Shown here: in pieces, positions 1 to 64,000 of the stretch | How the letters are laid out: each line of letters opens with the position of its first letter | Position numbering within the stretch: the stretch's first letter is position 1 | NCBI RefSeq assembly: GCF_002113885.1 | Contig: NW_018408629.1 | Location: 2,189,971-2,253,970 of the forward strand | Source of the DNA: Mizuhopecten yessoensis | Taxonomy: Eukaryota | Length of the DNA stretch: 64,000 nt | Direction of reading: 5' to 3' | Program-made: the position numbers and the translations under genes | The notes under the pieces: generated by a model | Databases searched by the model: none | What the model was told of the DNA's origin: nothing | The model's input: the letters and a program-made list of their open reading frames with translations, nothing else

Positions 1-36
1 AGTTTTAAATCACACCAAAAAGTTTGCTATACTCAC

Positions 37-3000
37 TTGTGGTGCTGCTTCAAATATTGTGAAATCTCGCTGTAAGTGTTCGTCTAATTCTAATATTGCT
101 GCTACATTACCGCATCTGAAAAAAGTCATTGGAACATTATTTAAGTAAAACATATTAGGCCAACAAAGAAATGCTTTATCTTGAATAAATTCCAGTAAAA
201 TGTTAAAGAGCACAGGGAAGGAAGGGAGTTCTCAAAAAAGCTGTACTTCTGTGTAACTATTTGTACCACACATGCTAACTAATGTAACTATGTATTGCAT
301 CATATATGTTAATACCTATATATATGTATATATATTGTAATTTACCTAGTGATACTAGAGATCCATATCAGAAGAAGGCCTTGTAAATAAAGAAAAAAAA
401 TACCCAATCCCTCTGATTGCTATTACAGTACATGTTTGAATGAAATACATTTTGTATCCTATGTCACCTGACACCTAATGGTACATATTGCATCATACAA
501 TACCGAGTGATGGTATATCACTGATAGAGTCTCTCACCCCAATCCATATCAACCTGGAATCGGCCATTTCTGACCTACATGTGCCTATCTGTTCTACTTC
601 CAGTATTGTTAATAATTCTGACGTTGCTTACAGATGCGGACAGTGTTTAGTATAAATAATTAAAAAGTTATAATATAGCTATTTCCTTATCCTATAGCAT
701 ATCAACCCTTGACCCATATCAGTCGGGTCTCCTGCTCCTGTGATTACTACCACTTACCTATAACAATAATTTGGCGCCGACCATACTGTTAGAACTGTTT
801 CATTGAAGTGCCATTTATAGCCTTCCATCACTAGCTGATGTGCTCGGCATATAAGGTCTATGTCGTTGGCGGCATTGAATTGTGCTACAACATCTGATCC
901 AAACAGGTAACCAGCCCCTCTGGGACTCACTCCCCAGCCCTGCATATCTGTCAGGGCAAAAAACACAAAGGCATTAATACATGTGACAACTTGATACCTC
1001 TAATATTTTTTGTATAATTTTATGGGAATGTTTATGTCAAAACATTGCTGTACATTTGTAGAGTTTTGCAAAGTGGAAAAACATGACTATAAATCAGCAT
1101 TACAGTATAGTTTTTTATGTTAATATATCATTTGTAAAGATAACCATGAATATGAATTTGTAATTATGTGTGAAACGAGTGTAACTTTTTGTTGGCTAAT
1201 GCTTCACATATAAAACGGAACTTTTAATGCAATTAAACCATTAACATCTTACAGACCATCAATATGAGATGGATAATCAGAGTCCAACAGTGATAGAAAA
1301 ATGATGGGTGTCGATCAACACTTGGAGAAATACAAAGCAGAAGAAATGAAGAAAATGGAAGACGAATGACTTTCCTCGCAACAATATTCTATCCTTGGTA
1401 GCAAATCCAAGGGATATATCTTTTAAGTGATGATCAATTGTTTGTAAGCGTAAGGCCTAATGGTACACATTCCAACATGTGTACTGTAGAATTCAGGATG
1501 GTGATGTTTTAACAAAGACGATTTCTGGCGAGGACAATTTTGTTAAACTACTGTTCTGTATAGCTCCTTAGAGTCATTTCTTTCAAAGTCTAAAGAGCAC
1601 CCTTCAAATTTTGTTTATGTTTTCAAATTGTACAAACCTTCTGGATCGGACCATAGTAAGTCACACATGGGTCCGTCGTGGGGAACTTCCTGTTTCCTGT
1701 CTATTGATCGTATTTGGTCGAGGGTCTGGATAGATGGTGACAACCCACCGTGTACACAGAATATCTGGAATAATAGCAAAGATTATTAAAATTCTAAAAC
1801 AAAGATTATAATCATAGATATACAGATTATTCTCAACAACACACTATATATATATATATAGCTAGCATGTCACTTCTTTTCATTACAGAAATAGTAAAAT
1901 CAGGTCTCAAAATGGAGCCCAAGTGAAGGAGAACCAACATCTTGGTTGTTATGATTTGTAAGTGAATTTCGGTGGGAATCTTTAATGGTACATCAACTCA
2001 ATATCATAGTTTCGTATACATAGTTTATTTATCGTTAACATATTTCAGTTTGCTAGGCTAGCTGTCATGAGAGTAGTTCTGATGACATAAACGTATTGAG
2101 ATTTAAAATTACCATCTTAATAAAAGTTACCAGGTATGTTGTACACTGTCATGAGAATAATTCTAATGACATCAATGTATTGAGATTTAAAATTATCATC
2201 TGGAACCTTTATTAATAATGGTCTTATCCCACACGCTACTTACCTTTCCATCTATGATTGCGGATAAGCTCAGGTAATCGAAGATCTCAGTACAGTATCT
2301 CCACACAGTGATTGAGCCATATTTTCGTAAACATTCATCGTAAAACCCATACACTTGCGTGATTTGTCGACTCTCATGATTCCCACGGATCAAAGTTATT
2401 CGGTCTGGATAACGTACCTAAAACAAAATCAAGAATGTTATAAACATTACTGTCAAGTATTGAAAAATAAAGTCATTTACTTATAAGTTTCTTATTATTA
2501 TATTTTTTTTTTAATCAAGTTTCAAATGAGTATACCTTCAGTAACAGGTATAAAGTCTACCTTCTACAGAACAGAAACTAATTTTCAAGTTATTTTCCAG
2601 CTTATTATCTCAATCAAGCTGCAACTGAGAGCCCTACGGAGCTTCTAGATTAAATACAAATCTGGCAGCAGGGGATCTGCTGCTGGTCCCTTCCCTCTAA
2701 AGAGAGAGGTATCCGGTATTAAAAACAGAAATTCCAGGTTAGATCTTAACAATCACTTTTGAAATCATGAGTTTAATAGCTCGAGAAAATATGAAGGATA
2801 TTTTCAGTCAAATGCTTACCTTTAATGCTAGAAGTAAAAGAAATGTCTCTACACTGTAGAAACCCCTGTCCACAAAATCACCCATGAACAGGTAATTTGT
2901 GTCGGGGACATCACCTCCCACTTTGAATAACTCATTGAGATCGTAAAATTGGCCATGAATATCGCCACACACCTGAAATATTTAAAACAGAACATATATA

Positions 3001-5780
3001 TACATATATATATATTGCAACAATTCTGTTCAAAATTACTTAAATGAATAATTTCAAAATATTCACTTCCTGCTGAAAATTTAAAGGTGACAACTAATAT
3101 CAGATCAAAAAAGTCTTTTCCTAATACTGATCAAGCCATAAATATATAGAATTATTAATAATATTTTTCACTTACATACAAGTCTTCCTGGTCTTAATAT
3201 CAGGGAAAGAAAAATGCCAGGTCTGATGACCCGTGCTAGTAGGTTTAGTCAGCTGGTAAGTTAACATTTACATCTACTTGCTAGAAGGACAGTGCAAAAT
3301 TTGTTATTGTATATATTACTATATTCGTAGCATGCTATTCTATAATTGATCAAATTCACAATGGAAAGACAAAATAGCTTAGTTTCTGTAAAAGACCATA
3401 ATGTTAATACAGCTAATTCATTGCAGTGTGCACTTGCTGAATATGAATATTTTTGGACAAGTACATATTTACCTCCTTGCGAGTACTTTTTCAAATCCAC
3501 TTGCCCGAAGGACCAGTGCTTTTGAAAACTTTGGTCTTGCCCTGATTCTAGTTTAATTTTCTAATTGAATTATTGAATATGATGACAGAAAGGCATGAAA
3601 ACCTTCGTCATTCCTCCAGATTTTTGCTCCTGTAGTAATGCTCGGAATCTGTACTTACTGTGACTGGAGAGTCTACCCTCTGGACGTTACTCTCCTCTAC
3701 CAGGATCTCCCTGGCTTTAGCACACAGGGACTTCACTTCACTCTCCTTGATGATTTCACATCGCCGTAGCTGCTCTATTTGCCTGAACACAAACAATTCA
3801 GATTCAATATTATCGCAACAACATAACTTCAAAATTTCAATGATGGAAAACAATGCAAACCTGAATGAAATCTCAGAAGCTGACAGAATATTTTAGAAAC
3901 ATTTTTTTTATAAACAGGCCTTTATTTATATCATAAGAACTTTGCATCTTTTTGTTAAACTTTTGGTTAAGCAGCTATCAACGAGTTATTCTAAAACTTC
4001 AATAATTTTTACAAAAATACTGAAATTTGTAACTCTCCGATTCTCAACACAGTACATAAAATTTACTATTTTATTTCATATTTGAACCGTAACCAAAATC
4101 TGATTTTGAGAACTGAGAATATCTAGTTAAATTAAGATTTATTTCTATACGGAGACCAAATCTACTTATATTGGGCTTGGAGAGTAAGGCTAGAGTTACA
4201 GTTGTCTCTAAGCTAAGAATATTTGATTTCTCAGGACTTTTACTTTTATTGCAGCGCTACATTATTAATATATAAATACATTTTTGTCTACAGGGTAATC
4301 TCTGAAAAACAGCATGATCATCTCAATAAAAGATGTTTGTTTTCATTTCAGCATATATATTGTTTGCCTGACCTAGACACATAATGCTAACGCTAAAGAA
4401 TTAATACATGTAGTACAATGTAGTTACTATTCGTGCCGTTAATTCACTTAAACAAAAGTTATCATTCAGAAAAAAATAAATTATGAAGTAACATGCTAAT
4501 TTTTATATTAAACACAATTAAAAAATATATTGAAATTTCTTTTCTGTTTTAAAATGAACAAGAGGCCCATGGGCCTTAACGGTCACCTGAGTCCTACAGT
4601 ATTCATTTTTGTTGTTGAAATATGTACCAGTTTGAGTAAAAATTAGTTAAGTATAATGTTAACTTAACTTTGTCAGGACCATGAGCTGATCATTCCTAGA
4701 CCGATTTTCAGTGAGATCGGCCTATTAGAACTTGTTTTTAAGTTTGAAATAGGTATTTACAAAATAGCGACCATGGCAGCCATATTGGATTTCTGATTGA
4801 CCCGAAAAATAACAACACTTTGTCAGGACCATGAGTCGATCATTCCTACAAAGTTTCAGTTCAATCGGCGAAGTAGAACTTTACTTTAAGTTTGAAATAG
4901 TTTTTCAAAATGGCGGCTGTGGCGGCCATATTGGATTTCTGATCGACCCGAAAAATAACAACACTTTGTCAGGACCATGAGGCGATCATTCCTACCAACT
5001 TTCAGTTCAATCGGCCCAGCAGAACTTGACTTTAAGTTTGAAATGTAAAATGTTAACGGACGACGGACGACGACGGACGAAAACGGATAGCAATAGGTCA
5101 CTTGAGCTAAAGCTCAGGTGACCTAAAAATATTGAACATTTAGTAATGAACATGTACCTTTATGCATAATAACTGCATCGTAATTAAAGGTAAGAATGTG
5201 CAGGCTTATCTACAGTGATTAACAACTACACCCCTGAAGTTTTATAATGAACCATTCCAACCTTTGAATTGGAAGAGCTCAAATGTGTCTCCAGGGATCG
5301 ATGAGTTAACAACTACACTTCAACAGGGAAGGGTTAAATAACGTAAACACTACCTATGTATATAAGTAATATATATGGTTTTGATATGTACATATACATG
5401 TATACGTAACAGGATAACAGTCACAATGTAGGTCAGTGGACCTAGGTTTGGCTTTATCTGTAAACACTTAAATGACTCATAGATAAAATGTGGGACATCT
5501 AAATATAGACCAAGAAAAATGAACAGCAGTCTGATAGATGTTCAATATATATTATAATCATGTCATTGAATGTAAAATACACTAAAAGGTAAATCATTTG
5601 TATTAAAATTTTACATTTTCAAAATATGCATCATTACAACTTCAGTTTCTTGGCAAATATATACTATTTGTTGAATATTGATATTGTCTTTAGAACTTTA
5701 GGTGTTTACACGGTATACATGAATGGCCTTGGCCTTTCATTTATTAATATTTACCTGTCCAGGTCGCTGAGTTCACTCAT
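37..5780 (-). CDS. PPP4C: Serine/threonine-protein phosphatase 4 catalytic subunit, 7 coding exons in window (final exon lies left of position 1)
   Basis: Coding exons (minus): 5755-5780, 3659-3782, 2820-2972, 2244-2417, 1638-1764, 758-947, 37-115, all GT-AG with consistent phase. Spliced protein [62 protein letters not shown]...GDFVDRG...RGNHE...[34 protein letters not shown] has the PPP-family motifs and PP4-type sequence. Confidence 0.97.
4557..5129 (-). mobile_element. Non-autonomous Helentron-associated element (HINE/pearl-like), copy 1, with about 146-150 bp internal tandem units
   Basis: One end has aacaagAGGCCCATGGGCCT palindrome plus ggtcacctgag; the other has a GAC/GGAC microsatellite and hairpin aggtcacttgagc-taaa-gctcaggtgacct; three unit starts (tgtcaggaccatga at about 4671, 4821, 4967). 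Near-identical to 8065-8788. Confidence 0.8.
5219..5309. mobile_element. About 90-bp TTAA-flanked foldback MITE (family 1, degenerate copy)
   Basis: TTAA at both ends; internal ttccaa-cctttgaa-ttggaa hairpin; similar to 21277-21367. Confidence 0.6.
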
Positions 5781-8064
5781 ACTAGAACTTTGATATTGCA
5801 ATACCTGGAAAGAAAAAGAAATTTTAAACATCAACATGAGTCGAGATTACATATATAGTACAACAGATATTACAAGTGACGTCCACACAAACTTTAACAC
5901 ATTCTTGAGGCTAAGTTTCAAAACCAGGTGCAAATTAACCATCAGTATTCTTTGAAGTAATTTATTTACCATTTTCGAAACATAAACAATATGTGTAACA
6001 GACTGGACAGTATGATGATGTACCAGGTATGTCAGTGTCATTGTACGTACTAGATATCGACCTCCTTACCCTAGTACAATACACATAACAATTATGTTTG
6101 TTTTGTAGTCCTACAATATGGACACAAACTGGTATATAATTTTATTTTGTATTCATAAGCAAAGCTACATATTTGTGTACATCGTATTGTACAAGTTCTT
6201 ACACTGTATATATATTTTATATAAGATATATTTTTCATCAGCAATTGTACATGCACATTTGTATAAACGGAGGCATGCATATGCAGGCCATTTGGATTGA
6301 TATGACTCGCCTGTGCCCCCCACTTTGACCATCAATGCACATATCAGAGAAACTAACTTTAGTGCAAAAACTTAATGTTGATTGATCCCGAAGATGTTGA
6401 CAAAGTCAATGTACCATGAAAGGTAGGCCGCATCCAGCATATTTGATGCATGAGTTGAGATGTACGCATCTATGGTCTAAGTTTGGTTGGTCAAGCATTT
6501 ATACTTTCAGTGAAACTAAGTTAAACGCCAGAAAAGCAACACCTTAGTCTCGCTTCTGCTTCTTCGTCGCGGCAAGACAAAAAAATAACAGGACAATTTA
6601 TCAAAGAGTGTAATATTTTTGTATGAAACTGAAACCAATTACCAGCTTTAGGAAAATATTTTATAAAGATTAGCATTATAACCGATAACTGTATCGTAAC
6701 TTACACTGATCAACCAGGCCAGAAACAATTCCTCATCTATACATACTCACTTTAAACATGCGGAAGCAGATTATATATTTATGCACTATAGTTCATCAGT
6801 CACAAATTCACAAAGTGGAGACAATTTTTGTTACATTATTTTAAACTTTCCAATTCTATCAAATTTACATGTGTATAGAAAATGAAGTATGTATACACTG
6901 ATATCACTAACCTGTAGATAAAGTAGATCTGCTGCTGTGTATCGTGTTCTGTATACTAACCACTGGACATGAGTCCCAGTATTTATACACACAGATAACC
7001 ATGATGATTAATGCATTTAGGTGAGTTTATTTTAAATATATATATGACATCATCCATGTGACTATCACCTAAATATCATGTAATAAAATTCAATATTCTA
7101 ACACTACAGCTAGAATTTAGAATGATTTCACCAAGTTTATCATACTTTTTTTTATTAACTGTTATTATTAATTTGACAAAAATTGTTAGGATATTTTTAT
7201 AAAGTAATTAATTATGATCATGAATCGCTTCGATTCGGAGAAGGATTAAAGTTTTGAGGCTTTTGTTTTAATGACAAGGCAGTCAGATCTTGTATCACAA
7301 TTATCTGATTAATTGTATTCCGATTATTCAAAAATGTGTGCTTTCTGTTGTTTGAAAATTGAAGGGGGGGGGGGGGATATAGAACATTTTAATTTTAATA
7401 AAACACTTAACTTATATATGCAAGCTGGAACTTTTAAGTTTGGGCTGGTAGTTTCCAATTTTATTAGTCCATGCATATGTGCCAAATTCCCACTGACCCA
7501 ATGACATTCAACATGCAAATTACCCGTAAGTAATATAACATTTTGACTAGTCAGTTGAGCTCCATGTTTTAAAACCACTAGTCCAGCTGCTGGTACACCA
7601 TGTTTCACTAGGATTTCAAGATCAATGTATCCAATACAAAAACAGCAGTTTATTCCAGTACTTCACAAACAACGCCTATACTGTATGCAGCAAGATATTT
7701 CTAGTGTCAAACACAAGCAGGCTACTGTTATGTCCAGCCGTTCAGAGTGATTAAAAATGTTCACAGTGATCATGACAAACATTGAACAAAGTTTCAACTT
7801 TAATTATTTGATACTGTAACACAGCGCACTGATGTGCAAGATAATGGTCGAACGACACAGTATGGAGACTATGCACCAGTACCAACACAACAGCATGTAC
7901 CATTTGCTTGTTTAAGATTGAAAAAAAAAATCAAATCCAATTGTCTATGACTTTGAAAATGTCCCCTATTTGGAGGACTTATAATAAACTATACTTGGGA
8001 CAATCGTTCTCACTACTTTGTATCATCCTTAGCAGAACACAGCCCATATATTTGACCCTATAAC

Positions 8065-8788
8065 AACAAGAGGCCCATGGGCCTTAACGGTCACCTGAGT
8101 CCTACAGTATTTATTTTTATTGTTGAAATATGTACCAATTTGAGTAAAAAATAGTTAAGTATAATGTTAACTTAACTTTGTCAGGACCATGAGCTGATCA
8201 TTCCTAGACCGATTTTAAGTGAGATCGGCCTATTAGAACTTAAATTGTTTTTAAGTTTGAAATAGGTATTTACAAAATAGCGGCCATGGCAGCCAAATTG
8301 TATTTCTGATTGACCCGAAAAATAACAACACTTTGTCAGGACCATGATTCGATCATTCCTACAAAGTTTCAGTTCAATCGGCCAAGTAGAACTTTACTTT
8401 AAGTTTGAAATAGTTTTTCAAAATGGCGGCCGTGGTGGCCATATTGGATTTCTGATCGACCCGAAAAATAACAACACTTTGTCAGGACCATGAGTCGATC
8501 ATTCCTACAAACTTTAAGTTCAATCGGTCCAGCAGAACTTGACTTTAAGTTTGAAATAGGTTTTCAAAATGGCGGCCGTGGCGGCCATATTGGATTTCTG
8601 ATCGACCCGAAAAATAACAACACTTTGTCAGGACCATGAGGCGATCATTCCTACCAACTTTCAGTTCAATCGGCCCAGCAGAACTTGACTTTAAGTTTGA
8701 AATGTAAAATGTTAACGGACGACGGACGACGACGGACGAAAATGGATAGCAATAGGTCACTTGAGCTAAAGCTCAGGTGACCTAAAAA
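8065..8788 (-). mobile_element. HINE copy 2 (same family as 4557-5129, one extra about 146-bp unit)
   Basis: Same termini, hairpin and microsatellite as copy 1; four unit starts instead of three; gives the duplicated spurious [18 protein letters not shown]. Confidence 0.8.
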
Positions 8789-10096
8789 TGCACAAAGATT
8801 GTCAGGTCTTTTGCAAGATCTGCTACCTAACTTTGCAAAAGCATCAATAACAGACTCTCAGCTAAGGAGGTTTTATGAAAATGGTATCTTATTGATGGTT
8901 TTAAGTTGTAAATGCAGAGAATTGTTATTTAAACACAAAACAGAGATTGAAATCAAGAGTATAGTGGCCATTTAAAAATCTGTCTCTACACAACAAAATC
9001 TAGCGTTTTTTGCAGTGTATTTTTTACTCGGCACCTGTAAATATTGACAAAAGGACATTGGATGAAGCTATGCTAAAAATGAGTATTTCTGTTACCGAGG
9101 CCAGTGATATTAAATTTTAGACAGATTTTAAGAAAAAAAACTTGGGAGGGGGGGGGGGGGGGGTAAAATTTTGGATTAAAAAAAAGTTTTTATTAGCATT
9201 TTTGGATGTGGTTTTCACTAGTCGGAAATCAGGGGAAAACAAAATGATTTCTCTAAAATGTTGTAATTACATATGTTTTATGTAATTTATGAATACCTGG
9301 ATGTAGTTTTTATTGTGTGCAGGATGAATATGTTTACTGTATAACAGACCTGCACTTTATTTTAGGATAAGGTAATTTCTACTCTGCACTGCTTAAATCA
9401 CAACTTTGGAGTTTAGTATCTTGAGGCGGACCCTCGTGTCTTGAAGACATCAAGTGTTTCAGCTGACACAATTTCAGGAGGCAATGCAATTCAGGCTTTG
9501 ATGGTGCCTGGGAAATATGAAAACTTTCTACAATCATTCTTGCAAGATTGTAGGTGGAATGTCTTATTATGCATGTTTCTAGTTAATCTGTGTGGTGGTA
9601 TAAGTCTATCCTCTTTAATGATTTTAACATGCCCATTCACAATTTTGTAGAACATTTTAAGGTGTGCATCCTGTCGTCTGACTTCCCGTGATCTCCAGGC
9701 CAGATCCTCCAGCACTGGTTCTACACTGGATCTACTGTTGAACTGGTTGCTGACATAACGTGCACCTCTGTGTTGGACCATTTCTAGATGATAGATATCC
9801 TTTTGATGGTATTGGATCCCAAACAGTTGACGAATATTCTACTATTGGACTTACAAGCGTCTTATAGGCATTTCCTTTTTGCAGGTTTGGAAGCGATGTT
9901 AAGGTTTTGTCTTAGAAATCCTAATATTCTGTTTGCCCACGTGTTAGTCTGTCCACAAATAACATAATGCTGGAGCTTGTGTATTAATAGGCTATGTATA
10001 TGACTGACCTTGGTGAAAGCTTTTGAAAAATCAATTATGCGGACATCAGTCTGCTTCCCCGCTGACATGTTGATAGTGATGTCATCAATGACACTG

Positions 10097-10175
10097 AGTA
10101 CTGTAAAGTGCTTTAGAGTGGCTTATGTTAGCTAGATAGGGCGCTATATAAAATGCTGTATATTATTATTATAAT
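10097..10175 (+). mobile_element. 3' tail of an L2-type SINE/LINE inserted into the LINE remnant
   Basis: gtactgtaaa..gctttagagtggcttatgttagctagatagggcgctatata...(att)n; the same sequence recurs at about 22180-22250. Confidence 0.6.
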
Positions 10176-10247
10176 AAACTCGATGAGCTGGGTCTCACAT
10201 GATAATTTGCTGAGGAAGCTAAACTGTAAGTGGGTACAGGATGTTAA

Positions 10248-10560
10248 TAGTCCCTTAACGGGAACTAGGGGGGGGGGGGGGGGGAACTCTAGTTTTACGT
10301 TGTGTCCGTCTGTCCTTCTGCTATCTTGTCCGATACGGGCTCTGTCTTCTACACTACTTGTCACCGGAACCTCATACTTGGGGTATGTGTTCACCTTGGT
10401 GAGGTGGTGTGTCGTTTTTCAAAAGTAGGTCACTCTGACCTACATTTTGACCTGCATCAAAGAAAAAGTTTGTCCAGGCTATATCTCCTACACCACTAGT
10501 CACTGGAACTTTATACTTGGAGTATGAGTTCCTCTTGGTAAGGCAGTGTGTTTGCTACTT
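10248..10560 (+). mobile_element. Truncated HINE-like element
   Basis: Terminal gtccc...gggaacta hairpin, gtccgtctgtcc microsatellite, and two diverged units containing ggaac.t.atacttgg; end approximate. Confidence 0.5.
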
Positions 10561-12310
10561 CTCTACCAAGTCACTTTCAAAATTTTGGACTTCAGAACTA
10601 CTGTGATGGAGCCTGTGCACACAATGGAACCAACCAGATTCTTTGTTCTATGTGTTGTGAGATGTGTCTTTTTCCTGTGTTTTGACTGTGAGTTACCTTA
10701 AGATTTTTTGCTGACTTTACAGGATTTTCAGTTTCCATACTGTATGATTCTGATACATTTGTATGCAAATTTAAGGTGTTATATTTACTTCTGAATACAA
10801 TTTACCAGATTCTGGTATCACTCTATCAGAGATAATGTGACCAATTCTAAATTTGAATTCGGTGAAATAACCCATTTAAATAAGTTATATCACTAATTCA
10901 AATCAGGACTGTTGAGTGTTGATTTTGCACCTAAGAATGGGTGATACCATTGATTCAACTTAGTGACATTGCCTCTTTGAATCTGTGATATCACTTATTC
11001 TTTTGAACTTCTGAATCCTGATATATATTATCACTTACTAAAATTAGTGATATTCACATTTATACCACAAAATGCAATCAAATAATAAAACACTGTATAG
11101 TACATAGTGTCACCAGATGCAATTTAATAGTAAACCGGTGCCACTAACCAGTAAGCATCCACCAGATTTATTTGCAATAGTAGCACTGACACTATTCCTT
11201 ATTGAATATGGTGGGTCTGTCAAACATTCATATATAGAATTAGTTCCTGCACAAATTTATCAACGTGCATTTTACATGCAGTGGGGGACTATAATTCGCC
11301 GAATTGTCTTGTTCCTATTGGCGTGGTTCATAATGTGACTAATGTTATGATGTGTTCCATCAATTTGCAACAAATGCAGGTAAGCGAGATAGGTCGATAA
11401 TTCTCAACCTTGTGGCAGTCGAGATTGGGGCTACAATTGCATGTTTCCAGTCGTTGGGGACCTCTCCAGTTTCCAGGGATTTTCGAATTATGATTGTAAG
11501 AAATGGTGGTCTGATTGTCATTTAACAAATTTGCACCTATATGTTAAAATCACCCGACTCAAAGTCTGACTTCAGTATTGACAAAAAATTCTAATGTTTC
11601 TTTTGTCTGATGAGCCACATTGCCTTTATATATATGCATACTTTTTGAAGTTCCCATGGTCAAAATGAAAACACAAAAAATGTGTGTATATACCCCCAAA
11701 GAGACAAAATAACTCTTCAAAATGACATATTTTGAGTTGTTCTTACAGATGAAATTATTGGATCTTAAAATATAGAAATAGTTAAGCAAATTCACAGGTT
11801 GAAACTTCTCAATTTAAGGGTCTAAAATCAGGAGTCTCCCTCCTTCATACAGAGAATTGACATGCATGCAAGTGGAAGTCAGCACATGTGCTAACACATA
11901 GAATATATAAAGGCTTATATGTAGGGTTCGACATCATTTTTTGAATGATCGACAGGCGAGGGTCAATGTAATTTGTCACCTGACCACATGGCATTCAAAC
12001 ATCTTATATTTACGTATATATAAATGTTTATCACGTATAAAAACAAGACTGATTAGTTTTAAAAGCTTCATAATAATGTTCTTACAATCATTTCGGGGCG
12101 GTTCTTCTACCAGCAAGTTATCATCTTATTCATTCTCTCTCTTCGAGAGGAAACACTTGTGTTCAACTTCAAACGTTTCAACTGATTTCCTAATTTTAAT
12201 GAAACTATACGATAATCACAACAACGTCGCAAAAGATTAACCTGTAAACGTTAGGTGTATGGACAAAGAACACATATTGGTTACAATTAGAGGGAGCCTG
12301 GTCGACTTAC

Positions 12311-12385
12311 CGAATCGTTATCCAAGCCTCCTCGCATTCTCTGTTGTGCGTCAGAAATTGGAATCTCGCGCATAATCGAGATAGA
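12311..12385 (-). promoter_or_regulatory. Probable non-coding first exon/promoter of PPP4C
   Basis: Strong donor CG|GTAAGT on minus at 12310; CpG-rich patch with ATCTCG-cgcataat-CGAGAT inverted repeat; the ATG exon (5755-5804) starts at an acceptor so an upstream exon is needed. Confidence 0.55.
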
Positions 12386-14019
12386 CGATATTTCATGTTT
12401 CGTAATAAAATTAATTTAGCGTTCATTTTTTCAAATGAATGAAGATAACTTAATACGCTTTTGAAAATTAAATAAATCTTTCAGAAATGTGAAAAATTAA
12501 CTTTGTCTTAAAACTATTTCAAAATAATTTTAAAGGCTACACTAATTGTAAAGCAGATAACGGAAAGGCGTCATCCGGATATTGCACCGTTAACATGACA
12601 TATATCCAGAAAGAATGCTGATTCACAAAACAAGTCTTAAAAGTGATTTATCTTAACAAGCAAACTCATTTTTTGGAGAAACAAACGTTTTATTCATGAC
12701 TATAAGATTATTAATCATAGCGGTAAAATTCTAAAGAGGTCAGTGACAATAAAGACAGTATGTCAGTTGAGGAAGAAAAAAATAAAATGCGTGACGTATC
12801 TTTTCAAGGCCACAGAACTGTCATGGTTTTCGAAACCCTAAACAATTCAAGAGCAAAGTGCCACCAATGTGATAGAAAGGGTGCATACATTTCAATACCG
12901 ACAGTAGGTTGGAAGTGTCGGCAAACCCATCAAAAGTATTATAACGAAGTCTTTAAAAACCTGTTCAATTTTTAAAAAGTAATAGGAAAGAAAGAAATTC
13001 CATTACTTCTGAGCCCCAAAACATTAGTCAGTAAAAATAATTTTCAGAAGTTAAACGGTTTGACATATATATAATATTTTACATGGTGATACCCATATAC
13101 TTTTCCGACTACTACTAAAAATACTAGAGACCTGTCACTGTAAACAAACTCAATGTACCAAAATTCAAAACTGCTATTGTACAACATTATGGTATGACTT
13201 AAGTGACAATTTGGGAGTAGCTCTTACTGTAAGCATTTTAAAGAAACTTTATTTGATGCAATATTTTGATAATGAGTAATAACTCTTTATCTTATATAAT
13301 AATTGTTCCTTTTCTGTATTCACAGCATTGCAGATATATCGTTGTATTATCTCTCCTACTATACAATCCCGTTTGTTGTAGCATGTCGTGTTTATAGTTT
13401 CTCTGTTTCACGGGGCAATATTGAAAATTGTATTTATATCTAAATAATTGAAAATAAATAAATATAGCAAGGGGAAGATGCCTGCATTTCTTTTAATAAT
13501 ATTACAATTAATAACTGATTTCTTTGGTGGTGTTTTACTATCTCGCGTGCACTCACAGTGGGACATGGGTGTCAGACAGCATTGTTGAATCACTGAGGAT
13601 CATGGAAGATGGCAATTGACCCAAACCAGTATGTAGAATGCTTCCTGATTGGTCTTTACAGGCCTTTGACTGCTTGCCACATTCATGATCTTTATCTCAA
13701 ACTCATGACTCTGCAGAAGATCGGAAAACAATGTGTAAAACTAGGAAGGCAAGGTACACCAGACAGTTTATGTATCTGTACACGGGATTGAGTTGCTCAA
13801 TACTAGGCCCTATACTATTTAACGCATTTCTAAACTTACAACAACTACGCAGAAACGTATTATTAAAATTACTACAAACAGACAGCGACACATCCATACA
13901 TTTTGCAAACATATACAGGCAAGCACAGAAAGTTCAAATGACGATATCACATTAGAAATACAGCCGGGAAGCTATTCGGACAAGTAAAATTATTAGACGT
14001 TCAACTCAACTTTCACACT

Positions 14020-14093
14020 CATGTCGCGATATGCAAAGAGGCATCCACAAAATTAAGTTACTTATCAACATTACAGGAAAGCAACCAACGGGA
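14020..14093 (+). promoter_or_regulatory. Possible non-coding first exon of FLOT2
   Basis: GTAAGT donor at 14094 after a CpG-containing patch (tgtcgcgat); candidate acceptor ttttcaag at 14710 upstream of the ATG. Confidence 0.35.
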
Positions 14094-14844
14094 GTAAGTG
14101 CTAGACAGTTGTAAAAATGTAGAAATTTAGTGTTTTGTTAATTATTATTAAAGATTGTAAGAATAGCGGTTAATGCGTTTAATTTATAAGTTTTTTTCTT
14201 TGAATCCCCACATTGTAATAATAATATAAGGAATAGGTATATCGAAAATATTAATGTTATGAATATAGATGGATGTGCCATATTGATTTACGTGTCCTAC
14301 TCTTTGGACTAATTAAGGTGCCGTAATACTGAATTATTCAGACACGTGCAATATTGCATCCTGTCCAACAATAGATTTAAATCAATACTTATGGAATGGT
14401 ATACACGGACTCGTTATAAATCTATAATCCCCTTCGTGGTACACCACAACGCATTGTTTTTGTTCGATTTACATGATCGACGTTCACAGCACTTTGTGTA
14501 TTATATATTTGTATTTGCTTTCCTATTGGTTCTGATAACTCACGTCTACAGGCCTATTCTAAATTATAAAAACAAGTGGGTTTTTTTGTTACTTAAGTTA
14601 CATTTTGATTAAACATAAAATATGTTCAGATTTACATTTTATCATGTTACTATTTTTACTGATGAAACTAAAACTATCGTTATATATAATTATGTTAATT
14701 TATTTTCAAGATTTCCGGATAAGTTTGTCCGACATACGGGCATGTCATTTTGATTACACGCTTCAGTCTGTTTACTGCTAATTTGCATATGCTATAGGCC
14801 TAGTATTTACATACGGCTGCAACAACAAAGTTGGAAACCGAAAG

Positions 14845-17800
14845 ATGGGGAACATTCACACTGTTGGGCCCAGTGAGGCTTTGGTAATTTCAGGTAAGTT
14901 TATAAAAATGTGAAGGTACATTTTCTCATCGTCAACTGGAATGCATAATGGTAATGCCAGAAGACGAAAGTCGGTCAGTTGATGAGATTCCGGCTGACCC
15001 ATCCATGGCTGTATATTTAACATGTTTCTTACCGTGACCTGTGGCAAATAAACATATTTGCAACTTAAAGTTTTATTAGGCATTGCTTATTAATGTCTTA
15101 TTTTATATACATCGTTACTTTTGATCGATTTAACACAGTCGCTGCAGATTCTCTGATGGGACCCAGAGAGGGTGTGTCGACATCGGTATGCGAATCCCTC
15201 ATCTGTAACTGGAAATATGTATCTCGTATTTCACTTATTTGGAGCGATCAAATTTCAGTTGTAAGCTTTCTAGAGTTCTTAAATTATTCGAGGTTAAATA
15301 ATTGGGAAAATACAGTTTTAAATGATATTTTAGCATTAATACTTGCAAGTCACGGGAAAGCAGTTGCGCAATTTTCTTGTTAAATTTCAAAATACTAATC
15401 AAGCCTCTTATCAAGGATGTTAGCCTAAATAGATCGAGCAACGTATATTGTAATGTTGATTACATAACCATTGTGTTTTTATTATGATCAGATAATCATA
15501 TAACTAACAAATAATTATTGTTTAGAAATTATGATTTAATTTTTACATTGAATTTTTCTTATTAAGGAAAAATAAATCAGATTTTTACTGTAACATGCCG
15601 ATGTAATGTTATATAATGATGAGATGTTTTTATTCTGAAAGGTCAACTAACAAGTGAAAAAAACCCCACTTATTTGTGTAAATCTAAACTTAAGTGTACA
15701 GACTACAGTAAACTGCCAAAACTAATTCAATGTGCCTTTAAAAAAAGAATGTACTTCTGTTCATTATTTTTTCAATATCTTTGCCAGGGGTCGAACCTGG
15801 GACCCTGAGTTTATTAGCCTTATGTGTTACGTGATGGTGAGAAAGACATTTTCTCTAGATCTACAACTGTACTAAGCCAGTCAGTAGAAAACAAAACTAG
15901 TATTTAACCAGGGACTGGGTGACATACAAAATAAATATGAAATTACAAATTTAATTATCATTCAATTTTTACTGAACTCTACTGAATTGCAATGCACTTG
16001 TTACATGAATTATTATGAAGAATGCCACTCCAAAAGCATATGGGGCTGCAGTGGCAAAGTGGTAAGGCGTCTTACATTCTGCTACCACTAGCCCTCCACC
16101 ACTGGGTCATTGTCATGAAACCTACGTGGGGCAATCGCCAGGTACTGGCCGTAGGTCAGTGTATTTTTCTCTGGGAACTTCAGCTTTCCTCCACCATCAA
16201 TACCTGGCACATCCTTTCAAATGACCATAGCTGTTAATAGGATGTTAAACACAAACAAACCAAACCAAATGCATATGTTGTTCCCCAAATTATATATATT
16301 CATATATGATTATAATTGAATTTCCAAGATAAAATTGTAATGCCTTAAAAAACAATTATTAAGGTAAAGAAAATGAAAGCATAACAAAAGGAAAATTCAG
16401 AAAAATTCAGTTGCTGTGTATAAATTTTTTATGTGATTGAATTCGTTTTTACAAACTAATTCAATGAAAAATTGTAGAAGGTATTAGTGTGGCTGTGTAG
16501 CAGGTTGGAAAGCTTGGAGTCTCAGGTTCAATCCAAGTTTAAAGCACACTACCTTCTTAGTTTTACAAATGGTGTCTAGATCTGTGGCCCTTGTGATGAT
16601 TTGCTAATTGGGTTGTGATGTTCAAGGCCATGTACACATGAACAAAAAGGGCTTGGAAGATATGGAAGTCTGTCATTGGTTCAGTCGACCCTGGTGGAGA
16701 AACACTTTGACCTGCTGGCTACATGTAGATTTATTCTAAATGAAAATAATCTTGAATGATGAGACTATTTTTACCCATGATGCTTAAATGTTTGTCAAAA
16801 TGTGATGATGAAGTATTAGATTTATCGTGCTTTAAGAAATTGGGCTTGAGCACAAAATCTGAGTTTGAGCATAAGAACGGTTTTAGGAATACAGGCTCTG
16901 ATCTTTGTTGACATATAAATGGTTAGTATACATATGCATGGACAACAATAAAGTGCAGTACATTGTTATTGTACATAAATCATTGTCTTGTGGTATTAAG
17001 ATGACATACTAATACATTTTTGTTATCTCCCCTGTAAACAGGAGGATGCTGGGGGGGGACTGCTCGTAAGATGATTGTCGGCGGCTGGGGTTGGGCCTGG
17101 TGTCTTGTCACAGATGTACAGACGTAAGTATATATACAGTGTATGTGCATCGTAAAACTGAACCAACTCTGTTTTCTCAAAGTTTTCAATCAGTTGTTGA
17201 GTTTGTAATCAAAATATAATTAAGGATAATGGAGTTTGGTAACAAATTATATAAGTCTTAATCATTCAAAGTAATTGATTAGATTCATCCAAGATAAACC
17301 TGGTCCCAGTATTGATCCACATGTGTGTATTTAATTGTTAATTAGTATTTATTGTTTGGAAGTAATGAGTCCAGCCAAACCAGAATTCAACAATTGACCC
17401 TCAAAATTACAGACACTACTGCGACTACAGCATAAATATGTTTGTCACTGGCAATTAATTGTAATCCAGTCCTGATCCTGTACACATCTTATTAATGATT
17501 CCTTACAATTGGTTAATTATAACTTAAATTTTGTATTGCTTGTCCACCTAGTACCATCCTCTCAATACCCAAGGGTAACACTCACTTTCGCTCACTGCAC
17601 CCCTGCAGGAATATGTAAATTGTAATAGAAAAATCAAACACTAGCTATTTGATTGGTTCTGGGTAAAAACTCCTGACCAATTGCTCCTTTCAAGATTACA
17701 GAGAAGCACAACCAGCTTCAAAACCAATCAATTTTACAGTAATGCGACTGAGATTCGTTTAATGTACATCAAAGCACCAAACTAGTCTTCTTATCATATC

Positions 17801-20800
17801 CACCAGGTGGTGCACACTAGTACTGAGCCTTCGATTTTGCTTTGACATGATATTCCAGGTACGCAGAGAGCGAAAGCGAGCGAAACTCCTGGAGTATCGA
17901 GGATGTCATAGTACAAATGTATACCTTGATAAATTACAATAAAAAACCACCAATAACTATGTATTTATGAAATTATGACACTCATACAAAAAATTGAAAT
18001 ATGTTGATCTGTTTTAACCCAGAATCTCCCTGGAGGTAATGACCTTGAACCCTGTGTGTGAGAGCGTGGAGACGTCCGAGGGTGTCCCCGTTACAGTGAC
18101 AGGGGTCGCCCAGTGTAAGATTATGCGGGAGCCAGAGATCCTGAAGACGGCCTGCGAGCAGTTCCTCGGCAAATCTGTCCAGCACATAGAACATGTCATC
18201 CTCCAGACTCTGGAAGGCCATCTCCGTGCTATCTTAGGTAGGTTTTTCTGTAGCCAGACTCTGGAAGGCCATCTCTGTGCTATCTTGGGTAGGGTTTTCT
18301 GTAGCCAGACTCTGGAAGGCCATCTCCGTGCTATCTTAGGTAGGGTTTTCTGTAGTGATTTATAAGAATATGAGCTAGGAAATAGTGTCACTAGGAAATT
18401 CACCATGGATCCTTTAACAAGTACTGAAGTAGTATATATATATATTCTTAATTTATACTAACGTTGTTGCTAGCTTATGCATATTTTACATCTTTAACAT
18501 CCTCAGCAAGGTCCATTTATATTTAAAGGACTCATTCCTAATTGATTTTCTTTTCTTTTCGATTTGCTCCTTTAAAAGTCCTAATTGGAAAATTTAAAAA
18601 CATACAATGTAAATGAGTTCTCAAAACGCGTTATATGTAGGAACTAGGAAGGACAGAATGATCCTGCTGTCTTAAAGATAAGCTTAAATATAAGTCTAAT
18701 GATCCTTCAGATTTCATCATTTCCCAAAACGGTTCTTATGTTGATAATTTTTTCCCCAATTTCATCCCCATAAACCCCTGGTTATAGTGTACATCAAAAA
18801 AAGGAGCCTCACCAGTAATTAACATATTTATTGCCCCAAATTTGAGCAGAGGATTAAGCACAAGTTATATCAACTTATCAACGGCTTTTTCTCTTAATAC
18901 AGTACATATTGATATTTACATGATAACATTTAACAAGGCATATATAGTATATTTTACAATTATTATATTTTACTTAAAATCTGTTGCTGGATTTGATGAA
19001 AAGTTGCATGTGTCTGAATACTTCTGTATTGGTATCTACGGACAGATTTTCATTCCCGAATATAAACGAGTTTATGTTTTAAAATAGCGTAATTTGTGCT
19101 GTATTATAAAGTTTACATTCTAAGAAAAATGACCAACATCCTCACAGGAATGTCCACAAGCGCATGATGGCTTATCAACAATCTTAACACGGAACAAATC
19201 ATTTTTCAAAGAGCTGCACTGATGCCTGAGTTTCGTATGTAATATGTTTAAATTGCGTTCGCCAAAATTATAATAAGATGGTGGAGACGAATTTGCACCA
19301 CTGAATATAGCAGAATTTAAAAGTATTTAACGATGGCAATGTTCTTATTGTATTGTCGAACGAATTCCAAAGACGTAAACTTGATGGCAAAATAAGAAGA
19401 GTTGCTTGAGGAGAGTCTGAAAGAAGAAATATTGTAATCCTATTGGTTCCTTAAATTGTACCGATTCTTGTTAACCACTGTGTTTGGCAAAAGGGCCAAT
19501 AAATAGCTGGGGGTTAAGTTGTTTTTCATTTTATATAAAATATTCAATTTTCGCCTTTTTCTCCTCTCTGATAATGTTTCTAAACCCATTTCAAGATATA
19601 ATGAATCATTACTTGTATAAGAAGGCAGTCCTGTTATAACTCGAGCCGCCTCTCTTTGAGCTTTCTCTTATTTCTCAGATTCCCATAATTCACAGGCATA
19701 TTCAAAAACTGGTAAAATGAAAGATTTACAAATTTTTAAAAGTGAATCTCTTTTCAAGAAGTATTTGAGTTTTCGTAAAACATTAAAACATTAATCTTTT
19801 TCATAACCGAACTATAAACTGCCTCAACATGACTTCCCATTTTCTATTGAATTGAAATTTACTCCTAAATGTCTATGTACGTCTGTAAAATTAAAAAAAT
19901 TTCGCATCAAACATCAAATCCAAGTCGTCGTCAATATCGTTTGCATTTGAAATAAAAAGAACGTCCGTTGTTTTTGAGGATTAAAAGAAACCAACCAACG
20001 TTTAGCCCACTGATTTACAGATTCTAGGTCCTTGTTGAGAACAGTCTGTATTTCATAGCATGAAAATCTGCAAATAACCTGTTGGCCGAATCAAGTACAT
20101 CAGTAATATCATTAATATATATCCAAAAGAGAAGCGGCCCGAGCATTGACCCTTTAGGTACACCTGCGTCAATATTACCTAGTTCCAAAAATGAATTTCT
20201 GATTAAAACTTTCTGTTTGCGCCTTTATAAATAATTTTCGAGCCAATGCAATAGTTCCCCTGAAATTCCGTACGCTTCTAACTTTGCTATCAAGCCCCTG
20301 TGCCAAACACGATCAAACGCCTTTGATATATCACAAATAATAATGCAGGTATGTTTTATTTCTTCTAAAGCAATACAAATATTATGGTAAGTTTCAATAA
20401 GTTGATAAACAGGAGAATGACAAGGCATACAACCTTACTGGTATCGATAAAACAAGCGATTTTCCAAAAAGTAATTATACAAGTGTTTGTAAACTACACG
20501 CTCAAACACTGTACCAACTGTAGATAGTAGGGGTATAGGTCTATAGTTACACGGCGTATGACAATCACCCTTTTCGAAAAGCGGCATAACAGTTGCAAGT
20601 TTCCATTTATTTGAACAACAAACGAAGAAAGTGACATGTTAAAAAGTATTTAAAGTGGTTTGCAGATGGAGTTAATAGCAGTATACTTCAGCACATGATG
20701 ACTAATCCCCTCCCCTCCCTAAGCTTTCCCTAGCTTTAAAACTTGTAAAACATCTTTTATTTTTGAATGATTTAACCGCAAAGATACAAAACGTTTATCT

Positions 20801-23800
20801 GTTTTGGATTCAATCAACGGAACTGGAATATCAACATCATTAACACGGGTTATACTACAAAAATATTTTTTAAGTAAACAGGCTTTATCGTCATCCTTTG
20901 AAAAAGTACTATTTGTCGCTGGGTCCGTCATTGAAGGAATGTTTTGATAATGTCCACCGGATTTTAACATATTTCAACTGTGTCGAATAATTGTGTTCCT
21001 CAGGTACACTGAGTGTAGAAGCTATCTACCAGGACCGAGACCAATTTGCTCAGTTAGTCCGAGAAGTTGCCTCCCCTGACGTAGGAAAGATGGGTATTGA
21101 AATTCTGAGTTTTACCATCAAAGACATCTTCGACAATGTGCAGTACTTGCAGTCCTTGGGAAGAGCACAGACTGCCAATGTCAAACGTGATGCAGACATA
21201 GGTGTCGCTGAGGCTAGTAGAGATGCCGGAATCAGGGTAGGTTTCCATAGTTAAATTAAAATGCAATGCTTTTGATTTAACTCATTCACCCCTGAAATTT
21301 CATAATGAACTATTCCAACCTTTGAATTGGAAGAGTTCATTTGTGTCTTCAGGGATGAATGAGTTAATACTGTAAACAAGGAAATATTCATAGCAGTTTA
21401 ACTTTCTCCTTCCTTAATGAGGGAAGATTTATCTTACTGATAAGTACACAGTATATACTGGTACAATATATTATAGTACACAGCATGTACACTATATATT
21501 AAGTATGTGAAGGATGAAGTTGACACTGGTTATACTGGTTTTCACAGTAAAGGGTTTGATGGAGTGAACAATCGACTCGTATGATGTGTTTAATCTATTT
21601 AGGTAACAGACCAAAAACTAAAAATGTCCTTTGCACCTAGCTAGGTTTGCAGTAGTTTTGTGTTTGTAAAAAATGCACATTAGTTAATCACGATATGTTG
21701 ATTTTTTATTTTTATTTTATTTTTTACGATGTCTCCATATCATTTACTGGTACGTGTAACAAATAATACTTTATTTGATAATGTACATTTACATAAAATC
21801 AGATTTAAAAGATTCTTAAATATGAATTGAACCTATTATCAAGTATACTGTAGTCAAATTACGGTAGTTATAAGTTCAAAAAAAAAAAGAAGAAAACTTG
21901 TGAGCTATTAAACCTCCTCTACTCATAGTTCATTAAAATTTCATGATCTTTTACTAAATATATAAATGATACCGTTGGAAGCACGGTCCCACTACAAACA
22001 GAACACAATACATCTCCAGCACACACACACAGGCATACACACATAGGTAGATATATATATAGCCAGGTGGCATAAGTCTAGTAGTTAGCACCTGATAAGG
22101 CAGCTCCTGCGAATTCCTCAATATTGTATTGATTAATATATATGCTTATTGTATTGACTGTATAAAATTGTATATCTATGTACTGTAAATCGCTTTAGAG
22201 TGGCTTATGTTAGCTAGATAGGGCACTATATCAAATGTTGTATATTTTATATAAATATGTGTCAATTCCCAAAAAAAAATGTAGCTGAAGTGTCAATATT
22301 TTGCTACACTTGGTTCCACTTTTCAGCCCATCAGTTTAAAAAAAAAAATAAGCACCTACCTGTAGTTAGTTTATTTTGATCTGATTGTGATGAATTTCGT
22401 GACAGGAAGCCGAATGTGACAACAAGAGAATGGATGCTAAATACAGGGCCGATGCCAAAATAGCCGACGCATCCAGAGAATACCAGATGCAGAAGGCTGG
22501 GTTTGATATGGAAGTCAATGCTAAGGTAAAATATATACAACCCTGATCAGTACTAGATACCTGTCCAATTGTTGTAGGGGCAAACTTTGAGTTCCTGGAA
22601 CACATTGCTGGGTTTCAATGTTATACGACACCAGTAATACTAGGCAGTCCTATCTAACATTCTTGTGAGAAGGCACCACATTTACAGGGTTGATATTTAT
22701 GTCACGTTTACAGGGTTGATATTTATGTCATGTTTACAGGGTTGATATTTATGTCGCGTTTACAGGGTTGATATTTATGTCACGTTTACAAGGTTGATAT
22801 TTATGTCATGTTTACAGGGTTGATATTTATGTCATGTTTACAGGGTTGATATTTATGTCAAGTTTACAGGGTTGATATTTATGTCACTAATACATCACAG
22901 ATAATTTGCTTTCATACAAAATTTTAGATTTCAGTGGTCATAGTTTTTTTATAACTGATTTGAACAAAGAGTAAGGAGTATTGTGCATCAGTTTCTTGAT
23001 TATTTCTTGGTTGTTGTTTATATTGGCGTTTGATTTGATTTTAAGATAACACATTGAAAATGCAACTCAATGCACACCAAAATGGTGTCACCATGACCCC
23101 ACTTAATCTTTGACTTTGAACTTAAATACTAATTTCCAAGTTCCAACACATATCACTCTCCGACTCATGTCAGAAGATCAAACTTGGTAGACAATAGAAA
23201 TCACCCACACATACGCCACCAGCGACCAGTGACTTGATCTGCTGACTAAACTAAAGTCCTTAAAGGGAAGCAGTCACTTGCCAAAAAAAGATGAGATTGG
23301 ACAACTACCAAAACATATTTGGCTGACTCCCAATTTCCAGCGCATATTTCAACCACAGATTCATGTATATGGAGATGAGTGTTTTCCATTCCAAAATGTG
23401 GTGACAGCAGCTTCAAATGACCTTTGACCTTGACCTCAAGTACTGATATATAGGTTTTCTGCATTGTAGAGTCTGGATAGCATTTAGAAAAGGCCCGTAC
23501 CTCGCAAAATCAACTGTCCCACAAGAAAAAGTTACTGGCCAGGGCCAGAGGGCTATTGGCTTAACCAACCCATGCTAAAAAAGAAAAATTGCAAGATGAT
23601 TGTTAAGCAACTTTGAGTGTGACATCATAATAGCATATTAATAACATATAGAATTGTTTCTTCATTGTATAGAAAGCTGAGGCTGAATTAGCATATGAGC
23701 TGCAAGGGGCCAAGGAGAGGCAGAGGATCAGAGCAGAAGAGATTGAAATTGATGTTGTGGAGCGAAAGAAGCAGATTGACGTTGAGGAAAAAGAAATCTT

Positions 23801-25227
23801 GAGAAAGGAGAAGGAACTGATGGCTACTGTGAAGCGACCAACAGAGGCATCAGCTTACAAAACTGAACAACTTGCAGAGGGTAGAAGGTTGGTACAGTAC
23901 AGTACGCCTACATCTTGACATGTTGTTACAGCTGTCAAATTATCAATGTTTACCGCAATTTCTTATGTACGCCCTCTTATCATGTGGTATGCGCATCTAT
24001 ATCCTGGTCAAATCCAGCGAGAAAATGTTTCTCGAAAACAATGTATATACATATGTCCTTACTTCCTGTTATAATGAACATATTTAGGATGTGCTTCGGT
24101 TAAAAAAGTGGTGGTTTGTTTCCAAGATTTAGTAATGCATTCTAAAACCAGACACAGACTTGTCCACCTACTAGAGAAAGATTTTTGATGAATTAACACT
24201 TGTGTATTAAATCCAGGACCCAGACCGTGGAGGCAGCCCGAGCTGATGCCGAGAGGATCCGACTTATTGGTGGGGCTGAAGCCGCAGCCATAGAGGCAGT
24301 CGGTAAGGCTGAGGCCGAGAAGATGAGACTAAAGGCAGCAGCTTACAAACAGTACGGAGACGCTGCTATGCTGAGTATGGTGTTGGAAACTCTACCCAAG
24401 GTAAAATGTTATTAGCCTCCACAGCTCTTGGCTCCAAAAGATTTATTTTAACCCAGCCCAAGTTGTTGTCTTGATTTTCTAGAATGTCTTTTTTTTTTTA
24501 TTACGTTTGATATACATTTCAGTTTTGTTTTATTTAGGAATATGAACTGATTTGAACAGAGGATTTTATATATATAAAAAAAATACTTTAGACTCAATTT
24601 GAAACAACAAATAGATGGTGATTGAAGTGTTACTGTGTATGATTTTTTTTTCTTACCTGATTTTTCAATTGTATGAAAATGATCATATTTCTCACCCAAG
24701 GTTCTTTCCTTAAGAAAATTAGAAAAAAGAGCTAGTCTCTGAAAGATTTGTTTTACTACGCTCAGTTACACATGAATACTTTATGTGGAAATTTTGTTTC
24801 TAGATTGCTGCTGAAGTGTCGGCACCATTGTCGAAGACGGAAGAAATTGTCATGATTGGAGATGACCGCACCACAAGCGAGGTCAGCCGACTGATCAGTC
24901 AGCTCCCACCAGCTGTGCAGGCCTTGACCGGGGTAGATCTGTCAAAGGTAGGCTGTGCTGCTTGTTTTAACACTCTTCAGATTATAACCTTATACATGTG
25001 AAAGTAATTTTCATTATATATTAAGTAGAGATTGTTCATTAAACACAATTTTGTCAATAATCTACTAATGATAATTATAAATATTGTGTGAGATTTTGAT
25101 TAGGAATCTATTAGGATTATCAAAACGTAATCATATTATCAAAATTAAGAACTATTGTTTTATAGGAATTAACTGTCATTTATTTTCTTCACAGGTTCTT
25201 GCTAAGGTTCCGGGCGCCACCTCATAA
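14845..25227 (+). CDS. FLOT2: Flotillin-2 (reggie-1), complete, 9 coding exons, 424 aa
   Basis: Exons 14845-14893, 17042-17123, 18023-18237, 21004-21236, 22406-22525, 23673-23887, 24217-24400, 24804-24947, 25195-25227; GT-AG, frame continuous. MGNIHTVGPSEALVISGG..., ACEQFLGK, QTLEGHLRAILGTLSVEAIYQDRDQFAQLVREVASPDVGKMGIEILSFTIKD, AEA-rich flotillin coil, ALTGVDLSK; the N-terminus is FLOT2-type. Confidence 0.96.
16042..16269 (+). mobile_element. tRNA-derived SINE (V/Meta-like central domain)
   Basis: Head ggggctgcagTGGCAAAGTGGtaag (A-box-like), central ttctctgggaacttcagctttcctccacca, tail aaatgacc..gctgttaataggatgttaaac(aaac)n; homologous to 54301-54525. Confidence 0.75.
17555..17905. mobile_element. 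About 350-bp MITE with CATC...GATG terminal inverted repeats (uninterrupted relative of the MITE at 45393-51174)
   Basis: Left catcctctcaatacccaagggtaacactcactttcgctc, right gagagcgaaagcgagcgaaactcctggagtatcgaggatg; interior (gctatttgattggt...aggtggtgcacact) homologous to 45393-45664 plus 51087-51174. Confidence 0.8.
18203..18355 (+). repeat. 3 x 51-bp tandem repeat spanning the FLOT2 exon 3 donor
   Basis: Units start 18203, 18254, 18305: CCAGACTCTGGAAGGCCATCTC(C/T)GTGCTATCTT(A/G)G|GTAGG(T/G)TTTTCTGTAG. Confidence 0.95.
18820..20980 (-). mobile_element. 5'-truncated, frameshifted CR1-type LINE in FLOT2 intron 3 (antisense to host)
   Basis: CIIICDISKAFDRVWHRGLIAKLEAYGISGELLHWLENYL (20225-20428) and KDVLQVLKLGKA (20719-20970); 3' end on minus ...taagttgatataacttgtgcttaatcc...aataaatatgtt near 18820. 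Confidence 0.85.
21277..21367. mobile_element. About 90-bp TTAA-flanked foldback MITE (family 1)
   Basis: TTAActcattcacccctgaa ... ttcagggatgaatgagTTAA, near-perfect TIRs with an internal gaactattccaa/ttggaagagttc hairpin. Confidence 0.75.
22681..22887 (+). repeat. Minisatellite, 8 x 26 bp (tttacagggttgatatttatgtcatg)
   Basis: Direct tandem copies with 0-2 substitutions, in FLOT2 intron 5. Confidence 0.95.
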
Positions 25228-26364
25228 ACATAATCACCAGTCGTTGTTGCAGCAAAATATCAAGGCCACTCCCTTTTACCCATTTCAAACTTGAAGAGGA
25301 GGATTACCTCTGCTAAAAACAATACACAAAACTATTTCGGTGAAGAACGGCAGTACGGTTATACAGGGGTAAACGCCAACAAAAACAACAGGATAATATA
25401 CATGGAGTAGTCTTGTGTGATTTTTTCTCATCGCTGGATGGGTTACTAGCTGACCTGAGTCACCTTTTCTGAACTTTGTACGTCAGTTTCCAAGTGTAGT
25501 TGTCCTTTTATTTGCATGCACCGTGTATATGATAATGTAATTGTATTTGGACTTACATGATTTTCTTGCAGATACAGAGATACCTCCGCCCTCAAGTACG
25601 GGTTTGGACTCCCTAGTTTTACCGCAATCGGGCGAGTCCATGTAAAAACAAGGGTGGAATCATTTATTTTATTCAGATTTTTAAAATAGAAAATCAGTAT
25701 CATCGCTAAGTTCTGATTGGACCAGAAAAATAACTATGGTGTTATGGCACCTTCCACAATCAAGTCTGATATTATTTGAGATTTAATATGAAAAAATCTT
25801 CAAAAAACATGCAATAATTGTATAGTTTTTGTCAGGGTCTTCATTGAGAGTTATTCCAGATGTGAACAAATAATGTATTTTCAAAATAGGATTTAATAAG
25901 ATCTTTTGAGACTGAAATAAATTGATCTTGTCACATCATGATAGACTAATTTGTTTGTGGTATTAGTTAACCAAAGTATGTTAATTAGATCTCATTTTCC
26001 ATTGCTGTATAGGTATAGATTTAACCCCATGTTTTTACTTTGTTGTTCTTGGTTTAAATCAAAGTTTTAAGAAGCAGAAACATGTTTACCTATGGGCAAT
26101 TGTTAATGTCAGGTTATGTGACATCATCTGTGCCGAAACAACAAAAACGTCTAGCTGAGGATATGTTTAAAATGGCATAATTATGAATATTTGGGAAAAA
26201 ATGGATTCTTCACAGAATGTTTCGGAAATTTGAGATATTTACAATCCAAATTTTACTTAATTTTATAACACCAAAATAATATTTCGTATTTGGTTGATTT
26301 GATTTACCTGTGTATTTACAGATGATATCAAGTGAAATCAATGTGTTGTGTGTCGGAACAAACT

Positions 26365-26455
26365 TTAACCCTTTCATCCCTATGTAACTTTAATAAACTC
26401 TACCATGCATTGATCTGGATAAGTCCATTATGGTCTACAGTGGTGAAAGGGTTAA
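26365..26455. mobile_element. About 90-bp piggyBac-type MITE (family 2)
   Basis: TTAA-CCCTTTCA ... TGAAAGGG-TTAA; further copies at about 52808-52898 and, reversed, 56337-56426. Confidence 0.75.
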
Positions 26456-29400
26456 TTAGTGCAGGAAACCTGTACATGTATAATACGACAGATGTGAAAA
26501 CACTGTTTGATTTTAGCTGAAATCTAATAAAAAGAAATAATTGAAAATGAAATAAAACGGCAGTAATTGCAAACCATTTTACAATCTTGTCTGCTGAATT
26601 ATATATCATTATGAAAACAATGTGATCGCTCGTTTCATAATACTCAGTTTTCATCAAATGTTAAATGAGTGGAAAATGTTGTCTGAGTATAAACTTTCTT
26701 CCTACACACTTGGTTTATTTCTTTGTTACTGTCTACTTACAGTCCTCAGTCCTATATATATATATGTAAGTAGTATCCTAGTCAAATCAGGACTACAGTA
26801 ATTATTCATTGTATATTTTTAATTTGTATTTTATTAAACCATCTTAACAACGGACGTGATGATTCTTAACTTATAAAAGGGTAAGCTGTCAACAACACTC
26901 ACCTGTTTGAAAATTTACATCCGTAAAACCTACAAAAAAGGATAAAATGTCACTTGTCATAGAACATCTCTTTAATCTACGAGCATAACTTCTAGAAAGC
27001 CGTTAATTCTGTTTATAAGTCTGATTCTGGAACAAGAAAGCCGGAGCTATATTATACTGTTTCTATTGAGTAGCCCCCCTTTGGTTCATCATAGGTTCAG
27101 AACATATTTGTATATTTTTTTAAAAAGTTTTTGTTAGCTTTTCAAAAGTTTACTCCCCGATGATGCCTTCCTCATCGATACATCATCATATATCAGTAAA
27201 AACGATTTTAATGCTTTAATTTTCAACTAGACTGTGGCAGTTTATAACACCACAAGGCTGGAGTAGGAATATTTTAAGTATATAAGGAGTTTAAAAAAAA
27301 TGTTTATGTACTGTTTTATGACGGGTCCTTGCATAATAACACGCAATCTGGATGGAGAGGAAGAAAACTGTTCAGTTGGTTCACTTGCCACCAGCTCATT
27401 GTTAGTTTACTTTATATTGACAGTAAAACCTCATTATGCTGCCACCATTTGTCCAGAGAAATGTTGGCACTATAAAGGGGTTTGGCGATAAATTGAAGGA
27501 AATGTCTGAAGGATTTCTTAAGAAAACGAGAAAAAAGGGACATTGAAATATGTTGGCGGTAAACAAAGTGACAAATGAAACAAGGGGTGTACTATCCAGG
27601 TTTTACTGTGTTTAACTAACTTGTCGTAACGTAAACAAGACTCTGTTTTTGGAAATCTTAAGTCAAACTATACCTTTTTCCCCACCACAGTGTTTTATGT
27701 ATTACATTAGAAATTCTCAATTGATGTTGATAAAATTATGAAGATTTCGATTTCCTGTTATGTGTATTTATGACCTTTTTTGTTAGTTGTTAATTGTTTC
27801 TATTTTCTTCATTTTTGTGTCGCCTGCAACACAAGGCGACATATAGATATTACTCTGTCGGTGGCGTCAGTTGCGTCATCCGAAACAAGAGTTTCCATGC
27901 GTTCATTTCAGAAGTTTACGTGAATTTTTGGTGGAGTTATGCCCCTTTTATTGCCAAATAAGGGCATTGTGTAGCAAACGAAAGAACTTTTTTTTTTAAT
28001 CGAATCCTTTCAAATTGTGAACCGTTATGCTAGAAACAATAATGTTCAACATATATTACAGGTTTTTCTGTCGAGTTTCAACTTTCTGCGTTTTGGCATA
28101 TCTGTTTACGCGACAAGTCAAGCCAAAACACTTTTCTTACTAAAAGCGCTGAGCATACATCCACTCCCTAGGAATTCTTGTTCGAAAGCAGTGTTAACTT
28201 TTTCTTTGTTAGTTTTGAAACTTTTGATAGGAATTGGTCCAATTTGTTTAATAATTTCCTGGTGGTTCCCATGCTACTATTGGAACTCTTGTTTCCCTAT
28301 CATTTGAAATGAATTGCTTATCCACCTAAGTAGTTTTTCATTAATTACTTTTTGCCTGAATGTGTCTTGCAATTTCATCAGGTATAGAACTGTGTACACA
28401 ACATTTACTCAATCCAGCCAACAGAAAATAGAGTACCTATTCCAACTAAACATTAGGCTGTTGTAAAATTTTGAACTTTTTTCTATTGAGCAGCATTTAA
28501 GAAAATTGAAAAAACGTTTGTGGAAGTTTTACCTCACTTGTTCTTGTACTGTACTCCCATCTTCACTTTGTTGGATATAACCTCTGCATACAATATTGTT
28601 TTGTGTAATGTGTAGTATTCAAACCCTGCATCTATATATTAGCGAAATTATTAAGGAGATTTTGTACATTTTTACTGCTTTCTCCTGGTGAATTTGTGTA
28701 AATAACATCAGATATGTAACAGTAGCTTCTATAATCAAGCCAGGATTTTCTTCATATCATGAAAAAGTGATTACTTTTAATATTTCCTTTTTATCAGTAT
28801 TGTCCAGTTTTACAATTTGTAATGTAACATTTTATATTGTGACATGTGATTTTTCAAATACATAGAAGACAATGACATTGATACCTGTATACAGAATTCA
28901 ACATCAAATGAAGCAGAAATTAAGTGGGGTTTTTTGCCTCGCAAGTAAGTGATGCAGAGTATTAAATGTTAACATAATAAAGGAAATGTCACATTTAAAA
29001 ATTACATTATATTGTCATTAATGTTGTCGAATATACTTGAGAATGTAATCTGTGTGGTTGTGCCTTGTGATTTTTGCAACTTAATTTAGATCATATTTTG
29101 CCAGCAAAATCAAGACATCAGGTCCGTCTTATAAAAATGAACTGTTAAAAAGGAATTTCTGTAGGAGAAGATTTCAACATTGTCAATGTTGATGTTTGTT
29201 CCTTGCAGTAAACAAGCCTTTATACTAGCTAAGTGTTTTTTGTTATTAAGACTTGTGGGTAAGTTGTAATAGATCACCATTGTTAACAATGCATTGGAGG
29301 CAGAATATTGGCCTTTTTGTTACGGTGTAATATTGAAAAATGTAAGGCTCCTCCGCCGACTTCTTCCGACACTAAATAGATTAGGGACTAATAATGCCTT

Positions 29401-31254
29401 CCTGTGTTACTTCTGAATTCCAGCTGTAGTCTAGTGTAGTCTTTTATAGATCAATGTTAGTGGCCAGTTAGTGGGTATCGTGTTGTGATTTAGGTGTACA
29501 TGGATACTCTTCATCAAGTTCAAGTTGCTCATTTTCATTGACACCTTTTACTTACCTTTGTCAGTGGAAAAACTTTGTCATAACAGAATTCCTCATCGAC
29601 ACTTTCACTTCCTATGAACAAGGGAAAACTTGAGACTAAGCAGAAATTACCATTTAGCTAGGGGGGGGGGGGGGGGATCTATAATCAGATACCATTTTTA
29701 GTTCTCTATTCACAGGATATGAAGTTAAAATTTCATTCAAAAGAAATCTTTGTTATAACATGGTTTTATTTTTTACATACACCCCTTTTTGTTTCGCATT
29801 TTCCTAGGGCTTAACCATCCAAGACAAAAAGATTGAATTCAGATTATTTAAAAAAAAATTATTGGAATGATTAAAAAAAACCTTCATATCAAACTGATGC
29901 TACTTAATAGTTTTATTAGTTGAGTCCTGGTGTTTGCTTTGGAATGTTTGAATTCTCACCTGTTGGTACCAGTGCTTGTGGCAAATGCTGTGATAAACTA
30001 TAAAGTACGATTTACTGGATTCCCATTGGTCATTGCATCACCTAGCCAGATGTACAATTGTTTGATTTGGGAGTTAAAAGGGGGAATTGTCGTCGTTAAA
30101 AAAGAAAACATGAACTTAATGAGGTTCCACTGTAAATATTCAGTAAAATGAGAATTTTTAGTATCTTCCCATTTACTAATTCTTCCCTACACTTTTAACA
30201 TTCAATTTGGTAAGGTCCAAATGGGACTTTAGGTAGGGGTGAATGGGTTAAACATCATTGATTCTAACTTCTGTCATAGCATAATTTTAATACTAGCCTT
30301 ATTATGGTGTACAGTCTTCATGTGCATCATTGTATCCTCATCAATTTCCTTGTAGGTTTGGGTTATTTCCTTACAAATATGATGAAACATAAGTCTGTAA
30401 TTGTATATTGTATATCAGTAACTCCGTAACATCCGTGTGCATCTTCTCTGTATATTCAATGTTAATTGTATGATTACTGTAATATATACACGACGTAGTA
30501 TCTCTATTTACATGAATTTGTTTACTATAATAATCATTAAAAAAATCAAAATCAAAAAGATGATCAGCTTGTCCTTAACAAACAATAGTCGCAATGGGTA
30601 AACTATCTTGACAGCAATCCTGAAGAATATGATTGGAAGTCAAGGTCAGCATTAAAGAAAATGAACGGTGACCAAACATGCTTCGACAACAATAGCAAGG
30701 TACTCGACGATTTCATACAGTAGTCAAATGCTCTTAAGTATTTGCCTTTTAACATGTCAATTATGCACAGTTTTAAACTTCGATATGCTCCTTTTAACGA
30801 AATGAGACATGCCTGTACCATGTACATATCAATCGGTATATAAGGATCTTAAATAGGTAAACAATTGTAGAACAACAAAGTTAGAAAAATGTATTAACGT
30901 TCGCTTGCTGCTTAATGTATGTAATTATAATGTGACGTTTGACGTTGAAAAGGTAACAATGGCAGCATTCTTTTGTTTCTCCAATTCATTGCAGATTACT
31001 ATTTCTCCCATTTTGCCAAACCAGTATAACCAATTAAGGAAAAGTTAAAATAAAACTGCCTGCCTGATCGACCTCTTCACGTACGTCTACCTCCCAGGAC
31101 ATTTTTCAGTGAGATAGCACTATGAAAGTCAGTATCAGATCTGCCCTATTACAAGAAGGCAAGTACACCAATATACCCTGTCTCTGGCACACATGCACGC
31201 TTACATAAGCACATGGAGGCACGTCTTTAAATGACCTTGGCTGTTAATATGACC

Positions 31255-32106
31255 TGAATCGCTCACCTGGATATCTAAGCAATCATGGCAAAATATTCTC
31301 CAAATGAGATCCAAGGGAATATGCCAGACCCCAAGGCCAATCCTTGTAGCATATGTATATTAAACTTTTCATGCCCAGCAATTTTATGTATGGTTATGGG
31401 TTATGACTGCATTCGTCTCTTTTTGCCCAGCATTTGTATTTATAGTTTTGGGGTGGGGATCTCAACTGTTTCAAAGTTATGACCCAGGGGTTAAGTCTGC
31501 AAAGGTGGGGCAGACCCTGGGATCCATTCTAATATCATGACTGCATTAGTCTCTTTATGCCCAACAATTGTATATATAGTTTTGGGGTGGGGATCTTAAC
31601 CATTTTGAAGTTATGGCCCAGGGGTTAAGTCTCCAAGGCTGGGGCAGACCCCAAGGCCATCCAGGAAGCATATGTGCATTCATTTCTTTATACTCAGCAA
31701 TTGTATATATGTTTTTTTTTGGGCGGGGATCTCAACTGTTTCCAANGGGGGGGGGGGGGGGGGGGGTCAGCTCCACCATTTGTACAATTTTGAAAACCCA
31801 CCACCTAGGGATGCTTCCAGTGAAATATGGTTGATATCCATCTCTTAGTTCCAGAGAAGAAGTCGCTTAAAGCAATATAGCCAAATTGCCCCCTTTTGGC
31901 CCCGCCCCTCAGCCCCCTGTAGGGTCAGCTCAACCATTTGTAAAGTTTTGAATCCCCACCACCTAGGGATGCTTCCAGTCAAATTTAGTCTAATTCCAAT
32001 CAGTGGTTAAGAAGAAGAAGTCGTTCACAGAAATTATTGACGTACAGACGACGGACGCTACGGTATCGCATAAGCTCACCTTGGTCCTTCGGACCAGGTG
32101 AGCTAA
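31255..32106 (-). mobile_element. HINE of a second family with internal tandem units
   Basis: gctcacct subterminal repeat at 31261; repeated internal blocks (tatagttttggggtggggatct, ccacctagggatgcttccagt); gacggacg microsatellite; terminal hairpin agctcacc-ttggtcc-ttc-ggacca-ggtgagct. Confidence 0.75.
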
Positions 32107-33358
32107 TAAAAAACAACAAAGCAAGGACCATTTTTTCCACTGATAAAGTTTCTCATGTTTTCAACATGTTTCAAACGTAAAATTGGTGCATGAACAAATT
32201 GATTTAGACGTCTTTTTTCGTTACACATCCATGATTTTCACATCGATGTCAAATAAACTTGAGAATAGGATATAAAATATGTTTGAATTTATTTATTAAA
32301 TTTATTCAAAATATGAAAGTTCGTATTTAAAACATTTGACAAGTGTCTATTCAGAGGTTTCCTTGACAGAAACATTATTTTAGAACACAATTCACGTCAA
32401 TGTTAGGAATTAACATGTGAGATATCTCAACAAATATCAATTTTCAAGCAGGATCGCAATAACATACAAACGTACTGGAACCAGAAAAGACAAAAAAAAA
32501 ACCTTTTTATTTCAAAATGAAAATACACGTGATCTGTGAACAAAACACAGTATGACGTACAAGTGAGTTATTAAGCATCTAATACCAATACAACAATGTT
32601 CCCATTATTTAACATGGGGTACCAAGAACGTGAGATAGTAAATTATATCGAATTCTAGTAGTAACAGGTTGGTGATGTAGGGAAAACCCACAATGATTAT
32701 AATGCATACTACACACAACAGAATATCCATATAGCAACAACAATGCGAATCACTTCATTAACCAATACTGGAGACATTTTTGTTCGCCTAGAGCAGATTT
32801 ATCCAAAGAAGTTACATATTCACAGCGTATAAATAGAGATACCCTAAAATCTCAATTCTTAGGCGCGGTTTGTTTCCTATTTTAGTATGGAACCCCAGCC
32901 ATTTTTAGAAGCCGGCTTATTTTCAAGACTCTTATTTTCGAAGTCTTTTACACCGGTAGCAATCGAAGGATTGTTTTGATGTCCTTCCTTTTTTGCACAG
33001 AAAATGAATGATATACAGGTTTATAAATGAACATATTCTTTTCTTTTATCGAATTGTTACAACATGTATAACAAAACTAGGCTATTTGACTGTTACCTGA
33101 AAACTTGTTTTTGCATACTGGCAACATTTTGCTCGTACCTTAAATCTAACGCATCTTTTAAAGACGGCCTATTATCAAAGACGGCTTATTTGCAAATCCG
33201 TCTTATTTTCAAGTCATGTTTTTAACGAGATTTCAGGGGGTATGCTACATTACTGGTAAAGTGAGAGTCCTTGATTTAATGGGTATGAATATATTTGTAA
33301 ACAAGGTAACAATGGGCCCACTACATGATAAAATATGATGTCCATTTGTATTTGTTCC

Positions 33359-34486
33359 TTATTGTCCTGCAGGCGAAAGACTCATTTCCAAGAATTTTCT
33401 TTTCACAAAACACGTCCACCACTGAAAAGAGATAAGAAATCACAGTTGATAAAAGAGCATAGATATGAAATTAAACCAATGATTTGCGAAAAAATCCTTA
33501 ACACAAAGTGAACAACGTTAGTTGTCTTCTCGGACAAGGAGTATATTGCATTTGGCATTTATATAAGACATGTATCGCTGTGTCCGCTACAATCCATTGC
33601 AACTGTTGGAATATTTGTCTTACCGTGCTCTGCACAATTAAAGTTTAACTTTTTACCCAATGTTGCCCAGTATGCCAATTTGATGGGCCATTAAGACTAT
33701 AGCAAAACTTATCATAAACTAGAGAGAACAATAATTTCATATAAAATATATAATATGCGTGCTTCAACTTTTTAAAGGTTATTCTTAGAGACTAAAATGT
33801 TCTCGTAAAAAGGGGAGAAACGCATACTAGCTCTGGGTTTACAACTTCCCCACCCCTTATTCGGCATAACTATGTTGGTAAGCTTTCGAAAAATTATAAC
33901 TTCTGCTTTACAAACCTTGCCCCCTAACCCCCACCACGAGGAAAAAAATAGATAAGGCTAAGACTAGTCATATTTGTTTTCGTGACTTTATAGAGCGAAA
34001 TGTGAGGTCTAATTCGGTTAGTGCTGTGACAATTATTCATTATGTAAGTTAACGTAGAAATCCACTATGCAGCAACACCAACAAAATGTAGTTAATAGTC
34101 TTTCCAAACTGAAAAAGACGAGAAGTATTCAAGTCTTCTTTAATGCGATTTTTCAAAGAGAAAAGAAAATCAAGGACAGCGTTACTATACCTTGCTTGGT
34201 TTGTCTGTTTCAGAATCGATCACTTGTTCACACATACGAAGTGCTGTCTCTTGTCGGATCTGCTGGAGGTACGTCCTCATAGTATCTGTAAAATATATGG
34301 ATATGTTACATAAATGTATACTGTACATCACTTCTCCCTTATATAACAAAATAATGCTTATATATGCTTTCGGAAAAAAACCATTCGGAAAATGTATGAG
34401 GTCAATGCCATTCCATTTGTTTCAATGTGTTGGATATCCTGTGCTGTGAGATATACGATCACGTATGTTATAAAAAATATCAAAAC

Positions 34487-34517
<31 letters not shown>

Positions 34518-35220
34518 ATACACAATGGCTTTATTGTTAATTTATTTTATATTTTACAATCATTTTGATCATGATTAGAGTTGTCTCCCTTGAAAAAAAT
34601 CGAGACATTCTGCACGAAGATATTTTTTTTTTTTTTTNNNNNNNNNNNNNNNNNNNNNNNNNNNNNNNNNNNNNNNNNNNNNNNNNNNNNNNNNNNNNNN
34701 NNNNNNNNNNNNNNNNNNNNNNNNNNNNNNNNNNNNNNNNNNNNNNNNNNNNNNNNNNNNNNNNNNNNNNNNNNNNNNNNNNNNNNNNNNNNNNNNNNNN
34801 NNNNNNNNNNNNNNNNNNNNNNNNNNNNNNNNNNNNNNNNNNNNNNNNNNNNNNNNNNNNNNNNNNNNNNNNNNNNNNNNNNNNNNNNNNNNNNNNNNNN
34901 NNNNNNNNNNNNNNNNNNNNNNNNNNNNNNNNNNNNNNNNNNNNNNNNNNNNNNNNNNNNNNNNNNNNNNNNNNNNNNNNNNNNNNNNNNNNNNNNNNNN
35001 NNNNNNNNNNNNNNNNNNNNNNNNNNNNNNNNNNNNNNNNNNNNNNNNNNNNNNNNNNNNNNNNNNNNNNNNNNNNNNNNNNNNNNNNNNNNNNNNNNNN
35101 NNNNNNNNNNNNNNNNNNNNNNNNNNNNNNNNNNNNNNNNNNNNNNNNNNNNNNNNNNNNNNNNNNNNNNNNNNNNNNNNNNNNNNNNNNNNNNNNNNNN
35201 NNNNNNNNNNGAGAGAGAGA

Positions 35221-35260
<40 letters not shown>

Positions 35261-38200
35261 TCTGGGCCAGTAAAATAAAAAAAAAGATTTAAATAAGTTA
35301 ATTAAGAAGAATTATCTAGGAATCGAGGAGAGACGGAGAACATGAAAAATATGAAAAGCTGTTTTTACCTTGGTATTATTTAAATTAAACTTCCGCATAG
35401 TCTAATATTTTCATCCATTTTCTCCATTCTTTCTCAAACCTATCCTGTGCAGAATCACCTTGACTGTTTACAATATATTTTTGAACAGTATAATGTTCTT
35501 TAATCATGTTAACTAAGGCATTTGGGCTCAACGTTTGATGTCGACATCTTGTCTTATAAATATAAAACTTAATAATAATTAAAATTTCATTGTCAATTCT
35601 ATTATATGTCATACTCTCGTTTGCTACCAATAATCCAAAAAGAAAACTGATTTTATTAAATGAAAATGGGATAAAAAGTGCATCTAACAATATTTCAAAA
35701 CTTTGTAAAAAATTCTGTACTTCTCTACATTCCCACAAAATATGAATGATTGTTTCTTGTTCTAAATTACAAAGTGTACAGAGTGGACTTGTCACTAATC
35801 CTACTTTAAACATGGATGAATTTGTTGTCAAAATATGATGAACAATTCTATACTGAAACCATTGTAGTCTTGAATTTTTTGTTATTCTAAAAGGGGTCTT
35901 ATATATATCATTCCAATTAAAATTATTCAAATCCAATTTTTCTTCCCATTTTCTCCTCCCAGAAGCAATAGTATCTTTTTTTACCATAAGATTATAAAAA
36001 TCTTTTATCCCTTTTACTCTTTTTAAGAAAAATTTAATATTACAGGGTATGATAGGGTATACAATAGCATCCTTTTTACAATCAATTTTAACTAAATATT
36101 TCCTTATTGTAGTTAATACACCATGATATTGGATAAAATTTGTATTTACCTGATAAATTTGAGCAAATTCTTGAAATGTGTAAAAAGTGCAAGTCTCAAT
36201 GTCTTTTATTAAGTCATAAATTATAGTCACTCCTTTATTATACCATGTCTTGAAAAATATTGATTTTCCCCCAATAGTAAAATTCCTATTGTACCATAAT
36301 GGCATTTTCCAGATGCAACTTTCATTAATTTGTTTCACCCGCTCCTTTTCATTAAACCTTCTCCATGCTTTAAAGACATCTTTCCAAAAATAATTTGTGC
36401 ACTTATTAAGACATATTGGAATGTAATCACTTCCACAATGAGATAGCATATGTAAGTCAAGATGTGTTTCTAAGATAACTTGCCACTTGCCCGACTTCTG
36501 ATATAATCTCCGTATCCACCCTAATTTTAAGGAATCAATGAATGACCTTATATTAACCATTTTAAGACCTCCTTCAAAATAATTTTGAAATATCACATCT
36601 CTCCTTATTTTATCAGTTTTACTGTTCCATAAAAAGTTAAAGAGAACATTATTTAATTGATTCAAAAAAAGATCATCAGGATTTGGCAATGCAATAAATA
36701 AATGGTTAAATTGTGATATCATTAAAGATTTTATCAGATGGATTCTACCTATAGGAGTAAGTGATCTTCTGTTCCATGCCATGATAAGTGCTTTAAGTTT
36801 AATTAATTTTTTATCAAAATTTAATTTTGGGATTTCATGAAGATTGACACTAAATTCTATTCCCAGAAGCATGAATTTTGTCCTACCCCACTGCAATTTT
36901 AGATCAGGTAAAAATGTATCTTCACTATGTATTTTGCTCCCTATCCAAACCACCTGGGTTTTGTCTATATTTATCTTCAAACCAGATATTTTAGCGAAAG
37001 TATTCAATTCTGCTATCGACTCTTTTAAAGACCTTTCTGAACCATCTAAAATGAGAGAAGTATCATCAGCATACTGAGAAATAAGGATTGGACTTTTATT
37101 GACTTCTATACCCTTAATCTTATTGTTATTTCTAAGTCTTATGCCTAGTATTTCAACACACAAAATAAAAATGTAGGGGGCGATTGGATCACCTTGGCGA
37201 CAGCCTCTTTTTATGTTTAGAAATGATGAAAGATTACCACCTTGGTTTATAGTTGAACTTACATTGGTGTGCAGTAGTTTTATCCAGCATCTAATATCAG
37301 AACCAAAATTAAAATAATTTAAAACTTTATCAACAAATTCCCATGAGACTGAGTCGAATGCTTTCTCAAAATCTACCATTAATAACATACCTGGAATATA
37401 TCTTTCTTCTGCATATTGCATAATGTCATAAACTAATCTAGTATTTTCCCCTATATAACGGCCTGAAAGAAATCCTGTTTGATCTTCACTAATTAATTTA
37501 TCTAAAACTGTTCTAATTCTACCTGCTATCGATCCAGACGCTATTTTATAGACTATATTCAATAATGTTATGGGTCGCCAATTTTTTATGAACTGCCTAG
37601 GTTTATCTCCCTTGGGAATACATGTTATAATACCTTGCCTTTGTGTTACTGATAGCAAACCTTTCCTATACCCACAATTTATAGATCTAACAATGAACCC
37701 ACCTAGCTGTTTCCAGAAACACTTAAAAAATTCTACAGTAAACCCATCAGAACCGGGACTTTTGTTATTTTTCATATTTTTCAAAGTTTTTGTTGCTTCA
37801 TCTAAAGTAATTAACCCTTCTAGACCAAAAGAATCGTTATTTTCTAATTTTGAAACATCACATGTATTCAAAAAATCTGCTAAATCTATATCATCAATAT
37901 CAGTATTATTATCATATAACTTTTCATAAAATAAACGAACTTCTTCTAAAATTTCATTCTGTTGTGTAATAATAACATTATCATCTTTCTGTATCTTTGG
38001 TATAATCTTGGAAGTATAATTCCTATTTTCTAACTTGAAAAAATAATTTGTTGGCTTTTCTCCTTCCTCTTGCCATCTTGCCCTAGATCTAATTATACTA
38101 CCTCTTACCTTCCTCAACCTAATATTTTCCAATTCCCTTTTCTTAATTTCTAAATCTTCTATGTCTACATGTTCCTGCTCTTCAATAGTTTGTATTTTTC

Positions 38201-41200
38201 TCTTAAGATCATCTTCCTCCCTACTTTGCTGTTTCTTTCTATAAGATGAATAAGATATACTTTTACCTCTGATTTCCATTAATAATGTTTCAAGAAAAAG
38301 CTGGTCATCAATTACAAATTCTATTTCTGTATCTGGTATATTCATTATAGCATTCAGATTATACACTGGCAAAGAGTACTGAGTTTTTGTTTCTAAAATA
38401 ATATTTTTCACCATTTGATGATATTCTTCCTCATATAAAAGAGATGAATTAAATTTCCACAATCCCTTTCCCCGCTTGAATTCATTCAATTTTAAAACAA
38501 AAAAAATATCAAAAATATCAAAACTAATATGATGGGTAGGTATTCAGCCAGATGTTATGTATTAAATATAAGCAATACTATTCAAACATTTTCAACGTAT
38601 AAACGTTTCAAACTACGATCTAAATTGATAAATGTTAAAATGGGCAGCATTTACTCTTAGCCTTTTCCCAGACAGATAATATCAAATTTCTTAAGGTACT
38701 TTTTTGCAGACATTTGTCTTGCACTATTCCAATGTATTTGACTAAATGTTTTTTGTAAACAGTGGTTATAAGCATTAGTACCGTAATGTAGTTAAATAAA
38801 TTACAAACTCCACGTGTTACGCGCTCTATGCTCATGGAATATGTCATAGAAAAATGAAGGCACGCTGCAAGCTATTTAATTGGTTTTAGGTTGACAATTA
38901 CCCTGACCAATCGCAAGGCTGATAACTATTATTTGAAGATTACGAAGGAGCGACAACCGACTTTAAAGACAGTCAATGTTTTAGTGATGTACATCAAGTC
39001 TTGTCTTATCCACAAGGAGGCACACACTGGCCCTTCGTAATTGCCATGACATATTTCAGGGATTTAGAGAGCGTAAGTAAAACGCCGTTCCCGGATTTTG
39101 TGAAAGGGGATGTCTATGGGAAATACAGTTGGGGGAGGGGTCATGATCCCTAGTAGACCTCCTAAATACACCATTTATACGTATTTGATTTTGCAGGTAA
39201 AATTAAGAGGGAACTTGGTATATCTTTATTTGATGTCAAAAATACTAGTGTTAGCATAATGTATTTCATATCTTTATGCTGTTCCCATTAAATCAATTAT
39301 TATATATTAAGATCTAATCATTTTCAGTTTTATAAATAGTCTCGATATCATAATTAAATTATACCTTCTTCGCCGCGAGATGGTTTAGCATATAATGCAT
39401 TAAGCGGGAAACCAGGTTCTCCTGGAATAGGATACTTCTTCAATCCTAGGGTATGCATCTCTTTATGGCCCTGTTTCTGCGATGTACACTAGGAGTAAAG
39501 ATGTAAATTATTTGACTCCGTTAATAACTTATTCTGACGTTGTAAGACACAATCAAATACTTAGCATACTGTTAAACATGTCTCAGAACCTCATCATTTT
39601 TGATGGTTTAATCAATTGTATATACGCAACGTATTTCACATTAACATTGCCACTCAATCAGGATATCATACACATGACATTCAACATAAAAAAATGCACT
39701 TATATATAGGATCATTATATTCTTACATGAGTTTCATATCATATATGAGATTTATGAAACGAGTCTGGCGAGCTTAAATGAAAAATTCGTGACGAGTTTC
39801 ATGAAAACGAGTGTAAGATCCTTTTGATCATATAATCAAGATTTGGATTAGTGGCCTTGACACCAGACTTAGACATTTTGACAGTATGGTGCCCCCAAAC
39901 CCGACATCTATCTGTCAAAATGTCTCCCCACAACAAACATCTATCTGTCAAAATATCTCTCCACAACCGACATCTATCTTGGTCAAAATGTCTCTCCACA
40001 TTAGACATCTATCTCTCAAAATATCATTCCACAACAAACATCTATCTCTGTCAAAATGTCTCCCCACAACAAACATCTATCTGTCAAAATATCTCTCCAC
40101 AACCGACATCTATCTTGGTCAAAATGTCTCCACATTAGACATCTATCTCTCAAAATATCATTCCACAACAAACATCTATCTCTGTCAAAATGTCTACCCA
40201 CAACAAACATCTATCTCTGTCAAAATGTCTACCCACAACAAACATCTATCTCTGTCAAAATGTCTACCCACAACAAACATCTATCTCTGTCAAAATGTCT
40301 ACCCACAACAAACATCTATCTCTGTCAAAATGTCTACCCACAACAAACATCTATCTCTGTCAAAATGTCTACCCACAACAAACATCTATCTCTGTCAAAA
40401 TGTCTACCCACAACAAACATCTATCTCTGTCAAAATGTCGAAGTCTGATATCAGGGATAAAGGAAACAGAAGATAGCTTATCAAATACCAGCGGATGTCT
40501 CGATCTAGCAAACGTTGCTTGTCTGAGTAATATAGTAATTAACAAGCTGAATAATTATCAATTATACATACCTTTTGTAATTTCTTAATACATTCGGATA
40601 TGAATAATGTTATGTAGATCAGAGTACGATCCGCTTCGCTCTGCAAAACAACAGCAGTATAATGTTGATAAAAACATTTCTAATATTTTCTTTGTGCTTC
40701 TTGTCTAATTTTATGTTTAAATAAGGGCAAGCTTAGTATAAATATTTTATGAGACCAACGCCTGATACTTTAACGTCAATATCAAACATTAGCACAACGT
40801 AATAGCAGATAAATTAGGATTCAGAAAGATCTCATAATAAAAAAATCGTTGCAGATTTACTGTAATTATAATTAAGGTATATTCTCGGTATTATATGTTT
40901 TACAATATTTGAAGACATTTCACATGACATGGACTTTCCTCTTGGTATGAAAAGGAGTTTTGTATACTAACTATTTTAAAGATGAAGTTGATATTTCTCA
41001 CCTTTATTTCGTAGTTCTTGAAGAAAATATTGGATTTAAAGTAGTATATTCCCTCGTCCACTATATCAAAATCACTAGCTGAAAAAAAGAAGACACGCGA
41101 GAAGAGTAAATATCATGCTAGACAAGGACTTTCTGAAATGTTAGAGAATTCACCAAAATGTCACTTGTATAGATATTTAGTAAATACCATATCATTACAA

Positions 41201-42630
41201 CATTATCTATGTAAATATATACCCAAGAAACATAGAATTGCACTTACAAAGATACGTTTGTCTGCACATACATTGCATATTGAAACAGGACGATATAGAA
41301 ATATTGTAAGGAATGAATGCTATTGTAAAATATGTAAGTCTGTAGATATAGAGGACGAATATCATTTTTTGCTTATTTGTCCTATATACCAAGAGCTCAG
41401 ATCAAAGTGTGTAAAAATGTATTACTGACCAGGTTTAGCAAATATATATATGATGCCACTTAATTGAGGAAGACTATGATATAATGACATTTAAATGTGT
41501 CAAATCTTTTGTCCATTCTCCACTGCGTTTTGCAGTGTCTGCCAATGTATTTATATTGTTACATGTACACTGATGAGCTGGAAAGCTTAAAGTTAATAAA
41601 GAATGTAAATATGATATTCAAACATTAATGCAAAATGTTCGTAATTAGCCATAAAGGTTACTCATTTCTTGTGACATGGATACTTCAGTGAATAATCGAG
41701 GGCGTAAGGCACACACGACATTTAAATTGATATCAAGTTATATGCGATCAATTCAATACAATGAAATTGGCAGTTATGCGGGGGATGTAGCATTATATTC
41801 TTGCTTAAATATAAAAAAAAATGGGTTGAGAATGAAAATCGGAATATTTAGTCGATTGCTTGTCTCTATACTTTAAATCTTGCATGGTAGTCCTCCCTGG
41901 AGTGACGTCACAGTCCGGATCTGTTTTACGTCCTTGTTTATATGGAGAGGGATCAATTTTGTTCTGTGCTAATGGATTTATTATTCATAAATATACATAT
42001 GTGCAAATAATACCGCTTGTACACATTTTTCATTAGATATTACCGTCAGCATATTTCATTGTCTAAGAGATAATCAAAGTGAACATATTTTTAAAAGACT
42101 AATATTGCTTTTATATCGCTTAAATATAAGCGTTGTTTGTCCTCTCTGTCACTAATAAAGCTCTTTGGTGAAGAAATAGTTTTGTTTCAGAGAGTAAGGC
42201 ACATTTGCCCCAACTTAAGGTCATTTTGGCCATACTTCCACTGTTCCAGATAGCCTAGTTTGAAAATTGTCTGGGGCAGTAATTTTTAAAACTATTTTTC
42301 TCGCTCATAGGACACTGTTTTAATGATCGAAAGACTAAATATGGATGTTACACACATACATTGAGGAAGAACTATAAAGAGTTTCAGTACTTCTATTGTT
42401 CGAGAAAGCTTCAATTTACACAAATTACATTACGATGTTATTTTTTACAAAAAATCTCAATCATAAATCAATTGAATATTTATTATGTACTTACATTGAT
42501 GAAAAATGTATCATTTTATTTACAGAAATAATATAGGCACTTTTTTCATGGCGGCAGGTCACTTCTTTTAAAATTGTTCAATATGTTGAAGGGTTGAAGG
42601 TACCCTGGTTGGAAAAGTTATTGCGGTAAT

Positions 42631-42666
<36 letters not shown>

Positions 42667-44295
42667 AAATAATGATTTAAAGAATAAAACATACTTATCT
42701 CTGTTTTTACATAAATAATGATTAAACAAATTTTAACATACTGTTTTATGCATAAACCATCCGGGAAAGACCAACTTAAATACAGAAAAATCGAAAAATG
42801 CTTAGAATCATTCACTTTGAAAACAAAAGGATGAGGTTTGCAAAATAATAAAAGATAAATTAAACTTTATATAGAAGTACCTTCTTTAACAACATCAAAA
42901 TAATGCAGACTATATTTAAGAACAAAGTAAATTCACTTACTGTCTTGTGGAGCAGGTCCTTTAAAATTTGTTCTTAGAGGACACAGTGCCATGTTTCCCA
43001 CCAACTTGGGCGGGTTGAGGAACAGAGAATGATGAGGCTGCACAATCAAATATTTGAATTACATGATTAACAATTCGAAAATTCCCCACTGCTCTAAAAT
43101 CCCCGTATACTCATATGTATTTTTAATTAGTTTAAACAAATATGATATTGAAAATTGACAATAAAAACGAACAAGCAACACATTACATCAACATGAGATA
43201 GACCTTTCGCGAATAAATGAAACAATATATATTACATGATGTGTTCATTCAAAAATTACAAACATTGACAGGAGAGAGTTAACGGGGCTTCAAAGATCGA
43301 GAGCAAGGAGGATCAGACCATTACCTGAAGCGTGTCAAATTGTAGGTGGAAATGTCATGTTATATGGGATCAAATTAATTGGACAAAGGACCAATAGAAC
43401 TTATCAGTGAGTTTACGTTCCATCCAACTCTCCATCTTTACTGTATTAATCAGTTGTATGTTCTTGTTCTGAACATAGCCTCTTTAACTATGTTTATTTA
43501 GATAAATCTCAAAGAATATATTATTGGTCATAATGAGGAAACTAGGTAAGTGTCTTCAAGTAATTCGGTAAACATGTCATAATATAGAAAAATAAAAATA
43601 AAAAGGCATTTTCCTTATATTGTCTTAAGGTTGTGATGTCTCAAATATCACGACAAACATATGCATCTGCAAAACTTAGAAGAAAATGTTTATAAATCAT
43701 AATGATGACTTGGTTTGATTTGTTTGTGCGTTACGTCGTGTTAACAGCTGTGGGGAACTATGAGGACGAGCCATGTTTTCGTGATGGATGAAATCGGGAT
43801 GAATGTCAGCTGGTTTCTGTATATCACAGAATAACCATTTTTTTATAAGTTCTACATTGATTAACTGAGCTTTAAAAAATATGCATTATAATAGATATAC
43901 TAGTACCACATGTTGTTAAATCAAATCTGATTCTACGACTTCCCCGCCCGCAAGGTTTACCACTATGGTGGGGTGGGTGTGGTAGGGGTTATTCCCGAAG
44001 CTCAGAAAGCCCTCTAGATCCACCACTGCGTAATATTATGAAATACAGGATGGGTAACTAAAGTTATAACAATAATTCATAATGCTAACAGTCAATCAAA
44101 GTAGTAAATCGGGTAAGCATTCGGAATATAAAATCATAATACATATAGCACTGTATATTTCTTCGAATAGTTTATGATGAGTAAAGGAGAAAGCTCAGTA
44201 GAAAGACATGATCGTCTACCGATCCACTGTAACATTCTAAATACGGAATTGAACACGAGATAGTAAATATAGGAAGCTAATAATATTACCGGCAT
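33359..44295 (-). CDS. ARPC3: Actin-related protein 2/3 complex subunit 3, diverged tandem paralog (ARPC3-B), complete, 176 aa
   Basis: Exons (minus): 44290-44295, 42941-43037, 41002-41078, 40572-40640, 39365-39488, 34191-34285, 33359-33421; all GT-AG, same phases as the other copy, no stops. [32 protein letters not shown]...[39 protein letters not shown]...[18 protein letters not shown]...[12 protein letters not shown]...[25 protein letters not shown]. Confidence 0.92.
34638..35210. other. Assembly gap (573 N) inside the LINE 3' UTR
   Basis: Run of n between a T-run and a (GA)n tract. Confidence 0.99.
35211..35259. repeat. (GA)n microsatellite
   Basis: gagagaga tract abutting the gap. Confidence 0.95.
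35385..38489 (-). CDS. LINE ORF2 (Tx1/L1-like): RT and C-terminal zinc knuckle; APE endonuclease lost by 5' truncation
   Basis: [73 protein letters not shown]...HILWEC. Confidence 0.9.
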   Translation of the reverse strand: MNEFKRGKGLWKFNSSLLYEEEYHQMVKNIILETKTQYSLPVYNLNAIMNIPDTEIEFVIDDQLFLETLLMEIRGKSISYSSYRKKQQSREEDDLKRKIQTIEEQEHVDIEDLEIKKRELENIRLRKVRGSIIRSRARWQEEGEKPTNYFFKLENRNYTSKIIPKIQKDDNVIITQQNEILEEVRLFYEKLYDNNTDIDDIDLADFLNTCDVSKLENNDSFGLEGLITLDEATKTLKNMKNNKSPGSDGFTVEFFKCFWKQLGGFIVRSINCGYRKGLLSVTQRQGIITCIPKGDKPRQFIKNWRPITLLNIVYKIASGSIAGRIRTVLDKLISEDQTGFLSGRYIGENTRLVYDIMQYAEERYIPGMLLMVDFEKAFDSVSWEFVDKVLNYFNFGSDIRCWIKLLHTNVSSTINQGGNLSSFLNIKRGCRQGDPIAPYIFILCVEILGIRLRNNNKIKGIEVNKSPILISQYADDTSLILDGSERSLKESIAELNTFAKISGLKINIDKTQVVWIGSKIHSEDTFLPDLKLQWGRTKFMLLGIEFSVNLHEIPKLNFDKKLIKLKALIMAWNRRSLTPIGRIHLIKSLMISQFNHLFIALPNPDDLFLNQLNNVLFNFLWNSKTDKIRRDVIFQNYFEGGLKMVNIRSFIDSLKLGWIRRLYQKSGKWQVILETHLDLHMLSHCGSDYIPICLNKCTNYFWKDVFKAWRRFNEKERVKQINESCIWKMPLWYNRNFTIGGKSIFFKTWYNKGVTIIYDLIKDIETCTFYTFQEFAQIYQVNTNFIQYHGVLTTIRKYLVKIDCKKDAIVYPIIPCNIKFFLKRVKGIKDFYNLMVKKDTIASGRRKWEEKLDLNNFNWNDIYKTPFRITKNSRLQWFQYRIVHHILTTNSSMFKVGLVTSPLCTLCNLEQETIIHILWECREVQNFLQSFEILLDALFIPFSFNKISFLFGLLVANESMTYNRIDNEILIIIKFYIYKTRCRHQTLSPNALVNMIKEHYTVQKYIVNSQGDSAQDRFEKEWRKWMKILDYAEV
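38810..39090. mobile_element. Degenerate third copy of the CATC-TIR MITE family
   Basis: gaatatgtcatag..tgaaggcacg..gctatttaattggt..tgaccaatcgc..gaagattac..aggaggcacacactg matches the interiors of 17555-17905 and 45393-51174. Confidence 0.65.
39895..40440 (+). repeat. 35-bp minisatellite with a higher-order block, bounded by an inverted repeat
   Basis: Unit cacaacaaacatctatctctgtcaaaatgtctacc; left part is two about 136-bp blocks of four variant monomers, right part about 8 near-identical monomers. Confidence 0.95.
41117..41604 (+). mobile_element. 5'-truncated 3' end of an RTE-X-like LINE in ARPC3-B intron 2
   Basis: ORF 41138-41428 [14 protein letters not shown]...CKIC...[10 protein letters not shown], the same C-terminal motif type as 47307-50726; ends gttaataaagaat; candidate TSD gtaaatat(c/g)at at 41106-41116 and 41605-41615. 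Confidence 0.8.
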
Positions 44296-45452
44296 TGTTG
44301 AAACGTCCCCTTGTGATCCGCCCCTTAGACTTTTGACATCCAGTCAAGTGTAGTTATAAACATCCGTGTATGAACTGATAAGTGTGGATACGTCACTGGC
44401 TAGGCTCTCGTGTTAATACTGACTAGCTATACACCGTTATCATTACTGTTAGTTTGGTATACAGACGCATTGTTAACTTTCACGTAGTTCTGATCGATTA
44501 GATAATTCTGAAATGGGAGGATTTTTAAAAGTTTTCAGAAACAGATACAACGATCATTAACTTAGTTAATTAGGATATAACAAATTGCTATTTTGATTTA
44601 TCAACCAAAACATCCCTTGCGTTTTCTTTACATATGTCATCAAAGTGTATGTAAATCCGTTAATCAAATGCAAATTTGGTGAAACTGGGGCAAAATATGA
44701 ACTTACGAGGTATTTATAGGCAACCTGTGATAGGCAAAATGTGGTATACGTGTATTTATTTGCCTTTACCAGAATAAATATGATTAACCCTTGGACATTT
44801 GAGAATAAACTTTTTCTGCTTTATCGACAACACCGGTCATTTAAGTACAGGTCAAATTCTAGTTATATTGTCACGCTATCAAAGTAAGATCGGGGAAGAG
44901 GCGACACCAAATGGCATAGCGACCACTTTGCCCGTCTCTGGAAAAAAATGTGAAGTAATTAAGCTTGTCTGTCAACTATTGGCATCAATATCGGAAATCG
45001 TGATATTCGGAGCAAGCCCATGACATGGAAAAGGAAGCATTTCATATATTTTTGGTAGACGCTGAATCTGTTGTCCAATCAGTTACATATCAAGGGGCCA
45101 GCTGTACAACGAACATTAATAAGCTTAATCACTGTTTAATTAACAACCTATAATAATTTGGTCTATATACAAGGTAAAAACTCGTAATTTTGCATGTTAT
45201 TTTACTGTGCTACACTATTGCTATCTAGCAAATTTTTTACTTAGTTTGTGGTTGTGTTTTATAGAAAAATAAAAAATGAACTTGCGCTAACCACCGATTG
45301 AGTTGATTGATCACGTTTGAACAACCGGGCCCAGGTTTCACCTATTCTGCAAGTAAGGTTATATTTTACGTTAACTTTGCCCTTAGACACCTCATCGTCG
45401 ATATCCAGGGGTTACGTTCACGTTCGCTCTCTACACCCCTAGACTATGTCAA

Positions 45453-45664
45453 AGCAATGTTGAAGGCACGAAGATAGCTGTTTGATTGGTCTCAGGTAAA
45501 AACAACTGACCAATCGCTAGGCTGATACGTATACATGTCCTTTGAAGATTACAAAGAAGAGGCGTCCGACTTCAAAGCCTGTCAATTTTTACCGTTACGT
45601 GACCGCGAGATTATTTTGATGTATATCAAAGGATCGAACTAGTCTTTTGGTCTCATTATCAAGG
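45453..45664 (+). repeat. 212-bp direct repeat, left copy (LINE target-site duplication)
   Basis: agcaatgttgaagg...ctcattatcaagg, no mismatch seen versus 50875-51086. Confidence 0.95.
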
Positions 45665-45667
45665 GAG

Positions 45668-45678
45668 CAACATGGCGG
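45668..45678 (+). promoter_or_regulatory. YY1-like motif CAACATGGCGG at the LINE 5' end (candidate internal Pol II promoter)
   Basis: Positions +4 to +14 of the element; matches the CAANATGGCG YY1 consensus. Confidence 0.5.
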
Positions 45679-46115
45679 CGTTGGGTTAGAAGCGTATGAA
45701 GGAGCTCCGGTAATTTATCCTGAGAATGCCTCTCTAGTAACCCCGGAAAGTCCCCAATATTGGACTGTGTGACGGTGAGATCATTTCTAACATAATGATA
45801 ACATTATTTTGAAAAAATATTTTGAAATATCCCCTTTGCGGACCATAATAGCATTCATTACCTGTATACCTGAGGTACACACATGTACCTGAACGATACC
45901 TGTGTTGCACGTGCAGACTACTATACTCACCTATGTGACATGTATGTTAGTACTGGAGTTACACCCTGGAAAGCTGTGGTTTATTTATGAACGTTTATTC
46001 GTACATGTACATATACATGTTCATCTTTTTGTATAATACGGATTTTAATGTGCGTTTACTGTGTAAGAACGGTAAACTAACCAGTATGACCTTGAACTGT
46101 GTGCACGTGTAGCCC

Positions 46116-47213
46116 ATGGGTAAGAAACGTAATAGATCTCATACGGACACGAGTACTGTAATGGCTATGGCACATAGAGATCTCTATGGTACCCCACATG
46201 GTAATGTGGCCGCCACGCAACCATGTTTCCAACCTGCCCCGCAGTACCCGCAGTACCCTATGCAAAGCTCGTGTATACCCCCCAGTTCTCCTGCGAATCC
46301 TCAGTTGATGTTCCCTCAGGCAACCTCGCCTACTCCTGACACCATTTCCCCACACTTCAGTGATCAAATTCTTCGAGACATATTTCAACGGTTAACTAAG
46401 CTGGATACACTGGATCAAATCATGTCTAGACTCAGTGTCATCGAGGGCAAGTTTAGCAGTATGGAGAGTTCGTTATCAGGCGTTAAACGTGAACTTAAAA
46501 CACACAGTGAACAGCTCGAGGGTGCGGATTTCGACCATTCCATTCTTGAAGAGAGAGTCAGCAAAGTGGAACTTGAACGGGAGGAGGTACGGGAAGAAAA
46601 TCGCCTACTGAAAGATCAAATACTCGAGATCCAAACACGATCGATGAAGGACAACCTGTTATTTGGAGGAATCCCAGATGTTGACCGTGATGAAGACACC
46701 GAGGCTGTTGTGAAGGAATTCATCAAGACGGAACTCGGTATTGAAGAGGAAATGCAGCTTCATGTTGCCCATAGGCTGAGGAAAAGATCCGATAATAAAC
46801 CTAGGTCCATAGTAGCTAAATTCTCTAGCAGAAAAGATAGAGACAAAGTGTTGAAGGCTGCCCCAAAACTAGCGGGGAAAAGAGAATTCTCTGTATTTGA
46901 GCAATTCCCGCCGGAAATAAATGACAGGCGACGTTTACTCTATCCGGTGTTTAAGGAAGCCAAGAGGCATGGAAGGCACGCTCGCCTGCTAGGTGATAAA
47001 CTCTACATTGACGGTAACCTTTACATCCCACCTCAGCATCATCATCCTAGTCATCCTCCCATAGGCCGAGATCATCCTCCTGATTCTCGCAGAGGACCTG
47101 GATGGCACTCATCGGCCCAAGGACGGCAGACAGCCACGCCCCCTAGTGGTCAGCATCAGTTCCGTAATGCTCGTCACGTGCCAAACCCCCGCAATGACAG
47201 TCGCCCCATGTAG
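46116..47213 (+). CDS. LINE ORF1p, L1-type (coiled coil + RRM + CTD), 365 aa
   Basis: Heptad coil LTKLDTLDQIMSRLSVIE..., RSMKDNLLFGGIPD, AHRL...KPRSIVAKF, VFEQFPPEINDRRRLLYP...DKLYIDG. Confidence 0.88.
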   Translation: MGKKRNRSHTDTSTVMAMAHRDLYGTPHGNVAATQPCFQPAPQYPQYPMQSSCIPPSSPANPQLMFPQATSPTPDTISPHFSDQILRDIFQRLTKLDTLDQIMSRLSVIEGKFSSMESSLSGVKRELKTHSEQLEGADFDHSILEERVSKVELEREEVREENRLLKDQILEIQTRSMKDNLLFGGIPDVDRDEDTEAVVKEFIKTELGIEEEMQLHVAHRLRKRSDNKPRSIVAKFSSRKDRDKVLKAAPKLAGKREFSVFEQFPPEINDRRRLLYPVFKEAKRHGRHARLLGDKLYIDGNLYIPPQHHHPSHPPIGRDHPPDSRRGPGWHSSAQGRQTATPPSGQHQFRNARHVPNPRNDSRPM

Positions 47214-50200
47214 GGAGACGCGACAAGAGGTCAACCCCGTGACATTGATAAAGACACTATCAAGTTTACTTTCCTTAATGTTTGCGGTATTAAGTCTAAG
47301 ATACTTTTGCCTGAGTTTGAAGACTTAATCCTAGCACATGACATACTTATTTTTGCAGAGAGCAAGATTGATAATCTGGATCATTTACAACTACCGCCTG
47401 ACTATGAATATTTTGCTAAATGTAGAACTAATGCATATAAAAAATCTGGTGGTATAGTAATTATTTTTAAGAAAACTCTCAAGTCGATGTTGACTTTTCC
47501 TAAAACTTTATCAGAATATGTATTGTGGGTAAATTTTTCAAAACACGTTGTGAACTCTGATCTAGATTTTCTACTGGGATGTGTTTATATACCTCCCGAA
47601 AATACTAAGTATGCATCCCCGGAAGCGTTCAATGAAATTGAAAGGGAGATGATAGAATTATCCCATCATGGTAACAAAGTCGCCATAGTCGGAGATTTTA
47701 ATGCTAAAACCCAAGTTAGAGATGATTTTGTAGAACCAGATGATAACTTCATTCGTTCATTAAACTTAGATGAAAATGATGAGCTATACTCATATCTCTA
47801 TGATATTGAAAAGTTGAAATTATATAATGTTCCTCTGCGAAGGGCTAGTCAATGTAAAGCTAAAGTTAATAATTATGGCAATAAATTGCTTGACTTCTGC
47901 AAGCAAAATAATATGTATATTGCCAATGGTCGGATTGGAAATGATGCACAAATAGGTAAAACTACATGTAGTGATGTCAGCGTTATAGATTATCTATTGC
48001 TGTCGTCAGATATGTTTCGGTATACAACAGATTTTGAAATCAAAGTTTTTGACCCACTCATATCAGATGTCCACTGTAGACTTGTATTTAGCCTTTGTAA
48101 ATTAACTGATGAATGTATATATAATACCGAATGTCATGAAAATCGATATACAAAGTGGAAATCCTGTAAAGAACAAGATTTTGTAAAACATATACTAGAT
48201 GATGAAAGAGGTAATCTCCATAGAATTAATGATAAATTAAATGAATTATTAAATAAACAACACGACAATGTAACCAATAACGAAATTAATGACATTGTAA
48301 ACTCAATTAGTGAATTGTTCAAAGGCTCTGCTAAGCAGGTTTTTGGTAGTAACAATGCTTACAGGAAACGGAGGTTGAGATGTGATAATAAACCTTGGTT
48401 TAATAGGGAATGCCACTTAAACAGAGTTGAATTTAATAAAGCCAAGGCCTTATTTCACAAAGTAAATAATCCTATAAATAAAACTAATCTCAATAGAGCT
48501 AGTAAAGTTTATAGAAAAACATTGAATAAAAATTACAGAAATTATCAGGAGAAATTGTCAAGCGAGTTAAGAAATACTGCTAGAATGGATTCAAAAAAAT
48601 TCTGGAATATTTTGAATAAATGTGACGGATCTGTAAAGAAAGGTAATGCTGATATATGTATTACTGAATTATATGAATACTTTAAGGATCTGAACAAGTC
48701 TGTTTATGATGATGACGATTTTGAGCTGGAAAATCCTGATAATAGTATTTTTGATGATTATCTGAATGGTGAAATTACCACTGATGAAATTAAATTTTCT
48801 TTAATCAATTTGAAGAATAGTAAAGCCTCTGGTATAGATCAAATCCTAAATGAATATCTAAAAAGTACAATGGATGTATTTTTACCAATTTATCAAAAAA
48901 TATTTAACCTTATTCTGAATACTGCGTCTATACCAGATGTGTGGAAGATCGGTATTATAAAACCAGTATATAAAAACAAAGGCGATCCAAAAGATCCGGA
49001 TAATTATAGAGCGATCACTTTAGTCTCGTGCCTTGGCAAAGTTTTCACTTCGGTTATTAATAATCGTTTAAATAAAATTTCTGACGAATTTGACCTGATA
49101 AGCAGTGCACAAGCTGGGTTTAGAAAGGGTCATTCTACAACCGATAACATGTTTGTATTGTATTCTTTAATCTCAATATATTTTTCATTAGGAAAAAAAC
49201 TTTATTGTACGTTCATCGATTTTAGTAAGGCGTTCGATTCTGTATGGAGAGTTGGTCTGTGGAAAAAGCTCCAAAAAAGCAACATTACTGGAAAAATTTT
49301 CAATATTATTTATAAGCTATATGATAAAACCAAATCATGTGTTAAAAATGGATGTGAACAGTCGGATTTGTTCAATTGTGAGATCGGTTTAAAACAGGGC
49401 GAAAATTTATCGCCATTTTTGTTTGCAATTTATTTAAATGATTTAGAAACTTATCTTGTTGAAAAAAATGTAAATTGTCTTCAAACAATAGACAAATTAT
49501 GTATTGATAACATTGGAGTGTATCTCAAACTATTCATTATCTTATATGCCGATGATACTGTCCTGTTTTCAGAAACACCAGATGGTTTACAGTTAGCTTT
49601 AAATGAATTTGAACAATACTGTAATACTTGGAAGTTAACTATCAATTCAGGAAAAACTAAAATTGTCATCTTTTCAAAAAGAAAATGTGCAAGAACTCCC
49701 CATTTTACATTATGTAACGTAGAATTAGAAATACTGGAAGGGTATACCTATCTAGGATTATTCTTTAATTTTAGTTGTAGCTTCTTTAAAGCAAGGAAAA
49801 AAATTGTTGAACAAGCACAGAAATCAGTGTTTGCTGTCTATAAGAAATTGAGAAACATATCTTTACCAGTTGATCTACAATTGAAGATATTTGATTCATT
49901 AATTATGCCAGTTCTTCTCTATTCATCAGAAATATGGGGTTTTGAAAACACAAATATTATAGAAAAAATCCATCTTCAATTTTGTAAATATATACTAAAT
50001 GTAAGAAAAAGTACACCAAATTTCATTGTTTATGGTGAGCTTGGAAGATACCCACTAGACATCGAAATTAAATGTAGAATAATAGTATTCTGGCATAAGT
50101 TGATTACCTCTAGTAAGTTATCAAGTACTATTTATAAGCTTATGTATACATTACATGAAAATGGAACTATGTTATTTAAATGGCTCGCATATGTTAAAGA

Positions 50201-50726
50201 TATTTTTTCTCAAACTGGCCTGAACTATGTGTGGTACTATCAATCTACATGTTCTTTTTCAAAAGACGAAATTAAGAGGCTTGTGAAAAGTAGACTGAAG
50301 GATCAATTTATACAGAAATGGTTTGATAATATTCTTAACTCCTCTAGAGGACAAACATATTCAATATTAAAGACAAAGTTTGAACAAGAAAAATATTTAA
50401 TTAAACTTAATACAAATGATAGGAAAATAATGTGTAAATTCCGTTCTTGCAATATGCATTTACCCATAGAAAAAGGAAGATGGTTAGGTATTCCTCGTCA
50501 AGAAAGAACCTGTACATTATGTAATTTGTACATTGGAGATGAATTTCATTACTTATTTATATGTGAAAGTGTTTTAGTTAAATGTCTAAGAGAGAAATAT
50601 ATACCAAAATATTATTTCACTTATCCAAGTCAATTAAAAATGCAAGGATTGTTTAATATATTTAATGTAAAAATTCACACAAAACTTTGTAAATTCATAG
50701 AAAAGCTTGAAAAAATATTAACTTAA
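47214..50726 (+). CDS. LINE ORF2p (APE endonuclease + reverse transcriptase + C-terminal Cys/His motif), open from the codon after the ORF1 stop
   Basis: TIKFTFLNVCGIKSK, IFAESK, VYIPP, VGDFNA, IDY, SDVH; KASGIDQI, NYRAITL, DFSKAFD, QGENLSP, LYADD; IEKGRW...CTLC...DEFHYLFIC. No internal stops. Confidence 0.93.
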   Translation, partial: GDATRGQPRDIDKDTIKFTFLNVCGIKSKILLPEFEDLILAHDILIFAESKIDNLDHLQLPPDYEYFAKCRTNAYKKSGGIVIIFKKTLKSMLTFPKTLSEYVLWVNFSKHVVNSDLDFLLGCVYIPPENTKYASPEAFNEIEREMIELSHHGNKVAIVGDFNAKTQVRDDFVEPDDNFIRSLNLDENDELYSYLYDIEKLKLYNVPLRRASQCKAKVNNYGNKLLDFCKQNNMYIANGRIGNDAQIGKTTCSDVSVIDYLLLSSDMFRYTTDFEIKVFDPLISDVHCRLVFSLCKLTDECIYNTECHENRYTKWKSCKEQDFVKHILDDERGNLHRINDKLNELLNKQHDNVTNNEINDIVNSISELFKGSAKQVFGSNNAYRKRRLRCDNKPWFNRECHLNRVEFNKAKALFHKVNNPINKTNLNRASKVYRKTLNKNYRNYQEKLSSELRNTARMDSKKFWNILNKCDGSVKKGNADICITELYEYFKDLNKSVYDDDDFELENPDNSIFDDYLNGEITTDEIKFSLINLKNSKASGIDQILNEYLKSTMDVFLPIYQKIFNLILNTASIPDVWKIGIIKPVYKNKGDPKDPDNYRAITLVSCLGKVFTSVINNRLNKISDEFDLISSAQAGFRKGHSTTDNMFVLYSLISIYFSLGKKLYCTFIDFSKAFDSVWRVGLWKKLQKSNITGKIFNIIYKLYDKTKSCVKNGCEQSDLFNCEIGLKQGENLSPFLFAIYLNDLETYLVEKNVNCLQTIDKLCIDNIGVYLKLFIILYADDTVLFSETPDGLQLALNEFEQYCNTWKLTINSGKTKIVIFSKRKCARTPHFTLCNVELEILEGYTYLGLFFNFSCSFFKARKKIVEQAQKSVFAVYKKLRNISLPVDLQLKIFDSLIMPVLLYSSEIWGFENTNIIEKIHLQFCKYILNVRKSTPNFIVYGELGRYPLDIEIKCRIIVFWHKLITSSKLSSTIYKLMYTLHENGTMLFKWLAYVKDIFSQTGLNYVWYYQSTCSFSKDEIKRLVKSRLKDQFIQKWFDNILNSSRGQTYSILKTKFEQEKYLIKLNTNDRKIMCKFRSCNMHLPIEKGRWLGIPRQERTCTLCNLYIGDEFHYLFICESVLVKCLREKYIPKYYFTYPSQLKMQGLFNIFNVKIHTKLCKFIEKLEKILT

Positions 50727-50874
50727 TTTCTGTACTATTTGTGTACTTCTATATGTATCTATGCTATGTACAATGTTGTAATTGTGTACATCACACGCCA
50801 TGTATCATACTTACTATATGTATGTGACCTCTTGTTACACACGTAAGTGTGTCGGAGTGAATAAATAAAAACTT

Positions 50875-51086
50875 AGCAATGTTGAAGGCACGAAGATAGC
50901 TGTTTGATTGGTCTCAGGTAAAAACAACTGACCAATCGCTAGGCTGATACGTATACATGTCCTTTGAAGATTACAAAGAAGAGGCGTCCGACTTCAAAGC
51001 CTGTCAATTTTTACCGTTACGTGACCGCGAGATTATTTTGATGTATATCAAAGGATCGAACTAGTCTTTTGGTCTCATTATCAAGG
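50875..51086 (+). repeat. 212-bp direct repeat, right copy (LINE target-site duplication)
   Basis: No mismatch seen versus 45453-45664; followed by tggcgcacactgag, the continuation seen in uninterrupted MITE copies. Confidence 0.95.
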
Positions 51087-52634
51087 TGGCGCACACTGAG
51101 CCAACAATTTTGCTATGACATATTCTAGGGGTGCAGAGAGCGAAAGTGAGCGTAACCCCTGGATATCGAGGATGCCGTAAGTTACATCCTTGACAATGAA
51201 GCGTCTGTCATGATTTATTCACTACTTTTTAGGTTGTTGGTGTTCAAATACTTTATTATTCCTCAATATGACGTTGGTACAGAATCTGCATAGTTGTAAT
51301 GAATTCATAAGTTCGCCCTCATTAAAAGGCGTGAAATCTCTTTGCGGCGAATATTTTCCAGTATACAGCATTTAGCATGGTATTGTTAATAAAAAAACAA
51401 GAACAATATCAAAAATAGTTATATCATATTTAATAATACTCCTTTTTAACTTATAAAAGCATTAATACATAGTATATCTTAATAGATGGAAGAATGTAAC
51501 CTTACATATTTAAATGGTTCATAACTCATTCTCTCAATATGGATACATACATGTTTTTATCTCATTCCGAGACAATTAAGTACTGATAATTTTAAAAGAT
51601 TTGTTTTAACATGTTTCCTGTAAAGAATATTATTAAGAAAGTGTACAAAATTTCAGATCAAAATCAAACGACATCTGGTCTAGAGATTCTCTTTCTTCTC
51701 ATGAATAAGAAACTGATCACTAAAATACAAAAACATTTAGTCATGTTTTTACAAATAATTTTCAAAATTTGAATTTGACAACTGAGTTTCACATATAATT
51801 AAAAATGTAATGAAATACAATACAATTAGTTGGACTCTAAACATAAACCTTGTGATAGCTTACAGCCACTGGATTACATTGGAGAGACATTTTCTTTATT
51901 AATGGTACAGATTCCAGGTAGTTTCCCGTGGCTGGTTTCTCTTCTATGTAACATACTGCTATAATAGAATTTGTACAAACAGGTGTGTATAGCACATATA
52001 CCGGTATATGTTATAAATAAATATTGAAAACAAATCAGACCTACGATGTCAAAATGCACCCATTTCAATTAAAAAAAAAAGAAATTCTACCATAATTTAG
52101 CTGTAAAAAATATCAGATCAAATTTATGATTGCACATGTGTCAATTTTAAAATGACATTATACCATTATTTCTAAGTGAAAAAAAATATCAGATCAAATT
52201 TGGAAATAAAGTAAGCTTAATTAATATTCTTCAAAGGAGATTTTGAAAACATGAAAATGTGTTTTTTGGTACATTGAAATTCCTACATTGCAGATACCTT
52301 GGATAAATAGTTACATATACAGACAATTTCAAAGAAAATATAGACTTTGTTCATTCTCCTTGAATATATTGAATGATATAAATAAGCTTGAATTATATTT
52401 GTCAGATAAAATGGAAAGAAAAAATACATCAAACATGTATATCATATGACATCATACATACATGTTCTAGTATGTCACATGCATTTAAACAATTGATGAT
52501 TTACTTCAGAAATCTCCCAAAATCCTTAACAGCGAATACATCATTGATAGAATTTCAGTGTATTCTCTGTATGGTTTCTGAAATGTGTATCCTTCTTGTT
52601 ATGATAATATTTAATAAATCTAAGTAAATGTCTA

Positions 52635-55600
52635 TCACTGTCCGGGTGCTGACAAACTCTTGTCCAAAAACTTCCTCTTTGAAAAGCACATCCACCACTG
52701 AAAAATTGAAGGTTAACAAATATCAATACACGATATCAATTGTTACTTATCATTTACTTAATATATGTGTCAATTAAAATCAAAGTTATTACCAACTCAT
52801 TCTTATTTTAACCCTTTCATCCCTATGTAATTTTAGTAAGCTCTACCATGTAATAATTTGGAGCAGTCCATTATGTTCTATAGTGGTGAAAGTGTTGAAA
52901 TAAAGGGTAAAGGATCATAAAACTCTCAAATATTGTACTGGAAATACTCTTAAAGAAATGGGCTACTTTACTTTGACGGACAAAAATACTTTCCTAAATA
53001 TTATCACTCTTTATCAACTTTAAGAAGTGATTTATAGTTTTAGTGATTGATTAGATGAAACATCTGTAATGGCATCAGGAATAAATGCATGGAATACACT
53101 CGGAAAAATTGGATTTCATATTAACTAAAAAATAACTGTAGAACGTACATATCAACCTGTTTATGCTTCCATGAAAATGTAACCAACGCAAAATCAGTAA
53201 AGTGGAAAAATAGGTCACAGTAACCTACATGTCATAACATGTCACCTAAAGGTGAAATACCCTTGAAGATGAATCTTTATATACCGTTTGATGACTGATT
53301 GGAGTGGGTTGTGGGGGTATGACTTAAGCAAAAGAGATAATTCTTGCACAAACGCACAAACTGAATATAAGAAACATTTTTATACATTTAAACATGCATA
53401 TAAAGCAAACTTTTATTTGTTGGGACCTCTGTGACAATATTCATGCATAAATGTCCCCTGAGTATACATATATATCTGTTTCACATGGAATATTTTTACG
53501 AGTTTTTATGAGTGTAAGCAATTTGGTCTCTCGCCATCATGACTGTTCCGAGGCCATATTTATGTTCAGAACAACAAAGGAATTGATATCTTTCTGCATT
53601 GTTTCCTTTCGCTCCAATTGCATTTTACCCAATTGTAGAAGTATTTTTTGACAGACAATGTCATGTGAACATCATCTTTCAGTACATAAACTTCAATAAA
53701 AATCCACTTTTGACATTCTGTCAAAGATTTCTGTGAAATCACAACTTGATTTGGCCCTAATTAATCTGACAGTAGCGCAGAAACACAGAAACACTTTCTG
53801 ATCAGAAAACATTGCTTATAAAGCAGGTGTTATGTGAAGTTTAGTTTGGGGTTTTAAGCAACATATATCACCAATTTAAGTATATTAACTTAGAGCTTAA
53901 GGTGTAGACAAAAATGCATTTTTTTTTTAAATGTACTGCATACAGCTTTTATTACATACAGCCTCACTTTCATCTTTATTAGAATAATGCAATATTGAAG
54001 ATTTTAAGGAAAGGAATGCTGGATGGTTTGTGCAGTAACATGTTGGCAAAAATAACCCTGTTCTACAGAATTACAAAAATAATCGTTCAGCATGTGGAAG
54101 TAAAATAAACAGTGACAATTTTAGCTATGTACCTTGCTGGGTTTGTCTGAGGCTTGCTCAAACACCTTCTCACACATGCGAAGTCCTGTCTCCTGTCGGA
54201 TCTGCTGGAGGTAGGCCCTCATGTTATCTGTGGAACAAAAAAAGTTGATTGTACTTTTTTACAACTTTTCAAAGGTGTACTGTAAGGAATCAGACATTTT
54301 GGGTTGTTAGTATTTTACATGATCCTGATAAGAGACGTATATAGTCATTTAAGGAAGTGCCAGATATCAGAAGTGGAGCAAAACCAGAGTGCCCGGAGAC
54401 CCCCCCCCCCCCACCAACTGGCAGTCGGTACCTGGCGACTGCCCCATGTGATTCTCAAACCCCCGACCCACTGGTGGAAGGCTAGTGATTGTCAGACGCC
54501 TTAACCACTCGGCCACTGCGAACCCAGAATCGGACAGGAATTCAGGTACCAATCCAGACAAAAGCATTCAAACATTTATGTACATGTATTTATTTGGTTC
54601 ATCCTCATATCCCATATTTTGAAACACTCTCTTTACAAAAAAAGTTATTACTTAACGAATCAATGACTAAGGAATAATTCACTGTCTGACAATTTCTTTG
54701 ACAATATTTTTGTATTCTTTTTCTATTTCTGTAGACTCGGTCTCAAATGTTTTACTGTTTGAAAACAAAGCATTACTGTGATGAAAGTGGCAACTTAAAA
54801 GGAGGTCATTTTGAATTTGAAATAGTGATCTATGCCTCTAACAAGCTCCCTCCTCGAAACAGGACCACATGTGATGCATTCCAATACATTTGTATGTACT
54901 CTACATTTGGGATCCATGTATGTACTGTTTAATGACAAGACTATAAATAGGGGCAAGTACACGGTCACCATACAATTGTCATTGCATTTTGATAAACTAA
55001 TCAGAATGCAGTACAGTATGAAATTAATTATGCCAAGATTTTGTTCAGTCTAGTTGTGTTGTAGATGCTGTGCAGGTCTCAGCAACCTAGCTTGTCCTAC
55101 CTTCTTCACTGCGACCGGATGGTTTGGCAAACATTGCATTGAGTGGGAAACCTTTCTCTCCAGGAATAGGGTAGTTGTATATACCAATCGTGTACATTTC
55201 CTTCTGTCCCTGGTTTTTAGACTGACACTGAAATTAAGACATAAATATACCATAAATTTTTATGGGCTTGTTGACTCCAAATCGTTATAAACACCAATCT
55301 ACCTTTGATGCTACTTTTCCTGTTTGATACCGTTTATTTTTATGGTTTTTCCAAAAAAAAAATCATAAAACCGGAACTGCGCACTATACCAGAGTGTGCA
55401 CTATACCCGCATATTTCTGGTATCTCTTTATTATATTTACCTTGACATTTGATTTGGAAGTTTAGCACAATAAAACTAAATTTGTCTCTCAAAATAAGGG
55501 AGAGTAAAGTACAATAAACTAAAATATTTTTAAAATTTTGATTTGCATATAATTATGAAAATATTAAAACATTAAATTATTAGTTCTATAAAGCTAACAG

Positions 55601-58040
55601 TGCTTTAAACGAGGTACAGGTATGCAGTCAGAATTTTTAGGCAACTTGTATCTGTCCAGAAAGCATGGTACCCACCTTCTGGAATTTCTTAAGGCACTCC
55701 GATATGAACAATGTAATGTAAATTAAGGTACGGTCTGCTTCACTCTGTTTGGAAAAGAAATAGATTATTAACTTGTGGTAAAATGTTCAATCAAAATAAC
55801 ATGGCATTGGATTATTTGGAATGTGTAACTTGTTGTGTCAAGACATTCAACAAAATCTATTAAATCTTCTATTCATTGTGTAAATTATTTGCAAAATATT
55901 TGTATATGTTGACAGAAATATTAATACTGAAAATTGATGTTGAATTTTAACTGCAGCTATTTAATATCGAATTTGTATTTTGAAGTGATAGATAATTTAT
56001 GAACTTACCTTTATTTCATAATTTCTGAAGAAGATATTGGCTTTGAAATAGTAAATTGCTTCATCAATGATATCAAAGTCACTCGCTGCAATAGAATTAA
56101 ATGGTCTGTTAATACCACATGAACATTTTTTTTTGTGTAGTATCTCTACGTAACACGATGCCTCACATCCAGTATATATATACACAGTATAGTCGGTACA
56201 ATCACTGGGTACCTGCAGTTCTGGTAATGTTTTCCAATAAATATGTGACAATATACCAGACAGTCGACAACAATAACGAGTAAGCAAACCTAAACAATGC
56301 TATAAGATATGTTTGAATTGTGTTGTATATACTAGATTACTAAGTCACCACTGTAGACCATAATGGACTCATCCAGATCAAAGCATGGTAGACTTTACTC
56401 AAGTTAAATAGGGGTCAAAGGGCTAATAAGAGAATACAATTTTTTGGTGGGAAAGTGTCTCTGCAAACTCATTTGTTTTTGTACATTAGTATTTATCCAA
56501 ATACAATAGTTATTCTAAACAAATGGCAAGCTTTATTCCTATACTTTAGATTTTAAATGGCTATTTATATGGTCATGATTTTCAGATATAGCACATTGCA
56601 ATTTTAATTTTCTCACTAGTACATTTGAAAGAAGTGATATATACCAGATTAAATACTAACACAGTATAGACCGTTATGGAGCTGATATATATATACAGAT
56701 TACCAGAGAACCTGATAATTAGCTCCATGCATGGATTCCTTGCCTTCATATATACAAGTTAACAGATATAACTGGATAATTGCAAAATCCAACTGATTTT
56801 AATAACTTATTATTCTTTCCAATGTTCTTTCATCAGTTACTGGTACACCATTGTGAAAGAGTTCAGACTATTGCAGTTGAAAAAAGGTACTTTTGAGATA
56901 AATATTGCTATAGGTTTTTATTGATTTTGTTTCATTAATTGGTTTTAAAAGTGATTCATGATGTTGTTTGTCATTCCAGGTTTTGTCTTGACATCTTCAA
57001 TGTCGTGTATTCTTGGAATACAACTTAAATTCATTAATAAAAGAAAGTATATATTGGAATGTTTTGCTGTCATGCCTCTTGTTACATGAAAATTGGCTAG
57101 TCACAATGTGTTCCAATAGATCTTCCAGGAAACACATTTCAGGTTTTTTTCATAAGAAAACTATCATCACTACTGCAATATTTATCGACTTTGAAATCCA
57201 TATTAATGTATTGCTTTTATGTTGATAACTATTGCATTACATTACAATAGTACAATGAATGTATTACTGTACTCCTAGCTTATTTTCGAAGTCTTTCTAC
57301 AGAGGCACTAACATGCATTTTGGAAATTGATCTGCCTATATATCATATACAGTAATATATGTAGCCTGTTTTGCTGTTGCTCAAGGACAGGTCTGCCTAT
57401 ACATTTATATAGGTTATAGAATCAACCAAAACAAATCGCTTCCGTGTACAAGGAAGTTTCTGAAGATAAAAACTAAGGCAGCTATTTAACTTACTATCCC
57501 TGGGAGCTGGTCCCTTGTAAGATGTCCTCAGTGGTAACAGCGCCATGTTCCCCAACACCTGGGGTGGGTTCTGGAACTGAGAGTGGTACGCCTAAAATTG
57601 GAAACACTTAATCTTTAAAATCTAACAAAACGTATTGTTGAAAAAATAAAAAGATGAAATATTTAAAAATCAAAGAATATCCATTTCTAACCCAGAGAAA
57701 TGTGAAATCACCGGGGTTCGTTAAAAATATCTAACGCCAAAATCACTCTGCGATTACTTGTTTTATAAAAATCTTCTGTTTGGTTGGCTATTAGCCATAT
57801 CAGTATAGCATATATTATATGTATTAGACATTTTTAACGCTTGTTGTTATGACTCACAGCAAATTTCCGTGATACATTACATATAGGCCTATATCTTCTC
57901 GAGATCAAGACCATATAACGTTATAAATTTGTTTTTTTGGAGACACTGAATTATATTTTGTATTATGTTCCCAATGCCTCATGTACAAGTTCCGTACATG
58001 CAAATTAAATTGATCAAAGAAGAAGCTTTCTTACCGGCAT
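52635..58040 (-). CDS. ARPC3: Actin-related protein 2/3 complex subunit 3 (ARPC3-A), complete, 177 aa
   Basis: Exons (minus): 58035-58040, 57495-57591, 56009-56085, 55676-55744, 55101-55227, 54133-54227, 52635-52697. [32 protein letters not shown]...[34 protein letters not shown]...[13 protein letters not shown]...[12 protein letters not shown]...[25 protein letters not shown]. Confidence 0.96.
52808..52898. mobile_element. TTAA MITE family 2 copy
   Basis: ttaaccctttcatccctatgtaa...gtccattatg...agtggtgaaag, homologous to 26365-26455. Confidence 0.65.
54301..54525 (-). mobile_element. tRNA-derived SINE, same family as 16042-16269
   Basis: Minus strand gcagTGGCCGAGTGGttaaggcgtct...cactagccttccacca...tctccgggcactctggttttgctccac...ttaaatgac. 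Confidence 0.75.
56337..56426. mobile_element. TTAA MITE family 2 copy (reverse orientation, degenerate)
   Basis: caccactgtagaccataatggactcatccagatcaaagcatggtagac is the reverse complement of the 26365-26455 interior. Confidence 0.6.
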
Positions 58041-58428
58041 GATGTTTCCTTTCTGGTCAATTCACCTTTTCGACTTCCTCGTTGGATCGCTTACATCAAT
58101 ACCAAAAAATAAAATTGTATATCTTAATTTTTATGAAATTCATTAATATTCACACAACAAATGATAAAAAATAAGTTCAAAGTGATGAAATAAACATATA
58201 ACATCAGAAAAAATACATATTGAATATAATTCTATGGTTATTTTTAATGATATAAAATATATTTTTTCTTTCTAAAAATAGCCGCAGATCGACAATGCGC
58301 TTTACAGGAACGAAATTTGACATTGTAAGTTAAAGGTTCAAGTTGACAATGACCCAGTCCATGTGTTGTGGTGAAACAGGAACAGCGACATGAAATTTGT
58401 GTGAAGTGACTAGTTACTCGCTATCACG
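58041..58428. promoter_or_regulatory. Bidirectional promoter region shared by ARPC3-A and GPN3
   Basis: Divergent ATGs only 388 bp apart (58040 minus, 58429 plus). Confidence 0.8.
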
Positions 58429-61400
58429 ATGCCTCGTTACGGACAGCTTGTGATGGGTCCGGCGGGAAGCGGAAAGGTGAATCGATATTTTAAGATTACT
58501 TTCGAGTCCGACTAAAATCTAAATAAAATTTAAGTGATATCACAAGCAGAGATTTTATGATGTTAATTTGGAGCCTGATAAAATCATTTCTGCTGTATTT
58601 TCCGAAATTAATGCAAAAATTGCTCTAATTTCTCAAAATTATACTTTCTGTGTGCGATATTTCCCCAAAGTCACAAATCACAGGCTCTGTCAGAAGAGGT
58701 AGAAAAATCACCGACAAGTGACTGCTGGCCGTGGCATGGAAATTTAATGTTTGAATCAAAGCTAAATACATATAGCTAGTGAACGTTGGTAAAACTACAT
58801 CAACTACAGTTGGTGAAATATTTTTACATTAAACATGTCAATTTCACACATACATTTTACGATATTACATATAGCGAAATTCATGATTTAATAATTAGCC
58901 TTGTTGATACTAATGTAAACATGTTTGTGTGTTACTTACTAATAACATGTTGTTTACAGTCAACCTATTGCAGTAACCTGGTTAGACATGGTGAGGCTAT
59001 ACGTCGCAATATACAGGTGGTAAACCTTGATCCAGCGGCAGAACATTTTGATTATCCTGTGTTAGCTGGTAAGTTTTTCTGCTCATGTTGGTTTCATAAT
59101 TATGATGTCATTATCATATCATCAGATATATACACTGGTGTCTACAAAATGCTGATTTTCCTAATATCATGGTAAAATTACCCAACCATGCATGCTAACT
59201 ATAATCCAACAATGCTGAATATAACCCAACCATGCTGACTTTTTACTGAAATTCACTTTAAATTACCATGGTTAGGTTATACTCGGCATTGTCGTTTTAA
59301 AGTCAGCACAGTCATTTAAAGGTCAGCACAGTTGGTTAAAAGTCAGCATGGTTGGTTTATATTCAGAGTACTGGTCCCTGAAGATTTTACCTGTGTTCCT
59401 CCAGCACTAGCCATGGCCAGCAGCAGGGGGTTTCACACCTCCTGAGCGTTATCTCTGATCACATAGAGGCAGTACTCATAGGTAAGACATCAATGGAAAG
59501 CCTGTGGCTTGTAGTGATGTTATTAATCTGCATTTCGTTAATTCATTGGATGATGATGGAGTGTACGAAGAATGGCATACATTGTATGAAATTAAATATA
59601 TCTAGACAACTAGTGAAGTCTAATTGTCGCAATAGTATTAATTAATATTTACACATCGTAGATTTAAAGGACAGATAAAATTTGTGTGCATGATCTTTCC
59701 AGTGCAACTTTAACCTATTTTTAAAAATATTCAAACTTTTGGCATTAACCACTTCAGCTGATAAACTGTTCCAATTTGTGACAACACGGTTGCTGAAAAT
59801 GTTCTTGGTGGTGTTTAAGCGGCATTGTTTCTTAAAGAGCTTTAGCACTATATAATGTTAAATATTACCAGGTACATAAAGTATACTTTAAAACAATTGT
59901 CAATCTCAGTCCCAATATTTCGACCTCCCAGTCTTCTTCAAGGGCGAAAGATAACAATGAATTTAAGTTACATCCGTCTTGCTTCTTCAGAAGAGGAGGA
60001 AATGATGTGTAGAAATGAGGTATAGAAATCATGATGTCACAATGACTCATTGAATCTATGACTTCGTAATAACATGACGTGACGTCAGAATCACTAGACA
60101 TCTAAACAATGTCCAGAGTCAAGTTGCACCCATCAGCAGTTCTTCTAGATGTTGCAATGATGTGGAAATTTAGTGGAAACTTTCGTAATCCATATGTCCT
60201 CAACTTAAAGCCTATTGACTTGCCTTCCTTGTATACACACTGCAACTTTGCCATTCCCACATCATCATCTGAATGGTCAAAGAAATGCCTATTGATAGGA
60301 TTTTATGTCTTCAGCCAAATGTCTCTCACATGTTCCTTGAATCGTTCCTTCAACAAGCATTCTGTTTCACAATCACATCACATTTTCTACATACCTGACC
60401 ATAAAAAAATGTTCATATCAGTACACGACCAATCTGTTGGGCTGTAACGGTGCTGACTGGGACATGAATGATCTTTTGACACATGTACACAAAGCAACAA
60501 CAATCCCTTCCAATGCCTTCATTGACAATTTTTTTGGTCTTGCTTTGTACTTGCACATCACTCAAACTACTTCTTTTTCTTTGTCATGAGTTTTGCTACA
60601 AGGAATTTACTTGAATATGGTTATGATTGATGTATATATTGTAATTAGACATTGCGAAGCTTCAAAATCAGAATCATGATTAATTATTTTTTTCAGGAGA
60701 TGCCTGTATTCCTTTTACAAAAAAGTTTTAAAGTTCTTGTTTGGTGTCGTAATAATTTCTTGTATACTGGCTTTTATGCAGATATAAGAGAACTGATTCA
60801 CCTAGATGATGCTATGGAGGATGAGGCTCTGAGATTTGGACCTAATGGTGGACTTATTTATTGTATGGAGTAAGTATGTTAAAACAGTATATTGTGGACT
60901 TTTTCATAGAAAAAACCCAGAATTAAAATTGAAACTGATTTATTAATTTTGGGAAAGATTGAAATAGTGCAACATGTTCATTACTTAGTAACTCTGTATG
61001 GAGTAAGTACCGTATGTATATGTTAAAACACTATATTTTAGACTTTTTCTTTCTAAACAAAAAAAAGGGGGAAAAAATGAAACTTAATTGATTAATTTCC
61101 AAAAAGATTGAAATACTGCAACATATTCATCACTAAGTAACAATACAAGTTTTCTTTCCTGATGTAGACTTCATAATGTCTCAAATTTTAAACAGGAATC
61201 ATATGTCATATTTAGCATTACATGTAATATAATTGCTGACTGACTTGCACTTGAAAAGGAAGTTAATCTCATCATCTGTATCAGGTAAATCACTACATCT
61301 CGGTGTCTGCTATCATGGGCAATGTTCTGGTACCTATTTACAAGCTAGCAGAAGCAACATGCAGTAATTTTGCATGAGAATATTTGCTTTCTCTGATTTT

Positions 61401-63319
61401 GATTTTGAACAAGTCTCAGATAGTTTACAAACTGGAAATTAGATTTAAATTAAATTAAATTGAATTGATACTTACCATTTATCAAAGATAAGCATTTCAT
61501 GATCCAATTTTCAAGTTGTAATGTTTTCTTCTCATCATTGATTTGCATTTTAAAAAAATCTTTAAAAAACCCATAACATTTTACTTCCAGGACAGGTTAG
61601 TTGGTCTAACAGAGTCTTGAATGGTCCAAATGGAGAAGGGTTCATTCTCCTTGTAAACAGAGAAATGCACCGTGTTACAGAAATTAACAATTTAAGAGTC
61701 AGGTGGTTCTTTTAGACAGGTCATTATAGAAAAAAATATTTGTGGTATTTTTTAGGCAGGTAGTCTTTATAGACAGTTGGTCTTAAAGGCAGGTTTCCTT
61801 GTACTGTGAAGTAATATTATGGAATCAACATGAACGAGAGAAATGAATATGCTGTGTTTGTGTTTGTGTACAGGTACCTGGCACAGAACTTTGACTGGCT
61901 GCAGGAACAGCTAGATGAGGTTGAGGATGATTATATATTGTTCGATTGCCCTGGTGAGTTAGCAAACTGGTATAGCATACTTTTTTTTCCTTTTAAACAA
62001 AAATCAGTTATAATTATTTATGCAAAAATTGTTTGGAGCAAAAAAAAACTGTAGTATTTGTATTTGTCCCAGTTTGTGTAGTACTCACTGACACATTTGC
62101 ATTATTTGAGAGTGGGAGCATATTGTATATTGTGTATGAGAGTGGAAGATTGCTGACAATGAACATCATGCATGTTGGCTTTATTTTATTGAACTACACA
62201 CAAAGTGGTGACTTCACACCCAAGTACACACAAAGTGGTGACTTCACACACAAGTACACATAAAGTGGTGACTTCACACCCAAGTACACACAATGTGTAC
62301 CTCATGGTGAAAGGCGAGTTCACTATACACCGCCACACGACCACCTTAAATAAGGGTCAGCAAAAAAACAATGCAGAAGATAGGATATTTAAAATTGAGA
62401 CATATTTTTGTGTTTGACCAAAGTGTCATTTTAGGTATCCTTATGTTTTTTTTTGATATCTGGATAGTTTTACAAACACACATCCTGAAACAGATGTAGT
62501 TTTAGTTTGTTTTCGGATGTTTCCAGGTCAGGTAGAGTTGTACACACACATTCCTGCCATGAAACAGCTGGTTGAGACGCTACAGAAATGGGATTTTCGC
62601 ATCGCTGGTGTCTTCCTAATTGACTCCCAGTTCATGATTGAAGCATCTAAGTTTGTGTCCGGAGTGATGACGGCTTTGTCCACCATGGTCAATCTAGAAC
62701 TGCCCCATGTCAATGTGATGACTAAACTTGACCTGCTCAGCAAGAAGGCCAAGAAGGATTTAGATAGGTACAATTTCTATTTTTTTTAAAGTATTTTTCT
62801 CTTTTTGCATACTAATGTAGGTTTGAAATTTAATATTTTGTACTACTGGAATGTTAATTCTGCTGAAAAAATATAAGTATCATTACCTTTATCAGTATGA
62901 AATAATACAGAGTTTTATTGAGATTATCAATTAAGTTTAATATATGCTGCCTACGTTTAAGAAAGATATTAACAAGTTTCCTATGGCAGTGGAACTCTTT
63001 TGTCAAGGCGAGACTGGTACATATTGCAGTAAAGGTAGTGTACATCCTTAACTATCGCCAACAAATACACCTACTTTTCTTATGTTGTTGTTTTTTTTAT
63101 TCAAAAACTATACCTTACTGCTCTAAATATTAAAACTCATAGAATATATACTGTATAAAGTCTGTGTAAATTATAAAGTATTATCTTCAACATTCTTAAA
63201 TACAACTTTTTTATAACAGGTATCTGGACCCAGAATTACCAGTTCTACTTGAGGAGGAATTCGATAACTTGAAATTCAGCAACAAATTCAAGAAACTCAA
63301 CTCTGCCATAGCAACAATG
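58429..63319 (+). CDS. GPN3: GPN-loop GTPase 3, first 6 coding exons (remainder beyond the window)
   Basis: Exons 58429-58476, 58960-59068, 60782-60869, 61874-61953, 62527-62767, 63220-63319; [41 protein letters not shown] (GPN loop), [24 protein letters not shown]. Confidence 0.96.
59215..59366. repeat. Foldback/inverted repeat (MITE remnant)
   Basis: ctgaatataacccaaccatgctgactttt pairs with aaaagtcagcatggttggtttatattcag; internal sub-repeats. Confidence 0.65.
59642..59830 (-). mobile_element. 3' end fragment of a CR1-type LINE
   Basis: [44 protein letters not shown], a typical CR1/L2 ORF2 C-terminus. Confidence 0.75.
59880..60620 (-). mobile_element. Decayed Penelope-like element 3' part (GIY-YIG endonuclease remnant plus downstream hammerhead-like motif)
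   Basis: Reading across frameshifts: [15 protein letters not shown]...[17 protein letters not shown]...PINRHF.DHS...[17 protein letters not shown]; boundaries approximate. Confidence 0.7.
59911..59944 (-). ncRNA. Minimal type I hammerhead-ribozyme-like motif (probably degenerate)
   Basis: Minus strand CCC-UUGAAGA-A-GACU-GGGA-GGUC-GAAA-UAUU-GGG: stem I CCC/GGG, stem II with GNRA loop, palindromic AAUAUU; core C3 is U. Confidence 0.5.
62195..62292 (+). repeat. Tandem repeat, about 3.3 x 30 bp (tacacacaaagtggtgacttcacacccaag)
   Basis: aaagtggtg recurs at 30-bp spacing (62202, 62232, 62262) in GPN3 intron 4. Confidence 0.9.
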
Positions 63320-64000
63320 GTATAATATTTGTTCTAAATAAATCAAAGAGATTTAATTAAAAGTTCTGTATTAAGCTGAAGCTCTCTCCTAATTTTTTTT
63401 ATTAGAAAACATTAACTTACAGGGATTAAGTTAGCCACCTTTCTTTTAGAATTTCATTTCAAGCAGGTTGGAGGAAAACATTTCTGTATTCCACTGCATG
63501 ATTGTAAGAGGTGACTAATTTGGGACCCTTATGCATCAGAGGTTCTTCTATGTGACACTGTTCTCCCCAAAATGTTTTGAAAGAAGCCTGGTATTTCAAT
63601 ATTTCTGTTAAAGCAGCACTCTATGTAAAATCAAAGCAGCATGGTAACTTTAGATTTACTATGAATATATAGCAGAGCAGATCTAGGGTAGCAGCATGGC
63701 AAGGAATTATAGGAGCATGGTGCCATGCTGCAAAAACAGCCTGGGGAGAACGCTATGTGATACAAAGGATACCAAAATTGAACTGCTGCCCCTATTGCAT
63801 CAACTTGGACCACTATATTTTTCTTTCTCTCTCGTCTGTTATTTCCTTTCCTGGTGTCTCCGTATAGACACCTCTGTCTATGATTTGTCCAGATTGAATG
63901 CCATTCTCAGCTGTCCATCTTATGATATTTTAGTGAGATTGCACTATCAAATTTATAGAATGCCTCCATTATCTGTGGATATCATCACCACATGACCTTA

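What the first reader, a model, noticed from the sequence alone, without database searches (positions are those of the whole stretch)
33359..58040. Two intact, diverged tandem ARPC3 genes: a candidate specialised Arp2/3 iso-complex
Seen: a complete second ARPC3, not evident from the ORF track because its exons are 6-124 nt, lies downstream of the first in the same orientation, with the same seven-exon structure, intact splice sites and no stops. About 46 of 177 positions differ (about 74% identity by hand) and no intron similarity is visible, so it looks old and under purifying selection. Copy B changes the highly conserved N-terminal MPAYHS to MPPHHS and alters DEA>DEG, ETG>ETA and DKSL>EMSL, yet keeps human-like residues where A diverges ([12 protein letters not shown]). 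Copy A retains the promoter shared with GPN3, so B has its own. Established: ARPC3 is single-copy in most animals (Drosophila has Arpc3A/B); paralogs of ARPC1, ARPC5 and ARP3 give functionally distinct Arp2/3 complexes. Inference: a lineage-specific, possibly tissue-restricted Arp2/3 variant.
Basis: partly seen in the sequence, partly recalled or inferred. Interest (0 to 1): 0.8.

Follow-up and report, generated by a model that had tools for sequence, protein, structure and literature searches.

The report
Scallop-specific second ARPC3 gene
The window, almost certainly Yesso scallop, holds two intact copies of ARPC3 (a small Arp2/3 actin-branching subunit); the second copy is an old duplicate found so far only in scallops, still under strong purifying selection, already annotated but unstudied, and nothing yet shows what it does differently.

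Summary
There are two seven-exon ARPC3 genes on the minus strand: A at 58040-52635 and B at 44295-33359. All introns are GT-AG with the same phases. The proteins share 131 of 177 positions, and DNA similarity is confined to the exons.

The assembly gap lies inside B's intron 5, next to a LINE tail, and removes no coding sequence.

Both models equal stored Mizuhopecten yessoensis proteins (XP_021370482.1 and XP_021370502.1). B-type orthologues exist in Pecten, Argopecten and Ylistrum, always in the order GPN3 | A | B | flotillin. Oyster and pearl oyster have one ARPC3 at that locus.

Within the B clade dN/dS is 0.04-0.07, as low as for A. B changed faster early on: 14 of 17 polarisable fixed differences are B-derived, several at sites invariant in the 27 outgroups. 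B also has its own conserved promoter block, unrelated to A's.

B is therefore a long-kept, functional, scallop-lineage paralogue. Whether it builds a specialised or tissue-restricted Arp2/3 complex is untested, and I found no transcript evidence for B either way.

It is a new member of a known kind, comparable to fly Arpc3A/B and mammalian ARPC1, ARPC5 and Arp3 isoforms. Interest is moderate.

The parts
58035..58040 (-). ARPC3-A exon 1 (ATGCCG, codes Met-Pro)
   Evidence: The same 6-nt exon with a GTAAG donor is found in Pecten and Ylistrum A.
57495..57591 (-). ARPC3-A exon 2
   Evidence: P21-Arc profile positions 3-35
56009..56085 (-). ARPC3-A exon 3
   Evidence: P21-Arc 40-63
55676..55744 (-). 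ARPC3-A exon 4
   Evidence: P21-Arc 64-86
55101..55227 (-). ARPC3-A exon 5 (127 nt)
   Evidence: P21-Arc 87-127
54133..54227 (-). ARPC3-A exon 6
   Evidence: P21-Arc 131-158
52635..52697 (-). ARPC3-A exon 7 with stop codon
   Evidence: P21-Arc 159-173. The joined model equals P0146 = XP_021370482.1.
58041..58428 (.). Intergenic region (388 nt) shared head-to-head by ARPC3-A and the GPN3-like gene. A conserved block at 58041-58099 lies next to A's ATG.
   Evidence: The same arrangement is seen in Pecten, Argopecten, Ylistrum and Ostrea.
58429..58476 (+). First coding exon of the GPN-loop GTPase (GPN3-like) gene. Further exons run to at least 63322.
   Evidence: ATP_bind_1 PF03029 on four collinear exons. 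Orthology to GPN3 itself rests on product size (282 aa in the neighbours' annotation) and on memory of the motif; it was not formally tested.
44290..44295 (-). ARPC3-B exon 1 (ATGCCG)
   Evidence: The context ACAACAATGCCGGTAA is conserved in all four scallop B genes.
44296..44400 (-). B's own proximal promoter block of about 105 nt, conserved in four genera. It contains TGACGT (44395-44390), CGGATGTTTATAAC (44366-44353) and GGGGCGGATCACA (44323-44312).
   Evidence: Mean pairwise identity is 0.68 here against 0.22-0.31 further upstream. No similarity to A's block. Promoter function is inferred, not shown.
42941..43037 (-). ARPC3-B exon 2
   Evidence: P21-Arc 4-35
41002..41078 (-). ARPC3-B exon 3
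   Evidence: P21-Arc 40-63
40572..40640 (-). ARPC3-B exon 4
   Evidence: P21-Arc 64-86
39365..39488 (-). ARPC3-B exon 5 (124 nt, one codon shorter than in A)
   Evidence: P21-Arc 87-125
34286..39364 (-). ARPC3-B intron 5 (5079 nt as assembled). It holds a 5'-truncated LINE (RT ORF 38489-35385, (TC)25 tail 35260-35211) and the assembly gap.
   Evidence: The same intron is 553-677 nt in three gap-free scallop assemblies.
34638..35210 (.). Assembly gap (573 N). It is intronic, flanked by T12 on the low side and (GA)25 on the high side.
   Evidence: Not filled and not looked up.
34191..34285 (-). ARPC3-B exon 6
   Evidence: P21-Arc 130-158. Carries B-type states T127 and A140.
33359..33421 (-). 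ARPC3-B exon 7 with stop codon
   Evidence: P21-Arc 159-173. The joined model equals P0299 = XP_021370502.1 / OWF42286.1.
46116..50726 (+). Non-LTR retrotransposon with two open ORFs, lying in the A-B intergenic region. It is context, not part of either gene.
18039..24968 (+). Flotillin (Band_7) gene, convergent with B. It is the conserved downstream neighbour.
   Evidence: neighbours. Exon limits are approximate.

Best explanation
The window, almost certainly from the Yesso scallop Mizuhopecten yessoensis, carries the ancestral ARPC3 gene (A) and a tandem duplicate (B). A is still head-to-head with the GPN3-like gene. B lies 8.3 kb downstream, between A and flotillin.

The duplication happened before the scallop genera Mizuhopecten, Pecten, Argopecten and Ylistrum split. 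It most likely happened after the scallop lineage left the oyster and pearl-oyster lineages.

B then changed quickly, including at sites that are otherwise invariant in animals: A3P, Y4H, I41V, A44G, L78I and G140A. Since then it has been held under purifying selection as strong as that on A. It is transcribed from its own conserved promoter.

The most likely function (inferred, not shown) is an alternative p21 subunit. It would take A's place on Arp3 in a share of Arp2/3 complexes and tune activation or branch stability. Fixed A/B differences fall in the loop that the Arp2 D-loop wraps in the active complex (residues 115-116), in the helix before it (88-101) and at the N-terminus.

Shown: gene integrity, age, selection, synteny, distinct promoter sequence, retained fold.
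Inferred: incorporation into the complex, altered kinetics, restricted expression.
For: - Gene models and splice sites.
- Family assignment: (AF2 pLDDT 87; Foldseek TM 0.83-0.87 to ARPC3 chains).
- Identity to stored proteins of M. yessoensis.
- Orthologues and synteny GPN3|A|B|flotillin.
- Single copy at the same locus in Ostrea and Pinctada.
- All eight CDS intact.
- dN/dS (NG86) within B 0.037-0.070 at dS 0.74-1.8; within A 0.034-0.054.
- B clade 100/100 with a stem of 0.31, against 0.11 for A; A and B are sisters in the ML tree.
- 14 B-derived against 3 A-derived fixed changes (p=0.013), and relative-rate tests.
- Promoter blocks.
- Mapping of contact segments by the S. pombe alignment onto PMC9894260 and PMC10918085.
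Against: - There is no direct evidence that B is transcribed, translated or incorporated. No B-type protein from any transcript-derived source (Logan, JGI, ENA) appears in the collection. Argopecten A has several Logan RNA contigs; the three returned (L006-L008) each carry the unspliced 534-nt CDS. That absence is weak evidence, because Yesso A is also missing from those sources.
- The A+B sister grouping has only 65/74 support.
- No charge shift like that of fly Arpc3B is seen; pI is about 9 for both copies.
- The Arp2 beta-strand contact (N56-E58) is identical in A and B. Some differences in the D-loop docking loop are A-derived, not B-derived.
Confidence: 0.7

Rival explanations
1. B is biochemically equivalent to A and is kept only because expression has been partitioned or for dosage. 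This would be subfunctionalisation of regulation without any change in how the complex works.
For: Both copies are equally constrained. The fold, pI and the N56-E58 Arp2 contact are unchanged. The promoters differ.
Against: B fixed changes at six positions that are invariant or nearly so (26-27 of 27) in the outgroup animals, and has kept them in four genera. The early acceleration was asymmetric.
Confidence: 0.25
2. The duplication is older than scallops, for example at the base of Pteriomorphia, and B was lost in oysters, pearl oysters and others.
For: B's placement among molluscs is poorly resolved. The A+B clade has only 65/74 support, and relative-rate asymmetry vanishes with Pinctada or Solemya as outgroup.
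Against: The ML tree joins A and B. Ostrea and Pinctada keep the ARPC3-flotillin order with one exon set (Ostrea also shows GPN3) and no relic of a second copy. No B-type protein from any non-pectinid was found.
Confidence: 0.12
3. B is a silent or decaying copy, that is, an unprocessed pseudogene that merely looks intact.
For: No transcript-derived B sequence is in the collection. In this genome one intron is bloated by a LINE.
Against: The reading frame and all splice sites are intact in four genera separated by dS of 0.7-1.8, with dN/dS of 0.04-0.07. The promoter block is conserved.
Confidence: 0.02
4. The second copy, or its last two exons, is an assembly artefact: an uncollapsed haplotype, or a wrong join at the gap.
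For: A gap of estimated length separates exons 1-5 from exons 6-7 of B.
Against: The copies differ at 26% of residues and their introns are unalignable. Exons on both sides of the gap carry B-type diagnostic states. Order, strand and phase fit. Three gap-free assemblies of other genera have the same seven exons in the same order.
Confidence: 0.01

Closest known systems
Drosophila Arpc3A / Arpc3B
   Same: A lineage-restricted second ARPC3 gene kept across a whole clade. A 2025 preprint reports that complexes with Arpc3B polymerise actin more slowly, and that Arpc3B is expressed in select tissues while Arpc3A is ubiquitous (PMC12632905; PMC2174088, listed).
   Different: The origin is independent: the scallop A and B group together in the tree, away from arthropods. 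Fly Arpc3B is acidic (pI 6.78 against 9.37), whereas scallop B keeps pI of about 9. The scallop pair is a tandem pair with the ancestral exon structure. That preprint calls Arpc3 diversification unique to flies, which the scallop pair contradicts.
Mammalian Arp2/3 iso-complexes (ARPC1A/B, ARPC5/5L, Arp3/Arp3B)
   Same: Paralogous subunits that give complexes with different nucleation and branch-stability properties and non-redundant roles (as summarised in PMC12632905; structure 6yw6).
   Different: Different subunits are involved, and mammals have one ARPC3. No biochemical or expression data exist for the scallop pair.
Canonical ARPC3 (p21-Arc) of bovine and fission-yeast Arp2/3 complex (PDB 1k8k_E, 8e9b_E)
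   Same: Full-length match by sequence (E=3e-86 and 2e-51) and by predicted fold. The Arp2 D-loop strand contact N59-E61 (S. pombe numbering) is conserved.
   Different: B departs at the otherwise invariant A3, Y4, I41, A44 and L78, and at G140 (invariant in the 27 animal outgroups; S. pombe itself has Ala there). It also has an extra conserved Cys21.
Drosophila Arp2 paralogues (Arp2D and others)
   Same: Clade-restricted duplicates of a highly conserved Arp2/3 subunit, specialised for one tissue, the testis (PMC12632905; 10.1101/2023.02.25.530036).
   Different: Different subunit. Tissue specificity of scallop B is unknown.

Membership tests
ARPC3 / P21-Arc (Pfam PF04062) | Sequence matches the family profile over its whole length | tested here: met
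   Six exons of each copy tile profile positions 3-173 in order. Summed bits are 185.8 for A and 164.8 for B. Precomputed PF04062 is recorded on the B-cluster representative P0149.
ARPC3 / P21-Arc (Pfam PF04062) | Single-domain protein of about 175-180 residues with the ARPC3 fold | tested here: met
   B is 176 aa. AF2 model: pLDDT 87, pTM 0.84. The 15 matches with E<=0.001 are all ARPC3 chains of Arp2/3 complexes; full-length chains give TM 0.78-0.87.
ARPC3 / P21-Arc (Pfam PF04062) | Residues invariant across animals are retained | tested here: inconclusive
   Most are kept: 41 invariant columns still include B. However, B has fixed changes at six positions held by 26-27 of 27 outgroups.
ARPC3 / P21-Arc (Pfam PF04062) | Is a stoichiometric subunit of the seven-subunit Arp2/3 complex, bound to Arp3 | not testable with these tools
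   Needs co-purification or a complex structure.
Tandem gene duplicate (not a retrocopy) | Adjacent, same strand, no gene between, ancestral introns retained at the same positions and phases | tested here: met
   Only a LINE lies between the copies. The same holds in Argopecten and Ylistrum, and Pecten A and B lie about 12.6 kb apart on one chromosome.
Arp2/3 subunit isoform that defines an iso-complex (as ARPC1A/B, ARPC5/5L, fly Arpc3A/B) | Second gene for the same subunit maintained by purifying selection | tested here: met
   dN/dS within the B clade is 0.037-0.070.
Arp2/3 subunit isoform that defines an iso-complex (as ARPC1A/B, ARPC5/5L, fly Arpc3A/B) | Separate regulation or differential expression | tested here: inconclusive
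   The conserved promoter blocks are distinct. No expression data are available, and no B-type transcript-derived protein is in the collection.
Arp2/3 subunit isoform that defines an iso-complex (as ARPC1A/B, ARPC5/5L, fly Arpc3A/B) | Complexes with either isoform differ in activity or stability | not testable with these tools
   Needs recombinant complexes and actin assays.
Fly-Arpc3B-like mechanism | Strong acidic shift of the paralogue (pI 6.78 against 9.37) near the WASP acidic-region site | tested here: not met
   Scallop A has pI 8.96-9.08 and B has pI 8.74-9.05.

The most novel reading that the evidence does not exclude
Scallops evolved, independently of flies, a second p21 subunit that makes a distinct Arp2/3 iso-complex. 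Its altered N-terminus (PHH instead of AYH), extra Cys21 and re-modelled helix and loop next to the Arp2 D-loop dock would change activation or branch lifetime. It would be used in a particular cell type, with germ line, haemocytes and fast muscle as obvious candidates. That would make ARPC3 a recurrent target for tuning branched-actin networks, and scallops a natural second test case.
Probability: 0.35. Interest if true: 0.65.

Novelty: new member of a known kind. Interest (0 to 1): 0.45.

Why it matters
ARPC3 links Arp3 to the Arp2 D-loop and buries more new surface than any other subunit when the complex switches on (PMC9894260). A naturally diverged, long-conserved second version is therefore a ready-made probe of that step.

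A 2025 preprint describes Arpc3 diversification as unique to Drosophila. The scallop pair is an independent second case, in a phylum with almost no Arp2/3 biochemistry. It is conserved in four farmed species that have genomes and RNA-seq, so the expression question could be settled quickly.

Without expression or biochemical data it remains an annotated but uncharacterised paralogue.

Tried and rejected
- Aligning B's intron 5 flanks to the orthologous introns of Pecten, Argopecten and Ylistrum, to test continuity across the gap. The introns are too diverged even among those three, so the test is uninformative.
- The large representative search with B's exon 5. It returned mostly fragments and odd isoforms, because animal ARPC3s collapse at 50% identity. 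It served only to obtain non-window rows for the query alignment.
- A search for B-type fragments of 50-159 aa as a proxy for partial transcripts found none; all hits were 76% identical or less.
- Gene conversion between A and B. There is no within-species excess of similarity in any exon or at third positions.
- A charge shift as in fly Arpc3B is absent.
- Similarity between the A and B promoters: none.
- Literature. No paper in the searchable library holds any of the six accession numbers searched. 'ARPC3 + scallop' and a 'yessoensis' phrase search gave only unrelated papers.
- Retrocopy, haplotig and pseudogene readings were rejected; see the rival explanations.
Full report
**Observation**

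The window is AT-rich (34% G+C). It has one long N run at 34638-35210 and a single N at 31746.

A translated comparison of the two halves of the finding showed six collinear coding matches, all on the minus strand. Reading the flanks gave complete gene models.
- Copy A spans 58040 to 52635 and copy B spans 44295 to 33359.
- Each has seven exons of 6/97/77/69/127 (124 in B)/95/63 nt.
- Every intron is GT..AG, the phases are identical, and there are no internal stops.
- The products are 177 aa (A) and 176 aa (B).

The first exon is only ATGCCG in both copies. This explains why the gene is invisible in an ORF list.

The proteins share 131 of 177 aligned positions, which is 46 differences including a one-codon indel.
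- Coding DNA identity is 74%, but only 48% at third positions.
- dS is therefore saturated, at about 1.2-1.5 by the two methods that converged.
- dN is about 0.14.

blastn between the two gene regions finds nothing but the six larger exons. The window holds no third copy. Each exon of at least 20 codons hits Pfam P21-Arc in collinear order from profile position 3 to 173 in both copies.

**The gap (tested first, as asked)**

The N run lies inside B's intron 5 (39364 to 34286).
- In gene sense it is 352 nt upstream of exon 6's acceptor.
- It is 4154 nt downstream of exon 5's donor.
- It is flanked by T12 on one side and (GA)25 on the other.
- The (GA)25 run is the microsatellite tail of a 5'-truncated LINE, whose reverse-transcriptase ORF (38489-35385) lies in the same intron.

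Because the gap is intronic, its length cannot disturb the reading frame. Exon 5 ends with one base and exon 6 starts with two. Together they give the same Asp codon position as in A. No profile positions are missing beyond the same small junction seen in A.

Physical continuity cannot be proven from the window, but three indirect tests agree.
- Exons 6 and 7 carry B-type diagnostic residues (T127, A140, T160, V163, I/M170, P174). The B orthologues of three other genera share these.
- Order, strand and phase fit.
- In three gap-free assemblies the same seven exons occur in the same order, with an intron 5 of only 553-677 nt.

**How the searches were done**

No database search was made with a joined (spliced) model, because a joined protein has no reference. 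That step was left out.
- Exons were searched by reference.
- One query was an alignment whose rows were two stored proteins plus the twelve exon references.
- The joined proteins and CDS were built only inside scripts, from window coordinates, for local comparison.

Once the collection returned stored proteins identical to the models, their ids were used.

The large representative search was used once, with B's exon 5. An exon-length query cannot reach full-length kin in the word search. It gave mainly fragments.

Some representatives looked mammalian. I did not search further with them and took no contig for human.

**What the genes are**

P0146 (XP_021370482.1, Mizuhopecten yessoensis) is identical to model A. 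P0299 (XP_021370502.1 / OWF42286.1, same species) is identical to model B. The window is therefore Yesso scallop or something indistinguishable from it. [quoted passage not shown]

B's 90% cluster contains three more proteins, from Pecten maximus, Argopecten irradians and Ylistrum balloti. A-type proteins exist for the same three species. All four genera belong to Pectinidae.

**Synteny and timing**

The fetched loci show GPN-loop GTPase (divergent) | A | B | flotillin (convergent) in Argopecten and Ylistrum. In Pecten, B lies next to flotillin and A next to the GTPase, about 12.6 kb apart on the same chromosome.

The window has the same layout. The GTPase gene starts at 58429, and flotillin exons lie on the plus strand at about 18-25 kb.

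Ostrea edulis shows GPN3 | ARPC3 | flotillin, and Pinctada shows ARPC3 | flotillin. In both, only one set of ARPC3 exons is present, with no relic of a second.

In a 40-protein ML tree:
- The four B proteins form a clade with 100/100 support on a long stem (0.31).
- The four A proteins form a clade with 82/80 support on a stem of 0.11.
- A and B are sisters, but with only 65/74 support.

The searches of the protein collection, covering lengths of 50-313 aa, found no B-type protein outside Pectinidae.

The best reading is a tandem duplication on the scallop stem lineage. An older duplication with losses elsewhere is not excluded.

**Selection**

I rebuilt all eight coding sequences. Every one is intact, with canonical splice sites and the 6-nt first exon.

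| Comparison | dN/dS (NG86) | dS |
|---|---|---|
| Between B orthologues | 0.037-0.070 | 0.74-1.8 |
| Between A orthologues | 0.034-0.054 | 0.64-1.03 |

B has therefore been as tightly constrained as A since the genera split.

The divergence is asymmetric and early.
- 27 positions are fixed-different between all A and all B.
- Polarised with 27 outgroup animals, 14 are B-derived, 3 are A-derived and 10 are unclear (binomial p=0.013).
- Tajima relative-rate counts give B two to four times more unique changes, and this is significant with most outgroups.
- Six B-derived changes hit positions held by 26-27 of the 27 outgroups: A3P, Y4H, I41V, A44G, L78I and G140A.
- B also gained a conserved Cys21.

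There is no sign of gene conversion between the copies.

**Regulation**

About 105 nt directly upstream of B's ATG are conserved in all four genera. Mean pairwise identity is 0.68 there, against 0.22-0.31 further upstream. This is notable because neutral sites between these genera are near saturation.

The block contains a TGACGT element, a TTTATAA-like element and a GGGGCGG box. Naming these as CRE-, TATA- and GC-box-like is my reading, not a test.

A has a different conserved block next to its ATG, in the 388-nt region it shares with the GTPase gene. The two promoters show no similarity to each other. B therefore has its own long-conserved control region, which allows different expression but does not show it.

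**Structure and likely mechanism**

An AlphaFold2 model of B is confident (pLDDT 87, pTM 0.84). All its significant Foldseek matches are ARPC3 chains of Arp2/3 structures, with TM 0.83-0.87 for the best full-length chains.

In the fission-yeast branch junction the following contacts are reported (PMC9894260, PMC10918085).
- ARPC3 touches only Arp3 in the inactive complex.
- On activation it gains contacts with Arp3 and the Arp2 D-loop. Residues N59-E61 form a strand pair, and the D-loop circles P113-P120.
- It also makes a small contact with the mother filament at R94.

By the alignment these segments map to scallop residues as follows.

| S. pombe segment | Scallop residues | A against B |
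|---|---|---|
| N59-E61 | 56-58 | identical in A and B |
| P113-P120 | 111-118 | A has AMF[A/S]K, B has ALYAK |
| R94 | K92 | same residue, within the helix 87-99 |

Helix 87-99 and the turn after it form the most divergent stretch between A and B (positions 88, 95, 97 and 99-101).

The inference, not shown here, is that B still assembles on Arp3 but alters the energetics of the active state or of the branch.

Unlike fly Arpc3B, there is no acidic shift. pI is about 9 for both copies (PMC12632905).

**Expression**

I found no evidence either way.
- Argopecten A is carried by several Logan RNA-seq contigs. The three returned (L006-L008) each hold the unspliced 534-nt CDS.
- Argopecten B is on the genome record only.
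- No B-type protein comes from Logan, JGI or ENA.
- Yesso A is also absent from those sources, so the absence carries little weight.

**Comparison and verdict**

The closest precedent is Drosophila Arpc3A/B. A 2025 preprint calls this diversification unique to flies. It reports slower polymerisation with Arpc3B and expression of Arpc3B in select tissues.

The mammalian ARPC1, ARPC5 and Arp3 isoforms are the general model. The scallop pair is an independent instance of that kind. No paper in the searchable library mentions it.

The functional part remains a reasonable but untested hypothesis.

Noticed in passing
window 46116-50726 (+): A non-LTR retrotransposon with both ORFs open lies between the two ARPC3 genes. 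ORF1 is 365 aa. ORF2 is 1139 aa with endonuclease and reverse-transcriptase domains. It may be a recently active element.
   Followed up: partly
window 35211-38489 (-): A 5'-truncated LINE sits in B's intron 5: a 1034-aa RT ORF with no endonuclease domain found. It ends in a (TC)25 tail that abuts the assembly gap. It accounts for the intron being 5 kb here against about 0.6 kb in other scallops.
   Followed up: partly
window 39904-40439: A minisatellite in B's intron 4, with a 35-nt unit repeated 15.7 times at 88% match. It produces spurious long ORFs on both strands.
   Followed up: no
L003 (Ylistrum balloti): A exons 3 and 6 at 4294-4370 and 6106-6197; B exons 3 and 6 at 15342-15418 and 17442-17533: Both paralogues of Ylistrum carry Y46H (CAC in A, CAT in B) and a one-codon deletion at the same place in exon 6. 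Flanking synonymous sites differ, so no conversion tract is evident. This could be parallel change, possibly co-evolution with a shared partner, or micro-conversion.
   Followed up: partly
L001:15064-15114 (Pecten maximus, B intron 4): A decayed fragment resembling the first half of exon 5 (71% identity over 17 residues) lies about 470 nt upstream of the real exon 5.
   Followed up: no
L003:12600 (Ylistrum B), L001:10001-10067 (Pecten B), and stored protein P0302 (Yesso A, GenBank model): The annotated N-termini differ from the conserved 6-nt first exon. XP_060068678.1 starts MTFNLL. XP_033747990.1 has 22 extra residues from an upstream in-frame ATG. OWF42287.1 has a 17-residue alternative start. 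These are probably annotation artefacts caused by the tiny first exon.
   Followed up: partly
window about 18039-24968 (+): A flotillin (Band_7) gene is convergent with B. GPN3-ARPC3-flotillin is seen in scallops and oyster, and ARPC3-flotillin in pearl oyster, so the microsynteny is old.
   Followed up: partly
window 3608-3853 (-): An ORF whose translation looks, by eye, like the N-terminal part of a PPP-family Ser/Thr phosphatase catalytic subunit. No family scan was run.
   Followed up: no
window 31746: A single N in otherwise read sequence.
   Followed up: no

Follow-up and report, generated by a model that had tools for sequence, protein, structure and literature searches.

A full-length RTE-X LINE of the scallop Mizuhopecten yessoensis between two identical 212-bp copies of its MITE target, with a lone in-frame TAG between its ORFs

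How LINEs place the second-strand cut during integration is unresolved (PMC6895275), and one locus of the scallop Mizuhopecten yessoensis raises this question directly: why is a LINE flanked on both sides by the same 212 bp, a target-site duplication (TSD) about ten times the usual length? The locus lies in a stretch of 64,000 nucleotides (assembly GCF_002113885.1, contig NW_018408629.1, positions 2,189,971 to 2,253,970), referred to here as the window, to which all coordinates apply (Table 1). An occasional far-off second cut is its likely origin.

Table 1. Features of the insertion and of the MITE copies in the window
Feature	Positions	Strand	Basis
LINE, RTE-X family M.yessoensis_4, full-length, 5,210 bp	45665..50874	+	RT row, consensus
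5' UTR, starting with the CAACATGGCGG motif	45665..46115	+	
ORF1, 365 aa, coiled coil and L1-type RRM/CTD (type II ORF1)	46116..47213	+	
Lone in-frame TAG between ORF1 and ORF2, then G; candidate readthrough site	47211..47213	+	
ORF2 frame, 1,170 codons, open	47214..50726	+	APE endonuclease, RT
ORF2 parts: RT, aa 592-825; CCHC-like C-terminal motif, aa 1100-1117			
3' UTR, ending with AATAAATAAAAACTT	50727..50874	+	
Target duplication, left copy (MITE positions 61-272)	45453..45664	+	
Target duplication, right copy	50875..51086	+	
Host MITE, left end, most of the left inverted repeat (to ~45467)	45393..45452	.	
Host MITE, right end; inverted repeat at 51100-51174	51087..51174	.	
Diverged uninterrupted MITE copy; 212-bp segment once	17562..17905	.	
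Second diverged MITE copy; 212-bp segment once	38820..39081	.	

For the coding part of the element, Pfam matches in ORF2 comprised a reverse transcriptase (RVT_1, E 3e-37) and an APE-type endonuclease (Exo_endo_phos, E 4.5e-6); these were the only ORF2 domains in that search, with no restriction-like endonuclease (RLE) among the matches. ORF1 gave only weak coiled-coil matches in Pfam, and a profile built from 13 homologues matched the L1 ORF1p structures 2ykp (E 1.5e-5), 2yko and 2w7a. The motif that opens the 5' UTR may resemble a YY1 site, and ATGGCGG-like motifs are also found close to the 5' ends of relatives. In the 3' UTR, neither poly(A) nor a repeated microsatellite was seen: AATAAA is present and 50860-50874 contain no repeated unit, while many relatives have a microsatellite tail.

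The two flanking copies show 0 differences over 212 positions, both abut the element, and the repeat cannot be extended by one base on either side; a window of this size is expected to contain a repeat of ~17 nt by chance. The repeated sequence is the interior of a ~360-bp MITE with inverted ends of 65-75 bp (45393-45467 and 51100-51174). The two uninterrupted MITE copies in the window, with 137/185 and 139/192 identical columns, each contain it once, the second-best alignments scoring 46 and 40 against 191 and 182 for the best. Removal of the LINE and one copy of the repeat leaves a single collinear, complete MITE. The original prediction had described an exact, abutting repeat that is present once in uninterrupted MITE copies and is a TSD rather than an LTR, and our results agree on each of these points. 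That the 212 bp might instead belong to the element, as an LTR-like or transduced terminal repeat, has the perfect terminal direct repeat as the sole point in its favour, and is contradicted by the way the repeat completes one MITE once the element is removed. Moreover, the length of the family consensus (see below) is close to that of the element and leaves no room for the repeat, and in another family copy the 5' flank has no alignment to the repeat: the contig of record 26 in run X9 follows the window over 45673-47693 and then continues for 453 nt without alignment to the window. We consider the chance that the repeat is part of the element negligible. An LTR retrotransposon was rejected as well, as the repeat is MITE interior and the best structure matches are L1 and R2 proteins.

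Short contigs from four sequencing runs of four studies, aligned to the window, carry this further. Both copies of the repeat have a rare letter at 45562/50984, where the other base makes up 99.5-100% of the MITE depth in 4/4 runs; the same holds for 45458-9 (other base 97.8-99.4%, 4/4 runs) and for 51069/51071/51079 (92-99.8%, 4/4 runs), so that rare MITE letters stand within 6-20 nt of both junctions. Because both copies share these rare variants, they represent a duplication of this very site and not an LTR, and both derive from one locus. The same evidence bears on an assembly join, or a recombinant of two LINE-in-MITE insertions at two loci or on two alleles. The window has an N gap of estimated size (34638-35210) and hence comes from a scaffolded assembly; both LINE and MITE occur in multiple copies; no TSD can be seen around the host MITE itself, which is unexplained; and neither junction, nor the empty allele, was found among the short contigs listed for the four runs. 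Against this, independent MITE copies should differ at the rare-variant sites and none do, the model calls for two separate insertions in MITE copies that are nearly identical, and at 50676 the LINE carries a letter of its own, unlike the contigs of 4/4 runs and a second family copy. A join or recombinant is therefore improbable.

We then asked to which family the element belongs and how old it is. M.yessoensis_4 was described by Martelossi et al. (2023) as a family of the RTE superfamily, RTE-X clade, with 28 RT members (PMC10294476). By eye, the RT of the element is identical to the published M.yessoensis_4 row over ~230 aa, and the 5,209-nt consensus of this family, of which the first 400 letters were compared, begins at 45668, at most 3 nt from the start of the element. 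Judged by its sequence, the LINE is thus a member of a known, already catalogued scallop family. The clade name rests on the published tree, in which all of the other motif-sharing rows checked (6/6) are RTE-X; the trees built in our own analysis contained no labelled references. A second family copy differs from the element at 1 of 1,079 aa, and the element contigs listed differ at 0-2 letters, with one exception of 10. This similarity indicates that the family is young. A full-length LINE, RTE-X placement and a recent insertion had all been proposed, and are supported. Summed contig depth, which is not a copy number, is ~18-27 times the flank depth close to the 5' end and reaches 85-119 times by 50676 in 4/4 runs, as expected for a population of 5'-truncated copies. 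The available part of the family description mentions neither TSD length nor the ORF1-ORF2 junction for M.yessoensis_4 (PMC10294476). Scans for relatives yielded 5 short metagenomic loci, 80 of 111 from genome contigs and 1 from viral contigs, none of the same family, and a scan with a DNA pattern of the 3' end gave 0 matches. Two RNA runs contain 0.61-0.68 of the sequence words, which we do not take as a claim of expression.

What, then, could have placed the two cuts 212 bp apart? We lean towards an insertion into a common MITE in which a one-off distal second break produced the long TSD. We infer that a bottom-strand nick at MITE position 60/61 would have primed cDNA synthesis, and that no second nick formed nearby. 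The 212-bp duplex would then have been unwound or displaced as far as a break at 272/273, which may have been a nick already present, an end left by replication or repair, or a cut made late by the endonuclease. This top-strand break 212 bp downstream would have primed the second strand, after which both gaps would have been filled. The "Tn-TA" signature of Bov-B was not present at the first nick. An occasional distal break has a parallel in human L1, likewise an APE LINE, which usually makes TSDs of 5-30 bp and sometimes of >100 bp, the latter in up to 10% of HeLa events and the majority of those in NER-deficient cells, for which a distal nick was proposed (Servant et al., PMC5223499). Those data concern cultured-cell events and another clade, whereas the copy here resides in a molluscan genome. 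As L1 makes long TSDs occasionally, a single long TSD adds little by itself. Long TSDs had initially been presented as rare with precedent in systems such as rotifer R9; the R9 precedent stands, but the sporadic L1 TSDs of >100 bp and the far longer ones of Dualen had been overlooked.

The original prediction had also offered guidance by the foldback MITE as one option for the second-strand cleavage, besides a cut about one nucleosome repeat away. In its wider form, this reading has the MITE guide both cuts, by cruciform or hairpin targeting. The empty MITE can indeed form a long stem (-84.7 kcal/mol for single-stranded DNA, a value without shuffle control), and the first cut lies inside the inverted repeat. 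However, the cuts are asymmetric: in the foldback, position 300 is the partner of 61, yet the second cut fell at 272/273. The right end of the MITE is marked by 279-395 contigs in each run that diverge at 51174. In addition, the MITE depth is ~2,000-3,800 times that of single-copy sequence, which marks a high-copy host element. Given this abundance, a chance insertion into one such MITE is unremarkable, and 0.1-0.9 family copies are expected in such MITEs (with copy numbers and genome size assumed). Guidance by the MITE is thus very unlikely, and the MITE is likely a bystander; no autonomous partner for it was found in part of a published library.

A different reading is that M.yessoensis_4 is an APE LINE that is active at present and whose second cut routinely falls ~150-250 bp away, duplicating about one nucleosome or Okazaki length (through nucleosome spacing or an Okazaki-sized lagging-strand end, for example). 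We regard this as possible but doubtful. In its favour, the sole full-length copy seen carries a long TSD, and there are precedents. RTE-1 of C. elegans, an APE element of the same RTE superfamily, reportedly has a TSD of ~200 bp, which would be a similar length; it belongs to the RTE clade and its first ORF has at most 43 aa, whereas the RTE-X element here has a 365-aa L1-type ORF1. R9 of bdelloid rotifers is a non-LTR element with a restriction-like endonuclease. Long TSDs are a family-level property in R9, with a TSD of 126 bp, >100 bp as here (PMC9977147, PMC6895275), and in Dualen-4b_cRei of Chlamydomonas, in which long, variable flanking duplications (median 900 bp) surround more than half of the new insertions and are ascribed to RLE + APE (PMC9977147). 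R9 differs in being rDNA-specific with a set TSD length, while the scallop element encodes an APE and gives no indication of being site-specific; compared with Dualen, it has only APE and RT detected and is a single case. A family trait may moreover have escaped notice, because at least one TSD pipeline is limited to 10-49 nt (PMC13295347) and the curation of M.yessoensis_4, in the available part of its description, required no TSDs for LINEs (PMC10294476). None of the literature listings examined reported a long TSD for RTE-X or bivalve LINEs.

On the other side, one length alone cannot reveal a periodicity, and a long TSD was found in 0/27 related copies in other animals (0/13 RTE-X-like and 0/14 others, the latter grouping apart from the RTE-X-like rows). 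These copies are distant (RT ~26-43% identical where measured), nearly all 5'-truncated, partly outside the RTE-X-like group and in several cases with ill-defined ends, and so carry limited weight against a family trait. Two have a paralogous empty site, with a duplication of a few nt in L058 and a loss of a few nt in L111. A ~200-bp repeat at L058 was considered as a second long TSD and rejected, as it forms the terminal part of a ~1.9-kb local duplication that predates the LINE, which inserted into the second copy; the repeat at L111 is of the same kind. A 27-bp repeat at L069 was rejected as a TSD since it is not located at the tail, and L034, inside a 46-bp minisatellite, was left unscored. 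No flanking repeat was seen in full-length relatives located on short collapsed contigs; these relatives were not counted, as their flanks may mix copies. Within the window, a truncated fragment at 41117-41604 had been put forward as a relative with a candidate TSD of about 11 bp. The candidate repeat exists (41106-41116 and 41605-41615, 10/11 matching), but with 30% protein identity and no DNA match the fragment is no family mate, and its TSD is therefore uninformative about the element. Should other M.yessoensis_4 copies also have long TSDs, the family would offer a rare natural model of the second-strand cut; such a trait would be overlooked by pipelines limited to ~50 nt and would give rise to small duplications.

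The element has a second unusual feature, which has no demonstrated link with the long duplication and which may be the more novel of the two. ORF1 and ORF2 are in the same frame with one TAG between them, and the first Met of ORF2 is aa 92, ~77 codons into the endonuclease. The same layout occurs in 43/52 elements examined; the junction stop is TAG in 43/43 and the next base is G in 37/43, compared with 4/33 and 3/33 for the ORF2 stops that served as control. Relatives have a G-rich stretch at +7 to +15 after the TAG. Excess local RNA folding after the TAG was not detected with a local folding model (mean z ~0 over 43 junctions, +1.3 for the window), and no natural ORF1-ORF2 fusion was found among 8,000 candidates, which is weak evidence. 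The shared layout, the constant TAG and the G that mostly follows suggest programmed readthrough. We therefore predict that ORF2 is probably made by UAG readthrough as an ORF1-ORF2 fusion and, with similar confidence, that RTE-X LINEs across animals may well produce their enzyme as a Gag-Pol-like fusion in this way. That this clade-wide recoding and a routine duplication of about one nucleosome or Okazaki length in M.yessoensis_4 are both true is unlikely; if they were, the family would provide a natural system for the LINE second-cut question together with a recoding strategy shared across a clade of animal LINEs. The arrangement resembles gag-pol of MuLV, in which a structural and an enzyme gene share one frame across one stop, and the UAG followed by G is that of type III readthrough; MuLV, however, has a 3' pseudoknot, in contrast to the lack of excess local structure predicted here (PMC3159437). 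Group 3 LINEs of Paramecium likewise have one frame across one stop, and readthrough was suggested for them from the consensus only (PMC5405496). The in-frame UAG bears on the translation of ORF2 in a bivalve-rich RTE-X clade, and gene models that take the first Met as their start (1,079 aa here) miss the front of the endonuclease.

The LINE spans 5,210 bp, carries a 365-aa ORF1 and an uninterrupted frame of 1,170 codons for APE endonuclease and reverse transcriptase (RT), and is adjoined at both ends by 212-bp stretches that are identical and cannot be extended in either direction (chance expectation ~17 nt). When the element and one 212-bp copy are taken out, a 360-bp foldback element (MITE) with 65-75-bp inverted ends remains, and each of two diverged MITE copies elsewhere in the window contains the 212-bp segment once. 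These comparisons confirm the original prediction that an exact repeat directly abuts the LINE and that uninterrupted MITEs hold it once; being MITE interior, single in uninterrupted MITEs and absent from the family consensus, the repeat is indeed a target-site duplication (TSD) and not an LTR. The zero differences over 212 bp, which bound divergence at ~1.4%, likewise bear out the proposed very recent insertion. The letters after the second cut in the target (CAAGGTGGCG; 45657-45680 and 51080-51095 compared) resemble the element 5' end (CAACATGGCG) at 8 of 10 positions; since the junction makes no direct use of this likeness, it may be a coincidence.

Among named proteins the nearest matches belong to bivalves, and those of ORF1 to scallops. 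By eye, the window RT shows no difference from the row M.yessoensis_4_LINE in the RT alignment published by Martelossi et al. 2023 (PMC10294476), who place M.yessoensis_4 in the RTE-X clade of the RTE superfamily, with 28 RT members. The curated consensus of this family has 5,209 nt and starts at window position 45668 (first 400 letters compared); our copy is therefore full length, as predicted for a LINE now matched to a published RTE-X family, and the 212-bp repeat lies outside the element. Since this consensus excludes the 212 bp, the chance that the repeat is borne by the element itself is practically negligible. Another scaffold holds a second annotated copy with a single change in 1,079 residues, and an ORF1 profile search matched L1 ORF1p structures (E 1.5e-5). 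Among the element contigs listed for four sequencing runs of four studies, each differs from the window by 0-2 letters, with one exception at 10, and summed depth, which is not a copy number, rises in these runs from ~18-27x flank near the 5' end to 85-119x near the 3' end; both fit a family that is young and in which many copies are 5'-truncated.

The family is already known, and the 212-bp feature is real. Depth over the MITE interior is ~2,000-3,800x single-copy, and a base other than the window's accounts for 99.5-100% of the depth across MITE copies at 45562/50984, 98-99% at 45458-45459 and 92-99.8% at 51069-51079. At every such site, some of them 6-20 nt from the junctions, the rare letter is common to both 212-bp copies, an agreement not to be expected of two independent MITEs. 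Unique left-flank contigs enter the MITE end (up to 45488 in two of the four runs and 45427 in one), unique right-flank contigs extend from the MITE right end in all four, and one contig, on leaving the element at position 45673, continues for 453 nt that do not align here, so that at least one other family copy has a different 5' flank. An artefact or rearrangement might be suspected, as the assembly is scaffolded, neither junction is spanned among the contigs listed for the four runs, no empty allele was seen in their contigs, and the host MITE (45393-51174) has no visible TSD of its own, whereas the copy at 17560-17905 has a candidate 9-bp TSD (7/9 match); given the rare MITE letters carried by both copies, we consider this improbable.

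A TSD of this size has precedent, and RTE-1 reportedly makes TSDs of ~200 bp. In the portions of the literature used here, APE LINEs usually make TSDs of 10-20 bp (PMC6895275), L1 TSDs exceed 100 bp in up to 10% of insertions in HeLa cells and 57-91% of those in NER-deficient lines, for which a distal nick was proposed (PMC5223499), and Dualen-4b has a median of 900 bp (PMC9977147); the 126 bp given in the original prediction for R9 agrees with the latter source. At least one TSD pipeline has an upper limit of 49 nt (PMC13295347), and among the listings from our literature searches none describes a long TSD for RTE-X or bivalve LINEs. For comparison, we used 27 related copies on host-animal contigs lying within public MAGs, their 5' boundaries placed by comparison with family mates, a routine that also recovered the window's 212-bp repeat. 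None carries an anchored repeat beyond ~22 bp, the clearest TSDs being 18 and 15 bp and those of 13 RTE-X-like copies absent or a few nt; RTs are ~26-43% identical where measured, nearly all copies are truncated, several ends are ill-defined, two copies represent one event, and 14 fall outside the grouping of RTE-X-like rows. Long TSDs are therefore not RTE-X-wide among these copies outside M.yessoensis_4, and we lean towards a one-off event. A trait of M.yessoensis_4 itself is less probable, although these distant relatives from other families weigh little against it. The apparent 200-bp TSD of one related locus (L058) was rejected, as its repeat is an older local duplication, and the fragment at 41.1-41.6 kb, previously taken for a related copy, belongs to another LINE family.

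For the insertion itself, we infer that a bottom-strand nick at MITE positions 60/61 would prime cDNA synthesis, that the top strand would break 212 nt downstream at 272/273, and that the duplex between the two breaks would be displaced and both gaps then filled. Nucleosome or Okazaki spacing might conceivably set such a distance, of which there is one example here. The earlier suggestion that the foldback MITE guided the cuts did not hold up and is very unlikely: the two cuts are asymmetric in the foldback and, on assumed numbers, such MITEs should receive 0.1-0.9 insertions by chance, so that guidance is unnecessary and chance insertion suffices.

ORF1 stops with TAG at 47211-47213 and ORF2, whose first Met lies ~77 codons inside the endonuclease, runs on in the same frame. 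We surveyed this junction in 52 RTE-X-like elements, the window's included, in which the endonuclease start could be scored (pairwise <80% identical; 21 clusters at 40%), mostly from contigs of two MAGs from one sample series, with related elements not independent. An upstream in-frame ORF of at least 150 aa across one stop occurs in 43 of them and in 14 clusters (including loci L007-L013, L017-L020 and L115-L133), and 38 of these 43 ORFs match the ORF1 profile. The junction stop is TAG in 43/43 and the next base G in 37/43; as a control, the ORF2 ends of the same elements use TAA (22), TGA (7) and TAG (4), with G following in 3/33. Stop-free spacers in the 43 elements have 21 different lengths (5 to 543 codons), and Met is missing ahead of the endonuclease in 37/43, versus 1/7 of those lacking this layout (after exclusion of two that seem to be broken; Fisher p 4e-4). 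The conserved TAG(G) is thus a candidate, and on this sequence pattern a probable, programmed readthrough site. We found no RNA structure after the junction stop, no G-run at +10 to +12 in the window element, and no natural ORF1-ORF2 fusion in our search. Non-AUG reinitiation, which occurs in L1, could act instead of readthrough, but would have no obvious need for one frame and one stop codon. UAG-G is described as a type III readthrough context (PMC3159437), and the group 3 LINEs of Paramecium have been suggested to use readthrough (PMC5405496); the term is absent from the main text of PMC10294476. In another LINE group on the same contigs (L155-L174; host contigs in MAGs G006 and G007), ORF2 overlaps ORF1 in the -1 frame in 17/17 elements with an upstream ORF (20 examined), and TTT TTT stands near the ORF2-frame start in 15/15 shown; this pattern resembles a conserved site of -1 frameshifting.

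Further repeats and LINE sequences in the window
Feature	Position	Strand	Remarks
Second LINE	35388-38543	-	1,052-codon open frame, RT + zf-RVT; presumably L1/Tx1-like; adjoins N gap 34638-35210
LINE fragment, another family	19584-20605	-	
LINE fragment, another family	41057-41604	+	10/11 candidate TSD
~150-bp-unit repeat block, two copies	4557-5130 and 8065-8789		3.5 kb apart, 92-96% identical
~68-bp-unit tandem array	39895-40439		

Eukaryotic LINE-bearing contigs occur in the species-representative MAGs G001, G002, G004, G006, G007 and G010 (loci L006-L085), reaching 2.8 Mb in G002, and most likely come from animal hosts; in protein search, host LINE proteins carry bacterial names. One 5'-truncated LINE insertion is present in six copies on a single contig (L087-L092), five of which have a 5' flank in common, which suggests segmental multiplication of the unit.

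What the first reader, a model, noticed from the sequence alone, without database searches (positions are those of the whole stretch)
47195..47310. ORF1 and ORF2 are in the same frame separated by one UAG: probable stop-codon readthrough within an RNA hairpin
Seen: ORF1 ends ...CCC ATG TAG (47211-47213) and the frame continues GGA GAC GCG... with no stop to 50726. The first APE motif (TFLNVCG) and the conserved Glu (FAES) lie before the first in-frame ATG (47487), so AUG initiation cannot make a complete endonuclease. The stop lies at the top of a possible stem: UGAC-A-GUCGC-CCC-[AUGUA]-GGG-AGAC-GCGAC-AAGAG-GUCA. Established: UAG-GGAG is the gammaretroviral (MuLV) gag-pol readthrough context, and L1 ORF2 can use AUG-independent reinitiation. 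Inference: a gag-pol-like 1536-aa ORF1-ORF2 fusion by readthrough, or non-AUG reinitiation.
Basis: partly seen in the sequence, partly recalled or inferred. Interest (0 to 1): 0.7.

Follow-up and report, generated by a model that had tools for sequence, protein, structure and literature searches.

The report
Retrotransposon stop readthrough via distant pairing
In a family of animal jumping genes (RTE-X LINEs), the two genes are joined in frame by one conserved UAG stop, and the bases just past that stop can pair with the far end of the RNA, suggesting that the copying enzyme is made by reading through the stop only on complete RNAs, a trick so far described for plant viruses.

Summary
Observation confirmed and extended. 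The element (45665-50874) is a young, intact RTE-X LINE of the scallop Mizuhopecten yessoensis. ORF1 and ORF2 share a frame, split by one TAG; the first in-frame ATG lies past endonuclease motif I and the catalytic Glu. This is no private mutation: all 9 related elements whose junction I could read (ORF2 37-40% identical to the window's) have TAG there, 7 of 9 with ORF2 open directly behind it, versus TAG at 1 of 8 ORF2 ends. Instead a purine tract starts 8 nt after the UAG in all, and in 5 of 9 testable elements bases +9 to about +20 form a family-specific 9-12 bp helix with a site at or beyond the end of ORF2, 3.5-5.6 kb away (window: 47222-47233 with 50825-50836); a sixth has one mismatch; three fail. 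Best reading: programmed UAG readthrough giving an ORF1-ORF2 fusion, stimulated by a long-range helix, like tombusvirus PRTE-DRTE, licensing ORF2 only on 3'-complete RNA. Translation is inferred, not shown; reinitiation remains the main rival. Ten literature searches found no such report for LINEs.

The parts
45453..45664 (.). Left copy of a perfect 212-bp direct repeat flanking the element; read as an unusually long target-site duplication
   Evidence: 100% identical to 50875-51086; not part of the published 5209-nt family consensus, which starts at 45668
45665..46115 (+). 5' UTR of the RTE-X element
   Evidence: [quoted passage not shown]
46116..47213 (+). ORF1, L1-type ORF1p (coiled coil, RRM, CTD) with a low-complexity tail; 365 aa from ATG 46116 (alternative ATG 46161)
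   Evidence: profile of 25 ORF1 relatives hits LINE-1 ORF1p structures at E 2e-9
47211..47213 (+). Single in-frame UAG between ORF1 and ORF2; proposed readthrough codon
   Evidence: TAG at the same place in 9 of 9 readable relatives
47195..47233 (+).
   Evidence: z -1.14; present in the MFE of the naked full-length RNA
47214..47221 (+). 8-nt spacer between the UAG and the pairing strand
   Evidence: purine tract begins at +9 in 9 of 9 junctions; helix starts at +9 in 5 and +8 in 1 of 6 elements with a partner
47222..47233 (+). Proximal pairing strand (+9 to +20), GACAAGAGGUCA
   Evidence: 12-bp ungapped complement of 50825-50836; 0 of 1000 shuffles of the 3' region and 0 of 300 of the whole element match it; best of 2489 control 12-mers
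47214..50726 (+). ORF2: APE endonuclease, reverse transcriptase, C-terminal Cys/His region; 1170 codons, no AUG until 47487
   Evidence: Pfam Exo_endo_phos and RVT_1; L1 ORF2p structures E 3e-49 for the family profile
50825..50836 (+). Distal pairing strand in the 3' UTR, UGACCUCUUGUU, 99-110 nt after the ORF2 stop and 38 nt before the element end
   Evidence: mostly unpaired in the local 3' UTR fold
50837..50852 (+). 6-bp hairpin directly abutting the distal strand; could stack on the long-range helix or serve 3'-end recognition (inference; not seen conserved)
   Evidence: in the local MFE
50860..50874 (+). AATAAA signal and element 3' end
50875..51086 (.). Right copy of the 212-bp duplication
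45393..51174 (.). MITE-like host repeat (about 360 bp when empty) interrupted by the LINE; terminal inverted repeats 45393-45467 and 51100-51174
   Evidence: 75-nt arms 87% complementary; related copies at 17642-17905 and 38820-38981

Best explanation
The element makes ORF1p from most ribosomes and an ORF1p-ORF2p fusion (about 1536 aa) from a minority that decode the UAG with a near-cognate tRNA. Readthrough is stimulated by a 9-12 bp helix that begins 8 nt past the stop, at the ribosome's mRNA entry channel, whose other strand lies 3.5-5.6 kb away at the end of ORF2 or in the 3' UTR. ORF2 would thus be made mainly on RNAs that still have their 3' end, the end needed for target-primed reverse transcription, and the elongating ribosome would open the helix and free that end for the enzyme it is making (quality control and cis preference). 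Shown: frame, TAG conservation, lack of AUG, purine tract, complementarity and its family specificity. Inferred: that the helix forms in cells, that it acts on termination, that a fusion is made, and the quality-control role.
For: TAG at the junction in 10 of 10 elements (window plus 9 of 9 readable loci), against 1 of 8 ORF2 ends, Fisher p 2.5e-4. ORF2 open directly behind the TAG in the ORF1 frame in 8 of 10, although the stretch from TAG to motif I varies from 11 to 548 codons and is unalignable. No Met before motif I in 5 of those 8. The elements fall in three separate well-supported subclades (quick tree), ORF2 identity 37-58% among them. 61 of 63 bases at +9..+15 are purines, 0 of 5000 max-statistic permutations reach this; +9 is a third codon position, G in 8 of 9. 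Best ungapped partner of +9..+20 in the whole element lies at or after the ORF2 end in the window, L002, L004, L007, L008: 0, 0, 7, 2, 0 of 1000 shuffles of the 3' region and 0, 2, 13, 3, 0 of 300 whole-element shuffles; Fisher over all 9 tested including the 4 failures 5e-8 and 2e-4. The paired sequences differ among families with 2-4 pair types per position from +9 to +17; each proximal strand scores best with its own 3' region in 4 of these 5. Folding the RNA from +9 to the 3' end gives this helix in the global MFE for the window, L002, L004, L005, L007; 7 control start points give no helix of 9 bp or more to the 3' end. An 8-9 nt spacer plus 10-14 bp stem is the geometry of known readthrough stimulators (PMC3159437); UAG-GGR contexts need a downstream structure, in CIRV a 3.5-kb long-range one (PMC13517186; PMC3234231).
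Against: No translation data. 4 of 9 tested elements fail the ungapped test (L001 754, L003 708, L005 742, L010 76 of 1000); L005 has 11 of 12 pairs with one A.C mismatch, and L001, L003, L010 end 263, 177 and 49 nt after ORF2 with no AATAAA, L003 and L010 being degraded, but L002 also ends without AATAAA and passes, so truncation is only a possible excuse. L008's perfect 11-bp helix is not in its global MFE. The naked full-length window RNA folds into the local hairpin, not the long helix. Distal sites are not alignable between families, so this is matched complementarity, not column-wise covariation. L004's strand scores slightly better on L008's 3' region than on its own. The 9 loci come from two genome records, so host breadth is thin. 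3 of 8 intact elements do have a Met between the TAG and motif I. No protease or 2A motif would free ORF2p from the fusion (for 2A).
Confidence: 0.62

Rival explanations
1. Termination at the UAG followed by reinitiation at a non-AUG (or, in some families, AUG) codon just downstream, helped by the long-range helix; ORF2p is a separate protein, as in human L1 and SART1.
For: Established for other LINEs: SART1 needs a structure downstream of the stop, L1 reinitiates unconventionally (PMC5972666; PMC10275272). The window has an in-frame AUU at 47244 with G at -3 and +4. 3 of 8 intact elements have a Met before motif I. Many related ORF2 calls begin with M 5-17 residues before motif I.
Against: Reinitiation needs neither the same frame nor UAG, yet both are fixed (10 of 10 TAG, 8 of 8 intact elements in frame). 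The N-terminal M of database ORF2 calls is often an alternative start written as M (P0021 versus P0003, P0193 versus P0036), so it is not evidence of AUG. Met positions in the 3 elements are unrelated (codons 10, 15, 442).
Confidence: 0.15
2. Readthrough is real but driven by local context (or a protein binding the purine tract); the long-range helix does another job, such as bringing the poly(A) tail next to the ORF1 stop to escape nonsense-mediated decay, or closing the RNA for RNP assembly or reverse transcription.
For: ORF1 termination leaves a 3.6-5.8 kb untranslated tail, a typical NMD trigger, and fold-back of the poly(A) tail to a stop can suppress NMD (recalled, no call). 4 of 9 elements lack a significant helix yet keep TAG and purine tract.
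Against: Mere proximity would not require the helix to start at +8/+9 in 6 of 6 cases. In L005, L002 and L004 the distal site is 120-900 nt or an unknown distance from a poly(A) signal. No conserved local structure 3' of the stop (mean z about 0 in six windows).
Confidence: 0.13
3. The conserved TAG is a 3' splice acceptor (TAG|G); ORF2 is made from a spliced RNA that joins part of ORF1 in frame, and the purine tract is an exonic enhancer.
For: Explains why only TAG is seen and why G follows in 7 of 10; Mytilus gene models join ORF1 to the endonuclease by leaving ORF1 before its stop.
Against: No pyrimidine tract before the TAG (pyrimidines 0.45, T 0.18 over the 22 nt) and a competing AG in that stretch in 10 of 10. 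A spliced template would yield fused, intron-less copies; none among 10 junctions. The Mytilus joins are predictions and do not resume at the stop.
Confidence: 0.04
4. A-to-I editing turns UAG into a Trp codon (hepatitis delta amber/W style, recalled) in a fraction of transcripts.
For: UAG is the preferred ADAR triplet (recalled); explains strict TAG.
Against: The UAG lies outside the conserved helix and its pairing varies among elements. An edited RNA copied by its own ORF2p would insert as TGG; 0 of 10 junctions have TGG.
Confidence: 0.03
5. Private nonsense mutation or assembly error in a single-ORF element, or a host code that reads TAG as sense.
For: One unnamed protein call (P0074) runs from the ORF1 CTD into the endonuclease without a stop.
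Against: TAG in 10 of 10 junctions; a second scallop copy (P0020, one residue different) is annotated from the same downstream Met; no TAG inside any intact ORF2 and L001's ORF2 ends in TAG. P0074's DNA was not seen: it may be a TAG read as Gln by the gene caller or a CAG copy.
Confidence: 0.01

Closest known systems
RTE-X LINE family LINE_M.yessoensis_4 (curated library of PMC10294476, supplement file 25)
   Same: Same element: first 400 nt match the window from 45668, length 5209 nt against about 5210 here.
   Different: The paper's main text has no occurrence of readthrough or read-through; the junction in the consensus could not be seen (text cut at 400 characters). NCBI proteins of two copies start at the Met past the catalytic Glu.
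Tombusvirus (CIRV) p36/p95 readthrough with the PRTE-DRTE long-range interaction (PMC3234231)
   Same: UAG-GGA context, polymerase made by readthrough, pairing between a site just 3' of the stop and the RNA's 3' end about 3.5 kb away, next to the element the polymerase needs; quality-control and cis-preference logic proposed there fits here.
   Different: In CIRV the proximal element sits in a bulge of a large local stem-loop; here no conserved local stem-loop was found and the long-range helix itself starts at +9. Host is an animal, the replicon a LINE, the enzyme APE-RT. CIRV's is tested by mutation, this is not.
Gammaretroviral (MuLV) gag-pol readthrough and alphavirus/kelch 3' stems (PMC3159437, PMC13517186)
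   Same: Structural protein and RT in one frame split by UAG (MuLV); 8-nt spacer, then a structure; stems of 10-14 bp.
   Different: Their partner strands are local or 100-270 nt away, not kilobases; no pseudoknot seen here; no protease in the fusion.
L1 and SART1 ORF2 translation by termination-reinitiation (PMC5972666, PMC5009743, PMC10275272)
   Same: Bicistronic LINE RNA, L1-type ORF1p, low ORF2 output; SART1 depends on structure downstream of the stop.
   Different: L1 has a 63-nt spacer and an ORF2 AUG, SART1 an overlapping stop-start; here there is no spacer, usually no AUG, and a fixed frame and codon.

Membership tests
RTE-X clade of non-LTR retrotransposons | Assignment by RT phylogeny against clade references | not testable with these tools
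   No clade references available to my tree. Taken from the published label of the matching consensus, LINE/RTE-X; that paper notes some Proto2/RTE-X discordance. The label is not established for L001-L010.
RTE-X clade of non-LTR retrotransposons | ORF2 with APE endonuclease followed by RT | tested here: met
RTE-X clade of non-LTR retrotransposons | A substantial ORF1 (unlike RTE/BovB; PMC3905857) | tested here: met
   365 aa, L1-type ORF1p, E 2e-9; no esterase domain found, which only some RTEX members have
RTE-X clade of non-LTR retrotransposons | No LTRs; 3' end with poly(A) signal or simple-repeat tail; target-site duplication | tested here: met
   AATAAA at 50860, 212-bp flanking repeat that belongs to the host MITE, not to the consensus
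Type III programmed readthrough (UAG-GGR plus 3' structure) | Single conserved in-frame UAG between two ORFs | tested here: met
   10 of 10 TAG, 8 of 10 uninterrupted
Type III programmed readthrough (UAG-GGR plus 3' structure) | UAG-GGR context | tested here: inconclusive
   Met in window, L008, L010 (3 of 10); G at +1 in 7 of 10
Type III programmed readthrough (UAG-GGR plus 3' structure) | Structure starting about 8 nt 3' of the stop | tested here: met
   Predicted only: long-range helix from +8/+9, significant in 5 of 9
Type III programmed readthrough (UAG-GGR plus 3' structure) | Fusion protein or readthrough above background | not testable with these tools
   needs reporter, ribosome profiling or proteomics
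Tombusvirus-type PRTE-DRTE readthrough | Kilobase-range pairing between a stop-proximal site and the 3' end | tested here: met
   3.5-5.6 kb, (computational)
Tombusvirus-type PRTE-DRTE readthrough | Proximal element carried in a bulge of a large local stem-loop 3' of the stop | tested here: not met
   No conserved local structure, mean z about 0
Tombusvirus-type PRTE-DRTE readthrough | Compensatory mutations restore readthrough | not testable with these tools
   bench test
MuLV-type pseudoknot readthrough | Compact local pseudoknot at +9 | tested here: inconclusive
   No consistent local partner for +9..+15 in nested folding; no pseudoknot program was run; no Rfam match
Stop-start reinitiation (SART1 type) | AUG overlapping or close to the ORF1 stop in the ORF2 frame | tested here: not met
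   Window: only in-frame ATG nearby is the codon before the TAG; ATGs at 47167 and 47194 are in the +1 frame and stop at 47326; none before motif I in 5 of 8

The most novel reading that the evidence does not exclude
A whole lineage of animal LINEs expresses its endonuclease-RT as a Gag-Pol-like ORF1-ORF2 fusion by UAG readthrough that is switched on by a kilobase-range helix with the RNA's own 3' end, re-matched in every family; translation of ORF2 is thereby coupled to 3'-end integrity and hands the 3' end to the nascent enzyme, giving a sequence-encoded mechanism of cis preference, and the fused ORF1p part would trimerise the enzyme into its own RNP.
Probability: 0.5. Interest if true: 0.9.

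Novelty: new variant of a known kind. Interest (0 to 1): 0.8.

Why it matters
How LINEs make ORF2p from a bicistronic RNA, and how ORF2p prefers its own RNA, are long-standing questions answered so far only by reinitiation in L1 and SART1. This points to a third route, readthrough to a fusion, and names 12 + 12 nucleotides whose compensatory mutation tests it directly. It would carry kilobase-range readthrough control, described for plant RNA viruses, into animal retroelements, and would be missed by the usual short reporter cassettes. Practically, ORF2 of these abundant bivalve elements is being annotated without the first 91 residues of its endonuclease.

Tried and rejected
Local hairpin over the stop: z -1.14 in the window; across 9 elements one of 12 windows (-33..+27) gave a combined z of -3.0, carried by L004, L001 and L008, the neighbouring windows -1.1 and -1.9; kept only as a possible mask of the proximal strand. 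Local 3' stem-loop: mean z -0.04 to 0.38; window 47214-47330 z -1.58. Rfam: 0 matches at E<=1. 2A/StopGo motif: 0 of 10. Natural fusions in protein databases: none among 5 hits of 836-2662 aa and none for the ORF1 profile among 7999 longer candidates, weak evidence by the tool's own note; 19 of 175 fetched proteins carried both ORF1 and endonuclease matches, most with large internal losses typical of spliced gene models; the Mytilus set leaves ORF1 19 residues before its stop; P0045, P0074 and P0148 stay unexplained without DNA. Plasmid tblastn: one 28% hit, not followed. First locus scan rejected my alignment as too diverse; rerun with a closer one. First shuffle script timed out with no output; rewritten with ungapped stacking energies. 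Tree: only the quick search finished. Supplements: no hit for RTEX or the RT motif in PMC11203168's file; in PMC10294476 files 1-12, 24 and 25 were searched, sequence lines are cut at 400 characters, so no junction could be read. No structure or complex prediction was run.
Full report
1. The observation. The window holds ORF1 (open 46113-47213) and ORF2 (47214-50726) in one frame with one TAG between them; from ATG 46116 the frame has 1536 codons. Motif I and the catalytic Glu of the endonuclease are at codons 19-25 and 49 after the TAG, the first in-frame ATG at codon 92. Two upstream ATGs (47167, 47194) are in the +1 frame and stop at 47326.

2. What the element is. ORF2 carries APE and RT domains; a profile of 25 ORF1 relatives matches LINE-1 ORF1p structures at E 2e-9. 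A protein differing by one residue is annotated on another scaffold of Mizuhopecten yessoensis and starts at the same downstream Met (P0020). The curated library of PMC10294476 holds LINE_M.yessoensis_4, labelled RTE-X, 5209 nt, whose visible first 400 nt match the window from 45668. The insertion is flanked by a perfect 212-bp repeat and sits inside a MITE-like repeat with 75-nt inverted arms, so it is recent and probably intact; long duplications are known for R9 (title in a reference list) and, from memory, for nematode RTE-1.

3. Is the stop private? A scan of the genome-contig collection with an ORF2 alignment used two RT motifs only, so it could not select for junction type. It gave 17 loci, animal-type LINEs carried in bacterial genome bins (host origin is my inference). 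Nine reach the junction (L001-L005, L007-L010); eight do not (L006, L012, L014, L015, L017 too short, L011 starts inside the N-terminal extension, L013 and L016 degraded). All nine have TAG there (L010 by alignment to L001). In seven, ORF2 is open directly behind the TAG in the ORF1 frame; L003 and L010 are broken by frameshifts and stops. For L001 and L005 the upstream frame is cut by the contig start and is taken as an ORF1 tail from a short motif shared with L002. ORF2 identity is 37-40% to the window and 37-58% among all, and the TAG-bearing elements lie in three separate supported groups of a quick tree. TAG ends 10 of 10 ORF1s but 1 of 8 ORF2s (Fisher p 2.5e-4). The distance from TAG to motif I runs from 11 to 548 codons, and 5 of 8 intact elements have no Met in it. 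The nine loci come from only two records (seven and two), so this is deep family divergence but few hosts. At protein level a Mytilus family shows the same pattern: ORF1 ends at one stop in 7 members, and the neighbouring ORF2 call starts after the catalytic Glu.

4. What is conserved around the stop. No amino acid is. Bases +9 to +15 are purines in 61 of 63 positions over 9 junctions; with the window position free, 0 of 5000 permutations reach that. +9, a third codon position, is G in 8 of 9. No local structure is conserved 3' of the stop.

5. The long-range partner. Searching each whole element for the partner of this tract, then for ungapped helices free to extend either way, gave: window +9..+20 with 50825-50836 (12 bp); L002 +9..+17 with the last codons of ORF2 (9 bp); L004 +9..+18, 51 nt after ORF2 (10 bp); L007 +8..+19 and L008 +9..+19, about 2.1 kb after ORF2 but within 200 nt of an AATAAA and a simple-repeat tail. 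Shuffles reaching the observed helix: 0, 0, 7, 2, 0 of 1000 (3' region) and 0, 2, 13, 3, 0 of 300 (whole element). In the window, L002, L004 and L008 no other sampled 12-mer (2489-2892 tested) pairs as well with the 3' region; in L007 228 of 2639 do (14 of 630 of matched composition). L001, L003, L005 and L010 fail (754, 708, 742, 76 of 1000). Fisher over all nine: 5e-8 and 2e-4. L009 lacks its 3' end and was not tested. L005 has 11 of 12 pairs with one mismatch, 17-28 nt after ORF2. The strands differ in every family and keep pairing, 2-4 pair types per position; because partners were picked by complementarity and are not alignable, the shuffles, not that table, carry the weight. Co-folding of the two segments gives pairing probabilities above 0.8 for most of +9..+17 in five elements, dropping to 0.45 in L004 when upstream sequence is included. 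The local hairpin may therefore mask the strand until a ribosome arrives; that is speculation.

6. Mechanism. Shown: frame, codon, missing AUG, tract, complementarity. From the literature: an 8-9 nt spacer and a 10-14 bp stem is the usual geometry of 3' readthrough stimulators, placing it at the mRNA entry channel (PMC3159437); UAG-GGR contexts depend on such structure (PMC13517186); in the tombusvirus CIRV the partner is 3.5 kb away at the 3' end, proposed to cull truncated genomes and favour cis replication (PMC3234231). Inferred: a minority of ribosomes read through, make an ORF1p-ORF2p fusion, open the helix as they elongate and release the 3' end to the new enzyme. I put readthrough at about 0.75 and readthrough driven by this helix at 0.62. 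Rivals: non-AUG reinitiation helped by the helix (0.15), readthrough with the helix serving decay evasion or RNP closure (0.13), TAG as splice acceptor (0.04; no pyrimidine tract, competing AG in 10 of 10), editing (0.03), private mutation (0.01). One unnamed protein, P0074, runs from ORF1 into the endonuclease without a stop, with a Gln followed by residues resembling the post-TAG pattern; without DNA it may be a caller's reading of TAG or a sense-codon copy.

7. Known versus new. The element is a catalogued RTE-X family; the recoding type is known from MuLV and, in long-range form, from Tombusviridae. It works like PRTE-DRTE but is not a member of that class: the local carrier stem-loop is absent. 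Ten full-text searches returned no report of readthrough or long-range pairing for ORF2 of a non-LTR element; reviews I opened mention only reinitiation (L1, SART1), frameshifting or StopGo. The library lacks Repbase Reports, Dfam notes and most subscription journals, so a brief prior note of the in-frame stop cannot be excluded. Readthrough in some LTR retrotransposons is recalled, not checked.

8. Papers seen. PMC3234231: abstract, Discussion part 1 and section 18. Passages only: PMC3159437, PMC13517186, PMC5972666, PMC5009743, PMC10275272, PMC11203168 (supplement searched), PMC3905857, PMC5753468, PMC8226300 (84, not relevant), PMC7943196. PMC10294476: passages, supplement list and searches of files 1-12, 24, 25 (68, 71, 73, 74, 76); the uncut consensus sequences there bear directly on the claim and could not be seen. 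All other papers: search listings only.

9. Verdict. Real, conserved and richer than first reported; new variant of a known kind; interest 0.8.

Noticed in passing
window 45453-45664 and 50875-51086: Perfect 212-bp target-site duplication, far longer than usual for LINEs, made inside a MITE-like repeat; implies widely staggered first- and second-strand cuts and a very recent insertion.
   Followed up: partly
L004 1546-2470 and L009 1560-3200: 308- and 548-codon Cys-rich, stop-free extensions between the TAG and the endonuclease (L009's with internal tandem repeats); unknown domain.
   Followed up: no
L007 5360-7624 and L008 5106-7495: 3' UTRs of about 2.3 kb ending in AATAAA plus pentanucleotide repeat tails; the distal pairing site stays near the 3' end despite the long UTR.
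   Followed up: partly
window 35385-38543 (minus strand): A second LINE, 1052-codon frame with RT and zf-RVT (L1/Tx1-like), starting inside the endonuclease region; next to an assembly gap at 34638-35210.
   Followed up: no
window 45669-45690: The element's first bases hold an ATG with a six-codon upstream ORF in a motif that resembles the YY1-type site of internal LINE promoters (recalled).
   Followed up: no
L001-L005, L007-L010 (records JBEVXV01 and JBEVXT01) and other loci: Bacterial genome bins in the species-representative collection carry many full-length animal-type LINE contigs, i.e. eukaryotic contamination.
   Followed up: no
L001 about 4210-4230 versus L010 2917-2929: By eye, a stretch of L001's 3' UTR is complementary to the proximal strand of its relative L010 better than to its own (cross score -15.7 versus -11.8), perhaps a drifted partner.
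   Followed up: partly
NZ_CP104070.1 20394-21665 (hit H1): A 39.8-kb Alicyclobacillus plasmid record has an unannotated stretch 28% identical to the LINE RT over 440 residues.
   Followed up: no
window 4557-5130, 8065-8789, 39895-40439: Tandem arrays (periods about 150 and 70 nt), the first shared between two sites; the 219-codon frame at 39817-40476 is the repeat read out.
   Followed up: no
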